Part shown: piece after piece, positions 1 through 64,000 of the stretch
Layout of the letters: each line of letters starts with the position of its first letter
How positions within the stretch are numbered: the stretch's first letter is position 1
Assembly: GCA_038087875.1 (NCBI GenBank)
Contig: CM075981.1
Location: 72,850,001-72,914,000 of the forward strand
Reading direction: 5' to 3'
DNA length: 64,000 nucleotides
Source: Malacoraja senta
Lineage: Eukaryota
Program-made: the position numbers and the translations under genes
Notes under the pieces: generated by a model
Databases searched by the model: none
Told to the model about the DNA's origin: nothing
What the model saw: the letters and a program-made list of their open reading frames with translations, nothing else

Positions 1-1059
1 ACACACCAAATTTTCAGTTTTCCAACGTCCTACTCCCTCGCAATACTTGTTAACACTGACACCCAAGCTCAACATAAATTTCTCTCCCTGGTCACACCAT
101 GAATGGTAAGTTTCTTAAACATTTGGTATTTGGTCTGAGATTTGTACCTTACCTAATAATTCACTAATTTCTACCACTGATGACCATGTATCAGAAAAAA
201 CCCCAATCTCTTGCTTTACTCCCTGCAAATACTGCCTCCTTTTTAGCACATTAATTCATCCAAAAATAAACTAATTTTGACCTATCGATCTCCACTAGGT
301 CACCTAATCTTCTGTACCAAAAATAATCTTAACCTTTCTAACCATTTTTGTGTATTACATTGAGCTGCTATACATAAAGGAGGTAGACACAAAATACTGG
401 AGTAACTCAGCGGGACAGGCAGCATCTCTGGAGAGAAGGAATGGGTGACGTTTTGGGTCGAGACCCTTCTTCAGAAGAACATTGGTTAAAAAAGGGTACT
501 GAACTTAAACTCGAGAATTAATTATTGCAATAACAGACAAAATGTAACGATGTGGGATAAGCATAGATATATGTATATAATAAAAAATTCTCCTGGAGAA
601 AATACATCCATGGCAAGGATTAACGTACGTAATTTTACATCAGTCAGACAAATTCATAGAATGTTTTAGTAATTTACCACTGGTTGCCAGTCTTTAAGGG
701 GCAATGTCTATGCGTACTGCAAGACTGGACAAATTTAGTTTAGGGCAGGTTTATAGACAGTTACACGTGAGATTGTTGTAGAAGATTGTGCAAGTAAATT
801 AAGATAACAAATCTGTATTTTATGTTATTTGGAATATTAATTCTGATGTTTGCTGCATCAATGTAAGAATGGCATAAAATCTTTAACCTGAATAAAATAT
901 TAAATGTTACTAACCAAACTCTTGTACCTAATTATTCATGGGATATTGCAGAACCCAAAGTTGTAAAGTGTTGCCAGCACAGGTGGTAGAATAAAAATTC
1001 AAAACAATCTTTAACATTGAAAATCTACTTTCTTTCATTGCAAATACTGAAGACTTTAC

Positions 1060-1135
1060 CTTTAGTTGCTCAGTTAGTTCATGAGCATTTTTAAATATTA
1101 AACCATTTTCTTCGTGTTTCACAAGTTCTGGTAGA
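1060..1135 (-). CDS. ALG1: ALG1 exon 12 ([25 protein letters not shown])
   Basis: 76 bp, AG/GTAAAG boundaries. Confidence 0.94.
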
Positions 1136-4100
1136 CTGTAAAATAATGGGAGGAACTTTACAATTTATCTCAATTACCACAGAATGAAGAGATTAGTGAT
1201 AAGAGGGCTGCAAGGAGTCTGAGAGAAGTTGAAAGAGGCATACAAATACTGAAAATAGACAGAAAATGCTGTTGTAACTCAGTGGGACAGGCAGCACCTG
1301 GAAAGAAGGAATGGGTGAACCCATTCTGAATAAAAGATGTGTGAGAATATGCTTATTCCAAAGATGCAGTTTGGTGCGAGAGATGCTCTTGGGAATGGGA
1401 TATAAAGTCGAATACTGTGAAGAAAGTTTGTATTAAACTGTCACACAACAGTCATAGATGAACTGCGGCCAGCTTTGCATGCTTGAAATAAAAGTTGTTG
1501 AGGTGAACGGAAGAATGATAAATGTATTATTTCACCTTATACATACCACTGGAAATCAAGTGCGCACACAGGCAAACGACAGCCAAACATGTCTACTACC
1601 TTCATTGGCAAATCTAGCCCACTGCTTGATTTATGTAGACAAACTCCTAAATCACCGGATCCTATAAAATGATTACAATCTTTAAGATATGGAAAATTGC
1701 ATTAAAATAAATGTTTACTTCCATTGCATTATGGAACTTCTATTTCAGCATTAAATATTCTAAAAAAATATTTTCCTTCAACATCTTCAGGAATCTAAAT
1801 CACTGAATGATCGCAAGTTACCAATATTTCTATGGATACAAAGTTCTTCATCTTTATAAACTTACTACTAAATATTAATATTCAATAAGCTCAGCTATGT
1901 TCCCTGAAATATGACAAAATACATAAACTATTATGACATATTGGAAGATCTCTCATGCTATCATCCTCAATCAGGTCTGATAGTGAAGTAATGTTAAAAA
2001 ATATATAAAATATTCCTAATAGAATACTTGCATATTAAAAGCGACTGTACCTAGCAGCACTGGGTAGTCCTCGGCTTCCAGCCATGGAGTGCAAATATCA
2101 ACATGCTTAAAATACATTTTTTCAATGACACGGTTATAGAATTCCTTTAGTGGACCTTTTCCTGAAAAACAAAATAAATGTAAACATTTTTACATTGGAG
2201 TTGGTTGCTGAAGGTGGGAAGATTAAACTGCAAGTCCAGGCCAGTGGGGAAAAGAAAGAGGATAGATGGGAGAAGGTGGAGTGAGAAAGAAGGTACGGTT
2301 TGGGGCAGTGAAGAAAATCAGTAATTAAGAGTTTTCCGAGAGGAATGAGGAAGAAAGGATGCTGTTCAGAAATATACCTGTAATAGCACAAACCAGGGAT
2401 GGCAATTTCATACCAGCGGTTATCAGTCCTTCATAGTCTGAAAGGAAAACAGAAAAAGATGCTTAAATTAGAGTAAAACAAAAATGCGCAATCCTTCCAT
2501 AATTTTTCATTTAATACTTGTACAGTCCTTTAAAAATAATGTTCATATTTAAACAGAAAGAAAAATAATCAGAAACCTACCCTCTAAAGCTTTTAATAGA
2601 ATGGAGAAGTCTTCATCCTCTGCAAATCAAAGAAGGATAATCCATTATGGTGAAGCCAAGGAGCTTTCTTCTTGGGCCACATAGGAATCTATCGGACCCA
2701 TAAGTCAAGCTTTAGCACATCTTAAGTTAATATGGATAAATATTAAAATAGGTGATGCAAATAAGCGAGTTCGGTATTCCGACTGCGTAAGCCCAGGTCA
2801 TAGGTTACAAGCTATAAAGTCTCGGCAACGGTGGTGCTGCATTGTGTGCAGGCTTGCGTTTCGTCTGGGGTTGGGGTTGGCTCGTCGCTGAGGGTGCTCT
2901 TGAGTTGCCGGGCGCCCGCTGGAGCTGCTGTTGGTGGTGCTGGCGGCAGCAACAACCTCCTCCCTCTCCCTTGCCCAGCCCCAAGCCCAAAGTCTGGGCC
3001 AGCTCCAACTCCAGGTCGGGACTGAAGGCGCCCGCAGCGCGGCACAGTCTAGCGCAGGGCCAGAGGAGGCCGAGCCCAGGCTGGCGCTCTGGCGCAGGCG
3101 AGGTCGGGCCCCAGCTCCTCCTCAGGGTTGTGGATGAAGTGGCAGCGGGTACTGCAGGGGCAGAAGCCGGTGGTGTGGAAGGTGCGTCTTGTACTTGGGG
3201 TGGCAACTGAGGGAGGGCAGGGGTGAACTGGCACTTGTCGCCGTAGCAGCCCATTGGGGAGCGGGTTCCTCTGCAGTTAGAGTGGGGTTGGGCTGGAGTT
3301 GGTGCTGGCTGTGGTTTCTCCAGTTGGCGCTGGCGGCCGGTGCCCCGTCGGTCCGGACGTCCCCTGGCCGGGATGGGACACTCGAGTGGGGGGGGGGGGG
3401 GAGAACCGAGGATGGTCAATTGGCGGTTCGGCAGCGCTTGCGGCGCCGGGGGCTTAGGTTCGATCCTGGTTGCGGATGAGAGCCAGTCCAGTCATCCCTC
3501 CCACCCGGTCTCTCCCCCGCCCCGTCTCCCACCGAAAAAAGACAAAAAAAAAAATCGGGCGCAAACTATACTCACTGAATCTACAGCGCTTCCTTCGAGA
3601 TTTATAGCGTTCGACCTTTGACAAATCCCATGATTCCTTGCATTTTTCGGAATACCGAACTCGCTTATAGATTTCGCTATGTGCTAACAGCACTAAACCA
3701 AGCCCTCTTCCTGCCTTCTCCCCATATCCCCTCTATGCCATATTTCATCTCTATGTTCTATTCTTCCATCTTTCTAGTCCTTCTAAGATTATATCCATTG
3801 GTATCCCTCTCATCACTCCATCCTGTACTATTTTCACTTGACATATATAATGATCCAATTAGTAGTATGCACACCAAACAGCACAATCAGACTGTTTGTT
3901 TTTTTAAAGAAAAATCTTACCTGTCCAGCTAGTACTGCTCATCAGCAATGCTGGTCTTCCTTGGATATATGAGACATCTCCAGTATTAACATTCAGTTCT
4001 GTAAATGCTGTCTGTTCCAAATTGGAAGGCACAGATTCAATCCTAATTTAACACCAAATATACATTGTTATCCAGTGTCTGAAACTGCAAAATTGTGTCA

Positions 4101-7100
4101 TTAAATAGATCTACTTGCCCAAAAAGGTTTTGGAAGTTGATAGTCGTATAATATGTTTATTTTCTATATCTATTTTTGAAATAAAAATATCATACAAAAA
4201 GATTACTTTGCTACCAAGTATTTAATAAACAAAATGTGTTTAACATTTTCATCACACATATACAACATACCTTGTTCTAAATGGTGCAAAATCCTTAGCA
4301 AGCTTCTTAAACAACTTATGTTGCAATTCAAGAGGAGTTTCTTTGAAAATGGGAGATGGGGTATCATATAAAGTGATTGCCCTGTTAAAAAAAAACATAG
4401 CCTTTTTAGAAAAATAGACAAGCACACTCAATGTTCTACAGAAAATTAACCCAAGTAAAATGGTCATTGAATGTCTAGAAAAGCATACAGCTAAAAACTC
4501 CGAATTATGATTTATCTTCTTTTTAATTATTCATATTTGAGATCTGGGTGGTGCTGACGAGGCCAGCATTTATTACCCATCCATAATTGTCGTGAGAAGG
4601 TAATGGCGCACTGCCTTATTGAACTGTTGCAGTCATTTTGGTGGAGACCGTACCCATGGTGCTTTTGGGTAGGGAGTTCCACGATTTAGACCCAGCAATG
4701 AAGGGCCAGCGATATACTTCCAAGTCAGGATGGAGAACTTGCAGGTAATTTGTTCCCAAGCCATTGTCCTTCTTGGTGACATATGTTGCAGATTTGGAAG
4801 ATGCTGTAAGAGGAACCTGGGTGAGTAACCGAGTGCATTTTGTAGGTGATAAATACTGCAATCATTGTGCAGAAGGTGGGAAGAATGAAGAATGAATGTT
4901 TAGCGAGTGCCAATCAAACAAGCTTCAATGTCCTGTATATCGTTGAAGTTGCATTAATTTAGGCTGGTGGAATAATCCATCATGTTCCTGTGTTAACAAT
5001 AGGTCGTTAAATGCTCTCTTGTTGGAGATGGTCATCGTTACATGCATAATATTATGTTCAACTCATTAGCCCATACCTGAATGTTGAATAGGTCTGAATG
5101 TTGAACGACCTGTTTTATCTGCTCAGGAGTTGTGAATGGAATTAAACATTGTGCTATCATCAGCAAACAGCTCCATATCTGACCTTATAATGAAAGGATT
5201 GTCACTGATGAAGACGTTGTGCGTGAGTCACTGCCCTAAAAAAGGCGGTAAGTGATGTCCTGGAACTAGAATGATCGGTCTCTGATGACCACAACTATAT
5301 TTTTTGTACGAGGTACGACTTCAACCATTGATGCAGTTAAATTCAGTTTTACCAAGGCCCCTTGATAAGGGGCCCCTTGATCAGTCAAATGCAGCCTTTA
5401 TGTCGAGAGCAATCATTTAACCTCACCTCTGGAATTAAGCAATTTGGTCCATATTTGAAACAGTCTTGGCAAAACCTAATGTAGGCATTAGGATTATAAG
5501 TGCTTCTTCATAGCACTCCTTAGGAACTAAAACTAAAATTAATATTAGGGAGCTATTTGTATTTTACTTTGGAAATTACTAGAACTGAAGCATTCTGTCC
5601 AATTAAATATCAATTGAAAATTAGAATCTGAGCTGGCTTGGTAATTAGGTTGGAATACTGACCAACTTCTGACTAATATATAATTTTTAGAATTCTACCT
5701 TTTCATACTTAACTCCACAACCTGACTTGATGTAACCAGGAACCTTCCTAAAAACTAATTATTAGCCAGAAACATTCAAATTTCAAAACTCAGCCACAAA
5801 ATACAAGCAGCCCACAATGACACAATAGACATCCGATCTATACATTGCGGGAATAAATAATGACACTAATTGAAGCTACCCAATTAAAGAACGCATAATG
5901 AGCTGGGTTTATAAAACAGAATAATGCTGAAGACATACGTGGATCAGAAAGGTTGAGGGATATGGGCCAAACATGGGAAATGGGACTAGCTTAGATGGGG
6001 CATCTTGATTGGGGGCTTAAAGGCCTGTTTCTTTGCTGTATGACTATTATGATTTTTTAAAGAAATTCTAGTCAATTTTGCTTACATCTACAATGGTTAA
6101 AGTATAAATGCTCACTTAATATTCCAGTTTGTGTTCAAGTCTTCTTTCATGGCTTCACTTACACACAGATTTGAATCAGACAGCTTTCCAAAAAAATGCT
6201 CATACCTATTTAAAAACAAAATCAATGCATAAATAGATTACAATGTGGCATAATGTAATATTATCCACTGAGGTAGAAAAAATATGAACACAGAATATTT
6301 TCAATGAGAGAGAATGAAAGGTGTTACGGTTCAGAGACCCATTTCTGTGCTCCCTGTACACTAACATCCACGTGCTACAAGCTAAACTTGTGGTCTACTG
6401 GGCAGCAATAATCTCTGCCCTCTTCCTGCAATGCACTTCAACAAAAGCTTTTCACTGTACCTCGCTACATATGACAATAAACTAAACTGAAACTGAATCT
6501 GATCATTGCTGTATCTGCAAAATCCTCTATATTCACTGGAGAGAAAAATGAACCAACATCAGTGTCTTCTCCCAGGTTCTATTTGCATTCATCGGGTCCA
6601 TTGAGCTGACCATATTGGCCATGTGCCTGATAACAGGATCCCAAAACAGAATCTATTTTTAACTCTGTCATTGGAAAGAACTACTGGGAGGCAGAGGAAA
6701 AAGATGGAAGGAGATGCTCAAGACCTCTTGAAGAAATACCACATTCACATTAACTGCAGGGAATTTCTTGCTTGGTTATGCCCCTAAAGTACATAGAAGT
6801 CCTGCACAGGTAACGTAACCAGCACACCATCGCACACACCACCCATCTATTTATCTTGTTAGTCACCTTCTGTCTCATCTGTGGAGGGTTCTGAAGCTAC
6901 ACATTACACTCATAGGCACCTCAAAAGAGTGTGGAAGCAAGTTATCCTTGGTGCCTAAGGACCATTCAAGAAGAAAAAAGTGAAATGAATTAGGAAAGCA
7001 AACGATATGTTTGTCTGAAGGGTCCTGAAAAGTCACATATTCTCTCGAGATGCTGCCTGTCCTGCTGAGTTACTCCAGCATTTTGTGTCTATCTTTGGTG

Positions 7101-10100
7101 TAAACCAGCATCTGTAGTTCCTTTCAACACAATATGTTGGGCTTTGTTTTTGGAAGATTTGAATAGAAGATTTGAGACATCTGGTTTAGTCTCACTAGGT
7201 AAGGTAATTAAGGATAGAGGAAGTGCCACAAAAGCTCGTCAAATTGATTCATGGTTGGCAGATTTGTCACAAGAGGAGATGATGCAGGCTGGAGCTACAC
7301 CTTCGAGTATAGCAGAAGGTGGGTCAATCTCATTGAAATATACATTATTCTTGTTGGGACTTGACAGGTAATTGCAGGAATTACGTTTGCCTTGGCTGGG
7401 GTATCTAGAGTCAGGGTTATACATTCATGACTGACACATGAAGACATTTCTTCAGCCTGGTGATGGCGAGTCAGAATTAGGTCATTTGGCCCATGCTGTC
7501 AAGGTTCAGTCATCTGCATGTTCAAGCAAAGATGAATACAGTCTAAAAAAGTGTGCTGGAGTAACTCAGCAGGTCAGGCAGCATCGCTGTAATACATGTA
7601 TAGACGTTTCAGTTTGGGACCCTTCTTCGGACTAATAATAGTAGAGGAGGAAAGTTGAAAAAGAGATGGAGGTGGAAAAGCATAGCAAGTGACAGGTGGA
7701 TACTGAGAGGGGTGGGGAGAAAGATGGGGTGGATACTGAGAGGGGTGGGGAGAAAGGTGGGGTTCCCAACCTGGGATAAATTTACCCCCAGGGAGTAAAT
7801 TTCACCTACCCAGGGGGTAAATTTGTTGATTCTGGATTTGTAATCTCATTGACTGATTGTGTTTGGTTCTGGTATACCAGTATCTGTTCATCATTAGTTG
7901 TTCATAAATAAGTGAAATAACATTGTTATGTGCTATTAAAGTTGCCAGGGGTAAACGGGACAAAAAAGGTTGGGAACCCCTGCTGTAAGATAAGAACAGA
8001 AGAGGATTGAAATGTAAAGTTAGAGGAAAGGATATAGGTGGTAGGGAGCAGCAGAAGGATGGTCATAAGTGATTGGAGCAGAATTAGGTCATTTGACCCA
8101 TCAAGTCTACTCCGCCATTCAATCATGGTTGATCTATCTCTCCCTCCAAACCCCATTCTCCTACCTTCTCCAAATAACCCCCGACACCTGTACTAATCAA
8201 GAAACTATCTCCAGATATATATAAATACATTTTAGGTATAAGGGTATCCAGGAATATGGGTAGTGCAGGAATATGTCACCGAGGTAAAAGATCAGCCGTG
8301 ATGTTACTGAACGAAGCAGGTGTGAGAGGCCTATTGTTACTTGTATGTTCTTATGTTATAGTTCATCAGTTGTCTAAAAGCCCTGTCCCACTGTACGAGT
8401 TCATTCAAGAGTTCTCCCGAGTTTGCCCTGATTCGAACTCGGAGATTTACGGTAATGGCCGCTCGTAGGTACTCTGGGCTCTGGTGGACATTTTTCAACA
8501 TGCTGAAAAATCTTCACGAGTCTTCCTGAGCTTACCGCGTTTCCCAAGTACCTGCCGTTAGTGTTACGAGCCGCTAAGAGACGTCCCCGAGCTCCGACGT
8601 ACCCGCTACGTACATTCTATGTGCTTCCATGAGTTTGATTTTTTATTTAAACTCGGAAGAGCTCTTGAATGAACTCGTATTTGTGCGAAACAATAAAATT
8701 TACTGATTCTTCAAGTAAACAGTGTATAGAACAGCCATAATAAGATGTTTAAAAAAAATCAAAACTACATATAGAAAATCATTCTGTGCTTACCATTTGG
8801 CAATCAGCACAATCAGATGATGATCTCCATGTGTCAGTCCCATAATAGTGTAACCATAATTATGCCAGTCAATAATAAATTTACTTCCTCTTAACAAACA
8901 TACTGCCCACACAACTGCAATAGCAGGGAGGCCTGGAGGATTCTGTTTGAAATTGTTAAAAAAAAAAGCACAGAAAATTTAATCTTATCAATTTATTATA
9001 ATTCAGAGAAAAGAAAGCCAAAAAGAGCCAATCTTCTACCTGCAGCAGCATGTACGATGGTGGATCAATCCTTAAGAGGACATAACATATTTGCAACGTC
9101 TGCACAAAGATCTTGACCCCATATTGAAAAATCTTTGGTCCAACTATAAAATTTAAAACAAATCTCAACCCTTTGAAAACAGTGGTTACAAAACATTTAA
9201 AAATATCTTTGCATCACAGACGTTTTTTGTTTTTAACTAAAGTTAAATCCTTATCAACGACTGGGTTAATTTGGTATGTTCAAATTGCTTTCTTCTACAT
9301 TTTAATATTAATAATAAAATGTGTTCGTTTGTAAACATCATGTCTCTACAAGCATTTCAAACACTCTTGTCTTTTGGCCCCTTTTTCTTGTGCCGGCTTT
9401 TATAGGGGTATCTCATTAATCCCATTCCCATGCTCTTCCTCCACACTCCTACAAATTTGCTCTTTCACAAGCCTATTGGGAGTTACAACTGAATCTCCTT
9501 CCATCACTCTTCCAGGCATAGATTTTACAATGTGATCTCTGTATTTCCACTCCTCCAATATTTTTGGCTAGGTACTCTTAAATTTATGTCTTGATTACTG
9601 GCCCACATGGCAGTTGAAACATATTTTCCATACGTAATTTTCCCAAGCATTGTTTGGCTTAATCATGCTGGAGCTGGAACATTATTCAGACTCTCCACAC
9701 ATCTGTAATAACCTTGCCTGAATACAAAGATGGAATCGCACGGGGCATCTGGATCTTGGAGATATAGGAAAGCCTCCGTGGCCTGTGTGTCTCAAGGGAC
9801 ATACAATGGAGGCTCCGACAAAGACTAGAGAGCATAGCTTTATGGTGAAAGTGACAAAGTTTAAAGAAGATCTGCAGGGCAAGTTTTTTTTTGTGGTGGG
9901 TGCCTGGAACACACTGCCAGGGATAGTGGGGGATGCAGATGCAACAGGGCATTTAAGAGACTTTCATGTGGGCACATGGACATCCATGGATATCCTGATG
10001 ACCTAAAGCCATTGGGCTATTAAACAATACAGCTTCCAATAAGCTCTGAACTACATAGGACTATTATTATTATTGCACTGTTATTGTTAGTTTTTTAGGT

Positions 10101-13100
10101 GTATGTTTGTGTGTGCATGTATACACATTGAACTTTTTTTCTTATTAATTATACTGTTTACAGCGTACTACGTTTACATATTCTGTTGTGCTGCTGCAAA
10201 TAAGAATGTAATTGTTCTATTTGGGACATATGATGATAAAACACTCTTGACTTGCATATGCAGGGAATGTAGGGATATGGATTCTGTGCAGGCACAGATT
10301 AATTTAACGGATCATTTTCAGCACGGACATTGTGGGCCGAAGGGCCTGCCCCTGTGTTGTACTGTTCTATATTCAATGTAATCCCATAAATCTTTTCCCA
10401 ATACTTTTTTCCATAAAAACTTTTTAATTTCACTTGCCCTTCATCACCCACCTCATTCTCCCATTACCCAGCTACATTATGGGCAAATTAGCTGTGGCCA
10501 ATTAACCTTGGCTAATGTTTAAAAGACAGGTAGACTTCTGCTGCCTCAAACACAAGAAGAAGATATGGATAGGATGGGTTTAGAGGGCTAAGAGCCAAAT
10601 GGGATTAGTCCATTACGACCAGCCTGGACAAGGTGGACCAAGGGGCCTGATTCAGTGCTGTATGGCTCTGAATGTCCTAGAATTGAGATGCTGAATTTCC
10701 TTTGCCATCTGAGGAAGTAGACGCATGCTTTCTTGGTCATTGCGTTGATATGTCCAGGACAAGTTGCTGGTGATATTTACTCCGAGGAACTTGAAGCTTT
10801 CAACCTCTACTTCCTCTACAACCTCATCTCTACTTCGGCACCATCACGCCCCAGACTGCATCAATAGTGCTAAAGTGAAGATGGTCATGAACTTTAAGTT
10901 CTGGTACAATCACATTGACATCATGGCCAAGAAAGCACACCAATGACTCTACTTCCTCATATGACAAAGGAAATTCAGCATGTCTCAATTGACTCATAAA
11001 TTTCTGCAGATGCATTATAGAAAACATCCTATTGGATGTATCATTGTTTGACATCTGCAGAAATTGTAGAGTTGTGGATCCTGCCCAGTCCATCACGCAA
11101 ACCAGCCTCTCCTCCATCGACTCTATGTATACTTTACGTAGCCTCGGGAAAGCAGCCAACATAATCAAGGACCACTCATACACCAGCCATTCCCCCTTCT
11201 CCCTTCACCCTTCACCCATTGGGCAGAAGATGCAAAAGTCTGAAAACGTGTATCACCAGATTCAGGATAACAAAATGCTGTTATCAGACTACTGAATGGT
11301 CCTCTTATAAGCTAAACTTGTATTCCAATTTTCCAAATGTCCTGCAACTACTTTTTAAAATATGGATTGTTGTATTTTTCCAACAATAGTGTTAGATCAA
11401 ATAGTCTACAGTTTCCTGCTACCTGCTACCCCAATTCATTGCAGCCCTTGAATTCTTTCTCTGTAGCTGTAACACTTTACTCTGCATGGTTTGATTGTAT
11501 TCACACATGACATGGATGTTTAACCCAGATAGCAATCAAAAACGTTTTTCACTGTATCTCAATACATGTGGCAATATAAAGCAACATATATAATTAGTGT
11601 AACAAATATGGCAGTACTTACATTTTGTTGCTGTCTTCACTTCTGTTAAGTAGACAATTTTGATCTTATCATTATTTAAAACATCTTTATGAGGTTTTGC
11701 ACCTGAAAAACATAATTCAAACAGTTGAAAAAAATCTGGAAATGATAGATTTCAATAACAAACTTTAGAGATAGAGTTTAAAGAAACAGCTCACCAAATC
11801 TATGCCAACCATCAATCACTCTGTTCATTCTAGTTCTATCCTATCCCAATATCTTATCCACTTCCAACACATTAGCAGCGATTTCATAGAGGACAATTAA
11901 CCTATAAACATACATGTCTTTTGAATGTGGGAGAAAACCGGAAGCATCCAGGGCTCTGGTGCTGTGAGGCAACAGCTCTGCCAGCTGCCACACTGTGCAC
12001 CTAGTATCAAACAACGATGTGTAAAAACAAATATACCAAACCCTACAGCATTCTTTGTTCAAACTAAATACAAAAAATCACATCCAGTGCAAATCACTAA
12101 AGACGAGAAACAAATCAATCCAATATGTGTGAGGTTTAAGCACCAAAAGTCTAGGTTTTGGCTCCAATGCACAGCCAGCAGCATTAAGATGTTAGAAATG
12201 CTGAATTTTTAAAGAAATCTTAGGGGGACCCTGCTAGATCCTTGCATAATCATAACTCAAAATAAATACATTATTACAATGATGTTTGTAATTAAGTGCC
12301 TCAAATTAAAGAAAGTGGTCTTGGGTTTGCTCAAAACGTTTCCCCTCACTTAGTCAAATATAAGGCATTTGATTGATTTACTTGTATGATTAATTGTTTA
12401 GGAAGGAAGACCTTGATTAGGTCTGAAGAAGGGTCTCTACCTGAAATGTCACCCATTCTTTTTCACCTGAGATGCTGCCTGTCCTGCTGAGTCACTCCAG
12501 TATTTTGTGTCTGTGATTAATTGTTATTGGCTTTACTTAAATACGGTTAAATACGTAAGAATTAATTGGAGCACATTGGTGAGACATCACACTTGTAAAA
12601 TGCATCACACTTAAGATGTTGGTGAGGCCACATTTAGTGTATTGTGTTCAGTTTTGGGCACCATGTTATAGGAAAGATGTTGTCAAATTGGAAAGGGTAC
12701 AGAGAAGATTTACGAGGATGTTGCCAGGACTAGAGGGTCTGAGCTATGGGGAGAGGTCGAGTAGGCTGGGACTCTACTTCTTGGAGCGCAGGAGGAGGGG
12801 TGATCTTATAGAGGTGTATAAAATCATGAGAGGAATAGATCAGGTGGATGCGCAGAATATCTTGCCCAGAGTAGGTGAATCGAGGACAAGAGGACATGGG
12901 TTTAAGGTGAAGGGGAAAAGATTTAATAGGAATCGGAGGGGTACATTTTTCACACAAACGGTGGTGGTGGGGGGTATGGAACAAGCTTCCAGATAAGGTA
13001 GTTGAGGCTGAGACTATCCCAACATTTAAGAAGCAGTTAGACAGGTACATGGATAGGACAGATTTGGATGGGAGATGGTCCAAACGCGGGCAGGTGGGAC

Positions 13101-13490
13101 TTGTGTAGCTGGGACATGTTTGGCAGGTGTGGGCCAGATGGACCGAAGGGCCTGTTTCCACACTGTATCACACTATGACTTGTAGAAGGTGGCTAGTTTA
13201 GCCTTGGTCTTGAACGCACCGGGATAGCCGACAGCAGTGACACTGAAGCCGTGCCGGGCCAGCGACAGCGTGTGGTACAACATGCGGGGGCTGCGGCCCA
13301 GGTCGCCCATCACCAGCACACAGACGGAGCGGCGACTGCTGCCTCCTCGGCCTCGCCGCCGGCGACTCCACACGACCGGCACCAACAACAACAACAGCAG
13401 CAGTAGTAGAGCCACGCTCGCACCCGCGAGGTAAAGACTGCAGAGGGAAACCGCCAGGAATAAAGCGGATAGAAACCACAACGCCGCCAT
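1060..13490 (-). CDS. ALG1: ALG1 chitobiosyldiphosphodolichol beta-mannosyltransferase, gene span of coding exons 1-12 (final exon not found in window)
   Basis: Twelve GT-AG exons join in frame and give the diagnostic motifs [66 protein letters not shown] and [11 protein letters not shown]. Confidence 0.97.
1547..1661 (-). CDS. ALG1: ALG1 exon 11 ([27 protein letters not shown])
   Basis: 115 bp, AG/GTATG boundaries. Confidence 0.95.
2051..2161 (-). CDS. ALG1: ALG1 exon 10 (KGPLKEFY...[13 protein letters not shown])
   Basis: 111 bp, AG/GT boundaries. Confidence 0.95.
2378..2437 (-). CDS. ALG1: ALG1 exon 9 ([20 protein letters not shown])
   Basis: 60 bp, AG/GT boundaries. Confidence 0.93.
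2581..2619 (-). CDS. ALG1: ALG1 exon 8 ([13 protein letters not shown])
   Basis: 39 bp, AG/GTAGG boundaries. Confidence 0.94.
2761..3668 (-). mobile_element. TIR element carrying ZFP36-family fragment, internally deleted copy, in ALG1 intron 7
   Basis: Perfect 21-bp TIR ATAAGCGAGTTCGGTATTCCG / CGGAATACCGAACTCGCTTAT; internal YGDKCQFT and [22 protein letters not shown]. Confidence 0.85.
3921..4042 (-). CDS. ALG1: ALG1 exon 7 (...[13 protein letters not shown])
   Basis: 122 bp, AG/GTAAG boundaries. Confidence 0.94.
4271..4381 (-). CDS. ALG1: ALG1 exon 6 ([24 protein letters not shown])
   Basis: 111 bp, AG/GTATG boundaries. Confidence 0.94.
4520..5480. mobile_element. Degenerate LINE fragment
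   Basis: Decayed RT-like text (antisense FADD-like motif near 5160) and a repeat-like end; boundaries approximate. Confidence 0.45.
6116..6205 (-). CDS. ALG1: ALG1 exon 5 ([23 protein letters not shown])
   Basis: 90 bp, AG/GTGAG boundaries. Confidence 0.94.
7757..7982. mobile_element. hAT-like MITE
   Basis: TIR GGGGTTCCCAACCT / AGGTTGGGAACCCCTG. Confidence 0.65.
8378..8679. mobile_element. PIF/Harbinger-like MITE (one end truncated)
   Basis: TAA then AAGCCCTGTCCCAC terminus; inverted homologue of 21130-21453. Confidence 0.75.
8794..8942 (-). CDS. ALG1: ALG1 exon 4 ([10 protein letters not shown]...DWHNYGY...IAKW)
   Basis: 149 bp, AG/GTAAG boundaries. Confidence 0.95.
9040..9143 (-). CDS. 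ALG1: ALG1 exon 3 ([10 protein letters not shown]...YMLLQ)
   Basis: 104 bp, AG/GT boundaries, homologous peptide. Confidence 0.94.
10690..11300 (+). mobile_element. LINE (Rex1/Babar- or L2-like) RT C-terminal fragment with an inverted 5' piece
   Basis: KKAHQ.LYFL..RKF motif at ~10930; antisense copy of the same motif at ~10700-10810. Confidence 0.6.
11622..11702 (-). CDS. ALG1: ALG1 exon 2 ([22 protein letters not shown])
   Basis: 81 bp, AG/GTAAG boundaries, phase 1-1. Confidence 0.92.
12616..13175 (+). mobile_element. CR1 LINE 3' fragment in ALG1 intron 1
   Basis: [34 protein letters not shown]...[10 protein letters not shown]. Confidence 0.93.
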
Positions 13491-13660
13491 AACGCCAACG
13501 GCGGGAGGAGGAGCAGCAACGACGTGGCTGCAGCGCGAAGCCCGCGCGTGGGCGCACAGTCAACGCAGCCGGGGCCCCTAGTGGAACCCCGGACCCTGCA
13601 TTCCTGCATTCACTACAAAGCCTCTGTGCTGCTGCTGCTGAACCAGGAACATGCGCGCTA
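13200..13660. promoter_or_regulatory. CpG-rich island over ALG1 exon 1 / probable promoter
   Basis: High GC and CpG density against an AT-rich background, overlapping the ALG1 start. Confidence 0.65.
13220..13490 (-). CDS. ALG1: ALG1 exon 1 (signal-anchor + [21 protein letters not shown])
   Basis: ATG at 13490; GT donor after GYP-G; lies in CpG-rich sequence. Confidence 0.95.
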
Positions 13661-13791
13661 AAGGTCAAGAGTGTTTTATTGTCATATGTGCCATATAGAA
13701 CAATGACATTCTTACTTGCAGCATCACAACAGAATATGCAAACATAGTATGAAGGAACTGTAAACAATATGATAAACGAGATAAAAAGTTC

Positions 13792-13834
<43 letters not shown>

Positions 13835-13917
13835 CAATCAATCAATCAGATTTTATTCATCACATACACAATAAAGTGCAGTGAAATGAACTTGCCAGCA
13901 GCAGTACAAACAAAAAA

Positions 13918-14049
13918 NNNNNNNNNNNNNNNNNNNNNNNNNNNNNNNNNNNNNNNNNNNNNNNNNNNNNNNNNNNNNNNNNNNNNNNNNNNNNNNNNNN
14001 NNNNNNNNNNNNNNNNNNNNNNNNNNNNNNNNNNNNNNNNNNNNNNNNN
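13918..14049. other. Assembly gap (N run)
   Basis: Run of N. Confidence 1.
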
Positions 14050-14369
14050 GCAAAAATAGTGCAATAATAACAATTATAGTCCATGTAGTTCAGAGCTCAT
14101 TTGAAGGTTGTAGTGTTGAATAGCCTAATGGTTGTAGAGAAGTAGCTGTTCCTGAACGTTATTTTTAGGGTCCTATACCTTACAATCTGTTCATGTTTTT
14201 GGGTGAAAGAAAACAACACTGCTGTTGCTCATTGCAAAAGGGAAAATAGTGAATGTAGGAAGGAACTGCAGCTGCTGGTTTAAACTGAAGATAGACATAA
14301 AAAGCTGGAGTAACTCAGCGGGTCAGACAGCATCTCTGGAGAAAAGTAATAGGTGATGTTTTGGGTCAT

Positions 14370-14592
14370 AGAAACATAGAAAAATAGGTGCAGGAGTAGG
14401 CCATTCAGCCCTTTGAGCCAGCACCGCCATTCAATATGATCATGGCCTATCATCTAAAATCAGTACCCCGTTCCTGCTTTTTCCTTATATCCCTTGATTC
14501 CTTCAGCCCTACGAGCTAAATCTAACTCTGACTTGAAAACATCCAGTGAATTGGCCTCCACTGCCTTCCACAGATTCACAACTCTCTGGGTG
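14370..14592 (-). mobile_element. CR1 3' end nested in a Penelope-related short repeat
   Basis: Antisense ..KAGTGY* with (ATAGAAAC) tail interrupts GGGTC|GAGACCC. Confidence 0.75.
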
Positions 14593-15557
14593 AGACCCAT
14601 CTTCAGACAGAGCCAGGGGAAGGGGAAGTGAGAGATAAAGACGGAGATATAAAACACATTAATGAAAGATATGCAAAAAAGTAACAATGATAAAGGAAGC
14701 AGGCCATTGTTAACTGTAGGCTAGGTGAAAATGAGTTACAGACAAAGTGAATGGCATGCCCTTGGAACAGACCATGCCAAAGACTTTAAAGTACAAACTT
14801 TTGGAACCAGTTTTGCTGTTGGGTAAAGAAAGATTTGCGTAGAGGCGATGGGGGTGTGCTGATGAGAACAAAAAGGGACCCAGTGGTGAGGGCCACCGAG
14901 ATCAAAGAGGGTAGACACAAATAGCTGGAATAATTCGTGGGTCAGGCAGCAATTCTGGAGAAAAGGAATAGTTGACGTTTCGGGTCGAGACTCTTCCTCA
15001 GACTGTCAGGGGAAAGGGAAACGAGAGATCAAGGAAAGGTGGAGCCCACAATGGTCAAATGTTGACCAATGAGGGACAGTGGGGGAGCTGCTGCCGAGAA
15101 GAATGAGGAACTTGGCGCCGCCGAGAACAAAGAGTACTTTTGCAACTTCATCGGCGCCAGAAACGTGGCAACTTTTTGTGTACTTTGTACACATGGATAG
15201 TCGTCGTTTTGGGTCAGTGGAGATGCTGCCTGACCCGCTGAATGCCTTTAAGTAAACCTCATCCTTAATAATGGACTCTAAAATCTTACCAACTACTGAA
15301 GTCAGGCTAACTAGCCTATAGTTTCCCCTCTTTTGTCTCCCTCCCTTCTTGACCAGTGGAGTAACATTTGCAATAGTTAGTTGGGCCGAAGGGCCTGTTT
15401 CCATTCTGCATGACTCTGCATGAATGTAAATAAAACTATTGTGTAGAAGAACCAGCCTTGTAGCAGTGATTGCAGGGAACAGGTCATGTGTGAAAGACAG
15501 TTCCATAAGAAGCGCCACATGCAGTTGATGGGCAAACTGCGGGAGAGACGAGTAAGC

Positions 15558-15720
15558 ATGAAATCTGTTCTGATCGCAATTACACTACTAAGTTCAGTTT
15601 TGGCAGATGAACAGAACATCGAAAATCTTGTTTCCACACTGGAGAAGGTGTCTACCTCTTTAGAAACTTCAACAGATCAACTTAATTTGAATGGAATATT
15701 AGGAACTGTTATTTTAAACG
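15558..15720 (+). CDS. C16orf89: C16orf89-like A exon 1 (signal peptide [16 protein letters not shown]...[12 protein letters not shown])
   Basis: ATG at 15558 (in-frame upstream ATG at 15519); GTAAGT donor at 15721. Confidence 0.85.
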
Positions 15721-18700
15721 GTAAGTCGAATGACAGATCCTGTCTATGGTGTGGCCAGGGTTGTCGCCCTGTCAGGCACCCCTCGGTTGTAAACTAATGC
15801 TGGTACTGAGACCTTGTAGGTTTGTTAATGTAGAGTGAAGTACAGAGTTCAGTTTATTTATTCATGTGTGTATATATTTATATAATGGTATATGGACACA
15901 CTGATCTGTTTTGTAGTCAATGCCTACTATGTTCTGTTGTGCTGAAGCAAAGCAAGAATTTCATTGTCCTATCAGGGACACATGACAATAAACTCTCTTG
16001 AACTTGAACTTGAGAGATGATGGGGTGGAATGGCCCAGATATTTCCACCCTGAACAGTTATGAGATGTCATTAATCCATTCAAAAAAGTTAAACATATTC
16101 TGTGTATATTAATTCTTGCACCAAGATAGAAAGAAGGATGTAGAAAGATAATTAAAAAAAATAATTGTTATTTTCAAAATTGCTAAACTTGGAATAAATT
16201 AATACAGAAGAGGAAATCAAAACTTACTTTCAGGTGCAAGCTGCTCACAATAACTTATATCCAGTTATAAAATTGTGAAGATTTTATATTTGGAGCCAAA
16301 CAATCAAGCGTACAAAAAGTCAAGAGTAAGAAAAATTAAAAAAAGTACTTAAATAAAAGATAGTTATGAAAAAGGTTGATTGTAAATGAAGACACAAGAA
16401 CTGCTGATACTGGAATTCTGAGCTAAACTCACTACTGGAGGAACTCAAGGGATCAGGCAGCACCAATGGAGGGAATGGACTGACAACTTTTTGGGGCCTT
16501 ATATATTTATATTAGTTCAAATTTGCATCAGATTTCTTGTTGAATTTAAATGTGATTTTGCCATTTTTATTCTGCAGCTCAACTGCTAGGGGCCCTTCGT
16601 AGCTGGAATATTCCAGGACCAGGTTCTGTTGCACTGCATGTAAGGCTGAAGGGTGTTGTGAGAAAAGTAAACATCGTAACAAGAAATGGTATGAGAGAAC
16701 TAAGAATAAATGAGCCTAAAGATTACAAAGGTAAACTTTAAGATTATGCAATTAATAAAATACCAATTTTCTGCCATTTTTTAAGTTTGCACTTTGCTCA
16801 CTCTGTTCTACTTGAGTTTGACTTGATTGTATTCATGTACAGTATTATCTGATAGGATAGCATGCAAAATAAAGCTTTTCACTGTACCTTTGTACCTCTG
16901 ACAATAATAAACCTAAACTTAAAACCTAGGTTTAATTTGCAAATCTGCTCTGCATTCATGGGCAAGATGAAGCCTCACTCATTACCTGGTGTGTCTTCAA
17001 TAATTGACAGATCATGACTCTAATGGCGCCAGTGAGTGATGTCTGTAGTTATTAATATCGTTAAATTAAAACAAAAGGTACTAGATAACATTCAACAGTT
17101 CAGGCAGCAACAGTTTGGCAAGACAATATGGAGTTAATGTTTTGGGTACAGGCACTCCCAGGTTTACAAACACTCATTTTATGTACAGCCCATACACTGG
17201 CAGTATGGATTTGTTGGCTGCTGTGGACCTGTAGGCATTTTCGGTTGTGTGAGGATTCTGATTAATAAAACAAAACCCTGTCTTAACCTGGGGTGGACCT
17301 GCAATGAATGATGATTCTTCACCTTTGCACTACACAGCAGTGACTAAGAAGCATTTATTTGATTGTATTGCACTGTCATAATTTAAATAAGAAATATTTT
17401 CTCCTAAGACATGTTTCTCAGAAACTCATTACTGTGTATGTGTTTGCTGTCCAAATTCCACTGATTATAACTGACACCTAGGACCGTGTTCAAAGGATAC
17501 CAACATGGAGACAGATTATCTAAGAATAGTTTACAAGGCTGGTCATAGAATGCAAACAATTCCAAAATGACCATGACTAATATCCATCCAACACGTCTAC
17601 AAACTTTTCAACAATATCTGTTAGTTCCACGTGTTTTGTTTTCTCCATAGTTAAATCCAAGCTCTCTGTGCAGCTCCCTTCTTATTTTTGTGGCTATCTT
17701 CTCTGCTTCCAATGTTTTTTGCTATCCAATAAAAGTTCAATATCTGTGTACCCATTAGATTGTTTCGCAAATTGCATTAACTCTGCCCGTAGGAAAACAT
17801 CACTGGAGAGAATTGATCAAAAGTTTGTTTATTGAGTATTTGAGGAAGTTCTCAGGGGTAAAAGGGGTAGAAACTTAGCGAGTGTGATCTTGAGCTTATG
17901 GTCTAGGTGGCTGAAGACATGACATCAGTGGTGGAGCAACAAAAATTAGGGAGATGGCATAGAATTGGAGTAGGTAATAGAAACGGAATGGTATTGAGGC
18001 TAAAGATTACGATTCAATGGGGATCTAGAATTCTTGGCAAGACTTGGTAGATTAGGAGCGAGTGGGCAAAAAAATCTGATGTATGATTGTGTTGTGAGGT
18101 ATTTTTAGACGTGGAAGCACTCTTCTCACTTTTAGGCTGCAAGCAAAAGAGATTCTTCACAAAATAACAGCAGTGTTTGGCACAGATATATCTAAAGAAG
18201 ATTCACTTGTTATAATGATTCTGTTTCTCTTGTCTCCAAGCTCATCTATTCGTTTGATTGTGATAGCACGAAAGGCTTGGTTGACTGCTTCACTATGATG
18301 AAATCGTTCAAACTTTCCAAGTGAATCACATAAAATATGCTCCACAATACAAGGATTTGTGGGTAGGTAGGTTAATTGGCCATTGTAAATTGCCCCTAGT
18401 GTGTAAATTAATGGAAGATTCTCAGGTACTTGATGGAAATGTGGGGAAAATTGAATCTAGCAAGCATCCACTTTTACACTAGTCCTACTCAAACGCATTC
18501 TATTTTCCCCACATTTCCATCAAGTACCTGAGAATCTTCCATTAATTTACACACTAGGGGCAATTTACAATGGCCAATTAACCTACCTACCCACAAATCC
18601 TTGTATTGTGGAACATCCAGAGAAAACCCAAATGGTCACATGGAGAATGTGCAAACTCCACACAGGCAGCATTGGCTGAAAAGATTGAACCTAGGCTACT

Positions 18701-21700
18701 GCAGCTGTGTGGCAGCAACTCTACTAGTTACGCCACTGTGTTGCTTAAAGGGCAGGCTGTTTTTTGGGGACTCTTTAAGATTAAGTCTTTCAGTCAATTG
18801 ACCCTTATGCTGAGGAGAAGCCTACTATGATTGTGTCCTTCATTCAAGAAGGAGATGAAAATTGGTCTAGCCTGCTGAGTGTGTCCAGCATTTTCTCATA
18901 TTACTGCTGTTCAGGAAGTTGTATGTTGGAGATGTGTTGCTAGAATGACCCTGAAGGATAGGCTTTCTTTCCTTCCTCCAACCTCTTCTGGCAGGTTGTT
19001 CAGTGGGTCTTTTCCCATTTCAACTTTCAGTCATGCTGGGGTCTGGGCGAGTAGCCCCAAATCAACCATCTCCTCACATACACCGAAGCCATCTTGAGGT
19101 AAAACTCCCATGCAGTGTAGTTGTCTGCAATCAAGTACACATATCCACCTCCTGCAAGTATGGTGACTAGTTTTATTTCACAATAAAGCTTTATAAAAAT
19201 CACGCAGAAAATTATAGTTTCCAAATACCATCCCTAATTATTCTCATTTCTAAGTACGTTCCTTGGGAACTAAGAGTGCTATGTCCTTATTAAGCACCCT
19301 TTTACTGGATGTCAACTGTATCTACGACATTCTAATCTCCAAGTCTGAAGGCCGGATTGTCTTAACCTGCGCTGGAGCCTCGAGTGCAAGGTTTAGGCTG
19401 AGGTTTGAGTGCAGTTTTGTGAGAGTGGAGAACAATCATATTTTGTTTGGGATAATTAAGGAAGCTGATAGGGGAAATATGAATGAAACAATCGTGAAAC
19501 TCTTGAAACATACCACTGTTAAATTAGAAAATGTCCAATACAGACGTATCCCTAAAGACAATTGACACCTTAATGAGTAAGAGTAACTTTTACTCCTGTA
19601 CTCCAACGTTTAGAGAAACTGTGCTATTTGTATGCTTGATGTCAATAAGCGAGTTTGGTATTCTGACTGCGCATGCCCAGGTCATAGGTCACTAGTTATA
19701 AACAGTCTCGGCAACGGTGGTGCTGCATTGTGTGCAGGCTTGCGTTTCGTCCGTAGTCGGGGTCGGGCCCGGCTCTACGTCGCTGCAGGCGCTGTCTAGT
19801 TGCTGTTGGGCCATTCCCGTCCCCTCCACGGTGTCCCGTCCCTGTCTGGAGGTGTCCAGGGTGGCCCTGGGCTGGCGGGGCGGCGCTGGACTTGCAGTCG
19901 CTGGCTCCAGCTCAGCTCTGCCTGTTCTGCTGGATTGGCCGGCAGCCCTCCACCTCCACCCCCCTCCCCTCAGTCCGACACCGAGATCCTGCTGAAGATG
20001 GGCAGCCGCCGGCCCTGCTCGAAACCGGGCGATTCGGAGCCGCTGCTGCTGGAATCGCCCTGGTCGGAGAGAGAGTCTGTGGATGGGCTCCTGGCGGCAG
20101 CAACAACCCCCTCCCCCTCCCTTGCCCAGCCCCAAGCCCAGATTCCGGGCCAACTCTAGGTCGGGGCTGAAGGCCGCCAGCTGCGCTGCCCAGTCGAGCA
20201 CTGGGCCGGAGGAGGCTGAGCCCAGGCTGGCCCTCTGGCGCAGGCGAGGCTGGGGCCCTCGCTCCTCCTCGGGGTTGTGCTAGAAGTGGCAGCGGGTACC
20301 GTAGGGGCAGAAGCCGGTGGTGTGGAAGGTGCTCCATCTTGTACTTGGGGTGGCGGCTGAGGGAGCACAGCTCCGCCAGGCTGTGGGTGAACTGACACTT
20401 GTCGCCATAGCGACCCATCGGGGAGCGGGTTCCTCTGGAGTTGGGCTGGAGTTGGCGCTTCTTCTCCGCACTGGCTGTGGGCCTGGGGCCGCTGGTGTCG
20501 CCAGACACGGTGGTGGTTGGCCCGGCGGGAGAGGCGGAGGTGAGCTGAGGTTGGTGCTTCTCTGCGCTGGCTGTGGGCCTAGGGGCCGGTGTCCTGTCGG
20601 TCGGGACGTCACCGGCCGTCCCCCCGGGCAGGGATGGGACGCTCGAGTGGGGGGACGGGGATGGTCCAGTGGCAGTTCGGCACCGCTTGCTGCGCCGGGG
20701 ACTCGGGTTTGATCCTGGCTGCGGATGAGGCGTGGGTCTGTGTATGTGCAGCTGCCGAGAGCCGGTCCAGTCAACCCCCCCCGTCTCACACTCGCATCTG
20801 CCCCTCTATCTGCCCCCTGACAAATACAAACTTGAAAAAAGACAACAAATTGGACCCAAACTAGACTCACTGTATCTACAGCGCTTCATTCGATTTTTAT
20901 TTATAGCATTTGCCCTTTGACAAATTCCATGATTCCTTGCGTTTTTCGGAATACCGAACTCGCTTATTCTGGTGGAGGTCTCTGATGGATTTAAGATTAT
21001 TATTGTATTTGTTTCCATTCAGAAGTGACTCATTTAAAGTTTAAATGGTTATGAAAGAACTGCAGATGCTGGAAAAATCTAAGGTAGACAAAAATGCTGG
21101 AGAAACTCAGCGGGTGAGGCAGCATCTAATAGCCCTGTCCCATGGTACAAGTTCATTCCAAGAGCTCTCCCGAGTTTAAAAAAAATCAAACTCGTGGTAA
21201 GCACGGAGAATGAACGTAGCGGGTACGTCGGAGCTCGGGGACGTCTCTTAGCGGCTCGTAACGCTAATGGCAAGTACTCGGGAAGACTCGCTAACGGCAG
21301 GTAAGCACGGGAAGACTCGTGAAGATTTTTCTTGAAAAATGTCCACGAGAGCCCCGAGTACCGACGAGTGGCCAATACTGTAAATCTCCGAGTTCGAATC
21401 AGGGCAAACTCGGGAGAACTCTTGGAATGAACTCGTACCGTGGGACAGGGCTTTAAGGAGCAAAGGAATAGGTGACGTTTCGGGTCGAGACCCTTCTTCA
21501 GACTTTTTATTTTTTAAGTTTAAAAATATGTTTCCCTTTGAAAGATGGGCTGGATCCTTCTGATTATGGCGGGAGGCTCTAATCAAAATTGCCACTACTT
21601 AGCGTTTAAAGCTGGATCAAGCCCTATGAATTGTTAACATTTGAAACTAATGGACAGACTTAGAAGCTTATATTGGTTTATTTGCCCCACTGTTGTACTC

Positions 21701-24700
21701 CTTGTGGACTGGAACATTGAAGCTCAATTTTGCTGGGATTAAGCAGCATGATCAGTTTAGTTTATTGTCACGTGTACCGAGGTACAGTGAAAAGCTTTTG
21801 TTGCACGCTAACCAGTCAGCGGAAAGACAATGCATGATTACAATCGAGCCATTCACAGTGTACAGATACATGATAAGGGAAGAACGTTTAGTGCAAGATA
21901 AAGCCAGTAGAGTCTGATCAAAGATGGTCCGAGGGTCACCAATGAGTTAGATAGTAGTTCAGGACTGCTCTCTAGTTGTGGTAGGATGGTTCAGTTGCCT
22001 GATAACAGCTGGGAAGAATCTGGAGTTGCGCGTTTTCACACTTCTATACCTTTTGCTTGATAGGAGAGGGAAGAAGAGGGAGTGGCCTGGGTGCGACTCG
22101 TCCTTGATTATGCTGGTAGCCTTGCAGCATAAAGTGGACAAGCGCTTTTCAATTTTTTTTACGGGTGCACGATTGGAGATACTATTGATTTTAAATGGTT
22201 AAGATTTAAGACATTTTAAAGGAAGGTAACTGTTCAAACTTATTTTTGCTTTCATTCAATTCCTAATTTTATCAACAAGAATTACAGTGAGATCTTGATC
22301 AATTGGGCCAAAGAATTTCAAATAAAGTTTAATTCAGATCAATGTGAAGTTCTGTATTTTGGGAAGATGAATGAGGGCAGGACCATTACAGACTCCCGGT
22401 AAGTATTGTATAGCATAGTGATCTAGGAGTAAAAATACCTGGTTCATTGAAAGTAGCACCACAGGAAGATTGGTGAAAAAGGCTTTTGACACAAACCTGA
22501 GAATCATATTATTGGATAAGATAATCTTGAGATGTTATCACAAGAGTTTGCAGTTTAATTTTAATTTTGCTAATAATTATTGATATTGGGATATTTTATT
22601 TCTTTGCCTAGTCTATCCAAAATTGCTAAATATAAATCTTTGGACTCTAAGTCATCGATGGAAAACAACACGCAAAGCACAAGTTAAGGCTGAAGGGAAA
22701 GGCCCAGATTGTGCTGACAATCATTCCATGAAGCCATGCCTTATTCATTTATTGACTGTTTGGTATGTCCTGTCTTTGCTTCTATAAATTGTTTGTACTG
22801 TACAACAGATAAAGGTCCACTCAAGTAGGGAAAATAAGTATCATAACTCTCCTAATACAGATCACGACAATGAAACACTTAACATAACTTTAATAATTCT
22901 TCAAACATCATATCAATATCTCTTTTCAATACAAAATGTAATTTATCTCTAGGCTGAAACCAAGTAAGCAATATGTTGTTCTATTCATCAGGGTTTAAGA
23001 CTTTCAAGAATTTAATCACAGCTTAATGATTTTATGAATATTTTATATGAGGCATCAATTGTAATTTTAGCTTGGTGATGTATTTGTAAGAGATGTTTGA
23101 GGTTTAAGTTTTCATCCTGATATCTATCTATCTATATACTATTAAAACTGTGTGTGTGTGTGTGTGGGTGTGTGTGTGTGTTTGTGGGTGTCAGATTTGG
23201 CCTTTGATTCCTTGCTCCGCCAAAACCACACGCGAAAACTCCGAGATTTTTTCCATTCCGCTAGACATTACACTTTTACATACCCTAACACACCCATTAT
23301 TAGATTTAGACATTTTTATGTACACATTTTAAAATAAAATCCCCCCCCCCCCCCCCCCCCCGTCCACTCACTCATTTTGTCGCCTCCTGCTGGCCAGCCA
23401 ACATAACGGCTGCTGCCACCCGGCTCTGCTCCAAAAACGCCGACATTTTTTTTCTTTCACTGGCGATTTTTGCAACTGCCACCTGCCTCTCCTCCATTAC
23501 CTCCCCCCCCCCCTCCCCCCCGGGCCGGCTCTCTCACGCTGGCTCAAGCGCCCGGCTCTCCTCCAAAAACACCGACATTTTCATTTTTTCCCAGGCGATT
23601 TTCACTGCTGCCGCCCGGCTCTCCTCCAATACCCCCCCCGGCCGGCTCTCTCACGCTGGCTCAAGCGCCCGGCTCTCCTCCAAAAACAACTACATTTTTC
23701 TTCATTCGCGGGCGATTTTCACTGCTGCCGCTCGGCTCTCCTCCACTACCCCCCACCCCCCCCGGGCCGGCTCTCTCACACTGGCTCATGCCAAACATCG
23801 GCTCTTCCCCCTCTGCTTTTCGCCGTCCTCTGTTCGAGGACGCCGAAAAGCAGCGGCGGAACAACCCATCTTTGCCTTCAGCCAGCGTGACAGAGCCGGC
23901 GCGTCAACGGCCTGTTGGCCCGCAGCCCCATTGAGGGCGTATGCAGCGTCTCGACGGCCTAACGCAGCGTCTCGACGTCGTACACAGCGTCTTGACGGCA
24001 TAAGCCGCCTACGCCCCCTACGCCGTCAAGACGCTGCGTACGACGGTGAGACGCTGCGTACGGCCGTCCAGGTGCTGCCTACGCCGTCAAGACGCTGAAG
24101 CACGTTCGGGAACCAGACCCCGGGGTCTGAAGCACGTTCGGGGACCAGACTCAACGGGTCTGCACTTGGTCCAGTATCTGTTAAAAATGATAAACTGACA
24201 GCTCTGCTCTTATTTTACCACTCCTAGTTTAGATGGTTACTTTTGTGAGATCAAAGACAGATTAAAAAGTGGATGCTGGAGAAGGCCAATCAACCCAGTG
24301 AGCCTTCTATACCATTTCTATGTGATGGTGGCTGAACATGAAAATTAAGTCACCTGTTCTGCCTTCACTCCTGATCTCTTGATGTCCTTAGCCTTTTGAA
24401 CCATATCTATCTCCGTCATGAATATATGTAATAAATTGATTTTGGCTTCCTTCTGTGGCAGAGAATTTCACAGGTGTACCATTCTTTTGGTCAGGAGTGT
24501 GTTTTCCTCCAACTGAATGAATTACTCTGTACCCTTGGGCTGTGGCCCGTGGAACTGAACTTCCCACTGTCCACCTGAGCTGCATAGTCTAGTCAGGACT
24601 TAATATGTCTCAACAAGGGTTCCTCTCATTCATTTATTCTAGCAAAAATCAGCCCAATTGTCCAGACTATTATTCATGCCAACTTCAGTGGAATCGATCT

Positions 24701-27700
24701 GTTGATTCTTCAGTGGAATCGATCTGTTGATTCTTCAGTGGAATCGATCTGGTGATTCTTCAGTGGAATCGATCTGGTGATTCTTCAGTGGAATCGATCT
24801 GGTGATTCTTCAGTGGAATCGATCTGGTGATTCATCAGTGGAATCGATCTGGTGATTCTTCAGTGGAATCGATCTGGTGATTCTTCAGTGGAATCGATCT
24901 GGTGATTCTTCAGTGGAATCGATCTGGTGATTCTTCAGTGGAATCTCCCCACAGCATGAACATCCTTCCTCAGATAAAGAGACCAAAACTGTACATCGAT
25001 TAGCACGCAACAAAAGCTTTTCATTGTACCTTGGTACACATGACAAAAAAGTAAATTAAACACTGAGCTCGAGATGCCAGTAAATTATCCCAGTTTCTGC
25101 ACTCATTTCCTCTTCCTATGAAGGCCAACAACAAAATTTGCCTTGCTGATACCTGGTTTGTTTGCAAGGTTGATTTGCATGTTATCCAATCAGATCAGTT
25201 ACTACTACACATTAATACAATCAAGTTAAACTCAAGTACAATAAATAGGGCAAAGTACTATAGTGCAGAATACAGTTATGGAGATCAGGCAGGACAATGG
25301 AGACGAGGTCAAGCTCAGATCACCCATGATCTTACTGAATGGCACAGCAAGTTTAAATGTATGAAAGATGACTCCTATTCCTATTTCACATGTTCTTGTA
25401 GATATGATTTAACATTTTGTTTCTACCGCTTCTTTGACAATTTCTCTAATCTGCAAGGGTTATTGCAAATGAATCCCATAATAGCAGGTTTGTTTGTGAT
25501 CACTACAAATTTCATGAAATACTGGGCAAGAGCTGGCCCACAATGAAGAATGTACTTCAAATTGCTCGAGGAACTGTACCAAATCTAAACATTTAGCTCC
25601 TGATTTTATATCACTGAATTGCTTTTGGGGGAGGGAATTATAATAAGAATGTGAATCCTATAAAGTCAGCTAAAATTGTACCTCAAACTATCAGGCAAAT
25701 GATACAAAAGCTTGAAAGCACACACCTTCAGACTCGGGAACAGCTCCCTTGCCTCTGTTCTCAGGTTAAGAACAGTTCTCACACACTTTAGAGCTAATCC
25801 CGATCTTCCAACCTTCCTTCATAGCGACAATGGACTTTTTCTCTATAAATGTAACACTACAATGCTGTAAAACTATATTTTTCACTCTGTTATTGTTCCC
25901 TTTGTACTACCTGTTGTAGTTGTGTATGATTTGATTGTACTCGTGTATAGTATGACATGATTTAATTGATTAAACAAAAGCTCTTCATTGTATCTCGGTA
26001 CACATGACAATAGTATACCTATACCAAGAGAACAGCAAACACCAGCAGCTTCACTTGGGGATGACAGAACGGTATCATTATCACCCCAGATAAATCCAGA
26101 AAAGTGTCAATGCTTCAGAAACCATTCTTATTTCTATGGCAATCTGCACAGAAAATAAATGGGTGTGGAAACCTGGCTTTGAATGACAGACAGTAATAAT
26201 TATTTTTACAGGGTGATTAGTTAATAATATAATTTCACATGAGCTGCTATTGTCATAATCCACAAAAACAAATTATGTGAATATATTTTTATTCTTTAAA
26301 AATTAAGGAGGAAATCTGATGCGGAGTGCACGGAAACATTGAAATGTAGGAAGTTGTCGGTAATACTAAGTTGCCCAACACACTCCATGCTACAACAGTT
26401 CATGTACTTTATTGTTGCTGAGATGGTAAGTAAAATCATTGACTCAATAATAGCATTGATTGATAAAACAGTTGCACCCATTGCTGTCATAATTCCTTAT
26501 ATAGTAAATATAATGCCTGCCTCAATTTATAGAGCATTAGTTACGTACAGTCAGATAAAACAAGTCTGTCCCAAGGTTGACTCATGAAAATGAGAATGAA
26601 AAGTGTTTGAGCACTTCACAAACACTGCAATAAATCACCTGGACCAACCATCTTCCTGCCCAATCAGGGTTGAAATGCTTTTGGTGACAAAAGCAAAGCT
26701 AATTACCTACTGAGATTCCCTAGAATCAGTCCATATGCTTTTACCTACAATTCAAATCACACAGAAAAGGTCTTTGACTACTGCCACGTACTGTGTTTCT
26801 CAACTGAATAGCTTTGAGGTTCAGTTTCTGTATAACAGTTGAAATCTTGGAAAGTTACTGGGTCAGAATGTACTGTGATAATAAAGTGAAAGTTAATCAT
26901 CATCTCCCCTCTATCAAAGGCACCATTATTTATCAGGAATATAGACATAAGGCGGCAGCATTTCTGTTGCCATTCAGTTTATATTACAGCAGGACATAGA
27001 AACATAGAAAATAGGTGCAGGAGTAGGCCATTCGGCCCTTCGAGCCTGCACCGCCATTCAATATGATCATGGCTGATCATCCAACTCAGTATCCTGTACC
27101 TGCTTTCTCTCCATACCCCCTGATCCCTTTAGCCACAAGTGCCACATCTAACTCCCTCTTAAATATAGCCAATGAACTGGCCTCAACTACATTCTGTGGC
27201 AGAGAATTCCAGAGATTCACCACTCTCTGTAAAAAATGTTTTTCTCATCTCAGTCCTAAAAGATTTCCCCTTTATCCTTAAACTGTGACCCCTTGTTCTG
27301 GACTCCCCCAACATCGGGAACAATCTTCCTGCATCTAGCCTGTCCTACCCCTTAAGAATTGTGTACGTTTCTATAAGATCCCCCCTCAGTCTTCTAAATT
27401 CCAGCGAGTACAAGCCAAGTCTATCCAATCTTTCCTCATATGAAAGTCCTGACATCACAGGAATCAGTCTGGTGAACCTTCTCTGTACTCCCTCTATGGC
27501 AAGAATGTCCTTCCTCAGATTAGGAGCCCAAAACTGTACATAATACTCCAGGTGTGCTCTCACCAACACCCTGTACAACTGCAGTAGAACCTCCCTGCTC
27601 CTATACTCAAATCCTTTTGCTATGAAGGACGTTTCTGCATACTTTATAATTTACTTATTAAAAGTCTGATCTTGTTAGTGTGTATATGTGTATATGTGTG

Positions 27701-30700
27701 TGTATATGTGGTCGTCTTTACATCTTCGCAAAAACGCTAGGCGGTAACGATTACATTTTTACATATTTCGATTGACATTTTTCCCGTCGAGGGAAAATCA
27801 CCTTATCTGAACATTTCACGCTTTATTTCTCGACCTATTCTCATTAGTGATTAAAAGTCTAAAAAAGGTCAAAAGACTTTGAAATTAAAACCACCAGCTT
27901 CAAATGATGACATCACAATGGCTCAGCTAGCAGAGACCATCCTCAATGAAGATTTCATCCTATATTTGACACGTTATTCGCGATTAAAGCTTTAAAAATG
28001 GCAACTTTCACAAGATTCTTACATATTTTGATTAACATTTCCCCCCTCGAAGCAGAGACCACTTTCACTGACCATTTTATGCTTTATTTCTTGACTTATC
28101 ACTGATTAAAGTTTTAAAAAATCAATATACCCTTAATTTCAAACCGAACAGCTTCAACTGATGACGTCACAATGGCTCGACTAGCGGGGGAGGGCGAATT
28201 GCTATTGCAACACTCAGGAGAAGTGCAATCGGAATTTTTTTAAAAGATCACTGCTGAGGAAGGCAAGGGGAGTGCTGGAATCTTACGTTCGGGAACAGCT
28301 TAAGTTGGAGGACCACGCCTCCCGTGCGGCTACGGGTTGGGACCGGGTGCGTTGAGGTAACAGACCCAATGGGTCTGCACTTGGTCTAGTTACTATTAAA
28401 GATAGTAATTTTAGTAACAGTGATATATTCTGTTTTAAATAGAAGTTATGCTGCATCATCTTTTATTGATTGGTGATAAGGATACTGTGCATTGTGTTCA
28501 CCTCTTCCACAATTGGACCTTAGCCAGTGACAGTGCCATTCCCAGAGCTGGTTTCATGGTTGTTGTGGGAACAGCTTGAACATTTGGGAAGGATGAGCAC
28601 TTTATCACTGAAGAACATCTTGTGATTTAAAAAGTGCAGATGGGACCTTTGCGTCTTGGCTATTACAGCACTGTTAAATTTATTGTCTGTGATCCATCAG
28701 CAGGCACTCTAGACAATCAGTGCAATGGCAGTGGGAGGAGAAAGTATTGGGAGTTAAATTTGAGGACTTCAGTGCAACATCAATCTTTTGTCCGTTTCTA
28801 AAAGCATGCATTTTCCTTTGAAATGATCTATTTTTCAATTCAATTTGTAGATGCGTTGCTCAAATGTTCAAGGATTTCAGCACCCAGTGACAGATGCTCA
28901 AATGAGTTATAGGGAAGTCCTCTGCTTGAAAATGATGGAAGTAAACATGGAAATTGATAAGAATGGTTTTCCATCTGATCAACGTAATATATTTCTAGAA
29001 AACAGTAAGTGGCTTAAACTTAAGAAGAATTGTTAAGATAAAATTGAAAAATGAAAATGGTCTTCTCAATGTTTGCAAAGTAGATCATTTTGTGTATGAA
29101 GGTCTAGAAATGTTAGTGCGTTCAACAGATCACGCTACAGTGGCACAGATATTTAGTCTTAAAGCTTGGCTTGCTTGAGGCAAGGGGAAAATGTGTTGCC
29201 CGGATTTTGTTTCCCAAGGCTGGACATCGGAGTTGTTCTCACTGGAGACCTGCAATATTTCTCGGGTAGACTGGGATGGCAAAGACTGGAACTATTTATT
29301 GAGAATCCAGAGTTTGGGGGAAAGACTATTACTATTCACAAGGGTTCGAAGGGTGTGGTCATAAAGTCATATTGCTTGAAAACAGATCATTTGGCCCATT
29401 AAGTCCATGCTGATCAGTGGGAACCCATCCATCTTCTCTTATCTTTCACCACTTAGCCCAGAGTCTTCTGCACCTGGGAGATTCAAGTTACCCTCCCGAC
29501 ACTTCTTGAATGTTGTCAGCCACTCTACTGCAACTCTCTCTTGAATTATATTCTAAGTACTCACTATTCTCTCAGTGAGAAATGTCTCTCCCAGACCCCC
29601 TCTAAATATTTAAGGTGGACAAAAGTGCTGGAGAAACTCAGCAGGTGAGGTAGCATCTATGGAGCGAAGGAATAGGTGACGATTCGGGTCGAGACCCTTC
29701 TTCAGACTGATGTGGGCGTAGGGGGGCGGGAAAAAGAAAGGAAGAGGCGGAGACAGTAAGTTGTGGGAGAGCTGTGAAGGGAAGGGGAAGGTGGGAGAAA
29801 GCAAGGACTACCTGAAATTGGAGAAGTCAATGTTGATAACGTTGGGGTGTAAACTACCCAAGCGAAATTTGAGGCGCTGCTCCTCCAATTTGCGGTGGGA
29901 CTGGCCATGGAGAAGGCCCAGGATAGAAAGGTTGGATTCAGAATGGGAGGGGGAGTTGAAGTGCTGAACATCAGGTTGGTAAATGCGAACTGAGCGGAGG
30001 TGTTGGGCGAAGTGATCGCCAAGCCTACGCCAATGTAGAGCAGTTGACACCTAGAACAGCGGATGCAATAGATGAGGTTGGAGGAGGTGCAGGTGAACCT
30101 CTGCCTCACCTGGAAAGACTACTTGGGTCCTTGGATGGAGTCGAGGGGGGAGGTAAAGTGACAATCCCCTCTAAATATTTAATCCATACCCTAAATCTAT
30201 GTTCTTTAGTTTATTTACCTTTGGTATGGGGAAAAGTTTCCAGCAGGCTTTTCTATCTGTGCCCCTAATAATTTTAGGTACTTTCTTAACCTTCTTCGCT
30301 CCAGGGAAAATAGAGATAACCTCTCCAGTCTCTCCTCGTATCAGGATTAAACTTCACCTGCCAATTCTCCGCCCATTTCACTTGCACATCAAGATCATTT
30401 TGTAGCCCAAGACTCTCTTCCACACTGTTAACAACTGCAATAATCTTTGTGTCATCTGAGAACTTGCTGATCATACCACCTTCATCCCCATGCTCATCAC
30501 TTGGGTATATGACCAATAACAAGGGTCTCAGCACTGATTCCTGTGGAACACTACTTATCATAGTCATAGCGTGATACAGTGTGGAAACAGGCCCTTTGGC
30601 CCAACTTGCCCACACACGTCAACATGTCCCAACTATACTAGTCCCACCTGCCAGTGTTTGGTCCATATCACTCTAAACTTGTCCTATCCATGTACCTGTC

Positions 30701-33700
30701 TAACTGTTTCTTAAACATTGGGATAGACCCAGCCTCAACTATCTCCTCGGGCAGCTTGTTCCGTACACCCACCATTCAATGTCATTAGCATTCAATCACA
30801 ATTTTTTTAGTGGAAATGCAGTGGAGATGAGGTCTGAACAGAGGATTCTGCAATGGCCTGGTCTAAAATCTCAAGCATATGTCCTACAAACCCACACGTC
30901 TTTGGGATGTGGAAGTAAAATAGAGTACCCAGACATAACCCATGCTGTCACAGGAAGAATGTGTAAACTTCGCAGACAGTACCTGAGGTCAGGATTGAAG
31001 TTGGATCTTTGGCACTAAGAGGCTGAATACTTTCAGAAATTAGTACCCTTTTTGCTCAGCCTAGTGTTCCGTTTCACCAATAATGTTTACTATTATGTGA
31101 GATTTAAATGTAAAATATTTGTTAATATTTATTTTCACCTAATTGTCGGATGTTTAAAATACATCCTGTTTATACATCCTCATTTAATAAAAACACACAC
31201 ACAATGTGCAGCAGCAGATGGCAGTGTGGGCTCATGCGATAACTTCTCACATGCTAATAGTGATGCATGCTTTTTCTTGATGTGTGTCTGATACACAGAA
31301 AGCTACACAAGTGGAGTCATAGGAGGCATGATACAGCGTGGAAACAGGCCCATCGGCCCAACTTGCCCACACCGGCCAATAAGTACCATCTACACTTCCC
31401 ACCTGCCTGCATTTGGTCCAATATGTGTAGGAAAGAACTGCAGATACTGGTTTAAATCGAAGGTAGACACAAAATGATGGAGTAACTCAGCAGGACAGGC
31501 AGCATCTTGTCCCACCTGCCTTGCATTTGGTCCATATCCCTCTAATCCTGTCCAATCCATGACCTGCCTAAATGTCCATGTAAATGTCAATAGTAGTAAA
31601 GTAATAAAATATAACATCAATTTCCTTTATGTAGATGTGAGTATTGTGAATGTCTAATCATTGATGTATTAGTTCTAAGGAGCTAATTCGTCACTCTAGC
31701 ATCAAACATACTTGCATCTTAGTTTGCAGTTGACATGAAAATTAGTGGAGTGATAATGAAAAAACTTTGTCTAAGGATACAATAGGACATAGATCAGCTG
31801 CAAAGTTGGGTGAAGTGGTGGCAGATGGACTTTGATCAAGCAACTGCGAGTTGATGCACGTTAGCAAGTGAATTCCTTGCAGAAATGGTAGGGACCAGGT
31901 AGGTGCGTTGATGTACAGTGAGTCCTTGGGGTGCAAGTCAATAGGTCCTTGAAAGTAGCAGGTCGATAGGGTAATGAGGATGATTGAGGTGTGGAGTATG
32001 AGGTGGGACATCACGTTGCAGCTTTTCAAAACATTGTTAAAAAATGGTCTAACAATGATAACTAGGAAACATCACTATTCATCTTCCTTCAGTATGAAAA
32101 TAAAATCACTGTAATCCTGTGTTCTCTGTTATTTAACGAACTTTGTATCTTTTCAATCAATGTCCCTTTCTTGCTCTGTCCTTCCACTTTGCTGATAAGG
32201 CTATATGACATTTCACAAAAGTTCCCATCGCTCCTCTTAGATTAATTGTTATTGTAATTCTTTTGTAATTAGCCTGATTCCTACTGCTATTTACAAACCT
32301 GTACTTGTTGCAAGCATCTTTTTCTATTGCTTTTTCTCCCTCTCTTTCATCGCCAAATTTGTTTTTCTTCTTTCTTCTCAACGGAATGCGCTTCCACTGT
32401 ACCTGAAAAGCAGCTGCCTGTTCCACAGTTTAATTGGGCCAGATTCACTTTCTAGCCATTGACATTAGCTTTCCTCCAGTCGATTATTTTTATCCTGGAT
32501 TACTCCACTTTTTCTATACCTAATTAAATGCTGATTAAAGGAACCCAACTGGCTAAATTTAGCAAACATCTTGCAAAGCAGTGGTGAGCCTGATTTAATG
32601 GCACGGCTCAATAGGATTCAGTACAGTTATCCACTAAATATTAGGGAACTCATCCCTGCAAAGATCTCCTGTTGTGGCCTTGGGTCAAATGTTTCTGTAA
32701 TTATTCTCCAATAATGCATGGTTAAGATTGTGATAATTGATGGTACACAAAAATGCTGGAGAAACTCAGCGGTTGCAGCAGTATCTATGGAGCGAAGGAG
32801 ATAGGCAACGTTTCGGGCTGAAACCCTTCTTGATGTTCTCTAGTTGCTCTGTTAGCCGTGTTCCTGAACGGCCGTGGCTACGATGTTATATGATTTGGAT
32901 GAACTGGATGAGGGAATTGAATGCAACATCTCCAAGTTTGCGGATGACACGAAGCTGGGGGGCAGTGTTAGCTGTGAGGAGGATGCTAGGAGGCTGCAAG
33001 GTGACTTGGATAGGTTGGGTGAGTGGGCAAATGCATGGCAGATGCAGTATAATGTGGATAAATGTGAGGTTATTCACTTTGGTGGCAAAAACAGGAAAGT
33101 AGACTATTATCTGAATGGTGGCCGATTAGGAAAAGGGGAGATGCAACGAGATCTGGGTGTCATGGTACACCAGTCATTGAAAGTAGGCATGCAGGTGCAG
33201 CAGGCAGTGAAGAAAGCGAATGGTATGTTAGCATTCATACCAAAAGGATTTGAGTATAAGAGCAGGGAGGTTCTACTGCAGTTGTGCAGGGTCTTGGTGA
33301 GGCCACACCTGGAGTATTGCTTACAGTTTTGGTCGCCAAATCTGAGGAAAGACATTCTTGCCATAGAGGGAGTACAGAGAAGGTTCACCAGACTGATTCC
33401 TGGGATGGCAGGACTTTCATATGAACAAAGACTGGATAGACTCGGCTTGTACTCGCTAGAATTTAGAAGATTGAGGGGGGATCTTATAGAAACTTACAAG
33501 ATTCTTAAGGGGTTGGACAGGCTAGATGCAGGAAGATTGTTCCCGATGTTGGGGAAGTCCAGAACAAGTGGTCACAGTTTAAGGATAAGGGGGAAGTCTT
33601 TTAGGACCGAGATGAGAAAATCATTTTTCACACAGAGTGTGGTGAATCTCTGGAATTCTCTGCCACAGAAGGTAGTTGAGGCCAGTTCATTGGCTATATT

Positions 33701-36700
33701 TAAAAGGGAGTTAGATGTGGCCCTTGTGGCTAAAGGGATCAGGGGGTATGGAGAGAAGACAGGTACAGGATACTGAGTTGGATGATCAGCCATGATCATA
33801 TTGAATGGCGGTGCAGGCTCGAAGGGCCGAATGGCCTACTCCTGCACCTTTTTTTTAATGTTTCTATGTTTCTATATAATTGTAGGTATGTTACAAAACT
33901 TACCTTCAGTCGCGCTGTAATTCTGCCACTGGCCGTGTGCGCGGTTTTTGGCGCCTTTAAGGGGGGGCGGGGTTAAAACACGGGTTTCTCCTCCCTTGTC
34001 CTGGGAATATTTTGTTGGAGTACAAGCCTTGGCTGACAAAATCGTTCCTACCGGCGTTTTGTGAATTTTTTATTTTTATTAAATCGTCAATGTCAGCGCT
34101 ACAGTAATTTTAAAAGCAGCTCCTGAAGCGTCAACGCCGATAACGGGGACGGATTTCACACACGGGACAGGTAAACGAAAGTGCTTTCTTTAAATGTATA
34201 AAAGTGCTTCTTAAAAAGCCTTTAATTCACATTTTGTCATGCGACACGGTGATTTTATTCCCCGAATTAACGGCAGTATTTTTCATGCCAATACGGGGTT
34301 AAATTCACCGCAAATCAACGTTCCAAAAGATCGCGTTCCAGTAATCCTCACTCGCAAGATGAATTAAATGCCCATTAATTTACAGGTATTAAACATTCAA
34401 TTCCTTCCATTTGGCCTGTAAATTCATGAAAATTAGATTTAAAAATTATGTTATATTGTGAATTATTGTGTGAATGTTATTGGGACACTTAGGCTATTTA
34501 AAAATGTTAATCTATTCTTAAGAAATTGATAGATTTTTAGATCTAGTAATTGAATTTTGTAATTAGCTACAATTAGGTAACTAACTAATTATATGCTTTA
34601 CTTTCATGTCTTCGAAGTAAGATTGTTTCATATTTGTTTCAGAATGCTTCAATCTATAATACCTGAAAATTTCTTTCAATTATCATTATTTTTAAGAAAG
34701 TTATGGGCTTTTAACTGTCCTCGATCACAGCTTTTGTGTTAAGTCAATGGAAAAGCAATAGGGAACTAGATGCTAATTTCTGAGTATGATAATGGCCATA
34801 ACATTTTTAATACTGAAGATATGAAAGTGAATTAAGTGTCAAATTAAACTTCTTTTTATGCTTTATCTGATGGGATAAATTGCAGACGTTATTTTTAAAA
34901 TCTCAAAATTTTGTAACATTGCTAATAATTGATGATAAAATTATCAATGATTATATTATTAAATGTTTTTTTCTCTCTATCTTTGTTTCCAGAGAACACC
35001 AAAGAGTGTGAGATGTATTAGCAATGGCATGTAGTATTCATGATTTAACGTTAATTGTTTATGATCAAATTTTCTGATTAAATGTATATTTTATGCAGTA
35101 TCGCTTTGTGGGATGATGGGATATTCTGATTTTTACAAGCCCAGGTGGTATAAAACCATTCTGTCATGGCAGCAATCATTAGGTTGCTTTGACTATAAAG
35201 GTGAGTTGATTGATTAATATTAATTGTTTAAAATGGAAACTACTGTTTATGTGCCAGATACAAACAACTTCCACCAACCTGTTAAATTTGCTGACTATAC
35301 AAGAGTAGAGGAACAAGAACAGGAGCTGGCCTTTTCATCCTTTGTCATTCAGTGAGATCATGGCTGATTTGTGATCGATCTGCCTGATCCTACATTTTTT
35401 ATTTTATTCATGAAGGAAGAGTGAAAGAAAATAAATTATAGGACAATTAGCTTAATATCAGTGAAAGGGAAAATGTTCAAAGCTGTTATCAAACAAATTA
35501 TATCAGATTATTTAGAAAAATTCAAGGGAAACCAACAAAGTCAATGTGCTGGTAGACAAAAGTGCTGGAGAAACTCAGCGGGTGCAGCAGCATCTATGGA
35601 GCAAAGGAAATAGGCAATGTTTCGGGCCGAAACCCTTCTTCAGACAATGTGCTTTTGTGAAAAGGAATTTGTTTGACTAAATTATTGAAGTCCTTTGAAT
35701 AAGCTACAAATGCTGTACTGAAAGGGAACCGGTGTATGTATAATACAGTAAACTTTTTTTTGGACCTCTTTATAACTGATTTCGGTTATAGTGGTCGAAC
35801 CAACAGATGACTGCTGACGCCAACCTCGGCTTGCATCCCCTCGTCAGTTGCTTACAGTCCGAGTTGCCAAGCCACCCTGACTGTCTACTCCAACCCCAGC
35901 TCACACCGTCTCTCCTGCCGCATACATCCCTGGCTGCCCAAGCCACCTCTGGCTTGCACAGCCTCCCATGCCTCTTGCTGTCCTGGCTGCCCACGCCACA
36001 CCCGCTCACCTCACCTCCCCTGCCACTTGCAGTCCCAGCTGCCCACACCACCCTGACTGCCCACGCCAACCTTGGTTCGCACAGCCTCCCCTGCCGCTTA
36101 CAGCCCTGGCTGCCCACGCCACACCCGCTTGAACCACCTCCCATGCCGCTTGCTGCCAACACCTAACGTGGACACCGGCCGCTCACGGGCCACAACCATT
36201 GACTCTCCCGATCCTCACCTCTCCCCCGGCCACAGGCAGGCTGGGGCCGTCAACTCACCTGGATTCCAGGCCCAGTTCAAGACCGAGTGTCTGAAGAAGT
36301 CTCGACCTGAAACCTCACCTATCCATGATCTCCAGAGATGCTGCCTGCCCTGCTGAGTTACTTTGTGTCCAGCACTTTGTGTCCTTTTGTACATTAACCA
36401 GCAACTGCAGTTGTTTGTTTCTGCTACTTATACAATGATAATACCGTACTTGGTTATAGCGGACAATCAGTAATAACGGAGACCATTCCTCACCCTATGG
36501 TCTGTTATAACGAGAGTTTACTGTATTTGGATTTGCAGAAAGCCTTTGATAAAATATCACATGAAAGGTTAAAAATAAAAATAAAATCTTGTGCTGCAGG
36601 AACTAACATAATGGTGTGGGGAGAAGGCTGACTGGCCAGCAGGATACAGAGCGTAGGCACAATTGGACTTTTATATGGTTGATAAAATGTAACAAGTGAA

Positions 36701-39650
36701 TGGCAAATTGAATATAATGTGGGAAAATGTGAAATTACCCATCTTGGCAGGAAAAATAAATGAGCGTATTATCTAAATAATGAGATGTAGTGGTTCTTGG
36801 TGTCCTAGTAAGCGAATAGAATGCAGGTACAGCAAGTAATTGGGAATGTCAACAAAATGTTATACAGGTAGTTTATTGTGAGAGAAAATAAATACCAAAG
36901 TTTCATGAAACTAAATTTCAGTTACACCAGGTATTTGTGTGACCACATCTGGCGTGCCAAGAATCCTATTGTGCTCCTTGCCTGAAGAAAGATGGTAATG
37001 TTTTGGAAGCAGTTTAGAGAAAGTTTACACGACTAATACCTGGAATGGGCAGAGGTGTTATCAGAAAAGGTTGTACAAGTTGTGCTTGAATCCACTGGAG
37101 TTCAGAAGAATGAGAAGGCGTTTTCAGAGTTAATGTAGAGTTTTCTTCCCCAATAACCCCCAGTATCCATAACCTTGGGCTCACTGTTCAAAATGAGGTC
37201 TGCATTAAAGGCAAATGGGTGAAAGCTTTTATCTCTCGGTGGATTGGGGGGTCTTTGGAACTTCCATAGAGATCCATAATTCGAGACGTGGCATACTGAA
37301 GGCTTCTTGTAAAAGGTATCATACGTTCTCAATACTATAGTCGCTACAGCTTCACCTCCCCAGCTCACATCCTTGCCTGCAAAGTCCACATTCCTTGAAC
37401 AAAATTTAAAAAGCAATACTTTCACTTAGATTTTTCTTGGATATAATCAACCTCCCAGTCTAGTAAAGTGCGAACATTTTAAAATTAAAACGTGCAATAT
37501 ATTTTTAAACATATAATGACACATATGCATTCTGTTGAAAATGGTGAATGTTTCCCCACAATTCATGCTTTGTATTTCACATAAAATGAGGCAGGTCTTC
37601 AGCCTTAACAGAAGTGACGTCACAGACAGACCTTGTGGCAAAGAGGCATCACAACCCGTCTTATCCAAATTACAGCCCATCTTGTCCTAGAAATATCTTA
37701 CTGTTTCCCCCGTTGTTGATCGGTCTACTCAACTCCCTATCCAACAGCACTTGGGGGAGGACATGTGTCGGAACCGCGACAGTTCAAGAGGGTGGCTCAC
37801 CACCATCTTTTCCAGGATAATTAGCTATGGGCAACAAATAATAACCCTCCAGCAACACCCATATCCTATAAATGAAGTAAACTTGCAGAACATATTAACT
37901 TCAAAATGCACCATAGCAACTTGCCAAGTTTCTGCAATGATACTTCATCAAACTGTGGTATTTACAAAATGGAAATAAATATGCAGGGTATAATTGAGAA
38001 TGTAATTTCATCCAAATTCTGCTGCAAGTGACTGTTCATCCTTACTTGGAAATCTATTGTTGTACCTCTGTTGCTGGGTCAAAATCGTGGCTTTGCAACT
38101 TGCTATTTTTTCTGAAATTAGCTTTAATTTAGTTTAGAAATATAGTATGGAAACAGGCCCTTCGGCCCACGAAGTCCACACCAACCATCAATCGCCACTA
38201 GTTCTATGTTATCCTACGCACTCAGGGGAATTTACAGAAGCTAATTAACCCACAAACCTGCATGTCTTTGGCATGTTGCAGGAAACCAGAGCACCCAGAG
38301 AAAACCTTCGCGGTCACAGGGAGACAGACAAATTTTGCACAGACAGCACGCATAGTTAGGATCAAACCCGGGTCTCTGGCATTGTGAGGCATCCGCTCTA
38401 TCGCTGCGCCACTGTGCAGCCTAGAAATAAGAAAAGCTATATGTGCAAAGCAGTTTATTTATTTATTTATATATTTATAATTTTATTTTATTAGAAGCAA
38501 TTGTACAGAGATAAAACATTCGGCATCTGAAAATTATACAATTATTGTACAGCTTCATGTTTAACCTTATAACCTAAATTATGAAAATGAAAAAAAGAAA
38601 AGAAAGAGAAAACAAGAAAGAAAAGAAGTAGAAAGTGAAAAGATAGATTGAAGAAGTACAAAAGAGAATCCCTTAACTACCAAAGCAGTGTAGCAGAAAG
38701 ATAAAGGAATAAAAAATAAAAAAAAATAAAAGTGGAGATATACCTTGTCCCTCGTCCCCCCGCCCACCTCACCCAACCCAGCATCGGATTTAAATTATAT
38801 GTGCAAAGTAGTTGTAGCCTATTTTAAAGATTATGAACACTTTGTCTTTGTGTGTTTTTTTTGTTGTGTTTTTGTGCTTGGAGGGGAATAAGATGAGGCC
38901 AGCAACGTGGCGACCTTTGTGTACAGCCTCAGTGTAATCAACTATCCTTACACTATTGTACTTGATAATAATGGTGCCTATGTATAGTAAGAGTTTTACT
39001 GAACCATATACAAAAAAAGACATTTAATGTACTTTGGTACATGTGACAATAGTGTACCATTGAACCATTGATTATTTGGCTATAGGTTCCACCAGCAGAA
39101 GCTTCAGTCCTTTCTAACTCATTTAAGACAATAAGCACACAGAATGACGTGTACTAGAGTTGGAGCTAGTATCTCATTTGTTATCATTGGTAATCATTTC
39201 ACTATGAGTTAGACATTTATCACTGTTCTGAAAACATAAAACTATCATTGGCTGACTAACTTTTAACAGTAACTTTTTTTCTATATGCCAACAATTTTTT
39301 CTATGGTTAGTTTGTAAGGGCAGGTTAATCGGGCTAGGTTTAAGTTTCCTAAATTGCGTTTGGCGTAAAAAGATATTCACTCCAACACTGAGATATGCCA
39401 TCCACATGATAAGCCATTATTTCATGCAAATGATAAGAATATTCATATTTTGTACATCTTTGCATAATTGAAACTATTACATGTCTAACAAATCTGTGAA
39501 GTCCAACGAATAGATATGAATTTTTACCTGCAGAGATATGACAATTAAAATCTTTACTTCCTTTCAGGTGAATGCTCAAAACACCTGGCTGTCTATGGAG
39601 GAGCAGCTCTGGTTGGTTTTCTCCGTTTCTATGCCACTAATAATGGCTAG
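15558..39650 (+). CDS. C16orf89: C16orf89 (UPF0764)-like secreted protein, copy A, gene span (7 coding exons, ~307 aa)
   Basis: Exons 15558-15720, 16578-16730, 22612-22762, 26308-26425, 28851-29004, 35099-35200 and 39568-39650 splice in frame (924 nt). Peptides resemble recalled human C16orf89 (NLDG, RDIFMENIMFCGMGGFSDFYKLRW..ILSWQ..GCF). Sits head-to-head with ALG1, next to which human C16orf89 also lies. Confidence 0.85.
16578..16730 (+). CDS. C16orf89: C16orf89-like A exon 2 ([14 protein letters not shown]...INEPKDYK)
   Basis: 153 bp, polypyrimidine-CAG acceptor and GTAAAC donor, phase 1-1. Confidence 0.85.
18341..18612. repeat. Perfect inverted repeat, 111-bp arms, 50-bp spacer (duplicate at 47422-47693)
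   Basis: 18341-18451 is the exact reverse complement of 18502-18612; the right arm lies in a degenerate SINE. Confidence 0.93.
19645..20967 (-). mobile_element. TIR element carrying ZFP36-family fragment, in C16orf89-like A intron 2
   Basis: Same TIRs (2 mismatches at the left end), 1323 bp, flanks unrelated to those of the 2761 copy. Confidence 0.87.
19970..20420 (-). pseudogene. ZFP36/TTP-family CCCH zinc-finger gene fragment (frameshifted)
   Basis: [25 protein letters not shown] / [21 protein letters not shown] and C-terminal [35 protein letters not shown] lie in different frames. Confidence 0.88.
21130..21453. mobile_element. PIF/Harbinger-like MITE with TAA TSD (duplicate at 50212-50535)
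   Basis: AGCCCTGTCCCA...TGGGACAGGGCT TIR, TAA on both sides, nested in a Penelope-related short repeat. Confidence 0.82.
22612..22762 (+). CDS. C16orf89: C16orf89-like A exon 3 ([16 protein letters not shown]...[10 protein letters not shown])
   Basis: 151 bp, TAG/GTATGT boundaries; W-x5-W and C-L-x-x-L-L pattern as in the human exon. Confidence 0.82.
23123..24174 (+). mobile_element. Non-autonomous Helitron-like element, family 1 (duplicate at 52202-53223)
   Basis: 5' A|TC; 3' hairpin CAGACCC-AAC-GGGTCTG followed by CTAG|T (CCAG in copy A); no TSD. Confidence 0.72.
24683..24945 (+). repeat. 25-bp minisatellite CTTCAGTGGAATCGATCTGGTGATT, ~10.5 copies
   Basis: Direct tandem units with no spacers. 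Confidence 0.95.
26308..26425 (+). CDS. C16orf89: C16orf89-like A exon 4 ([34 protein letters not shown])
   Basis: 118 bp, AAG/GTAAGT boundaries; conserved Cys spacing. Confidence 0.82.
26995..27625 (-). mobile_element. CR1 LINE 3' fragment (duplicate at ~55965-56595)
   Basis: [37 protein letters not shown] ... GTGY*, with microsatellite tail. Confidence 0.93.
27645..28389 (+). mobile_element. Non-autonomous Helitron-like element, family 2 (duplicate at ~56618-57365)
   Basis: Same 3' hairpin + CTAG|T end as family 1; internal duplicated block; 5' end approximate. Confidence 0.65.
28851..29004 (+). CDS. C16orf89: C16orf89-like A exon 5 (MRCS...LCLKMMEVN...RNIFLEN)
   Basis: 154 bp, TAG/GTAAGT boundaries. 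Confidence 0.88.
29614..30165 (-). mobile_element. Penelope-like retroelement 3' fragment, GIY-YIG endonuclease remnant (duplicate at ~58590-59141)
   Basis: [36 protein letters not shown]; 17-bp TSD CCCCTCTAAATATTTAA. Confidence 0.88.
32741..33875 (+). mobile_element. CR1 LINE ORF2 3' part (300-aa ORF at 32874-33776) preceded by a Penelope-related short repeat
   Basis: [12 protein letters not shown]...CEVIHFG...RPHLEYC..FWSP; (TTTCTATG)n tail. Confidence 0.95.
33883..34924. mobile_element. Non-autonomous TIR DNA transposon (hAT-like TAG...CTA ends)
   Basis: TAGGTATGTTACAAAA / TTTTGTAACATTGCTA; ATAATTG on both flanks. Confidence 0.75.
35099..35200 (+). CDS. C16orf89: C16orf89-like A exon 6 ([31 protein letters not shown])
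   Basis: 102 bp, CAG/GTGAGT boundaries; most conserved block. Confidence 0.9.
35430..37130 (+). mobile_element. Old degenerate CR1 RT fragment, interrupted by later insertions
   Basis: Remnants of [17 protein letters not shown] and CEITHLG motifs. Confidence 0.65.
35746..36523. mobile_element. Tc1/pogo (Tigger-like) non-autonomous element with TA TSD
   Basis: TA|CAGTAAACT ... AGTTTACTG|TA; GC-rich internal ~120-bp repeats. Confidence 0.65.
38130..38420 (-). mobile_element. tRNA-derived SINE (antisense)
   Basis: Antisense box-B-like GGATCAAACCCGGGTC; body shared with repeats at ~11800-12000, ~18470-18740 and ~30880-31020. Confidence 0.6.
39568..39650 (+). CDS. C16orf89: C16orf89-like A terminal coding exon ([27 protein letters not shown])
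   Basis: CAG acceptor, phase-compatible with exon 6; resembles the family C-terminal GCSxH..AALxGFL block; AATAAA at ~40028. Confidence 0.78.
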
Positions 39651-40164
39651 ACCATCGTAACATCACCAAAACATCTTGATCTTGCGAGATAATGTTTAAC
39701 TTGTAATGCCATCAATGTAATTTGAAATAGCAGTTTTACGTTTCATTTTATTTCTGATCATTCAAATTGCTAATTGCGATTTCGGGATTTTTTTCTTTAG
39801 TTTAGTTTAATCTTTCTCAGATTCTTGCTGCATTTTATGGAAAATACTAACCATTCCTACTAATCAGAGATATTTCTCTGGGTCTCAGAAAATAAGAAAT
39901 TGAAGTGCACTGTTTCACCTTCGCGCCCAAAATACCATCTGGAGTCATACTTTGGAACATTAATCAACTCTAGTCTAGATTAAATGATGAAATTTAATGT
40001 ATTTATGTACTGTTCATTATCCCCTTCAATAAATATAAAATGAAATGCGCAAAACTTTTGTCAATATTATGAGGTTATATCTAAATTTACAAAAAATATT
40101 ACATTAGAGACAAGGACCTAACACTTGTTCTTCCAAAAATACACAGAGCAGTGAAAGATTAAAA

Positions 40165-40454
40165 TTGGAGGAAATGCACCTCATATTCCGCTTGGGCAGT
40201 CTACATCCTGGTGGCCTGAACATTGAATTCTCCCAATTCTGCTAGCCCTGGCTGTCCCCTCCCCTTCATCAGCCATCTGGTTGTCTCCTCCCCTCCCCCA
40301 GCCCTCGGGCTCCTCCTCCGCCTTTTCCTTCTTTCCTTTCTTCTCCCCACCCCCTATCAGTCTGAAGAAGGGTTTCGGCCCGAAACGTTGCCTATTTCCT
40401 TCGCTCCATAGATGCTGCTGCACCCGCTGAGTTTCTCCAGCATTTTTGTGTACC
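40165..40454 (+). mobile_element. Penelope-like 3' terminal fragment
   Basis: Matches 42375-42662; flanked by GAAAGATTAAAA on both sides. Confidence 0.8.
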
Positions 40455-41832
40455 GAAAGATTAAAAATACTTGTTTGGGGTTGTTTCTAAGGGTTGGTTA
40501 TTAAAGAAGTACAGATTTCAGTGAAACATGTCTATGTTATCTCATAGAACAAAACTGTGATAAATTAGATTTGAAATAAAGTTGGTTTGATTCACAAATT
40601 AGTTGTTCTGTTTTCTTACTAAATAGGTAAAAGATAGATCTGTGAGATTTGGAGCATTTATAAAATATAAATTATACCTTGTTGTCTGAAAGCTAAGAGC
40701 CAAGAATTAAACATTTCAATCTCAAAAAAAAGGATTGTTCATATGCAAGGAAGAGTGGAAATGCAGTTCATAAAAGGGGTGATGAAGAGAGGACTGAAAT
40801 AGAAAAGGTAATTGGGAAAAACGTGCACGATGTTTCCAAAGTGCTTTATAAATACATTTAGAGAATTAATTTGCTAATGAAGATCACTCGGGTAGAACTA
40901 TAATCAATGCTAAGAATCTGGTTGATTGTACAGTGTACACATTTCACATGAAGAGGACAATATACTGTTGTCTCATTAAAGTGAAGGGGGCCGGGAACCA
41001 AATGGACTTGATAGAAGTAGAAAATGCTATAGAGAATTACTGAATTTTGCATCCCAGGGGGGCATTCAGTCTGGGGAACTCCTTGCCTTTCAAAAACTGA
41101 TCCAGTTGGACCATTGCTTGTATATCTATACTGTACTGCATTTACTTCCTTTTGAAAGTAACTCTTGAAACAGTATCCACCATCTGGTCAATGTAAATAT
41201 GTAAAGAGCTATTTCCCTGTAACCCTCTTTTGGTTTGGTTGCCTGTAATGGTAAATCTCTGCTCTCTGGTTTATCAACCATTCAGTTCCTAGAAGCAGTT
41301 GCTTTTTATTTACTTAATTGAAACCCTTCATGGACCTCTATCACATTCCTCTTAACCGTCTCTGCTCCATGGACAACCAAAGCGCCTCCCATTTTTTCAT
41401 GACAATCTAACCCCTTATCACTGGAAAAATGACTGTAAATCTGTACTGATTAAAAGTTCAGAATGTATTCCGGATTCCCCAATATAATATCTCGTTGAGG
41501 CGCTTTCACTTTTTATATCTACATTTTCCCTGCAGCAGTAACATTATATTCTGCACTCTGTTTCCTTTCTCCTTGCACTACCTGTTGTACCATCTGTGGA
41601 GAGGGAAATATAGCCGATAACTTAGGATGAGAAACCTCCACTATGAAGGATCATCAAGGTGAAATACTTCCCCCATTCCACAAATGTGGCCACACCTGCC
41701 TAGTATTCCAAGGTCTTGTACCCGAAGTAACCAGTTCTAACCAACTAGAAAAGATGGGTAACTGAAATTCCAGAATTCAATATTAAGTCACGAGGGATGT
41801 AGCATTCCCAAATGGAAAATTAGATGTAATTC

Positions 41833-41997
41833 NNNNNNNNNNNNNNNNNNNNNNNNNNNNNNNNNNNNNNNNNNNNNNNNNNNNNNNNNNNNNNNNNNNN
41901 NNNNNNNNNNNNNNNNNNNNNNNNNNNNNNNNNNNNNNNNNNNNNNNNNNNNNNNNNNNNNNNNNNNNNNNNNNNNNNNNNNNNNNNNNNNNNNNNN
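41833..41997. other. Assembly gap (N run)
   Basis: Run of N. Confidence 1.
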
Positions 41998-42662
41998 TCC
42001 GTAACTCCCTTGTCAATTCTTCCCTTCCCTCCCATACCACCCCCTCCCCTGGTACTTTCCCTTGCAACCGCAAGAGATGCAACACTTGTCCCTTCACCTC
42101 CCCCCTCGAGGACCCAAGCAGTCGTTCCAGGTGCGACAGAGGTTCACCTGCATCTCCTCCAACCTCATCTATTGCATCCGCTGCTCTAGATGCCAGCTGA
42201 TCTACATCGGTGAGACCAAGCGGAGGCTTGGCGATCGTTTCGCCGAACACCTCCGGTCGGTCCGCAATAACCAACTTGACCTCCCGGTGGCTCAGCACTT
42301 CAACTCCCCCTCCCATTCCGTATCTGACCTCTCTGTCCTGGGTCTCCTCCATGGCCACAGCGAGCAACACCGTAAATTGGAGGAAATGCACCTCATATTC
42401 CGCTTGGGCAGTCTACATCCTGTGGGCTTGAACATTGAATTCTCCCAATTCTGCTAGCCCTTGCTGTCCCCCCCCCCTTCATCAGCCCTCTGGTTGTCTC
42501 CTCCCCTCCCCCAGAGGCTCCTCCTCTGCCTTTTTCCTTTTTTCCTTTCTTCTCCCCACCCCCTATCAGTCTGAAGAAGGGTTTCGGCCCGAAACGTTGC
42601 CTATTTCCTTCGCTCCATAGATGCTGCTGCACCCGCTGAGTTTCTCCAGCATTTTTGTGTAC
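41998..42662 (+). mobile_element. Penelope-like retroelement, GIY-YIG endonuclease region
   Basis: [40 protein letters not shown]...VAQHFN. Confidence 0.92.
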
Positions 42663-43769
42663 CATCTAAAATCAGTACCCCGTTCCTGCTTTTTCCCTAT
42701 ATCCCTTGATTACTTCAGCCCTACGAGCTAAATCTAACTCTGACTTGAAAACATCCAGTGAATTGGCCTCCACTGCCTTCCACAGATTCACAACTCTCTG
42801 GGTGAGACCCATCTTCAGACAGAGCCAGGGGAAGGGGAAGTGAGAGATAAAGACGGAGATATAAAACACATTAATGAAAGATATGCAAAAAAGTAACAAT
42901 GATAAAGGAAGCAGGCCATTGTTAACTGTAGGCTAGGTGAAAATGAGTTACAGACAAAGTGAATGGCATGCCCTTGGAACAGACCATGCCAAAGACTTTA
43001 AAGTACAAACTTTTGGAACCAGTTTTGCTGTTGGGTAAAGAAAGATTTGCGTAGAGGCGATGGGGGTGTGCTGATGAGAACAAAAAGGGACCCAGTGGTG
43101 AGGGCCGCCGAGATCAAAGAGGGTAGACACAAATAGCTGGAATAATTCGTGGGTCAGGCAGCAATTCTGGAGAAAAGGAATAGTTGACGTTTCGGGTCGA
43201 GACTCTTCCTCAGACTGTCAGGGGAAAGGGAAACGAGAGATCAAGGAAAGGTGGAGCCCACAATGGTCAAATGTTGACCAATGAGGGACAGTGGGGGAGC
43301 TGCTGCCGAGAAGAATGAGGAACTTGGCGCCGCCGAGAACAAAGAGTACTTTTGCAACTTCATCGGCGCCAGAAACGTGGCAACTTTTTGTGTACTTTGT
43401 ACACATGGATAGTCGTCGTTTTGAGTCAGTGGAGATGCTGCCTGACCCGCTGAATGCCTTTAAGTAAACCTCATCCTTAATAATGGACTCTAAAATCTTA
43501 CCAGCTACTGAAGTCAGGCTAACTAGCCTATAGTTTCCCCTCTTTTGTCTCCCTCCCTTCTTGACCAGTGGAGTAACATTTGCAATAGTTAGTTGGGCCG
43601 AAGGGCCTGTTTCCATTCTGCATGACTCTGCATGAATGTAAATAAAACTATTCTGTAGAAGAACCAGCCTTGTAGCAGTGATTGCAGGGAACAGGTCACG
43701 TGTGAAAGACAGTTCCATAAGAAGCGCCACATGCAGTTGATGGGCAAACTGCGGGAGAGACGAGTAAGC

Positions 43770-43932
43770 ATGAAATCTGTTCTGATCGCAATTACACTAC
43801 TAAGTTCAGTTTTGGCAGATGAACGGAACATCGAAAATCTTGTTTCCACACTGGAGAAGGTGTCTACCTCTTTAGAAACTTCAACAGATCAACTTAATTT
43901 GAATGGAATATTAGGAACTGTTATTTTAAACG
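43770..43932 (+). CDS. C16orf89: C16orf89-like B exon 1
   Basis: Same as copy A except Q->R; GTAAGT donor. Confidence 0.82.
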
Positions 43933-46900
43933 GTAAGTCGAATGACAGGTCCTGTCTATGGTGTGGCCAGGGTTGTCGCCCTGTCAGGCACCCCTCGGTT
44001 GTAAACTAATGCTGGTACTGAGACCTTGTAGGTTTGTTAATGTAGAGTGAAGTACAGAGTTCAGTTTATTTATTCATGTGTGTGTATATATTTATATAAT
44101 GGTATATGGACACACTGATCTGTTTTGAAGTCAATGCCTACTATGTTCTGTTGTGCAGAAGCAAAGCAAGAATTTCATTGTCCTATCAGGGACACATGAC
44201 AATAAACTCTCTTGAACTTGAACTTGAGAGATGATGGGGTGGAATGGCCCAGATATTTCCACCCTGAACAGTTATGAGATGTCATTAATCCATTCAAAAA
44301 AGTTAAACATATTCTGTGTATATTAATTCTTGCACCAAGATAGAAAGAAGGATGTAGAAAGATAATTTAAAAAAATAATTGTTATTTTCAAAATTGCTAA
44401 ACTTGGAATAAATTAATACAGAAGAGGAAATCAAAACTTACTTTCAGGTGCAAGCTGCTCACAATAACTTATATCCAGTTATAAAATTGTGAAGATTTTA
44501 TATTTGGAGCCAAACAATCAAGCGTACAAAAAGTCAAGAGTAAGAAAAATTAAAAAAGTACTTAAATAAAAGATAGTTATGAAAAAGGCTGATTGTAAAT
44601 GAAGACACAAGAACTGCTGATACTGGAATTCTGAGCTAAACACACTACTGGAGGAACTCAAGGGATCAGGCAGCACCAATGGAGGGAATGGACTGACAAC
44701 TTTTTGGGGCCTTATATATTTATATTAGTTCAAATTTGCATCAGATTTCTTGTTGAATTTAAATGTGATTTTGCCATTTTTATTCTGCAGCTCAACTGCT
44801 AGGAACCGTTAGTAGATGGAATATTCCAGGACCAGGTTCTGTTGCACTGCATGCAAGGCTGAAGGGTGTTGTGACAAAAGTAAACATCGTAACAAGAAAT
44901 GGTATGGGAGAACTAAGAATAAATGAGCCTGAAGATTACAAAGGTAAACTTTAAGATTATGCAATTAATAAAATACCAATTTTCTGCCATTTTTTAAGTT
45001 TGCACTTTGCTCACTCTGTTCTACTTGAGTTTGACTTGATTGTATTCATGTACAGAATTATCTGATAGGATAGCATGCAAAATAAAGCTTTTCACTGTAC
45101 CTTTGTACCTCTGACAATAATAAACCTAAACTTAAAACCTAGGTTTAATTTGCAAATCTGCTCTGCATTCATGGGCAAGATGAAGCCTCACTCATTACCT
45201 GGTGTGTCTTCAATAATTGACAGATCATGACTCTAATGGCGCCAGTGAGTGATGTCTGTAGTTATTAATATCGTTAAATTAAAACAAAAGGTACTAGATA
45301 ACATTCAACAGTTCAGGCAGCAACAGTTTGGCAAGACAATATGGAGTTAATGTTTTGGGTACAGGCACTCCCAGGTTTACAAACACTCATTTTATGTACA
45401 GCCCATACACTGGCAGTATGGATTTGTTGGCTGCTGTGGACCTGTAGGCATTTTCGGTTGTGTGAGGATTCTGATTACTAAAAGAAAACCCTGTCTTAAC
45501 CTGGGGTGGACCTGCAATGAATGATGATTCTTCACCTTTGCACTACACAGCAGTGACTAAGAAGCATTTATTTGATTGTATTGCACTGTCATAATTTAAA
45601 TAAGAAATATTTTCTCCTAAGACATGTTTCTCAGAAACTCATTACTGTGTATGTGTTTGCTGTCCAAATTCCACTGATTATAACTGACACCTAGGACCGT
45701 GTTCAAAGGATACCAACATGGAGACAGATTATCTAAGAATAGTTTACAAGGCTGGTCATAGAATGCAAACAATTCCAAAATGACCATGACTAATATCCAT
45801 CCAACACGTCTACAAACTTTTCAACAATATCTGTTAGTTACACGTGTTTTGTTTTCTCCATAGTTAAATCCAAGCTCTCTGTGCAGCTTCCTTCTTATTT
45901 TTGTGGCTATCTTCTCTGCTTCCAATGTTTTTTGCTATCCAATAAAAGTTCAATATCTGTGTACCCATTAGATTGTTTCGCAAATTGCATTAACTCTGCC
46001 CGTAGGAAAACATCACATGATTCTTCACTGGAGAGAATTGATCAAAAGTTTGTTTATTGAGTATTTGAGGAAGTTCTCAGGGGTAAAAGATTGTAGAAAC
46101 TTAGCGAGGGTGATCTTGAGCTTATGGTCTAGGTGGCTGAAGACATGACATCAGTGGTGGAGCAACAAAAATTAGGGAGATGGCATAGAATTGGAGATAA
46201 CAGCTTCTTCCCAGCATCCTACCACAACTAGAGAGCAGTCCTGTACTGCTATCTACCTTATTGGTGACCCTCGGACTATCTTTGATCGGACTTTACTGAC
46301 GTTACCTTGCACTAAACGTTATTCCCTTATCATGTATCTGTGCACTGTGAATGGCTCGATTGTAATCATGTGTTGTTTTTCTGCTGACTGGTTAGCATGG
46401 AAAAAAGCTTTTCTCTGTACCTGTGACACTGTACGCGTGACAATAAAACTAAACTGAACTGAGAGTAGGATGCCATAGAGAGGGAACAGATCTCTCACGG
46501 TTGTTTGATGGAGTAGGTAATCTGAGGAAGGACATTATAGCCATAGAGGGAGTGCAGAGAAGGTTCACCAGACTGATTCCTGGGATGTCAGGACTCTCAT
46601 ATGAAGAAAGACTGGATAGACTTGGCTTATACTCGCTAGAATTTAGGAGATTGAGAGGGGATCTTATAGAAACGTACAAGATTCTTATGGGGTTGGACAG
46701 GCTAGATGCAGGAAGATTGTTCCCGATGTTGGGGAAGTCCAGGACAAGGGGTCACAGCTTAAGGATAAGGGGAAAATCCTTTAAGACCGAGATGAGGAAA
46801 AACTTTTTCACACAGAGAGTGGTGAATCTCTGGAACTCTCTGCCACAGAGGGTAGTTGAGGCCAGTTCATTGGCTATATTTAAGAGGGAATTAGATGTGG

Positions 46901-49900
46901 CCCTTGTGGCTAAAGGGATCAGGGGGTATGGAGAGAAGGCAGGTACGGGATACTGAGTTGGATGATCAGCCATGATCGTATTGAATGGCGATGCAGGCTC
47001 GAAGGGCCGAATGGCCTACTCCTGCACCTAATTTCTATGTATCTATGTATCTATGTAATAGAAACGGAATGGTATTGAGGCTAAAGATTACGATTCAATG
47101 GGGATCTAGAATTCTTGGCAAGACTTGGTAGATTAGGAGCGAGTGGGCAAAAAAATCTGATGTATGATTGTGTTGTGAGGTATTTTTAGACGTGGAAGCA
47201 CTCTTCTCACTTTTAGGCTGCAAGCAAAAGAGATTCTTCACAAAATAACAGCAGTGTTTGGCACAGATATATCTAAAGAAGATTCACTTGTTATAATGAT
47301 TCTGTTTCTCTTGTCTCCAAGCTCATCTATTCGTTTGATTGTGATAGCACGAAAGGCTTGGTTGACTGCTTCACTATGATGAAATCGTTCAAACTTTCCA
47401 AGTGAATCACATAAAATATGCTCCACAATACAAGGATTTGTGGGTAGGTAGGTTAATTGGCCATTGTAAATTGCCCCTAGTGTGTAAATTAATGGAAGAT
47501 TCTCAGGTACTTGATGGAAATGTGGGGAAAATTGAATCTAGCAAGCATCCACTTTTACACTAGTCCTACTCAAACGCATTCTATTTTCCCCACATTTCCA
47601 TCAAGTACCTGAGAATCTTCCATTAATTTACACACTAGGGGCAATTTACAATGGCCAATTAACCTACCTACCCACAAATCCTTGTATTGTGGAACATCCA
47701 GAGAAAACCCAAATGGTCACATGGAGAATGTGCAAACTCCACACAGGCAGCATTGGCTGAAAAGATTGAACCTAGGCTACTGCAGCTGTGTGGCAGCAAC
47801 TCTACTAGTTACGCCACTGTGTTGCTTAAAGGGCAGGCTGTTTTTTGGGGACTCTTTAAGATTAAGTCTTTCAGTCAATTGACCCTTATGCTGAGGAGAA
47901 GCCTACTATGATTGTGTCCTTCATTCAAGAAGGAGATGAAAATTGGTCTAGCCTGCTGAGTGTGTCCAGCATTTTCTCATATTACTGCTGTTCAGGAAGT
48001 TGTATGTTGGAGATGTGTTGCTAGAATGACCCTGAAGGATAGGCTTTCTTTCCTTCCTCCAACCTCTTCTGGCAGGTTGTTCAGTGGGTCTTTTCCCATT
48101 TCAACTTTCAGTCATGCTGGGGTCTGGGCGAGTAGCCCCAAATCAACCATCTCCTCACATACACCGAAGCCATCTTGAGGTAAAACTCCCATGCAGTGTA
48201 GTTGTCTGCAATCAAGTACACATATCCACCTCCTGCAAGTATGGTGACTAGTTTTATTTCACAATAAAGCTTTATAAAAATCACGCAGAAAATTATAGTT
48301 TCCAAATACCATCCCTAATTATTCTCATTTCTAAGTACGTTCCTTGGGAACTAAGAGTGCTATGTCCTTATTAAGCACCCTTTTACTGGATGTCAACTGT
48401 ATCTACGACATTCTAATCTCCAAGTCTGAAGGCCGGATTGTCTTAACCTGCGCTGGAGCCTCGAGTGCAAGGTTTAGGCTGAGGTTTGAGTGCAGTTTTG
48501 TGAGAGTGGAGAACAATCATATTTTGTTTGGGATAATTAAGGAAGCTGATAGGGGAAATATGAATGAAACAATCGTGAAACTCTTGAAACATACCACTGT
48601 TAAATTAGAAAATGTCCAATACAGACGTATCCCTAAAGACAATTGACACCTTAATGAGTAAGAGTAACTTTTACTCCTGTACTCCAACGTTTAGAGAAAC
48701 TGTGCTATTTGTATGCTTGATGTCAATAAGCGAGTTTGGTATTCTGACTGCGCATGCCCAGGTCATAGGTCACTAGTTATAAACAGTCTCGGCAACGGTG
48801 GTGCTGCATTGTGTGCAGGCTTGCGTTTCGTCCGTAGTCGGGGTCGGGCCCGGCTCTACGTCGCTGCAGGCGCTGTCTAGTTGCTGTTGGGCCATTCCCG
48901 TCCCCTCCACGGTGTCCCGTCCCTGTCTGGAGGTGTCCAGGGTGGCCCTGGGCTGGCGGGGCGGCGCTGGACTTGCAGTCGCTGGCTCCAGCTCAGCTCT
49001 GCCTGTTCTGCTGGATTGGCCGGCAGCCCTCCACCTCCACCCCCCTCCCCTCAGTCCGACACCGAGATCCTGCTGAAGATGGGCAGCCGCCGGCCCTGCT
49101 CGAAACCGGGCGATTCGGAGCCGCTGCTGCTGGAATCGCCCTGGTCGGAGAGAGAGTCTGTGGATGGGCTCCTGGCGGCAGCAACAACCCCCTCCCCCTC
49201 CCTTGCCCAGCCCCAAGCCCAGATTCCGGGCCAACTCTAGGTCGGGGCTGAAGGCCGCCAGCTGCGCTGCCCAGTCGAGCACTGGGCCGGAGGAGGCTGA
49301 GCCCAGGCTGGCCCTCTGGCGCAGGCGAGGCTGGGGCCCTCGCTCCTCCTCGGGGTTGTGCTAGAAGTGGCAGCGGGTACCGTAGGGGCAGAAGCCGGTG
49401 GTGTGGAAGGTGCTCCATCTTGTACTTGGGGTGGCGGCTGAGGGAGCACAGCTCCGCCAGGCTGTGGGTGAACTGACACTTGTCGCCATAGCGACCCATC
49501 GGGGAGCGGGTTCCTCTGGAGTTGGGCTGGAGTTGGCGCTTCTTCTCCGCACTGGCTGTGGGCCTGGGGCCGCTGGTGTCGCCAGACACGGCTGTTGGTT
49601 GGCCTGGCGGGAGAGGCGGAGGTGAGCTGAGGTTGGTGCTTCTCTGCGCTGGCTGTGGGCCTAGGGGCCGGTGTCCTGTCGGTCGGGACGTCACCGGCCG
49701 TCCCCCCGGGCAGGGATGGGACGCTCGAGTGGGGGGACGGGGATGGTCCAGTGGCAGTTCGGCACCGCTTGCTGCGCCGGGGACTCGGGTTTGATCCTGG
49801 CTGCGGATGAGGCGTGGGTCTGTGTATGTGCAGCTGCCGAGAGCCGGTCCAGTCAACCCCCCCCGTCTCACACTCGCATCTGCCCCTCTATCTGCCCCCT

Positions 49901-52900
49901 GACAAATACAAACTTGAAAAAAGACAACAAATTGGACCCAAACTAGACTCACTGTATCTACAGCGCTTCATTCGATTTTTATTTATAGCATTTGCCCTTT
50001 GACAAATTCCATGATTCCTTGCGTTTTTCGGAATACCGAACTCGCTTATTCTGGTGGAGGTCTCTGATGGATTTAAGATTATTATTGTATTTGTTTCCAT
50101 TCAGAAGTGACTCATTTAAAGTTTAAATGGTTATGAAAGAACTGCAGATGCTGGAAAAATCTAAGGTAGACAAAAATGCTGGAGAAACTCAGCGGGTGAG
50201 GCAGCATCTAATAGCCCTGTCCCATGGTACAAGTTCATTCCAAGAGCTCTCCCGAGTTTAAAAAAAATCAAACTCGTGGTAAGCACGGAGAATGAACGTA
50301 GCGGGTACGTCGGAGCTCGGGGACGTCTCTTAGCGGCTCGTAACGCTAATGGCAAGTACTCGGGAAGACTCGCTAACGGCAGGTAAGCACGGGAAGACTC
50401 GTGAAGATTTTTCTTGAAAAATGTCCACGAGAGCCCCGAGTACCGACGAGTGGCCAATACTGTAAATCTCCGAGTTCGAATCAGGGCAAACTCGGGAGAA
50501 CTCTTGGAATGAACTCGTACCGTGGGACAGGGCTTTAAGGAGCAAAGGAATAGGTGACGTTTCGGGTCGAGACCCTTCTTCAGACTTTTTATTTTTTAAG
50601 TTTAAAAATATGTTTCCCTTTGAAAGATGGGCTGGATCCTTCTGATTATGGCGGGAGGCTCTAATCAAAATTGCCACTACTTAGCGTTTAAAGCTGGTCA
50701 AGCCCTATGAATTGTTAACATTTGAAACTAATGGACAGACTTAGAAGCTTATATTGGTTTATTTGCCCCACTGTTGTACTCCTTGTGGACTGGAACATTG
50801 AAGCTCAATTTTGCTGGGATTAAGCAGCATGATCAGTTTAGTTTATTGTCACGTGTACCGAGGTACAGTGAAAAGCTTTTGTTGCACGCTAACCAGTCAG
50901 CGGAAAGACAATGCATGATTACAATCGAGCCATTCACAGTGTACAGATACATGACAAGGGAAGAACGTTTAGTGCAAGATAAAGCCAGTAGAGTCTGATC
51001 AAAGATGGTCCGAGGGTCACCAATGAGTTAGATAGTAGTTCAGGACTGCTCTCTAGTTGTGGTAGGATGGTTCAGTTGCCTGATAACAGCTGGGAAGAAT
51101 CTGGAGTTGCGCGTTTTCACACTTCTATACCTTTTGCTTGATAGGAGAGGGAAGAAGAGGGAGTGGCCTGGGTGCGACTCGTCCTTGATTATGCTGGTAG
51201 CCTTGCAGCATAAAGTGGACAAGCGCTTTTCAATTTTTTTTACGGGTGCACGATTGGAGATACTATTGATTTTAAATGGTTAAGATTTAAGACATTTTAA
51301 AGGAAGGTAACTGTTCAAACTTATTTTTGCTTTCATTCAATTCCTAATTTTATCAACAAGAATTACAGTGAGATCTTGATCATTGGGCCAAAGAATTTCA
51401 AATAAAGTTTAATTCAGATCAATGTGAAGTTCTGTATTTTGGGAAGATGAATGAGGGCAGGACCATTACAGACTCCCGGTAAGTATTGTATAGCATAGTG
51501 ATCTAGGAGTAAAAATACCTGGTTCATTGAAAGTAGCACCACAGGAAGATTGGTGAAAAAGGCTTTTGACACAAACCTGAGAATCATATTATTGGATAAG
51601 ATAATCTTGAGATGTTATCACAAGAGTTTGCAGTTTAATTTTAATTTTGCTAATAATTATTGATATTGGGATATTTTATTTCTTTGCCTAGTCTATCCAG
51701 AATTGCTAAATGTAAATTTTTGGACTCTAAGTCATCGATGGAAAACAACACGCAAAGCACAAGTTAAGGCTGAAGGGAAAGGCCCAGATTGTCCTGACAA
51801 TCCTTCCATGAAGCCATGCCTCACTCATTTATTGACTGTTTGGTATGTCCTGTCTTTGCTTCTATAAATTGTTTGTACTGTACAACAGATAAAGGTCCAC
51901 TCAAGTAGGGAAAATAAGTATCATAACTTTCCTAATACAGATCACGACAATGAAACACTTAACATAACTTTAATAATTCTTCAAACATCATATCAATATC
52001 TCTTTTCAATACAAAATGTAATTTTTCTCTAGGCTGAAACCAAGTAAGCAATATGTTGTTCTATTCATCAGGGTTCAAGACTTTCAAGAATTTAATCACA
52101 GCTTAATGATTTTATAATATTTTATACGAGGCATCAATTGTAATTTTAGCTTGGTGATGTATTTGTAAGAGATGTTTGAGGCTTAAGTTTTCATCCTGAT
52201 ATCTATCTATCTATATACTATTAAAATTCTGTGTGTGTGTGTGTGTTTGTGGGTGTCAGATTTGGCCTTTGATTCCTTGCTCCGCCAAAACCACACGCGA
52301 AAACTCCGAGATTTTTTCCATTTCGCTAGACATTACACTTTTACATACCCTAACACACTCATTATTAGATTTAGACATTTTTATGTACACATTTTAAAAT
52401 AAAATCCCCCCTCCCCCCCTCCACTCACTCATTTTGTCGCCTCCTGCTGGCCAGCCAACATAACGGCTGCTGCCGCCCGGCTCTGCTCCAAAAACGCCGA
52501 CATTTTTTTTCTTTCACTGGCGATTTTCGCAACTGCCGCCTGCCTCTCCTCCACTACCCCCCCCTCCCCCCCGGGCCGGCTCTCTCACGCTGGCTCAAGC
52601 GCCCGGCTCCTCCAAAAACGCCGACATTTTCATTTTTTCCCAGGCGATTTTCGCTGCTGCCGCCCGGCTCTCCTCCAATACCCCCCCCCCCCGGGCCGGC
52701 TCTCTCACGCTGGCTCAAACGCCCGGCTCTCCTCCAAAAACAACGACATTTTTCTTCATTCGCTGGCAATTTTCGCTGCTGCCGCTCGGCTCTCCTCCAC
52801 TACCCCCCCCCCCCGGGCTGGCTCTCTCACGCTGGCTCATGACAAACATCAGCTCTTCCCCTGCTTTTTCGCCGTCCTCTGTCCGAGGATGCCGAAAAGC

Positions 52901-55900
52901 AGCAGCGGAACAACCCATCTTTGCCTTCAGCCAGCGTGACAGAGCCGGCGCATTGGCCCGCAGCCCCATTGAGGGCGTACGCAGCGTCTCGATAGCCTAA
53001 CGCAGTGTCTCGACGTCGTACGCAGCGTCTTGACGGCATACGCCGCCTACGCCGTCAACACGCTGCGTACGCCGTCAAGACGCTGCGTACGACGGTGAGG
53101 CGCTGCGTACGGCCGTCCAGACGCTGCCTACGCCGTCAAGACGCTGAAGCACGTTCGGGAACCAGACCCCGGGGTCTGAAGCACGTTCGGGGACCAGACC
53201 CAACGGGTCTGCACTTGGTCTAGTATCTGTTAAAAATGATAAACTGACATCTCTGCTCTAGTTTAGATGGTTACTTTTGTGAGATCAAAGACAGATTAAA
53301 AAGTGGATGCTGGAGAAGGCCAATCAACCCAGTGAGCCTTCTATACCATTCTATACCATTTCTATGTGATGATGGCTGAACATGAAAATTAAGTAACCTG
53401 CTCTGCCTTCACTCCTGATCCCTTGATGTCCTTAGCCTTTTGAACCATAATCTATCTCCGTCATGAATATATGTAATAAATTGATTTTGGCTTCCTTCTG
53501 TGGCAGAGAATTTCACAGGTGTACCATTCTTTTGGTCAGGAGTGTTTTCCTCCAACTGAATGAATTACTCTGTACCCTTGGGCTGTGGCCCGTGGAACTG
53601 AACTTCCCACTGTCCACCTGAGCTGCACAGTCTAGTCAGGACTTAATAAGTCTCAACAAGGGTTCCTCTCATTCATTTATTCTAGCAAAAATCAGCCCAA
53701 TTGTCCAGACTATTATTCATGCCAACTTCAGTGGAATCGATCTGGTGATTCTTCAGTGGAATCGATCTGGTGATTCTTCAGTGGAATCGATCTGGTGATT
53801 CATCAGTGGAATCGATCTGGTGATTCTTCAGTGAAATCGATCTGGTGATTCTTCAGTGGAATCGATCTGGTGATTCTTCAGTGGAATCGATCTGGTGATT
53901 CTTCAGTGCACTCTACCCACAGCATGAACATCCTTCCTCAGATAAAGAGACCAAAACTGTACATCGATTAGCACGCAACAAAAGCTTTTCATTGTACCTT
54001 GGTACACGTGACAAAAAAAGTAAATTAAACACTGAGCTCGAGATGTCAGTAAATTATCCCAGTTTCTGCACTCAATTCCTCTTCCTATGAAGGCCAACAA
54101 CAAAATTTGCCTTGCTGATACCTGGTTTGTTTTCAAGGTTGATTTGCATGTTATCCAATCAGATCAGTTACTACTACACATTAATACAATCAAGTTAAAC
54201 TCAAGTACAATAAATAGGGCAAAGTACTATAGTGCAGAATACAGTTATGGAGATCAGGCAGGAAAATGGAGACGAGGTCAAGCTCAGATCACCCATGATC
54301 TTACTGAATGGCACAGCAAGTTTAAATGTATGAAAGATGACTCCTATTCCTATTTCACGTGTTCTTGTAGATATGATTTAACATTTTTTTTCTACCGCTT
54401 CTTTGACAATTTCTCTAATCTGCAAGGGTTATTGCAAATGAATCCCATAATAGCAGGTTTGTTTGTGATCACTACAAATTTCATGAAAAACTGGGCAAGA
54501 GCTGGCCCACAATGAAGAATCTACTTCAAATTGCTCGAGGAACTGTACCAAATCTAAACATTTAGCTCCTGATTTTATATCACTGAATTGCTTTTGGGGG
54601 AGGGAATTATAATAAGAATGTGAATCCAATAAAGTCAGCTAAAATTGTACCTCAAACTATCAGGCAAATGATACAAAAGCTTGAAAGCACACACCTTCAG
54701 ACTCGGGAACAGCTCCCTTGCCTCTGTTCTCAGGTTAAGAACAGTTCTCACACACTTTAGAGCTAATCCCGATCTTCCAACCTTCCTTCATAGCGACAAT
54801 GGACTTTTTCTCTATAAATGTAACACTACAATGCTGTAAAACTATATTTTACACTCTGTTATTGTTCCCTTTGTACTACCTGTTGTAGTTGTGTATGATT
54901 TGATTGTACTCGTGTATAGTATGACATGATTTAATTGATCAAACAAAAGCTTTTCATTGTATCTCGGTACACATGACAATAGTATACCTATACCAAGAGA
55001 ACAGCAAACACCGGCAGCTTCACTTGGGGATGACAGAACGGTATCATTATCACCCCAGATAAATCCAGAAAAGTGTCAATGCTTCAGAAACCATTCTTAT
55101 TTCTATGGCAATCTGCACAGAAAATAAATGGGTGTGGAAACCTGGCTTTGAATGACAGACAGTAATAATTATTTTTACAGGGTGATTAGTTAATAATATA
55201 ATTTCACATGAGCTGCTATTGTCATAATCCACAAAAACAAATTATGTGAATATATTTTTATTCTTTAAAAATTAAGGAAGAAATCTGATGCGGAGTGCAC
55301 GGAAACATTGAAATGTAGGAAGTTGTCGGTAATACTAAGTTGCCCAACACACTCCATGCTACAACAGTTCATATACTTTATGGTTGCTGAGATGGTAAGT
55401 AAAATCATTGACTCAATAATAGCATTGATTGATAAAACAGTTGCACGCATTACTGTAATAATTCCTTATATAGTAAATATAATGCCTGCCTCAATTTATA
55501 GGGCATTAGTTACGTACAGTCAGAAAAAACGAGTCTATCCCAAGGTTGACTCATGAAAATGAGAATGAAAAGTGTTTGAGCACTTCACAAACACCGCAAT
55601 AAATCACCTCGACCAACCATCTTCCTGCCCAATCAGGGTTGAAATGCTTTTGGTGACAAAAGCAAAGCTAATTACCTACTGAGATTCCCTAGAATCAGTC
55701 CATATCCTTTTACCTACAATTCAAATCACACAGAAAAGGTCTTTGACTACTGCCACGTACTGTGTTTCTCAACTGAATAGCTTTGAGGATCAGTTTCTGT
55801 ATAACAGTTGAAATCTTGGAAAGTTACTGGGTCAGAATGTACTGTGATAATAAAGTGAAAGTTAATCATCATCTCCCCTCTATCAAAGGCACCATTATTT

Positions 55901-58900
55901 ATCAGGAATATAGACATAAGGCGGCAGCATTTCTGTTGCCATTCAGTTTATATTACAGCAGGACATAGAAACATAGAAAATAGGTGCAGGAGTAGGCCAT
56001 TCGGCCCTTCGAGCCTGCACCGCCATTCAATATGATCATGGCTGATCATCCAACTCAGTATCCTGTACCTGCTTTCTCTCCATACCCCCTGATCCCTTTA
56101 GCCACAAGGGCCACATCTAACTCCCTCTTAAATATAGCCAATGAACTGGCCTCAACTACATTCTGTGGCAGAGAGTTCCAGAGATTCACCACTCTCTGTG
56201 TAAAAAATGTTTTTCTCATCTCAGTCCTAAAAGATTTCCCCTTTATCCTTAAACTGTAACCCCTTGTTCTGGACTCCCCCAACATTGGGAACAATCTTCC
56301 TGCATCTAGCCTGTCCTACCCCTTAAGAATTTTGTACGTTTCTATAAGATCCCCCCTCAGTCTTCTAAATTCCAGCGAGTACAAGCCAAGTCTATCCAAT
56401 CTTTCCTCATATGAAAGTCCTGACATCACAGGAATCAGTCTGGTGAACCTTCTCTGTACTCCCTCTATGGCAAGAATGTCCTTCCTCAGATTACGAGCCC
56501 AAAACTGTACATAATACTCCAGGTGTGCTCTCACCAAGACCCTGTACAACTGCAGTAGAACCTCCCTGCTCCTATACTCAAATCCTTTTGTTATGAAGGA
56601 CGTTTCTGCATACTTTATCATTTATTTATTAAAAGTCTGATCTTTTTAGTGTGTATATGTGTATATGTGTGTGTATATGTGGTCGTCTTTACATCTTCGC
56701 AAAAACGCTAGGCGGTAACGATTACATTTTTACATATTTCGATTGACATTTTTCCCGTCGAGGGAAAATCACCTTATCTGAACATTTCATGCTTTATTTC
56801 TCGACCTATTCTCAACTCATTAGTGATTAAAAGTCTAAAAAAGGTCAAAAGACTTTGAAATTAAAACCACCAGCTTCAAATGATGACATCACAATGGCTC
56901 AGCTAGCAGAGACCATCCTCAATGAAGATTTTATCCTATATTTGACACGTTATTTGCGATTAAAGCTTTAAAAATGGCAACTTTCACAAGATTCTTACAT
57001 ATTCTGATTAACATTTTCCCCCTCGAAGCAGAGATCACTTTCACTGACCATTTTATGCTTTATTTCTTGACTTATCACTGATTAAAGTTTTAAAAAATCA
57101 ATATACCCTTAATTTCAAACCGAACAGCTTTAACTGATGATGTCACAATGGCTCGACTAGCGGGGGAGGGCGAATTGCTATTGCAACACTCAGGACAAGT
57201 GCAATCGGAATTTTTTTTAAAGATCACTGCTGAGGAAGGCAAGGGGAGTGCTGGAATCTTACGTTCGGGAACAGCTTAAGTTGGAGGACCACGCCTCCCG
57301 TGGGGCTACGGGTTGGGACCGGGTGCGTTGAGGTAACAGACCCAATGGGTCTGCACTTGGTCTAGTTACTATTAAAGATAGTAATTTTAGTAACAGTGAT
57401 ATATTCTGTTTTAAATAGAAGTTATGCTGCATCATCTTTTATTGATTGGTGATAAGGATACTGTGCATTGTGTTCACCTCTTCCACAATTGGACCTTAGC
57501 CAGTGACAGTGCCATTCCCAGAGCTGGTTTCATGGTTGTTGTGGGAACAGCTTGAACATTTGGGAAGGATGAGCACTTTATCACTGAAGAACATCTTGTG
57601 ATTTAAAAAGTGCAGATGGGACCTTTGCGTCTTGGCTATTACAGCACTGTTAAATTTATTGTCTGTGATCCATCAGCAGGCACTCTAGACAATCAGTGCA
57701 ATGGCAGTGGGAGGAGAAAGTATTGGGAGTTAAATTTGAGGACTTCAGTGCAACATCAATCTTTTGTCCGTTTCTAAAAGCATGCATTTTCCTTTGAAAT
57801 GATCTATTTTTCAATTCAATTTGTAGATGCGTTGCTCAAATGTTCAAGGATTTCAGCACCCAGTGACAGATGCTCAAATGAGTTATAGGGAAGTCCTCTG
57901 CTTGAAAATGATGGAAGTAAACATGGAAATTGATAAGAATGGTTTTCCATCTGATCATCGTAATATATTTCTAGAAAACAGTAAGTGGCTTAAACTTAAG
58001 AAGAATTGTTAAGATAAAATTGAAAAATGAAAATGGTCTTCTCAATGTTTGCAAAATAGATCATTTTGTGCATGAAGGTCTAGAAATGTTAGTGTGTTCA
58101 ACAGATCACGCTACAGTGGCACAGATATTTAGTCTTAAAGCTTGGCTTGCTTGAGGCAAGGGGAAAATGTGTTGCCCGGATTTTGTTTCCCAAGGCTGGA
58201 CATCGGAGTTGTTCTCACTGGAGACCTGCAATATTTCTCGGGTAGACTGGGATGGCAAAGACTGGAACTATTTATTGAGAATCCAGAGTTTGGGGGAAAG
58301 ACTATTACTATTCACAAGGGTTCGAAGGGTGTGGTCATAAAGTCATATTGCTTGAAAACAGATCATTTGGCCCATTAAGTCCATGCTGATCAGTGGGAAC
58401 CCATCCATCTTCTCTTATCTTTCACCACTTAGCCCAGAGTCTTCTGCACCTGGGAGATTCAAGTTACCCTCCCGACACTTCTTGAATGTTGTCAGCCACT
58501 CTACTGCAACTCTCTCTTGAATTATATTCTAAGTACTCACTATTCTCTCAGTGAGAAATGTCTCTCCCAGACCCCCTCTAAATATTTAAGGTAGACAAAA
58601 GTGCTGGAGAAACTCAGCAGGTGAGGTAGCATCTATGGAGCGAAGGAATAGGTGACGATTCGGGTCGAGACCCTTCTTCAGACTGATGTGGGCGTAGGGG
58701 GGCGGGAAAAAGAAAGGAAGAGGCGGAGACAGTAAGTTGTGGGAGAGCTGTGAAGGGAAGAGGAAGGTGGGAGAAAGCAAGGACTACCTGAAATTGGAGA
58801 AGTCAATGTTGATACCGTTGGGGTGTAAACTACCCAAGCGAAATTTGAGGCGCTGCTCCTCCAATTTGCGGTGGGACTGGCCATGGAGAAGGCCCAGGAT

Positions 58901-61900
58901 AGAAAGGTTGGATTCAGAATGGGAGGGGGAGTTGAAGTGCTGAACATCAGGTTGGTAAATGCGAACTGAGCGGAGGTGTTGGGCGAAGTGATCGCCAAGC
59001 CTACGCCAATGTAGAGCAGTTGACACCTAGAACAGCGGATGCAATAGATGAGGTTGGAGGAGGTGCAGGTGAACCTCTGCCTCACCTGGAAAGACTACTT
59101 GGGTCCTTGGATGGAGTCGAGGGGGGAGGTAAAGTGACAATCCCCTCTAAATATTTAATCCATACCCTAAATCTATGTTCTTTAGTTTATTTACCTTTGG
59201 TATGGGGAAAAGTTTCCAGCAGGCTTTTCTATCTGTGCCCCTAATAATTTTAGGTACTTTCTTAACCTTCTTCGCTCCAGGGAAAATAGAGATAACCTCT
59301 CCAGTCTCTCCTCGTATCAGGATTAAACTTCACCTGCCAATTCTCCGCCCATTTCACTTGCACATCAAGATCATTTTGTAGCCCAAGACTCTCTTCCACA
59401 CTGTTAACAACTGCAATAATCTTTGTGTCATCTGAGAACTTGCTGATCATACCACCTTCATCCCCATGCTCATCACTTGGGTATATGACCAATAACAAGG
59501 GTCTCAGCACTGATTCCTGTGGAACACTACTTATCATAGTCATAGAGTGATACAGTGTGGAAACAGGCCCTTTGGCCCAACATGTCCCAACTATACTAGT
59601 CCCACCTGCCAGTGTTTGGTCCATATCACTCTAAACTTGTCCTATCCATGTACCTATCTAACTGTTTCTTAAACATTGGGATAGACCCAGCCTCAACTAT
59701 CTCCTCGGGCAGCTTGTTCCGTACACCCACCATTCAATGTCATTAGCATTCAATCACAATTTTTTTAGTGGAAATGCAGTGGAGATGAGGTCTGAACAAA
59801 GGATTCTGCAATGGCCTGGTCTAAAATCTCAAGCATATGTCCTACAAACCCACACGTCTTTGGGATGTGGAAGTAAAATAGAGTACCCAGACATAACCCA
59901 TGCTGTCACAGGAAGAATGTGTAAACTTCGCAGACAGTACCTGAGGTCAGGATTGAAGTTGGATCTTTGGCACTAAGAGGCTGAATACTTTCAGAAATTA
60001 TGCTTTTTCTTGATGTGTGTCTGATACACAGAAAGCTACACAAGTGGAGTCATAGGAGGCATGATACAGCGTGGAAACAGGCCCATCGGCCCAACTTGCC
60101 CACACCGGCCAATAAGTACCATCTACACTTCCCACCTGCCTGCATTTGGTCCAATATGTGTAGGAAAGAACTGCAGATACTGGTTTAAATCGAAGGTAGA
60201 CACAAAATGATGGAGTAACTCAGCAGGACAGGCAGCATCTTGTCCCACCTGCCTTGCATTTGGTCCATATCCCTCTAATCCTGTCCAATCCATGACCTGC
60301 CTAAATGTCCATGTAAATGTCAATAGTAGTAAAGTAATAAAATATAACATCAATTTCCTTTATGTAGATGTGAGTATTGTGAATGTCTAATCATTGATGT
60401 ATTAGTTCTAAGGAGCTAATTCGTCACTCTAGCATCAAACATACTTGCATCTTAGTTTGCAGTTGACATGAAAATTAGTGGAGTGATAATGAAAAAACTT
60501 TGTCTAAGGATACAATAGGACATAGATCAGCTGCAAAGTTGGGTGAAGTGGTGGGAGATGGACTTTGATCAAGCAACTGCGAGTTGATGCACGTTAGCAA
60601 GTGAATTCCTTGCAGAAATGGTAGGGACCAGGTAGGTGCGTTGATGTACAGTGAGTCCTTGGGGTGCAAGTCAATAGGTCCTTGAAAGTAGCAGGTAGAT
60701 AGGGTAATGAGGATGATTGAGGTGTGGAGTATGAGGTGGGACATCACGTTGCAGCTTTTCAAAACATTGTTAAAAAAATGGTCTAACAATGATAACTAGG
60801 AAACATCACTATTCATCTTCCTTCAGTATGAAAATAAAACCACTGTAATCCTGTGTTCTCTGTTATTTAACGAACTTTGTATCTTTTCAATCAATGTCCC
60901 TTTCTTGCTCTGTCCTTCCACTTTGCTGATAAGGCTATATGACATTTCACAAAAGTTCCCATCGCCCCTCTTAGATTAATTGTTATTGTAATTCTTTTGT
61001 AATTAGCCTGATTCCTACTGCTATTTACAAACCTGTACTTGTTGCAAGCATCTTTTTCTATTGCTTTTTCTCCCTCTCTTTCATCGCCAGGGGACCCAAA
61101 TTTGTTTTTCTTCTTTCTTCTCAATGGAATGCGCTTCCACTGTACCTGAAAAGCAGCTGCCTGTTCCACAGTTTAATTGGGCCAGATTCACTTTCTAGCC
61201 ATTGAGATTAGCTTTCCTCCAGTCGATTATTTTTATCCTGGATTACTCCACTTTTTCTATACCTAATTAAATGCTGATTAAAGGAACCCAACTGGCTAAA
61301 TTTAGCAAACATCTTGCAAAGCAGTGGTGAGCCTGATTTAATGGCACGGCTCAATAGGATTCAGTACAGTTATCCACTAAATATTAGGGAACTCATCCCT
61401 GCAAAGATCTCCTGTTGTGGCCTTGGGTCAAATGTTTCTGTAATTATTCTCCAATAATGCATGGTTAAGATTGTGATAATTGATGGTACACAAAAATGCT
61501 GGAGAAACTCAGCGGTTGCAGCAGTATCTATGGAGCGAAGGAGATAGGCAACGTTTCGGGCTGAAACCCTTCTTGATGTTCTCTAGTTGCTCTGTTAGCC
61601 GTGTTCCTGAACGGCCGTGGCTACGATGTTATATGATTTGGATGAACTGGATGAGGGAATTGAATGCAACATCTCCAAGTTTGCGGATGACACGAAGCTG
61701 GGGGGCAGTGTTAGCTGTGAGGAGGATGCTAGGAGGCTGCAAGGTGACTTGGATAGGTTGGGTGAGTGGGCAAATGCATGGCAGATGCAGTATAATGTGG
61801 ATAAATGTGAGGTTATTCACTTTGGTGGCAAAAACAGGAAAGTAGACTATTATCTGAATGGTGGCCGATTAGGAAAAGGGGAGATGCAACGAGATCTGGG

Positions 61901-63942
61901 TGTCATGGTACACCAGTCATTGAAAGTAGGCATGCAGGTGCAGCAGGCAGTGAAGAAAGCGAATGGTATGTTAGCATTCATACCAAAAGGATTTGAGTAT
62001 AAGAGCAGGGAGGTTCTACTGCAGTTGTGCAGGATCTTGGTGAGGCCACACCTGGAGTATTGCTTACAGTTTTGGTCGCCAAATCTGAGGAAAGACATTC
62101 TTGCCATAGAGGGAGTACAGAGAAGGTTCACCAGACTGATTCCTGGGATGGCAGGACTTTCATATGAACAAAGACTGGATAGACTCGGCTTGTACTCGCT
62201 AGAATTTAGAAGATTGAGGGGGGATCTTATAGAAACTTACAAGATTCTTAAGGGGTTGGACAGGCTAGATGCAGGAAGATTGTTCCCGATGTTGGGGAAG
62301 TCCAGAACAAGGGGTCACAGTTTAAGGATAAGGGGGAAGTCTTTTAGGACCGAGATGAGAAAATCATTTTTCACACACAGTGTGGTGAATCTCTGGAATT
62401 CTCTGCCACAGAAGGTAGTTGAGGCCAGTTCATTGGCTATATTTAAGAGGGAGTTAGATGTGGCCCTTGTGGCTAAAGGGATCAGGGGGTATGGAGAGAA
62501 GACAGGTACAGGATACTGAGTTGGATGATCAGCCATGATCATATTGAATGGCGGTGCAGGCTCGAAGGGCCGAATGGCCTACTCCTGCACCTATTTTTTA
62601 TGTTTCTATGTTTCTATATAATTGTAGGTATGTTACAAAACTTACCTTCAGTCGCGCTGTAATTCTGCCACTGGCCGTGTGCGCGGTTTTTGGTGCCTTT
62701 AAGGGGGGGCGGGGTTAAAACGCGGGTTTCTCCTCCCTTGTCCTGGGAATATTTTGTTGGAGTACAAGCCTTGGCTGACAAAATCGTTCCTACCGGCGTT
62801 TTGTGAATTTTTTATTTTGATTAAATCGTCAATGTCAGCGCTACAGTAATTTTAAAAGCAGCTCCTGAAGCGTCAACGCCGATAACGGGGACGGATTTCA
62901 CACACGGGACAGGTAAACGAAAGTGCTTTCTTTAAATGTATAAAAGTGCTTCTTAAGAAGCCTTTAATTCACATTTTGTCATGCGACACGGTGATTTTAT
63001 TCCCCGAATTAACGGCAGTATTTTTCATGCCAATACGGGGTTAAATTCACCGCAAATCAACGTTCCAAAAGATCGCGTTCCAGTAATCCTCACTCGCAAG
63101 ATGAATTAAATGCCCATTAATTTACAGGTATTAAACATTCAATTCCTTCCATTTGGCCTGTAAATTCATGAAAATTAGATTTAAAAATTATGTTATATTG
63201 TGAATTATTGTGTGAATGTTATTTGGACACTTAGGCTATTTAAAAATGTTAATCTATTCTTAAGAAATTGATAGATTTTTAGATCTAGTAATTGAATTTT
63301 GTAATTAGCTACAATTAGGTAACTAACTAATTATATGCTTTACTTTCATGTCTTCGAAGTAAGATTGTTTCATATTTGTTTCAGAATGCTTCAATCTATA
63401 ATACCTGAAAATTTCTTTCAGTTATCATAATTTTTAAGAAAGTTATGGGCTTTTAACTGTCCTCGATCACAGCTTTTGTGTTAAGTCAATGGAAAAGCAA
63501 TAGGGAACTAGATGCTAATTTCTGAGTATGATAATGGCCATAACATTTTTAATACTGAAGATATGAAAGTGAATTAAGTGTCAAATTAAACTTCTTTTTA
63601 TGCTTTATCTGATGGGATAAATTGCAGACGTTATTTTTAAAATCTCAAAATTTTGTAACATTGCTAATAATTGATGATAAAATTATCAATGATTATATTA
63701 TTAAATGTTTTTTTCTCTCTATCTTTGTTTCCAGAGAACACCAAAGAGTGTGAGATGTATTAGCAATGGCATGTAGTATTCATGATTTAACGTTAATTGT
63801 TTATGATCAAATTTTCTGATTAAATGTATATTTTATGCAGTATCGCTTTGTGGGATGATGGGATATTCTGATTTTTACAAGCCCAGGTGGTATAAAACCA
63901 TTCTGTCATGGCAGCAATCATTAGGTTGCTTTGACTATAAAG
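43770..63942 (+). CDS. C16orf89: C16orf89-like copy B, gene span exons 1-6 (3' end beyond window)
   Basis: Exons 43770-43932, 44791-44943, 51692-51842, 55277-55394, 57827-57980 and 63841-63942; splice sites intact, no stops. Confidence 0.82.
44791..44943 (+). CDS. C16orf89: C16orf89-like B exon 2 (QLLGTVSRWNIPGP...INEPEDYK)
   Basis: 153 bp, splice sites intact; 8 aa differences from copy A. Confidence 0.82.
46197..47055 (+). mobile_element. Unit-B-specific insertions: LINE 3'-tail repeat (~46197-46512) plus CR1 3' fragment (~46519-47055)
   Basis: Absent at the matching site ~17970 in unit A; [22 protein letters not shown]...GTGY*. Confidence 0.9.
48726..50049 (-). mobile_element. TIR/ZFP36-fragment element, duplicate in unit B
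   Basis: Near-identical to 19645-20967 with the same flanks. Confidence 0.87.
51692..51842 (+). CDS. C16orf89: C16orf89-like B exon 3
   Basis: 151 bp; 6 aa differences from copy A. Confidence 0.8.
53726..53908 (+). repeat. 25-bp minisatellite, ~7.3 copies (paralogue of the 24683 array)
   Basis: Same unit, fewer copies. Confidence 0.93.
55277..55394 (+). CDS. C16orf89: C16orf89-like B exon 4
   Basis: 118 bp; 3 aa differences from copy A. Confidence 0.8.
57827..57980 (+). CDS. C16orf89: C16orf89-like B exon 5
   Basis: 154 bp; Q->H versus copy A. Confidence 0.85.
61484..62617 (+). mobile_element. CR1 LINE ORF2 3' part (duplicate of 32741-33875)
   Basis: 300-aa ORF at 61617-62519. Confidence 0.95.
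62625..63666. mobile_element. hAT-like TIR element (duplicate of 33883-34924)
   Basis: Same TIRs and flanks. Confidence 0.75.
63841..63942 (+). CDS. C16orf89: C16orf89-like B exon 6
   Basis: 102 bp; identical to copy A. Confidence 0.87.
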
Positions 63943-64000
63943 GTGAGTTGATTGATTAATATTAATTGTTTAAAATGGAAACTACTGTTTATGTGCCAGA

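What the first reader, a model, noticed from the sequence alone, without database searches (positions are those of the whole stretch)
15558..63942. Two C16orf89-like copies whose exons have diverged faster than their introns
Seen (hand count over 841 shared coding nt): 19 nonsynonymous versus 2 synonymous differences. Per exon: exon 1 1/0; exon 2 8/1 (ALRS->TVSR, V->A, R->T, R->G, K->E); exon 3 6/1 (K->E, I->V, L->F, A->P, H->P, I->T); exon 4 3/0; exon 5 1/0; exon 6 0/0. Exons 2 and 3 differ at ~5-6% of sites, intron 1 at roughly 1%, and ~18.0-21.6 kb of intron 2 is almost identical. No stops or splice losses; all Cys are kept; several changes make copy B less basic. Known: exon-over-intron divergence is typical of diversifying selection in toxin, immune and gamete-recognition gene families; human C16orf89 is a poorly characterised secreted protein. 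Inference: a lineage-specific, adaptively diversifying secreted-protein family, or, if A and B are alleles, balanced polymorphism.
Basis: partly seen in the sequence, partly recalled or inferred. Interest (0 to 1): 0.82.

Follow-up and report, generated by a model that had tools for sequence, protein, structure and literature searches.

The report
Fast-evolving skate C16orf89-like gene pair
A skate-specific, probably secreted relative of the poorly known protein C16orf89 changes its amino acids about three times faster than neighbouring non-coding DNA changes, and the two near-identical versions in this window are either a very young gene duplicate or, more likely, the animal's two parental copies laid side by side by the assembler.

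Summary
Exons differ at 2.5% against 0.78% for 19.7 kb of aligned non-coding DNA (p=1e-5). Exons 2 and 3 differ at 5.3%, with no difference in the 60 bp on either side.

The gene is a 7-exon, 307-aa short paralogue of C16orf89 (Pfam DUF4735). Intact orthologues exist in the skates Amblyraja and Leucoraja.

The A/B dN/dS of 2.7 is not significant alone (p=0.13). A four-sequence codon model gives omega 3.2-3.3 for the N-terminal exons (p=0.0015-0.0055) and 0.78 for exons 4-6. Positive selection on the N-terminal half is therefore supported, and it also acts between species.

Whether A and B are two genes is not settled:
- Copy A is a whole 27.8-kb contig between two gaps.
- B's homology starts exactly at the end of an inserted transposon.
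- Three other skates have one full copy.
- Earlier scan notes report many gap-spanning duplications in this assembly.

I put two haplotypes of one locus at about 60% and a real young duplication at about 40%. Read depth could not be measured. A four-fold excess of changes on the A lineage at 22.6-26.6 kb is unexplained. No transcript was found.

The parts
14448..35258 (+). Copy A of the duplicated stretch. Its gene continues to 39650 and its contig to 41832.
   Evidence: Self-BLAST blocks at 97.7-99.3% identity to 42660-64000. Colinear with Amblyraja L001 and Leucoraja L002.
42660..64000 (+). Copy B of the duplicated stretch, cut off by the end of the window.
   Evidence: B's homology to A and to Amblyraja starts at 42660, which corresponds to 14448 in A.
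15558..39650 (+). Gene A, a short C16orf89-like (DUF4735) paralogue of 7 exons and 307 aa. Exons: 15558-15720, 16578-16730, 22612-22762, 26308-26425, 28851-29004, 35099-35200, 39568-39650 (stop included).
   Evidence: Pfam PF15882 match on exon 6, 48.6 bits against a cut-off of 31.2. tblastn with family members. AG/GT at all borders. Orthologous exons of the same lengths in Amblyraja and Leucoraja.
43770..63942 (+). Gene B, exons 1-6: 43770-43932, 44791-44943, 51692-51842, 55277-55394, 57827-57980, 63841-63942. Exon 7 lies outside the window.
   Evidence: Coordinates mapped from A through the alignment. The frame is open and all borders are AG/GT.
16591..16603 (+). Cluster of five differences within 13 bp in exon 2 (B: 44804-44816), covering residues 59-63. 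The motif at residues 60-63 is ALRS in A, TVSR in B, ALRR in Amblyraja and TISR in Leucoraja.
   Evidence: Contigs of two further species carry the B-like letters at 16591, 16592, 16598 and 16603.
13918..14049 (.). Assembly gap of 132 N upstream of copy A.
   Evidence: Its flanks are colinear with Leucoraja, where 91 bp separate the matching points.
41833..41997 (.). Assembly gap of 165 N between gene A and copy B. It is intergenic.
   Evidence: The left flank matches Leucoraja and Rhinoraja up to its last base. The right flank starts inside a transposon.
41998..42663 (+). 3' part of a Penelope-like retroelement. Its end abuts the first base of B's homology to A.
   Evidence: It matches other copies at 29608-30164 and 40162-40454, and copies in L001, L002 and L004. 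Many of these matches end at 42660-42674.
17971..22599 (+). Block nearly identical in A and B (4 substitutions, three 1-bp indels). Most of it is an old element in intron 2 that carries a ZFP36-like fragment. B's counterpart is 47052-51680.
   Evidence: Present in Leucoraja and in organism B, absent from Amblyraja.
46197..47051 (+). 856 bp present only in B. Outgroup comparison indicates a deletion in A.
   Evidence: Amblyraja has the matching 243-bp piece at L001 6265-6507. The contig of organism B leaves A's sequence at 17970.
22600..26600 (+). Tract with a four-fold excess of changes on the A lineage (42 against 12). It contains exon 3 and exon 4.
   Evidence: p=5e-5. Unexplained.

Best explanation
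The window holds one fast-evolving gene seen twice.

The gene is a skate-specific short paralogue of C16orf89 (DUF4735). It has 307 aa and a signal-peptide-like N-terminus. It keeps the family's cysteine framework but has lost about 40% of the otherwise conserved residues.

Its N-terminal half (exons 1-3, above all residues 60-63, 76, 94 and 102-115) is under recurrent positive, diversifying selection in skates. This is why the exons differ more than the introns. I infer that this half is a binding surface that follows a changing partner, such as a pathogen, a gamete or a ligand. That step is inference.

The two versions, about 1% apart, are most likely the two haplotypes of one locus. On this reading the 27.8-kb contig 14050-41832 is an uncollapsed haplotig that the scaffolder placed in front of its allele. 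The sequenced animal would then carry two alleles that differ at 19 of 280 residues.

Shown: the counts, the exon/intron contrast, omega above 1 between species, and preservation of the open frame. Inferred: secretion, the nature of the selective agent, and the allelic status.

The confidence given is for the whole statement. Positive selection alone I put at about 0.75, and allelic status alone at about 0.6.
For: Selection:
- 19 nonsynonymous against 2 synonymous differences.
- Exons differ at 2.5% against 0.78% for non-coding DNA, p=1e-5.
- Both lineages show a 3-4-fold exon excess after polarising with two outgroups, p about 0.0015 each.
- The codon model gives omega 1.83 for all 280 codons (p=0.03), 3.2 for exons 2-3 (p=0.0055), 3.3 for exons 1-3 (p=0.0015) and 0.78 for exons 4-6.
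- The proportion of nonsynonymous sites changed in exons 2-3 is 14.1% against 5.3% in introns for A-Leucoraja (p=1e-7), and 9.6% against 5.1% for A-Amblyraja (p=0.005).
- In a closer species (run X2) the exon-2 region differs at 9.3% while the introns differ at 3-4%. All six changes listed at 16610-16635 are nonsynonymous.

The gene is functional:
- All seven exon lengths are identical in four sequences, although about 7 indels are expected at the intron rate (P about 1e-3).
- Random substitution keeps the frame open in only 2-9% of trials.

Haplotypes rather than two genes:
- A gap lies between the copies, and copy A is a whole contig bounded by gaps. A gap between copies is one of the criteria of PMC9516828.
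- B's homology begins exactly at a transposon terminus, as a simple insertion would give.
- Amblyraja, Leucoraja and Rhinoraja have one full short gene.
- Scan notes list about 160-180 gap-spanning near-identical duplications in this assembly. They include partial copies of RAB11FIP3, RBM19, GTF2I and ARHGEF4 (unchecked notes).
Against: - Read depth, the decisive test, could not be made. Only Logan contigs were available, and the second individual (X27) was too thinly covered.
- The gaps here are 132 and 165 N, not the 200 N of the other noted cases. The first gap's size agrees with Leucoraja, so the A-to-B link may rest on real spanning reads.
- About ten adaptive changes on each of two alleles within roughly 0.4% of neutral time is easier to picture for two loci.
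- A/B non-coding divergence is 0.8%, up to 2% locally, and comes with several structural differences. From general knowledge, that is high for elasmobranch alleles.
- The choice of exons 1-3 for the codon test was made after seeing the data.
- No transcript of the gene was found.
- The gene has lost exons in Rhinoraja.
- Organism B shows a 1-bp deletion in exon 2.
Confidence: 0.45

Rival explanations
1. A and B are two real genes. On this reading a tandem duplication of about 28 kb is specific to this species and about 1% old. Both copies have since fixed amino-acid changes under positive selection, and gene conversion keeps parts of the introns (17971-22599) almost identical.
For: - The selection evidence is the same as for the best explanation.
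- Both lineages carry about ten exon changes, which two loci can fix independently.
- Divergence varies from 0.07% to 2% along the unit, as conversion would produce.
- The size estimate of the first gap is accurate, so the A-tail to B-head link may be read-supported.
- Old tandem duplication did happen at this locus in skates.
- No third sequence type was laid on exon 2 or on 17.3-18.3 kb in run X1.
Against: - The boundaries of the copies coincide with contig boundaries and gaps.
- The duplication 'breakpoint' sits exactly at a transposon end.
- Three other skates lack a second full copy. Leucoraja's second copy is an old truncated one and is not the counterpart of B, which has exon 6.
- The assembly seems rich in false duplications.
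Confidence: 0.35
2. No adaptive process is involved. On this reading the gene is drifting under relaxed constraint, and the exon excess comes from a few multi-base mutation events, short conversion patches from another copy, or consensus errors in the small contig A.
For: - dN/dS of A against B is not significant alone (p=0.13).
- Five of the 21 differences lie within 13 bp.
- Six of the seven exon-3 differences sit in a tract where A has a general four-fold excess of changes.
- Omega for exons 4-6 is not below 1.
- The paralogue has lost 31 of 72 conserved family positions.
- The gene is degraded in Rhinoraja.
Against: - The exon excess survives collapsing the cluster to one event (p=7e-4) and is present on both lineages.
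- Omega above 1 is also found on branches that do not involve contig A, such as Amblyraja against Leucoraja with pN/pS 3.1 in exons 2-3.
- Neutral drift gives exon divergence equal to intron divergence, not two- to three-fold above it.
- The frame and the exon lengths are preserved.
- No donor for the cluster exists in the window.
- A's private states are absent from Leucoraja's second copy and from Rhinoraja.
- Few 1-bp indels separate A and B, which argues against a poor consensus.
- Several A-type letters (16641, 16662, 17265 and others) are present in independent contigs of run X1.
Confidence: 0.12
3. The two exon types are old. On this reading they are kept by balancing selection as alleles or as paralogues since before the skate genera split, while recombination or conversion has homogenised the introns, as in MHC genes.
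For: - At residues 60-63, B, Leucoraja and two further species share one motif (T-V/I-S-R), while A and Amblyraja share the other (A-L-R-R/S).
- E102 is shared by B and Leucoraja.
- Outgroups conflict at 2-3 of 9 exon-2 sites but at only 1 of about 97 non-coding sites.
Against: - The codons tell another story. A's Arg62 is CGT, one step from the AGT of B and Leucoraja and two steps from Amblyraja's AGG. Codon 61 is GTT in B and ATT in Leucoraja (and the L002 states). This points to repeated change at the same residues, not to shared descent.
- Synonymous sites and the 60 bp next to the exons carry no old divergence.
- A's six exon-3 states are found in no other sequence.
Confidence: 0.08

Closest known systems
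Canonical C16orf89 (UPF0764, Pfam DUF4735), a vertebrate protein of unknown function whose human transcripts are enriched in thyroid (PMC6473073)
   Same: - Pfam match.
- All family-conserved cysteines are kept.
- N-terminal signal-like segment.
- In Amblyraja the short gene lies directly upstream of the canonical gene. In Leucoraja and Rhinoraja it lies upstream as well, separated by the old copy-2 remnant.
   Different: - It is shorter, 307 aa against about 340.
- It lacks the conserved basic R-V-K-R-R stretch.
- Only 41 of 72 conserved columns are kept. Invariant D45, Y181, H185 and D244 are replaced by N, H, Q and N.
- Omega is above 1 in its N-terminal half.
Accelerated evolution of snake-venom PLA2 and three-finger toxin genes, where exons diverge faster than introns (from my own knowledge of the literature, not checked here)
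   Same: - Protein-coding exons are more divergent than introns.
- Nonsynonymous changes exceed synonymous ones.
- The cysteine framework is conserved.
- The product is a secreted protein.
   Different: - There is no evidence of a toxin role, a gland or a multigene array.
- At most two full copies exist, and possibly only one.
- Expression is unknown.
MHC class I/II alleles, with diverged peptide-binding exons and homogenised introns (from my own knowledge)
   Same: If A and B are alleles, both show very high amino-acid divergence (6.8% here) concentrated in one or two exons, with far more similar introns and dN above dS.
   Different: - There is no sign of old allelic lineages. Adjacent neutral sites are not diverged.
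- The fold is unrelated.
- No population data exist.
False heterotype duplication in assemblies (Ko et al. 2022, PMC9516828)
   Same: - The two copies are in tandem on one scaffold with a gap between them.
- One copy is a small whole contig.
- The region is more divergent than its surroundings.
   Different: Half read depth and single-copy k-mers, the defining tests, could not be measured here.

Membership tests
C16orf89 / DUF4735 (PF15882) | Significant match to the Pfam profile | tested here: met
   Exon 6 alone scores 48.6 bits against a cut-off of 31.2, at profile positions 205-233. Exon 3 gives a weak match at positions 65-109. NCBI names the Amblyraja and Leucoraja orthologues 'C16orf89 homolog', and both carry PF15882.
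C16orf89 / DUF4735 (PF15882) | Conserved cysteine framework | tested here: met
   No cysteine column is among the 31 conserved family columns that the short paralogue has changed. Cys positions are identical in A and B.
C16orf89 / DUF4735 (PF15882) | Invariant polar residues (D45, Y181, H185, D244, P0005 numbering) and the basic R-V-K-R-R stretch | tested here: not met
   They are replaced by N, H, Q and N, and the basic stretch is absent from all four short-paralogue sequences. This is a divergent subfamily, not an orthologue of the canonical gene.
Adaptively diverging tandem paralogues | Two loci in one haploid genome | tested here: inconclusive
   The assembly shows two copies. However, a gap lies between them, copy A is a whole contig, and B starts at a transposon end. 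Depth could not be obtained.
Adaptively diverging tandem paralogues | dN/dS significantly above 1 | tested here: inconclusive
   For A against B, dN/dS is 2.7-2.9 with p=0.13. On the four-sequence tree, omega is 1.83 (p=0.03) for all codons and 3.3 (p=0.0015) for exons 1-3, but that partition was chosen after seeing the data.
Adaptively diverging tandem paralogues | Both copies transcribed | not testable with these tools
   No RNA run of this species was found. Run X22, guessed to be RNA, behaved as DNA of another species.
False heterotype (haplotype) duplication | Gap between the duplicated pair on one scaffold | tested here: met
   The gap at 41833-41997 lies between the copies, and 13918-14049 lies before copy A. 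The criterion is from PMC9516828.
False heterotype (haplotype) duplication | Each copy at half the diploid read depth | not testable with these tools
   Only Logan contigs were served. In X1, contigs made mostly of shared words have depth about 44-57, and the variant-rich contig has 28.8. That ratio is expected under both readings, and there is no single-copy baseline.
Balanced or trans-species polymorphism | Deep coalescence visible at linked neutral sites | tested here: not met
   There are no differences in the 240 bp that flank exons 2 and 3 (P=3e-6 at the exon rate). The proportion of synonymous sites changed in exons 2-3 is 2.8%.
Balanced or trans-species polymorphism | Both types present in several individuals | tested here: inconclusive
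   The second sample, X27, has depth 1-4 and covers only two diagnostic sites. 15737 is B-like, and 15613 is probably B-like.

The most novel reading that the evidence does not exclude
The short C16orf89 paralogue may be a hyperpolymorphic, MHC-like locus of skates. On this reading one animal carries two alleles that differ at about 7% of residues. The alleles are built by rapid, repeated substitution at the same few N-terminal positions (60-63, 76, 94, 102). Different genera hit those positions convergently. The scaffold is an alpha/alpha-toroid-like fold that has given up the family's conserved polar site. That would make it a previously unrecognised recognition molecule of cartilaginous fish.
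Probability: 0.2. Interest if true: 0.75.

Novelty: new member of a known kind. Interest (0 to 1): 0.5.

Why it matters
C16orf89 is conserved across vertebrates and has no known function. Here a lineage-specific offshoot keeps the cysteine framework but has dropped the family's invariant polar residues. It evolves under positive selection in a defined part of the protein. That points to where a partner would bind and gives an entry for experiments.

If the two versions are alleles, skates carry an unusually polymorphic secreted protein, which would interest comparative immunology or reproductive biology.

The case also carries a practical warning. This pair would be counted as a 'gene family expansion under selection', although it may be an uncollapsed haplotype in an assembly that seems to hold many of them.

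Tried and rejected
- **Old copy 1 / copy 2 pair homogenised by conversion.** Rejected. Leucoraja's second copy is truncated in intron 5, at the point matching window 32666, and has no exon 6 or 7, whereas B has exon 6. Amblyraja and Rhinoraja keep only the intron-5 remnant.
- **A's private changes as relics of that old copy.** Rejected. 29 of 31 A-derived sites carry the B state in Leucoraja copy 2, and Rhinoraja agrees where it aligns.
- **Templated origin of the 13-bp cluster.** No copy of 12 bases or more exists on either strand of the window.
- **Read depth and a second individual.** Only Logan contigs were served. X1's contigs are a mosaic of A and B letters because assembly bubbles were popped. 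X27 is too thin. There is no single-copy baseline, because 14100-14447 is swamped by transposon matches.
- **RNA evidence.** No RNA run of the species was found. X22 proved to be DNA of a relative.
- **Full-length orthologues from other skates.** A protein search with P0040 found only the Amblyraja/Leucoraja cluster. I could not hand in the spliced 307-aa protein because it has no reference, so it was not searched, folded or looked up.
- **Fold.** Foldseek against the PDB gave nothing below E=0.02. VIA-align gave alpha/alpha toroids at Z 10-13, which is a lead only for an all-helical model.
- **Phylogeny of the 468-bp head segment.** A and B are sisters, and there is no one-to-one orthology with the two Leucoraja copies.
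- **Other gap-spanning duplications in this genome.** Scan notes were searched for follow-ups on them. None was reported.

Full report
**What is there.** The window has two assembly gaps, 13918-14049 and 41833-41997. Self-comparison shows that 14448-35258 recurs at 42660-64000 in four colinear blocks. These hold 20,500 aligned bases, 175 substitutions and 36 small indel events. In addition, 856 bp are present only in B (46197-47051) and 225 bp only in A (31043-31266). Copy B runs off the end of the window. Divergence is very uneven along the unit:
- 0.7% in the 5' flank and intron 1
- 0.07-0.09% over 17971-22599
- 1.4-2% in introns 3-4
- 0.46% in intron 5

**The gene.** Exon 6 matches Pfam DUF4735, the C16orf89 family, at 48.6 bits. 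A search with that exon returned family members. tblastn with them, together with the splice sites, gave a 7-exon, 307-aa model for copy A and exons 1-6 for copy B. All borders are AG/GT and no stop codon occurs.
- The nearest protein, P0001, is the Amblyraja radiata 'C16orf89 homolog'. Its 90% cluster also holds a Leucoraja erinacea protein.
- Both loci (L001, L002) are colinear with copy A at about 93-95% DNA identity. Both contain intact 307-aa genes whose seven exon lengths are identical to A's.
- The window therefore comes from a third skate. Earlier scan notes also call it a skate genome.
- The N-terminus looks like a signal peptide. That is my reading of the sequence, with no predictor run.

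**The gaps.** The gap at 41833-41997 lies between A's stop codon (39650) and B's start codon (43770), so no reading frame depends on it.
- Its left flank is colinear with Leucoraja and Rhinoraja up to its last base.
- Its right flank starts inside a Penelope-like element.
- Continuity across it cannot be shown, and I did not try to fill it.
- The first gap (132 N) is flanked by sequence that lies 91 bp apart in Leucoraja.

Over 841 shared coding bases there are 21 differences, 19 nonsynonymous and 2 synonymous.
- Cysteines are kept. Net charge is +9 for A and +4 for B.
- Exons against non-coding DNA: 2.5% against 0.78% (p=1e-5). Exons 2+3 alone: 5.3% (p=2e-7).
- Counting the five changes in 13 bp as one event, p=7e-4.
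- No difference lies within 60 bp of exon 2 or exon 3.

**Is it selection?** dN/dS for A against B is 2.7-2.9 but not significant alone (p=0.13). The stronger evidence comes from adding outgroups.
- Polarised with Amblyraja and Leucoraja, 11 exon changes are on the A lineage and 8-10 on the B lineage. Each lineage shows a 3-4-fold excess over its own non-coding rate (p about 0.0015).
- A GY94 codon model on A, B, Amblyraja and Leucoraja gives these values:

| Partition | Omega | p |
|---|---|---|
| All 280 codons | 1.83 | 0.03 |
| Exons 2-3 | 3.2 | 0.0055 |
| Exons 1-3 | 3.3 | 0.0015 |
| Exons 4-6 | 0.78 | not significant |

  The partition was chosen after seeing the data.
- The nonsynonymous proportion in exons 2-3 is 9.6-14.1% between species, against 5.1-5.3% in introns (p=0.005 and 1e-7). 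The synonymous proportion is not raised, so a mutational hot spot is unlikely.
- Contigs of a closer species (X2) were laid on A. They differ by 3-4% in introns but by 9.3% around exon 2, and the six listed changes at 16610-16635 are all nonsynonymous.
- Some residues differ in every sequence. Residue 94 is R, G, K and S in the four sequences.

**The motif at residues 60-63.** It reads ALRS in A, TVSR in B, ALRR in Amblyraja and TISR in Leucoraja. X2 and X22 carry B-like letters there.
- This looks like shared old types, but the codons argue for repeated change.
- A's Arg62 is CGT, one step from the AGT of B and Leucoraja and two from Amblyraja's AGG.
- Codon 61 is GTT in B and ATT in Leucoraja.
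- Adjacent neutral sites carry no old divergence.

**Is the gene functional?**
- For function: at the intron indel rate of about 5 per kb, about 7 indels are expected in the coding sequence over the tree, and none is seen (P about 1e-3). Random substitution keeps the frame open in only 2-9% of trials.
- Against function everywhere: Rhinoraja's copy lacks exons 5-6. X2 shows a 1-bp deletion in exon 2. No transcript or full-length protein of this subfamily is in the protein collections. No RNA run of the species was found.

**Two genes or two haplotypes?**

For haplotypes:
- Copy A is a whole 27.8-kb contig between gaps, and the copy boundaries coincide with contig boundaries.
- A's upstream 400 bp are ancestral. 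B's homology starts exactly at the terminus of an inserted Penelope-like element, as a plain insertion in one haplotype would give.
- Amblyraja, Leucoraja and Rhinoraja have only one full short gene. Leucoraja's second copy is an old (5-8% diverged), truncated one, and it is not B's counterpart.
- Scan notes list about 160-180 near-identical duplications across gaps in this assembly, several inside conserved single-copy genes (unchecked).
- A gap between copies is one of the published marks of false heterotype duplication (PMC9516828).

For two genes:
- The gaps are not the 200-N kind, and the first one is sized correctly.
- Divergence of 0.8-2% with several structural differences is high for alleles.
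- About ten selected changes on each lineage are easier to fix at two loci.
- No third sequence type appeared in X1.

Depth, the decisive measure, was not available. X1's contigs are a popped-bubble mosaic of A and B letters, with depths of about 44-57 for mostly shared sequence and 28.8 for the variant-rich contig. That ratio fits both readings. The second individual, X27, is too thin. I put haplotypes at about 60%.

**Unexplained.** Between 22600 and 26600, 42 differences are derived in A against 12 in B (p=5e-5). The rest of the unit is symmetric, 27 against 29.
- A's states are absent from Leucoraja's second copy and from Rhinoraja.
- They show no telling sequence context, and few indels accompany them.
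- A clock predicts symmetry under any history. This needs either a local rate change or a consensus problem in contig A.
- It matters because six of the seven exon-3 differences lie in this tract. Against the tract's own A-lineage rate, the exon-3 excess is only p=0.012.

**Family context.**
- The short gene lies upstream of the canonical C16orf89 gene in three skates.
- It keeps all conserved cysteines but only 41 of 72 conserved columns. It has changed invariant D45, Y181, H185 and D244, and it lacks the basic R-V-K-R-R stretch.
- An AlphaFold model of the canonical stingray protein is all-helical (pTM 0.86).
- Its best structural neighbours are alpha/alpha toroids: GH9, GH76, GH88/105, terpene cyclases and intrinsic factor. 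They score Z 10-13 over 210-260 residues. Foldseek E-values are weak. This is a lead, not a membership.
- The literature gives C16orf89 no function beyond thyroid- and lung-enriched expression.

**Verdict.** The phrase 'two copies' is doubtful, and 'family' is overstated. This is a new example of a known kind of evolution, in an uncharacterised protein family, with an assembly caveat that raw reads would settle in an afternoon.

Noticed in passing
window 17971-22020 (A) and 46197-51100 (B); also 2805-3419: Intron 2 holds an old element of 4-4.9 kb. In B it is bounded by inverted 243-bp repeats (46215-46457 and 50833-51069). It carries a degenerate ZFP36-like CCCH zinc-finger fragment on the minus strand (19692-20870). 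A second fragment, 83% similar, lies upstream at 2805-3419. The element is present in Leucoraja and in organism B. It is absent from Amblyraja, which has only the 243-bp piece.
   Followed up: partly
window 22600-26600: There is a four-fold excess of substitutions on the A lineage (42 against 12, p=5e-5). They are not shared with any other sequence examined, and a molecular clock does not predict this under any history.
   Followed up: partly
L002 33884-39756 and L004 135-9239 (Leucoraja erinacea CM054026.1): Leucoraja has an old (5-8% diverged), truncated second copy of the short gene. It comprises the upstream region and the exons up to exon 5, and it ends in intron 5 directly before the canonical C16orf89 gene. 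Amblyraja (L001 21970-24270) and Rhinoraja (L003 7328-9115) keep only the intron-5 remnant.
   Followed up: yes
L003 1-4770 (Rhinoraja longicauda CM130183.1): The short paralogue there lacks exons 5 and 6. L003 1390|1690 corresponds to window 28706|37388. Its exon 4 is only 62% identical at protein level, so it is probably a pseudogene.
   Followed up: partly
window 29608-30164, 40162-40454, 41998-42663; 32874-33776: Several copies of a Penelope-like (GIY-YIG) retroelement are present, and a LINE reverse-transcriptase ORF. One Penelope-like copy ends exactly where copy B begins.
   Followed up: partly
model of P0005 (canonical C16orf89, Hypanus sabinus): The confident all-helical AlphaFold model has alpha/alpha toroid enzymes and binders as its nearest solved structures (Z 10-13). 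This is a possible fold assignment for DUF4735.
   Followed up: partly
window 24683-24945 and 23419-23788: There is a 25-bp tandem repeat of 10.5 copies, and GC-rich repeats of about 117 bp. Both lie in intron 3 and differ in length between A and B.
   Followed up: no
window about 5566-13671, minus strand: The upstream neighbour is colinear with a glycosyltransferase family 1 gene annotated in Leucoraja (L002 1-7053).
   Followed up: no

Follow-up and report, generated by a model that had tools for sequence, protein, structure and literature searches.

The window, a stretch of 64,000 nucleotides of DNA from the skate Malacoraja senta, contains members of an old, fixed, high-copy Pack-TIR family of skates. 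The reading that we favor, and to which we give a probability of about 80%, is that of an old, high-copy, non-autonomous transposon family bounded by terminal inverted repeats (TIRs) that carries a captured exon fragment of a ZFP36L-like gene. Two independent insertions, copy A and copy B, and a segmental duplicate of the latter, copy C, lie in the window. The family TIR was traced with the 21-mer ATAAGCGAGTTCGGTATTCCG, which matches six times in the window when up to three mismatches are allowed. The sites (2761+, 3648-, 19645+, 20947-, 48726+ and 50029-) form three inverted pairs, and shuffled sequence gave 0 matches in 100 of 100 shuffles. The TIRs at both ends of A and B are far above chance, and the TIR-bounded cassette described in the original prediction is confirmed by this comparison. 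The two arms of copy A are identical over 22 nt, while those of copy B agree over 23 nt at 91%. Homology between A and B starts at the TIR and runs inward, and their flanks are unrelated. The dinucleotide CA at 19643-19644, just before the left TIR of B, fits a family terminus of 23 nt. The elements are composed as follows:

2761-3668: copy A, 908 bp, with exact 22-nt TIRs at 2761-2782 and 3647-3668 and flanks unrelated to those of B
2907-3250, minus strand: cargo of A, ZFP36L-like exon 2 fragment as in B, with the RLPIF part deleted
19645-20967: copy B, 1323 bp, bounded by TIRs
19645-19665, plus strand: left TIR of B, with two mismatches to the family 21-mer
19666-19766: left subterminal backbone of B, 88.5% identical to copy A
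19767-19947: GC-rich filler of B, partly missing from A
19948-20412, minus strand: cargo of B, ZFP36L-like exon 2 fragment
20413-20679: GC-rich filler of B with an internal duplication, largely missing from A
20680-20727, plus strand: SINE-like stretch of B, with pieces of 36-40 nt that are about 83% identical to a skate repeat
20728-20946: right subterminal backbone of B, about 69% identical to A
20947-20967, minus strand: right TIR of B, exact 21-mer
48726-50049: copy C, a duplicate of B, 99.8% identical, inside a tandem duplication

The backbone common to A and B consists of about 100 bp on the left and about 220 bp on the right, each beside the TIR. Only about 465 of the 1323 bp of copy B (19948-20412) are derived from a gene. 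Between backbone and cargo lies a GC-rich interior of about 450 bp that includes two 28-nt repeats (20461-20488 and 20557-20584); this filler has no match in the parent gene locus extended by 10 kb on either side and no Pfam family in any frame. We found no transposase coding in the elements, which are 0.9-1.3 kb long. The sole Pfam signal in the tested frames is a sub-threshold zf-CCCH match that stems from the cargo, in line with the earlier statement that the cassette lacks a transposase. Homologous-protein searches with the element ORFs of 297 aa and 75 aa returned no matches. The repeat that is matched within 20680-20727 is about 300 bp long, was counted about eight times over 22 kb of DNA from skates and is presumably a tRNA-derived SINE. 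A tRNA-like piece inside the element was considered and dropped, since ARAGORN found none and Rfam gave none at gathering or E-value thresholds; a lone Rfam match to GNAS-AS1 (E=0.13) in the element was put down to chance. Likewise rejected was a mini-exon near the right end made up of a TATA box, an ATG and GTGAGT, because the ATG is missing in A, and the TATAAA motif in the same region belongs to an imperfect subterminal inverted repeat.

Copy C lies inside a tandem duplication of about 21 kb (14448-35258 versus 42660-64000, 98.3% identity), and its flanks are identical to those of B over at least 345 bp on each side. Since C is part of this duplication, the window holds two independent insertions and one segmental copy. 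The two insertions originally described thus stand as independent events, but the third copy at 48726-50049, the segmental duplicate of B, had been missed. Homology beyond the TIRs, which had been named as a point to check, is absent for A versus B and present only for the duplicate C.

The minus strand of B encodes, spread over three frames, the peptide YGDKCQF, the RHPKYK linker, finger 2 and a C-terminus with the RLPIF motif. This cargo corresponds to residues ~119-289 of a skate protein of 289 aa plus about 20-27 nt of 3'UTR. The stop codon of the cargo is at 19970-19972, and the reading frame is damaged by two frameshifts and one in-frame stop at 20280-20282. In copy A the C-terminal third including the RLPIF motif is gone and further deletions have occurred; the RLPIF C-terminus reported for the cargo is therefore found in B and deleted in A. 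Finger 2 of copy A matches the structure 1RGO (TIS11d/ZFP36L2) with E=1.3e-7, better than tristetraprolin (TTP) 1M9O. An exhaustive search with the C-terminal piece led to chondrichthyan ZFP36-like proteins, and the follow-up to orthologues from ray, skate and shark; in tblastn the best donors were skate proteins, with Rhinoraja longicauda at the top (290 bits). The C-terminal peptide matched only ribosomal L15 in the PDB, which we regard as chance.

The genes closest to the cargo are ZFP36L1 and ZFP36L2 (TIS11b/d), represented in skates by XP_055519735.1 (Leucoraja), XP_032870229.1 (Amblyraja) and the ZFP36L2-A-like protein of Rhinoraja longicauda. Like these, the cargo retains the end of finger 1, the RHPKYK linker and finger 2, and in B also the C-terminus; unlike in them, nothing is left of exon 1, of the N-terminal region and of the first half of finger 1. 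The source of the cargo is a ZFP36L-type gene and not TTP proper, so that the earlier assignment to ZFP36/tristetraprolin was right about the ZFP36 family but not about TTP. For comparison with the parent gene we used Rhinoraja longicauda, Leucoraja erinacea and Amblyraja radiata. In this gene, an exon 1 of 14 aa and a large exon 2, which is the last exon, are separated by an intron of about 1 kb. Cargo of B and A aligns with exon 2 of this ZFP36L-like gene in BLASTN at 83-91% identity, with E-values down to 1e-118, and such identity to one exon located elsewhere in three skate genomes bears out the proposal of a captured host-gene fragment. If only ungapped aligned columns are counted, identity is 88-92% between cargo and gene, 88.6% between A and B, and 93-97% among the genes. 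No TIR was found within 10 kb of the parent gene in the three skate genomes.

The 5' breakpoint of the cargo is identical in A and B: in both, homology sets in at the codons R-Y-G-D-K-C, halfway through CCCH finger 1 (residue ~119 of 289). One breakpoint in two copies points to one capture that preceded the spread of the family, and a shared breakpoint between different flanks indicates that the composite moved as a unit, as had been proposed. Copy number and the difference between the flanks are the two grounds on which mobility of the element is inferred. In a tree of cargo and skate genes, which is poorly resolved (supports 36-86), the cargo falls among the skate genes. From this poorly resolved tree, the capture would date to around the radiation of these skate genera, after the split from the species of protein P0010. 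Because no intron falls within the fragment, a piece of cDNA as the captured template is conceivable, though less likely.

Copy number was approached with Logan contigs from eight public runs (eight organisms), which were aligned to B and to A. Summed contig depth was 14,000-160,000 in TIR bins and 1,000-50,000 in cargo bins, compared to 18-53 in single-copy flanks; for the element overall a range of 2,000-100,000 was noted. In all eight runs the element thus has about 10^2-10^3 times the depth of single-copy flanks, where summed depth is a proxy and not a copy number. The run of the window species itself has a flank depth of 46.6 with no differences over 528 nt; relative to this flank, and again as a proxy, depth is about 1,600-2,200 at the ends and 180-1,080 in the cargo. 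Between 3,400 and 4,500 contigs per run fall on a stretch of 1.2 kb, and up to 70 contigs stand behind single cargo variants. Contig numbers and variant support together require many diverged copies, independently of depth. The data indicate hundreds of copies, possibly more than 1,000, and the high copy number that had been suspected from two insertions is borne out by the depth in eight runs. The repeat at 21017-21467 was seen at a depth of around 10^6-10^7.

Depth in the TIR bins exceeds that in most cargo bins by a factor of 2-10, and many members of the family may therefore be without cargo. Derivatives with internal deletions recur in several species, and a joint that skips 20014-20282 was seen in four. 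At the position of the in-frame stop of B most contigs read AT and not TA, which abolishes the stop. Contigs that span the junction were found for insertion B in one of the organisms (D) and for insertion A in four (E, F, G and I), with flanks that are 1-5% diverged. Insertions at orthologous sites in related species imply that both A and B predate these speciations. No empty site was found among the eight organisms, because the insertions are shared between species. The picture of a family that is spreading finds no support: these insertions are ancient and shared, and there is no sign of ongoing spread.

An origin of the cargo through reverse transcription deserves consideration. In such a scenario a LINE-mediated processed retrocopy of ZFP36L mRNA would have landed in an ordinary MITE, and the composite would then have been amplified. 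Because a single exon contains the whole cargo, the missing intron is uninformative here, and LINE/SINE activity in this genome is massive, as the depth of the repeat at 21017-21467 illustrates. However, a 5'-truncated retrocopy should retain the 3' end of the mRNA. The fragment in B stops about 20-27 nt after the stop codon, whereas the 3'UTR in the mRNA contig of the parent gene (L002) is about 400 nt long. Neither an A-run at the 3' junction of the B cargo nor direct repeats around the cargo within the element were seen. On both sides the fragment breaks off within the exon or the 3'UTR, and a poly(A) is missing, which speaks against a retrocopy, in agreement with the original prediction; we consider this route unlikely. 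A different origin is suggested by Teratorn, a piggyBac-herpesvirus fusion in medaka that carries a ZFP36-like gene (PMC5601938). By analogy, the ZFP36L-like sequence could be the own gene of a larger mobile element or virus, with the short elements as its deletion derivatives, and the greater depth of TIR bins shows that other TIR-bearing forms exist. Against this stand the 88-92% identity (ungapped columns) of the cargo to an intron-containing skate gene and its place among skate genes in the tree. Moreover, the cargo begins in the middle of a finger with no coding continuity upstream, and no larger element was seen, so that such a parentage appears very improbable.

Segmental duplication of a locus with a ZFP36L pseudogene between inverted repeats, with no transposition involved, is true of copy C, whose flanks are identical to those of B within a tandem duplication of 98.3% identity. 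As an explanation for A versus B it is refuted, since these share no similarity at all outside the TIRs. For the family as a whole it would also have to account for a depth of 10^2-10^3 times the flanks in eight runs, for thousands of contigs per run and for hundreds of contig ends that diverge exactly at the termini, and we give it hardly any chance.

The favored reading of a Pack-TIR family can be put into a sequence of steps. The fragment would have been copied once, at the DNA level, into one element, probably through template switching or through repair of a gap at a transposon break (Pack-TIR formation or transduplication). A transposase from another source would then have acted on the composite in trans, and amplification would have taken place in an ancestor of these skates. 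Given the CA...TG ends and the A/T-rich targets, this activity is most plausibly that of a Tc1/mariner-like enzyme. The cargo now decays neutrally, with frameshifts, the stop codon and deletions.

The contig ends allow a closer look at the terminus. In each run hundreds of contig ends leave copy A one base outside the 21-mer. In the consensus of these loose ends, A-ATAAGCG is preceded by a C on the left, and CGCTTAT is followed by TG on the right. This makes a family terminus of 23 nt with the ends CA...TG, CAATAAGCGAGTTCGGTATTCCG, most likely, in place of the 21 bp given before. At the termini the loose ends of hundreds of contigs diverge into unrelated A/T-rich sequence. Several runs have TTA|CA...TG|TAA at this point, others TTT|CA or TG|AAA, and this A/T-rich flank consensus is compatible with a TA or TWA target. 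The two window copies show neither of these targets. Directly outside the 23-nt terminus the flanks read ATG/ATT at A and TGT/TGG at B, and the dinucleotides that adjoin these ends are GT/TG and TG/AT. A brute-force scan for a target site duplication over offsets and lengths of 2-10 in both copies gave only TA/AT readings that are internal to the conserved terminus, and no duplication of 3 bp or more fits both window copies. The TA or AT readings that had been proposed for the junctions are among these internal ones, and neither window copy has a readable target site duplication.

The assignment to a superfamily is less firm. A PIF/Harbinger element with a TWA target would fit the consensus TTA/TAA, but the two sides are mirror images and not direct repeats, and the window copies differ from it. 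Cryptons lack TIRs and use a tyrosine recombinase. The Crypton-like candidate proposed earlier falls away, since clear TIRs are present in the element. A different repeat, seen on five AT-rich metagenome contigs, agrees with the family at its end over the terminal 21 nt but nowhere else, which hints at a wider transposase family to which the TIR would belong. In the scans of sequence collections for an autonomous partner with the TIRs of the element, only this unrelated repeat on the five metagenome contigs came up, and TIR scans of viral and prokaryote genome collections gave no matches. Skates and rays are reported to be much richer in Tc1/mariner elements than sharks, and for batoids a TcMar content of 3.3% has been reported (PMC12361510). 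This richness makes Tc1/mariner the best guess for the superfamily, and that a Tc1/mariner-like enzyme is behind the element is only a guess.

A functional ZFP36/TIS11 gene has intact tandem CCCH fingers in one frame, and neither A nor B has these. With half of finger 1 missing, frameshifts, a stop and no start codon, these copies cannot encode a working RNA-binding protein. Any present effect would, as a matter of speculation, run via intronic sense or antisense RNA. Three probable RNA runs contain 5% of the sampled words. Copy A lies between three exon-like ORFs on the minus strand that read like ALG1, with a weak glycosyltransferase match; searches of Pfam and PDB for the ALG1 identity of these ORFs gave no matches. 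If the ORFs are read correctly, the cargo of A may be in sense orientation to an ALG1-like gene. A much bolder idea, which we regard as doubtful, is that skates have experienced a burst of Pack-type captures by one transposase system, with the ZFP36L family as the most prolific, and that the fragments feed small-RNA or antisense regulation of the parent gene. If this were true, hundreds of intronic ZFP36L fragments in sense and antisense orientation would amount to an epigenetic conflict over a gene for mRNA decay. Epigenetic conflict of this kind has been proposed for plant Pack elements.

In plants, gene fragments captured by TIR transposons are a major source of shuffled exons. Among animals such capture looked rare and nearly always single-copy (PMC8277862), and the skate family demonstrates that this transposition-dependent route can run at scale. 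It suggests that surveys in which high-copy repeats are masked would miss such families. There are practical consequences as well: in the genomes of skates and rays, hundreds of ZFP36L-like fragments can lead to false gene models, to mis-mapped RNA-seq reads and to spurious paralogues, and these fragments are also dated markers for batoid phylogeny.

The closest known systems are the animal Pack-TIRs (PMC8277862) and the Pack-MULE and Pack-CACTA elements of plants. In all of these a non-autonomous TIR element has an interior that is copied from a host gene elsewhere. As in Pack-TIRs, the skate family became multicopy via transposition of the composite, and its apparently intronic insertions would make chimeric transcripts possible. 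The survey of 100 animal genomes, which targeted young cases, found 4 of 370 Pack-TIRs to be multicopy, and its worked example has three copies (Tan et al. 2021, PMC8277862). The skate family, in contrast, is estimated at 10^2-10^3 copies and is old, with a divergence of about 8-12% from the parent gene over aligned columns. With 4 of 370 multicopy cases in the survey, the skate family is an outlier, but one of a known kind. With the Tc1/mariner MITEs of batoids it shares TIRs of about 23 nt, the CA...TG ends, a length of 0.9-1.3 kb, a high copy number and A/T-rich sites; unlike ordinary MITEs, it carries a host exon, and a TA duplication is not read at either of the two window copies. Host coding sequence that resides in a TIR element and was moved by it is also known from Ssk-FB4 of Drosophila melanogaster and Turmoil-1 of C. 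elegans (PMC8277862, PMC2572040). These two exist in few copies and Ssk-FB4 holds a near-complete, expressed gene, whereas the cargo of the skate family is truncated, decayed and without a start codon.

At the 5' border of the captured ZFP36L-like cargo, contig depth differs among the organisms whose public contigs were aligned to element copies A and B. Window positions 20393-20470 (copy B) and 3221-3260 (copy A) represent one and the same short stretch, comprising the end of CCCH finger 1 and the neighbouring filler. In organisms B, C and E this stretch reaches 10-50 times the depth of the remaining element (200,000-330,000), an excess that is absent in organisms A, D, F, G and I. In some species, this cargo 5'-border sub-fragment appears to have undergone an amplification of its own.

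The filler of copy B also contains a 28-nt direct repeat (20461-20488 and 20557-20584, spaced by 96 bp) that copy A lacks; it stems from a post-capture duplication within the element. Further inside the element, 20680-20727 holds an approximately 40-nt piece of a repeat family of about 300 bp, which is apparently a tRNA-derived SINE. This family is dense across skate loci, including the window (38239-38421) and the skate sequence L001 (3484-4122 and about eight further places). Immediately downstream of copy B lies an extremely abundant repeat (21017-21467). In each of the four species tested, its summed contig depth is 10^6-10^7, versus about 47 on single-copy flanks.

Copy B itself lies within an approximately 21-kb tandem duplication (14448-35258 versus 42660-64000; 98.3% identity, several indels), and an N gap precedes each unit (13918-14049 and 41833-41997). 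The duplication could be real and recent, or else an artefact of assembly or haplotype. Both units carry a tandem array of 25-bp period (24658-25100 and 53701-54043).

Three ORFs look like ALG1 exons, an N-terminal membrane segment included; the sole backing for this reading is a weak Glyco_transf_4-type signal in the protein atlas:
931-1164, minus strand, ALG1-exon-like ORF
8793-8978, minus strand, ALG1-exon-like ORF
13176-13559, minus strand, ALG1-exon-like ORF

Five AT-rich eukaryotic metagenome contigs (L007-L011; OBLZ.. and OCZB.., 31-35% GC) carry a different repeat family that is terminated by A-ATAAGCGAGTTCGGTATTCCA, identical to the terminal 21 nt of the skate element, and the likeness is confined to these nucleotides. 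The shared terminus may reflect a related transposase or horizontal spread.
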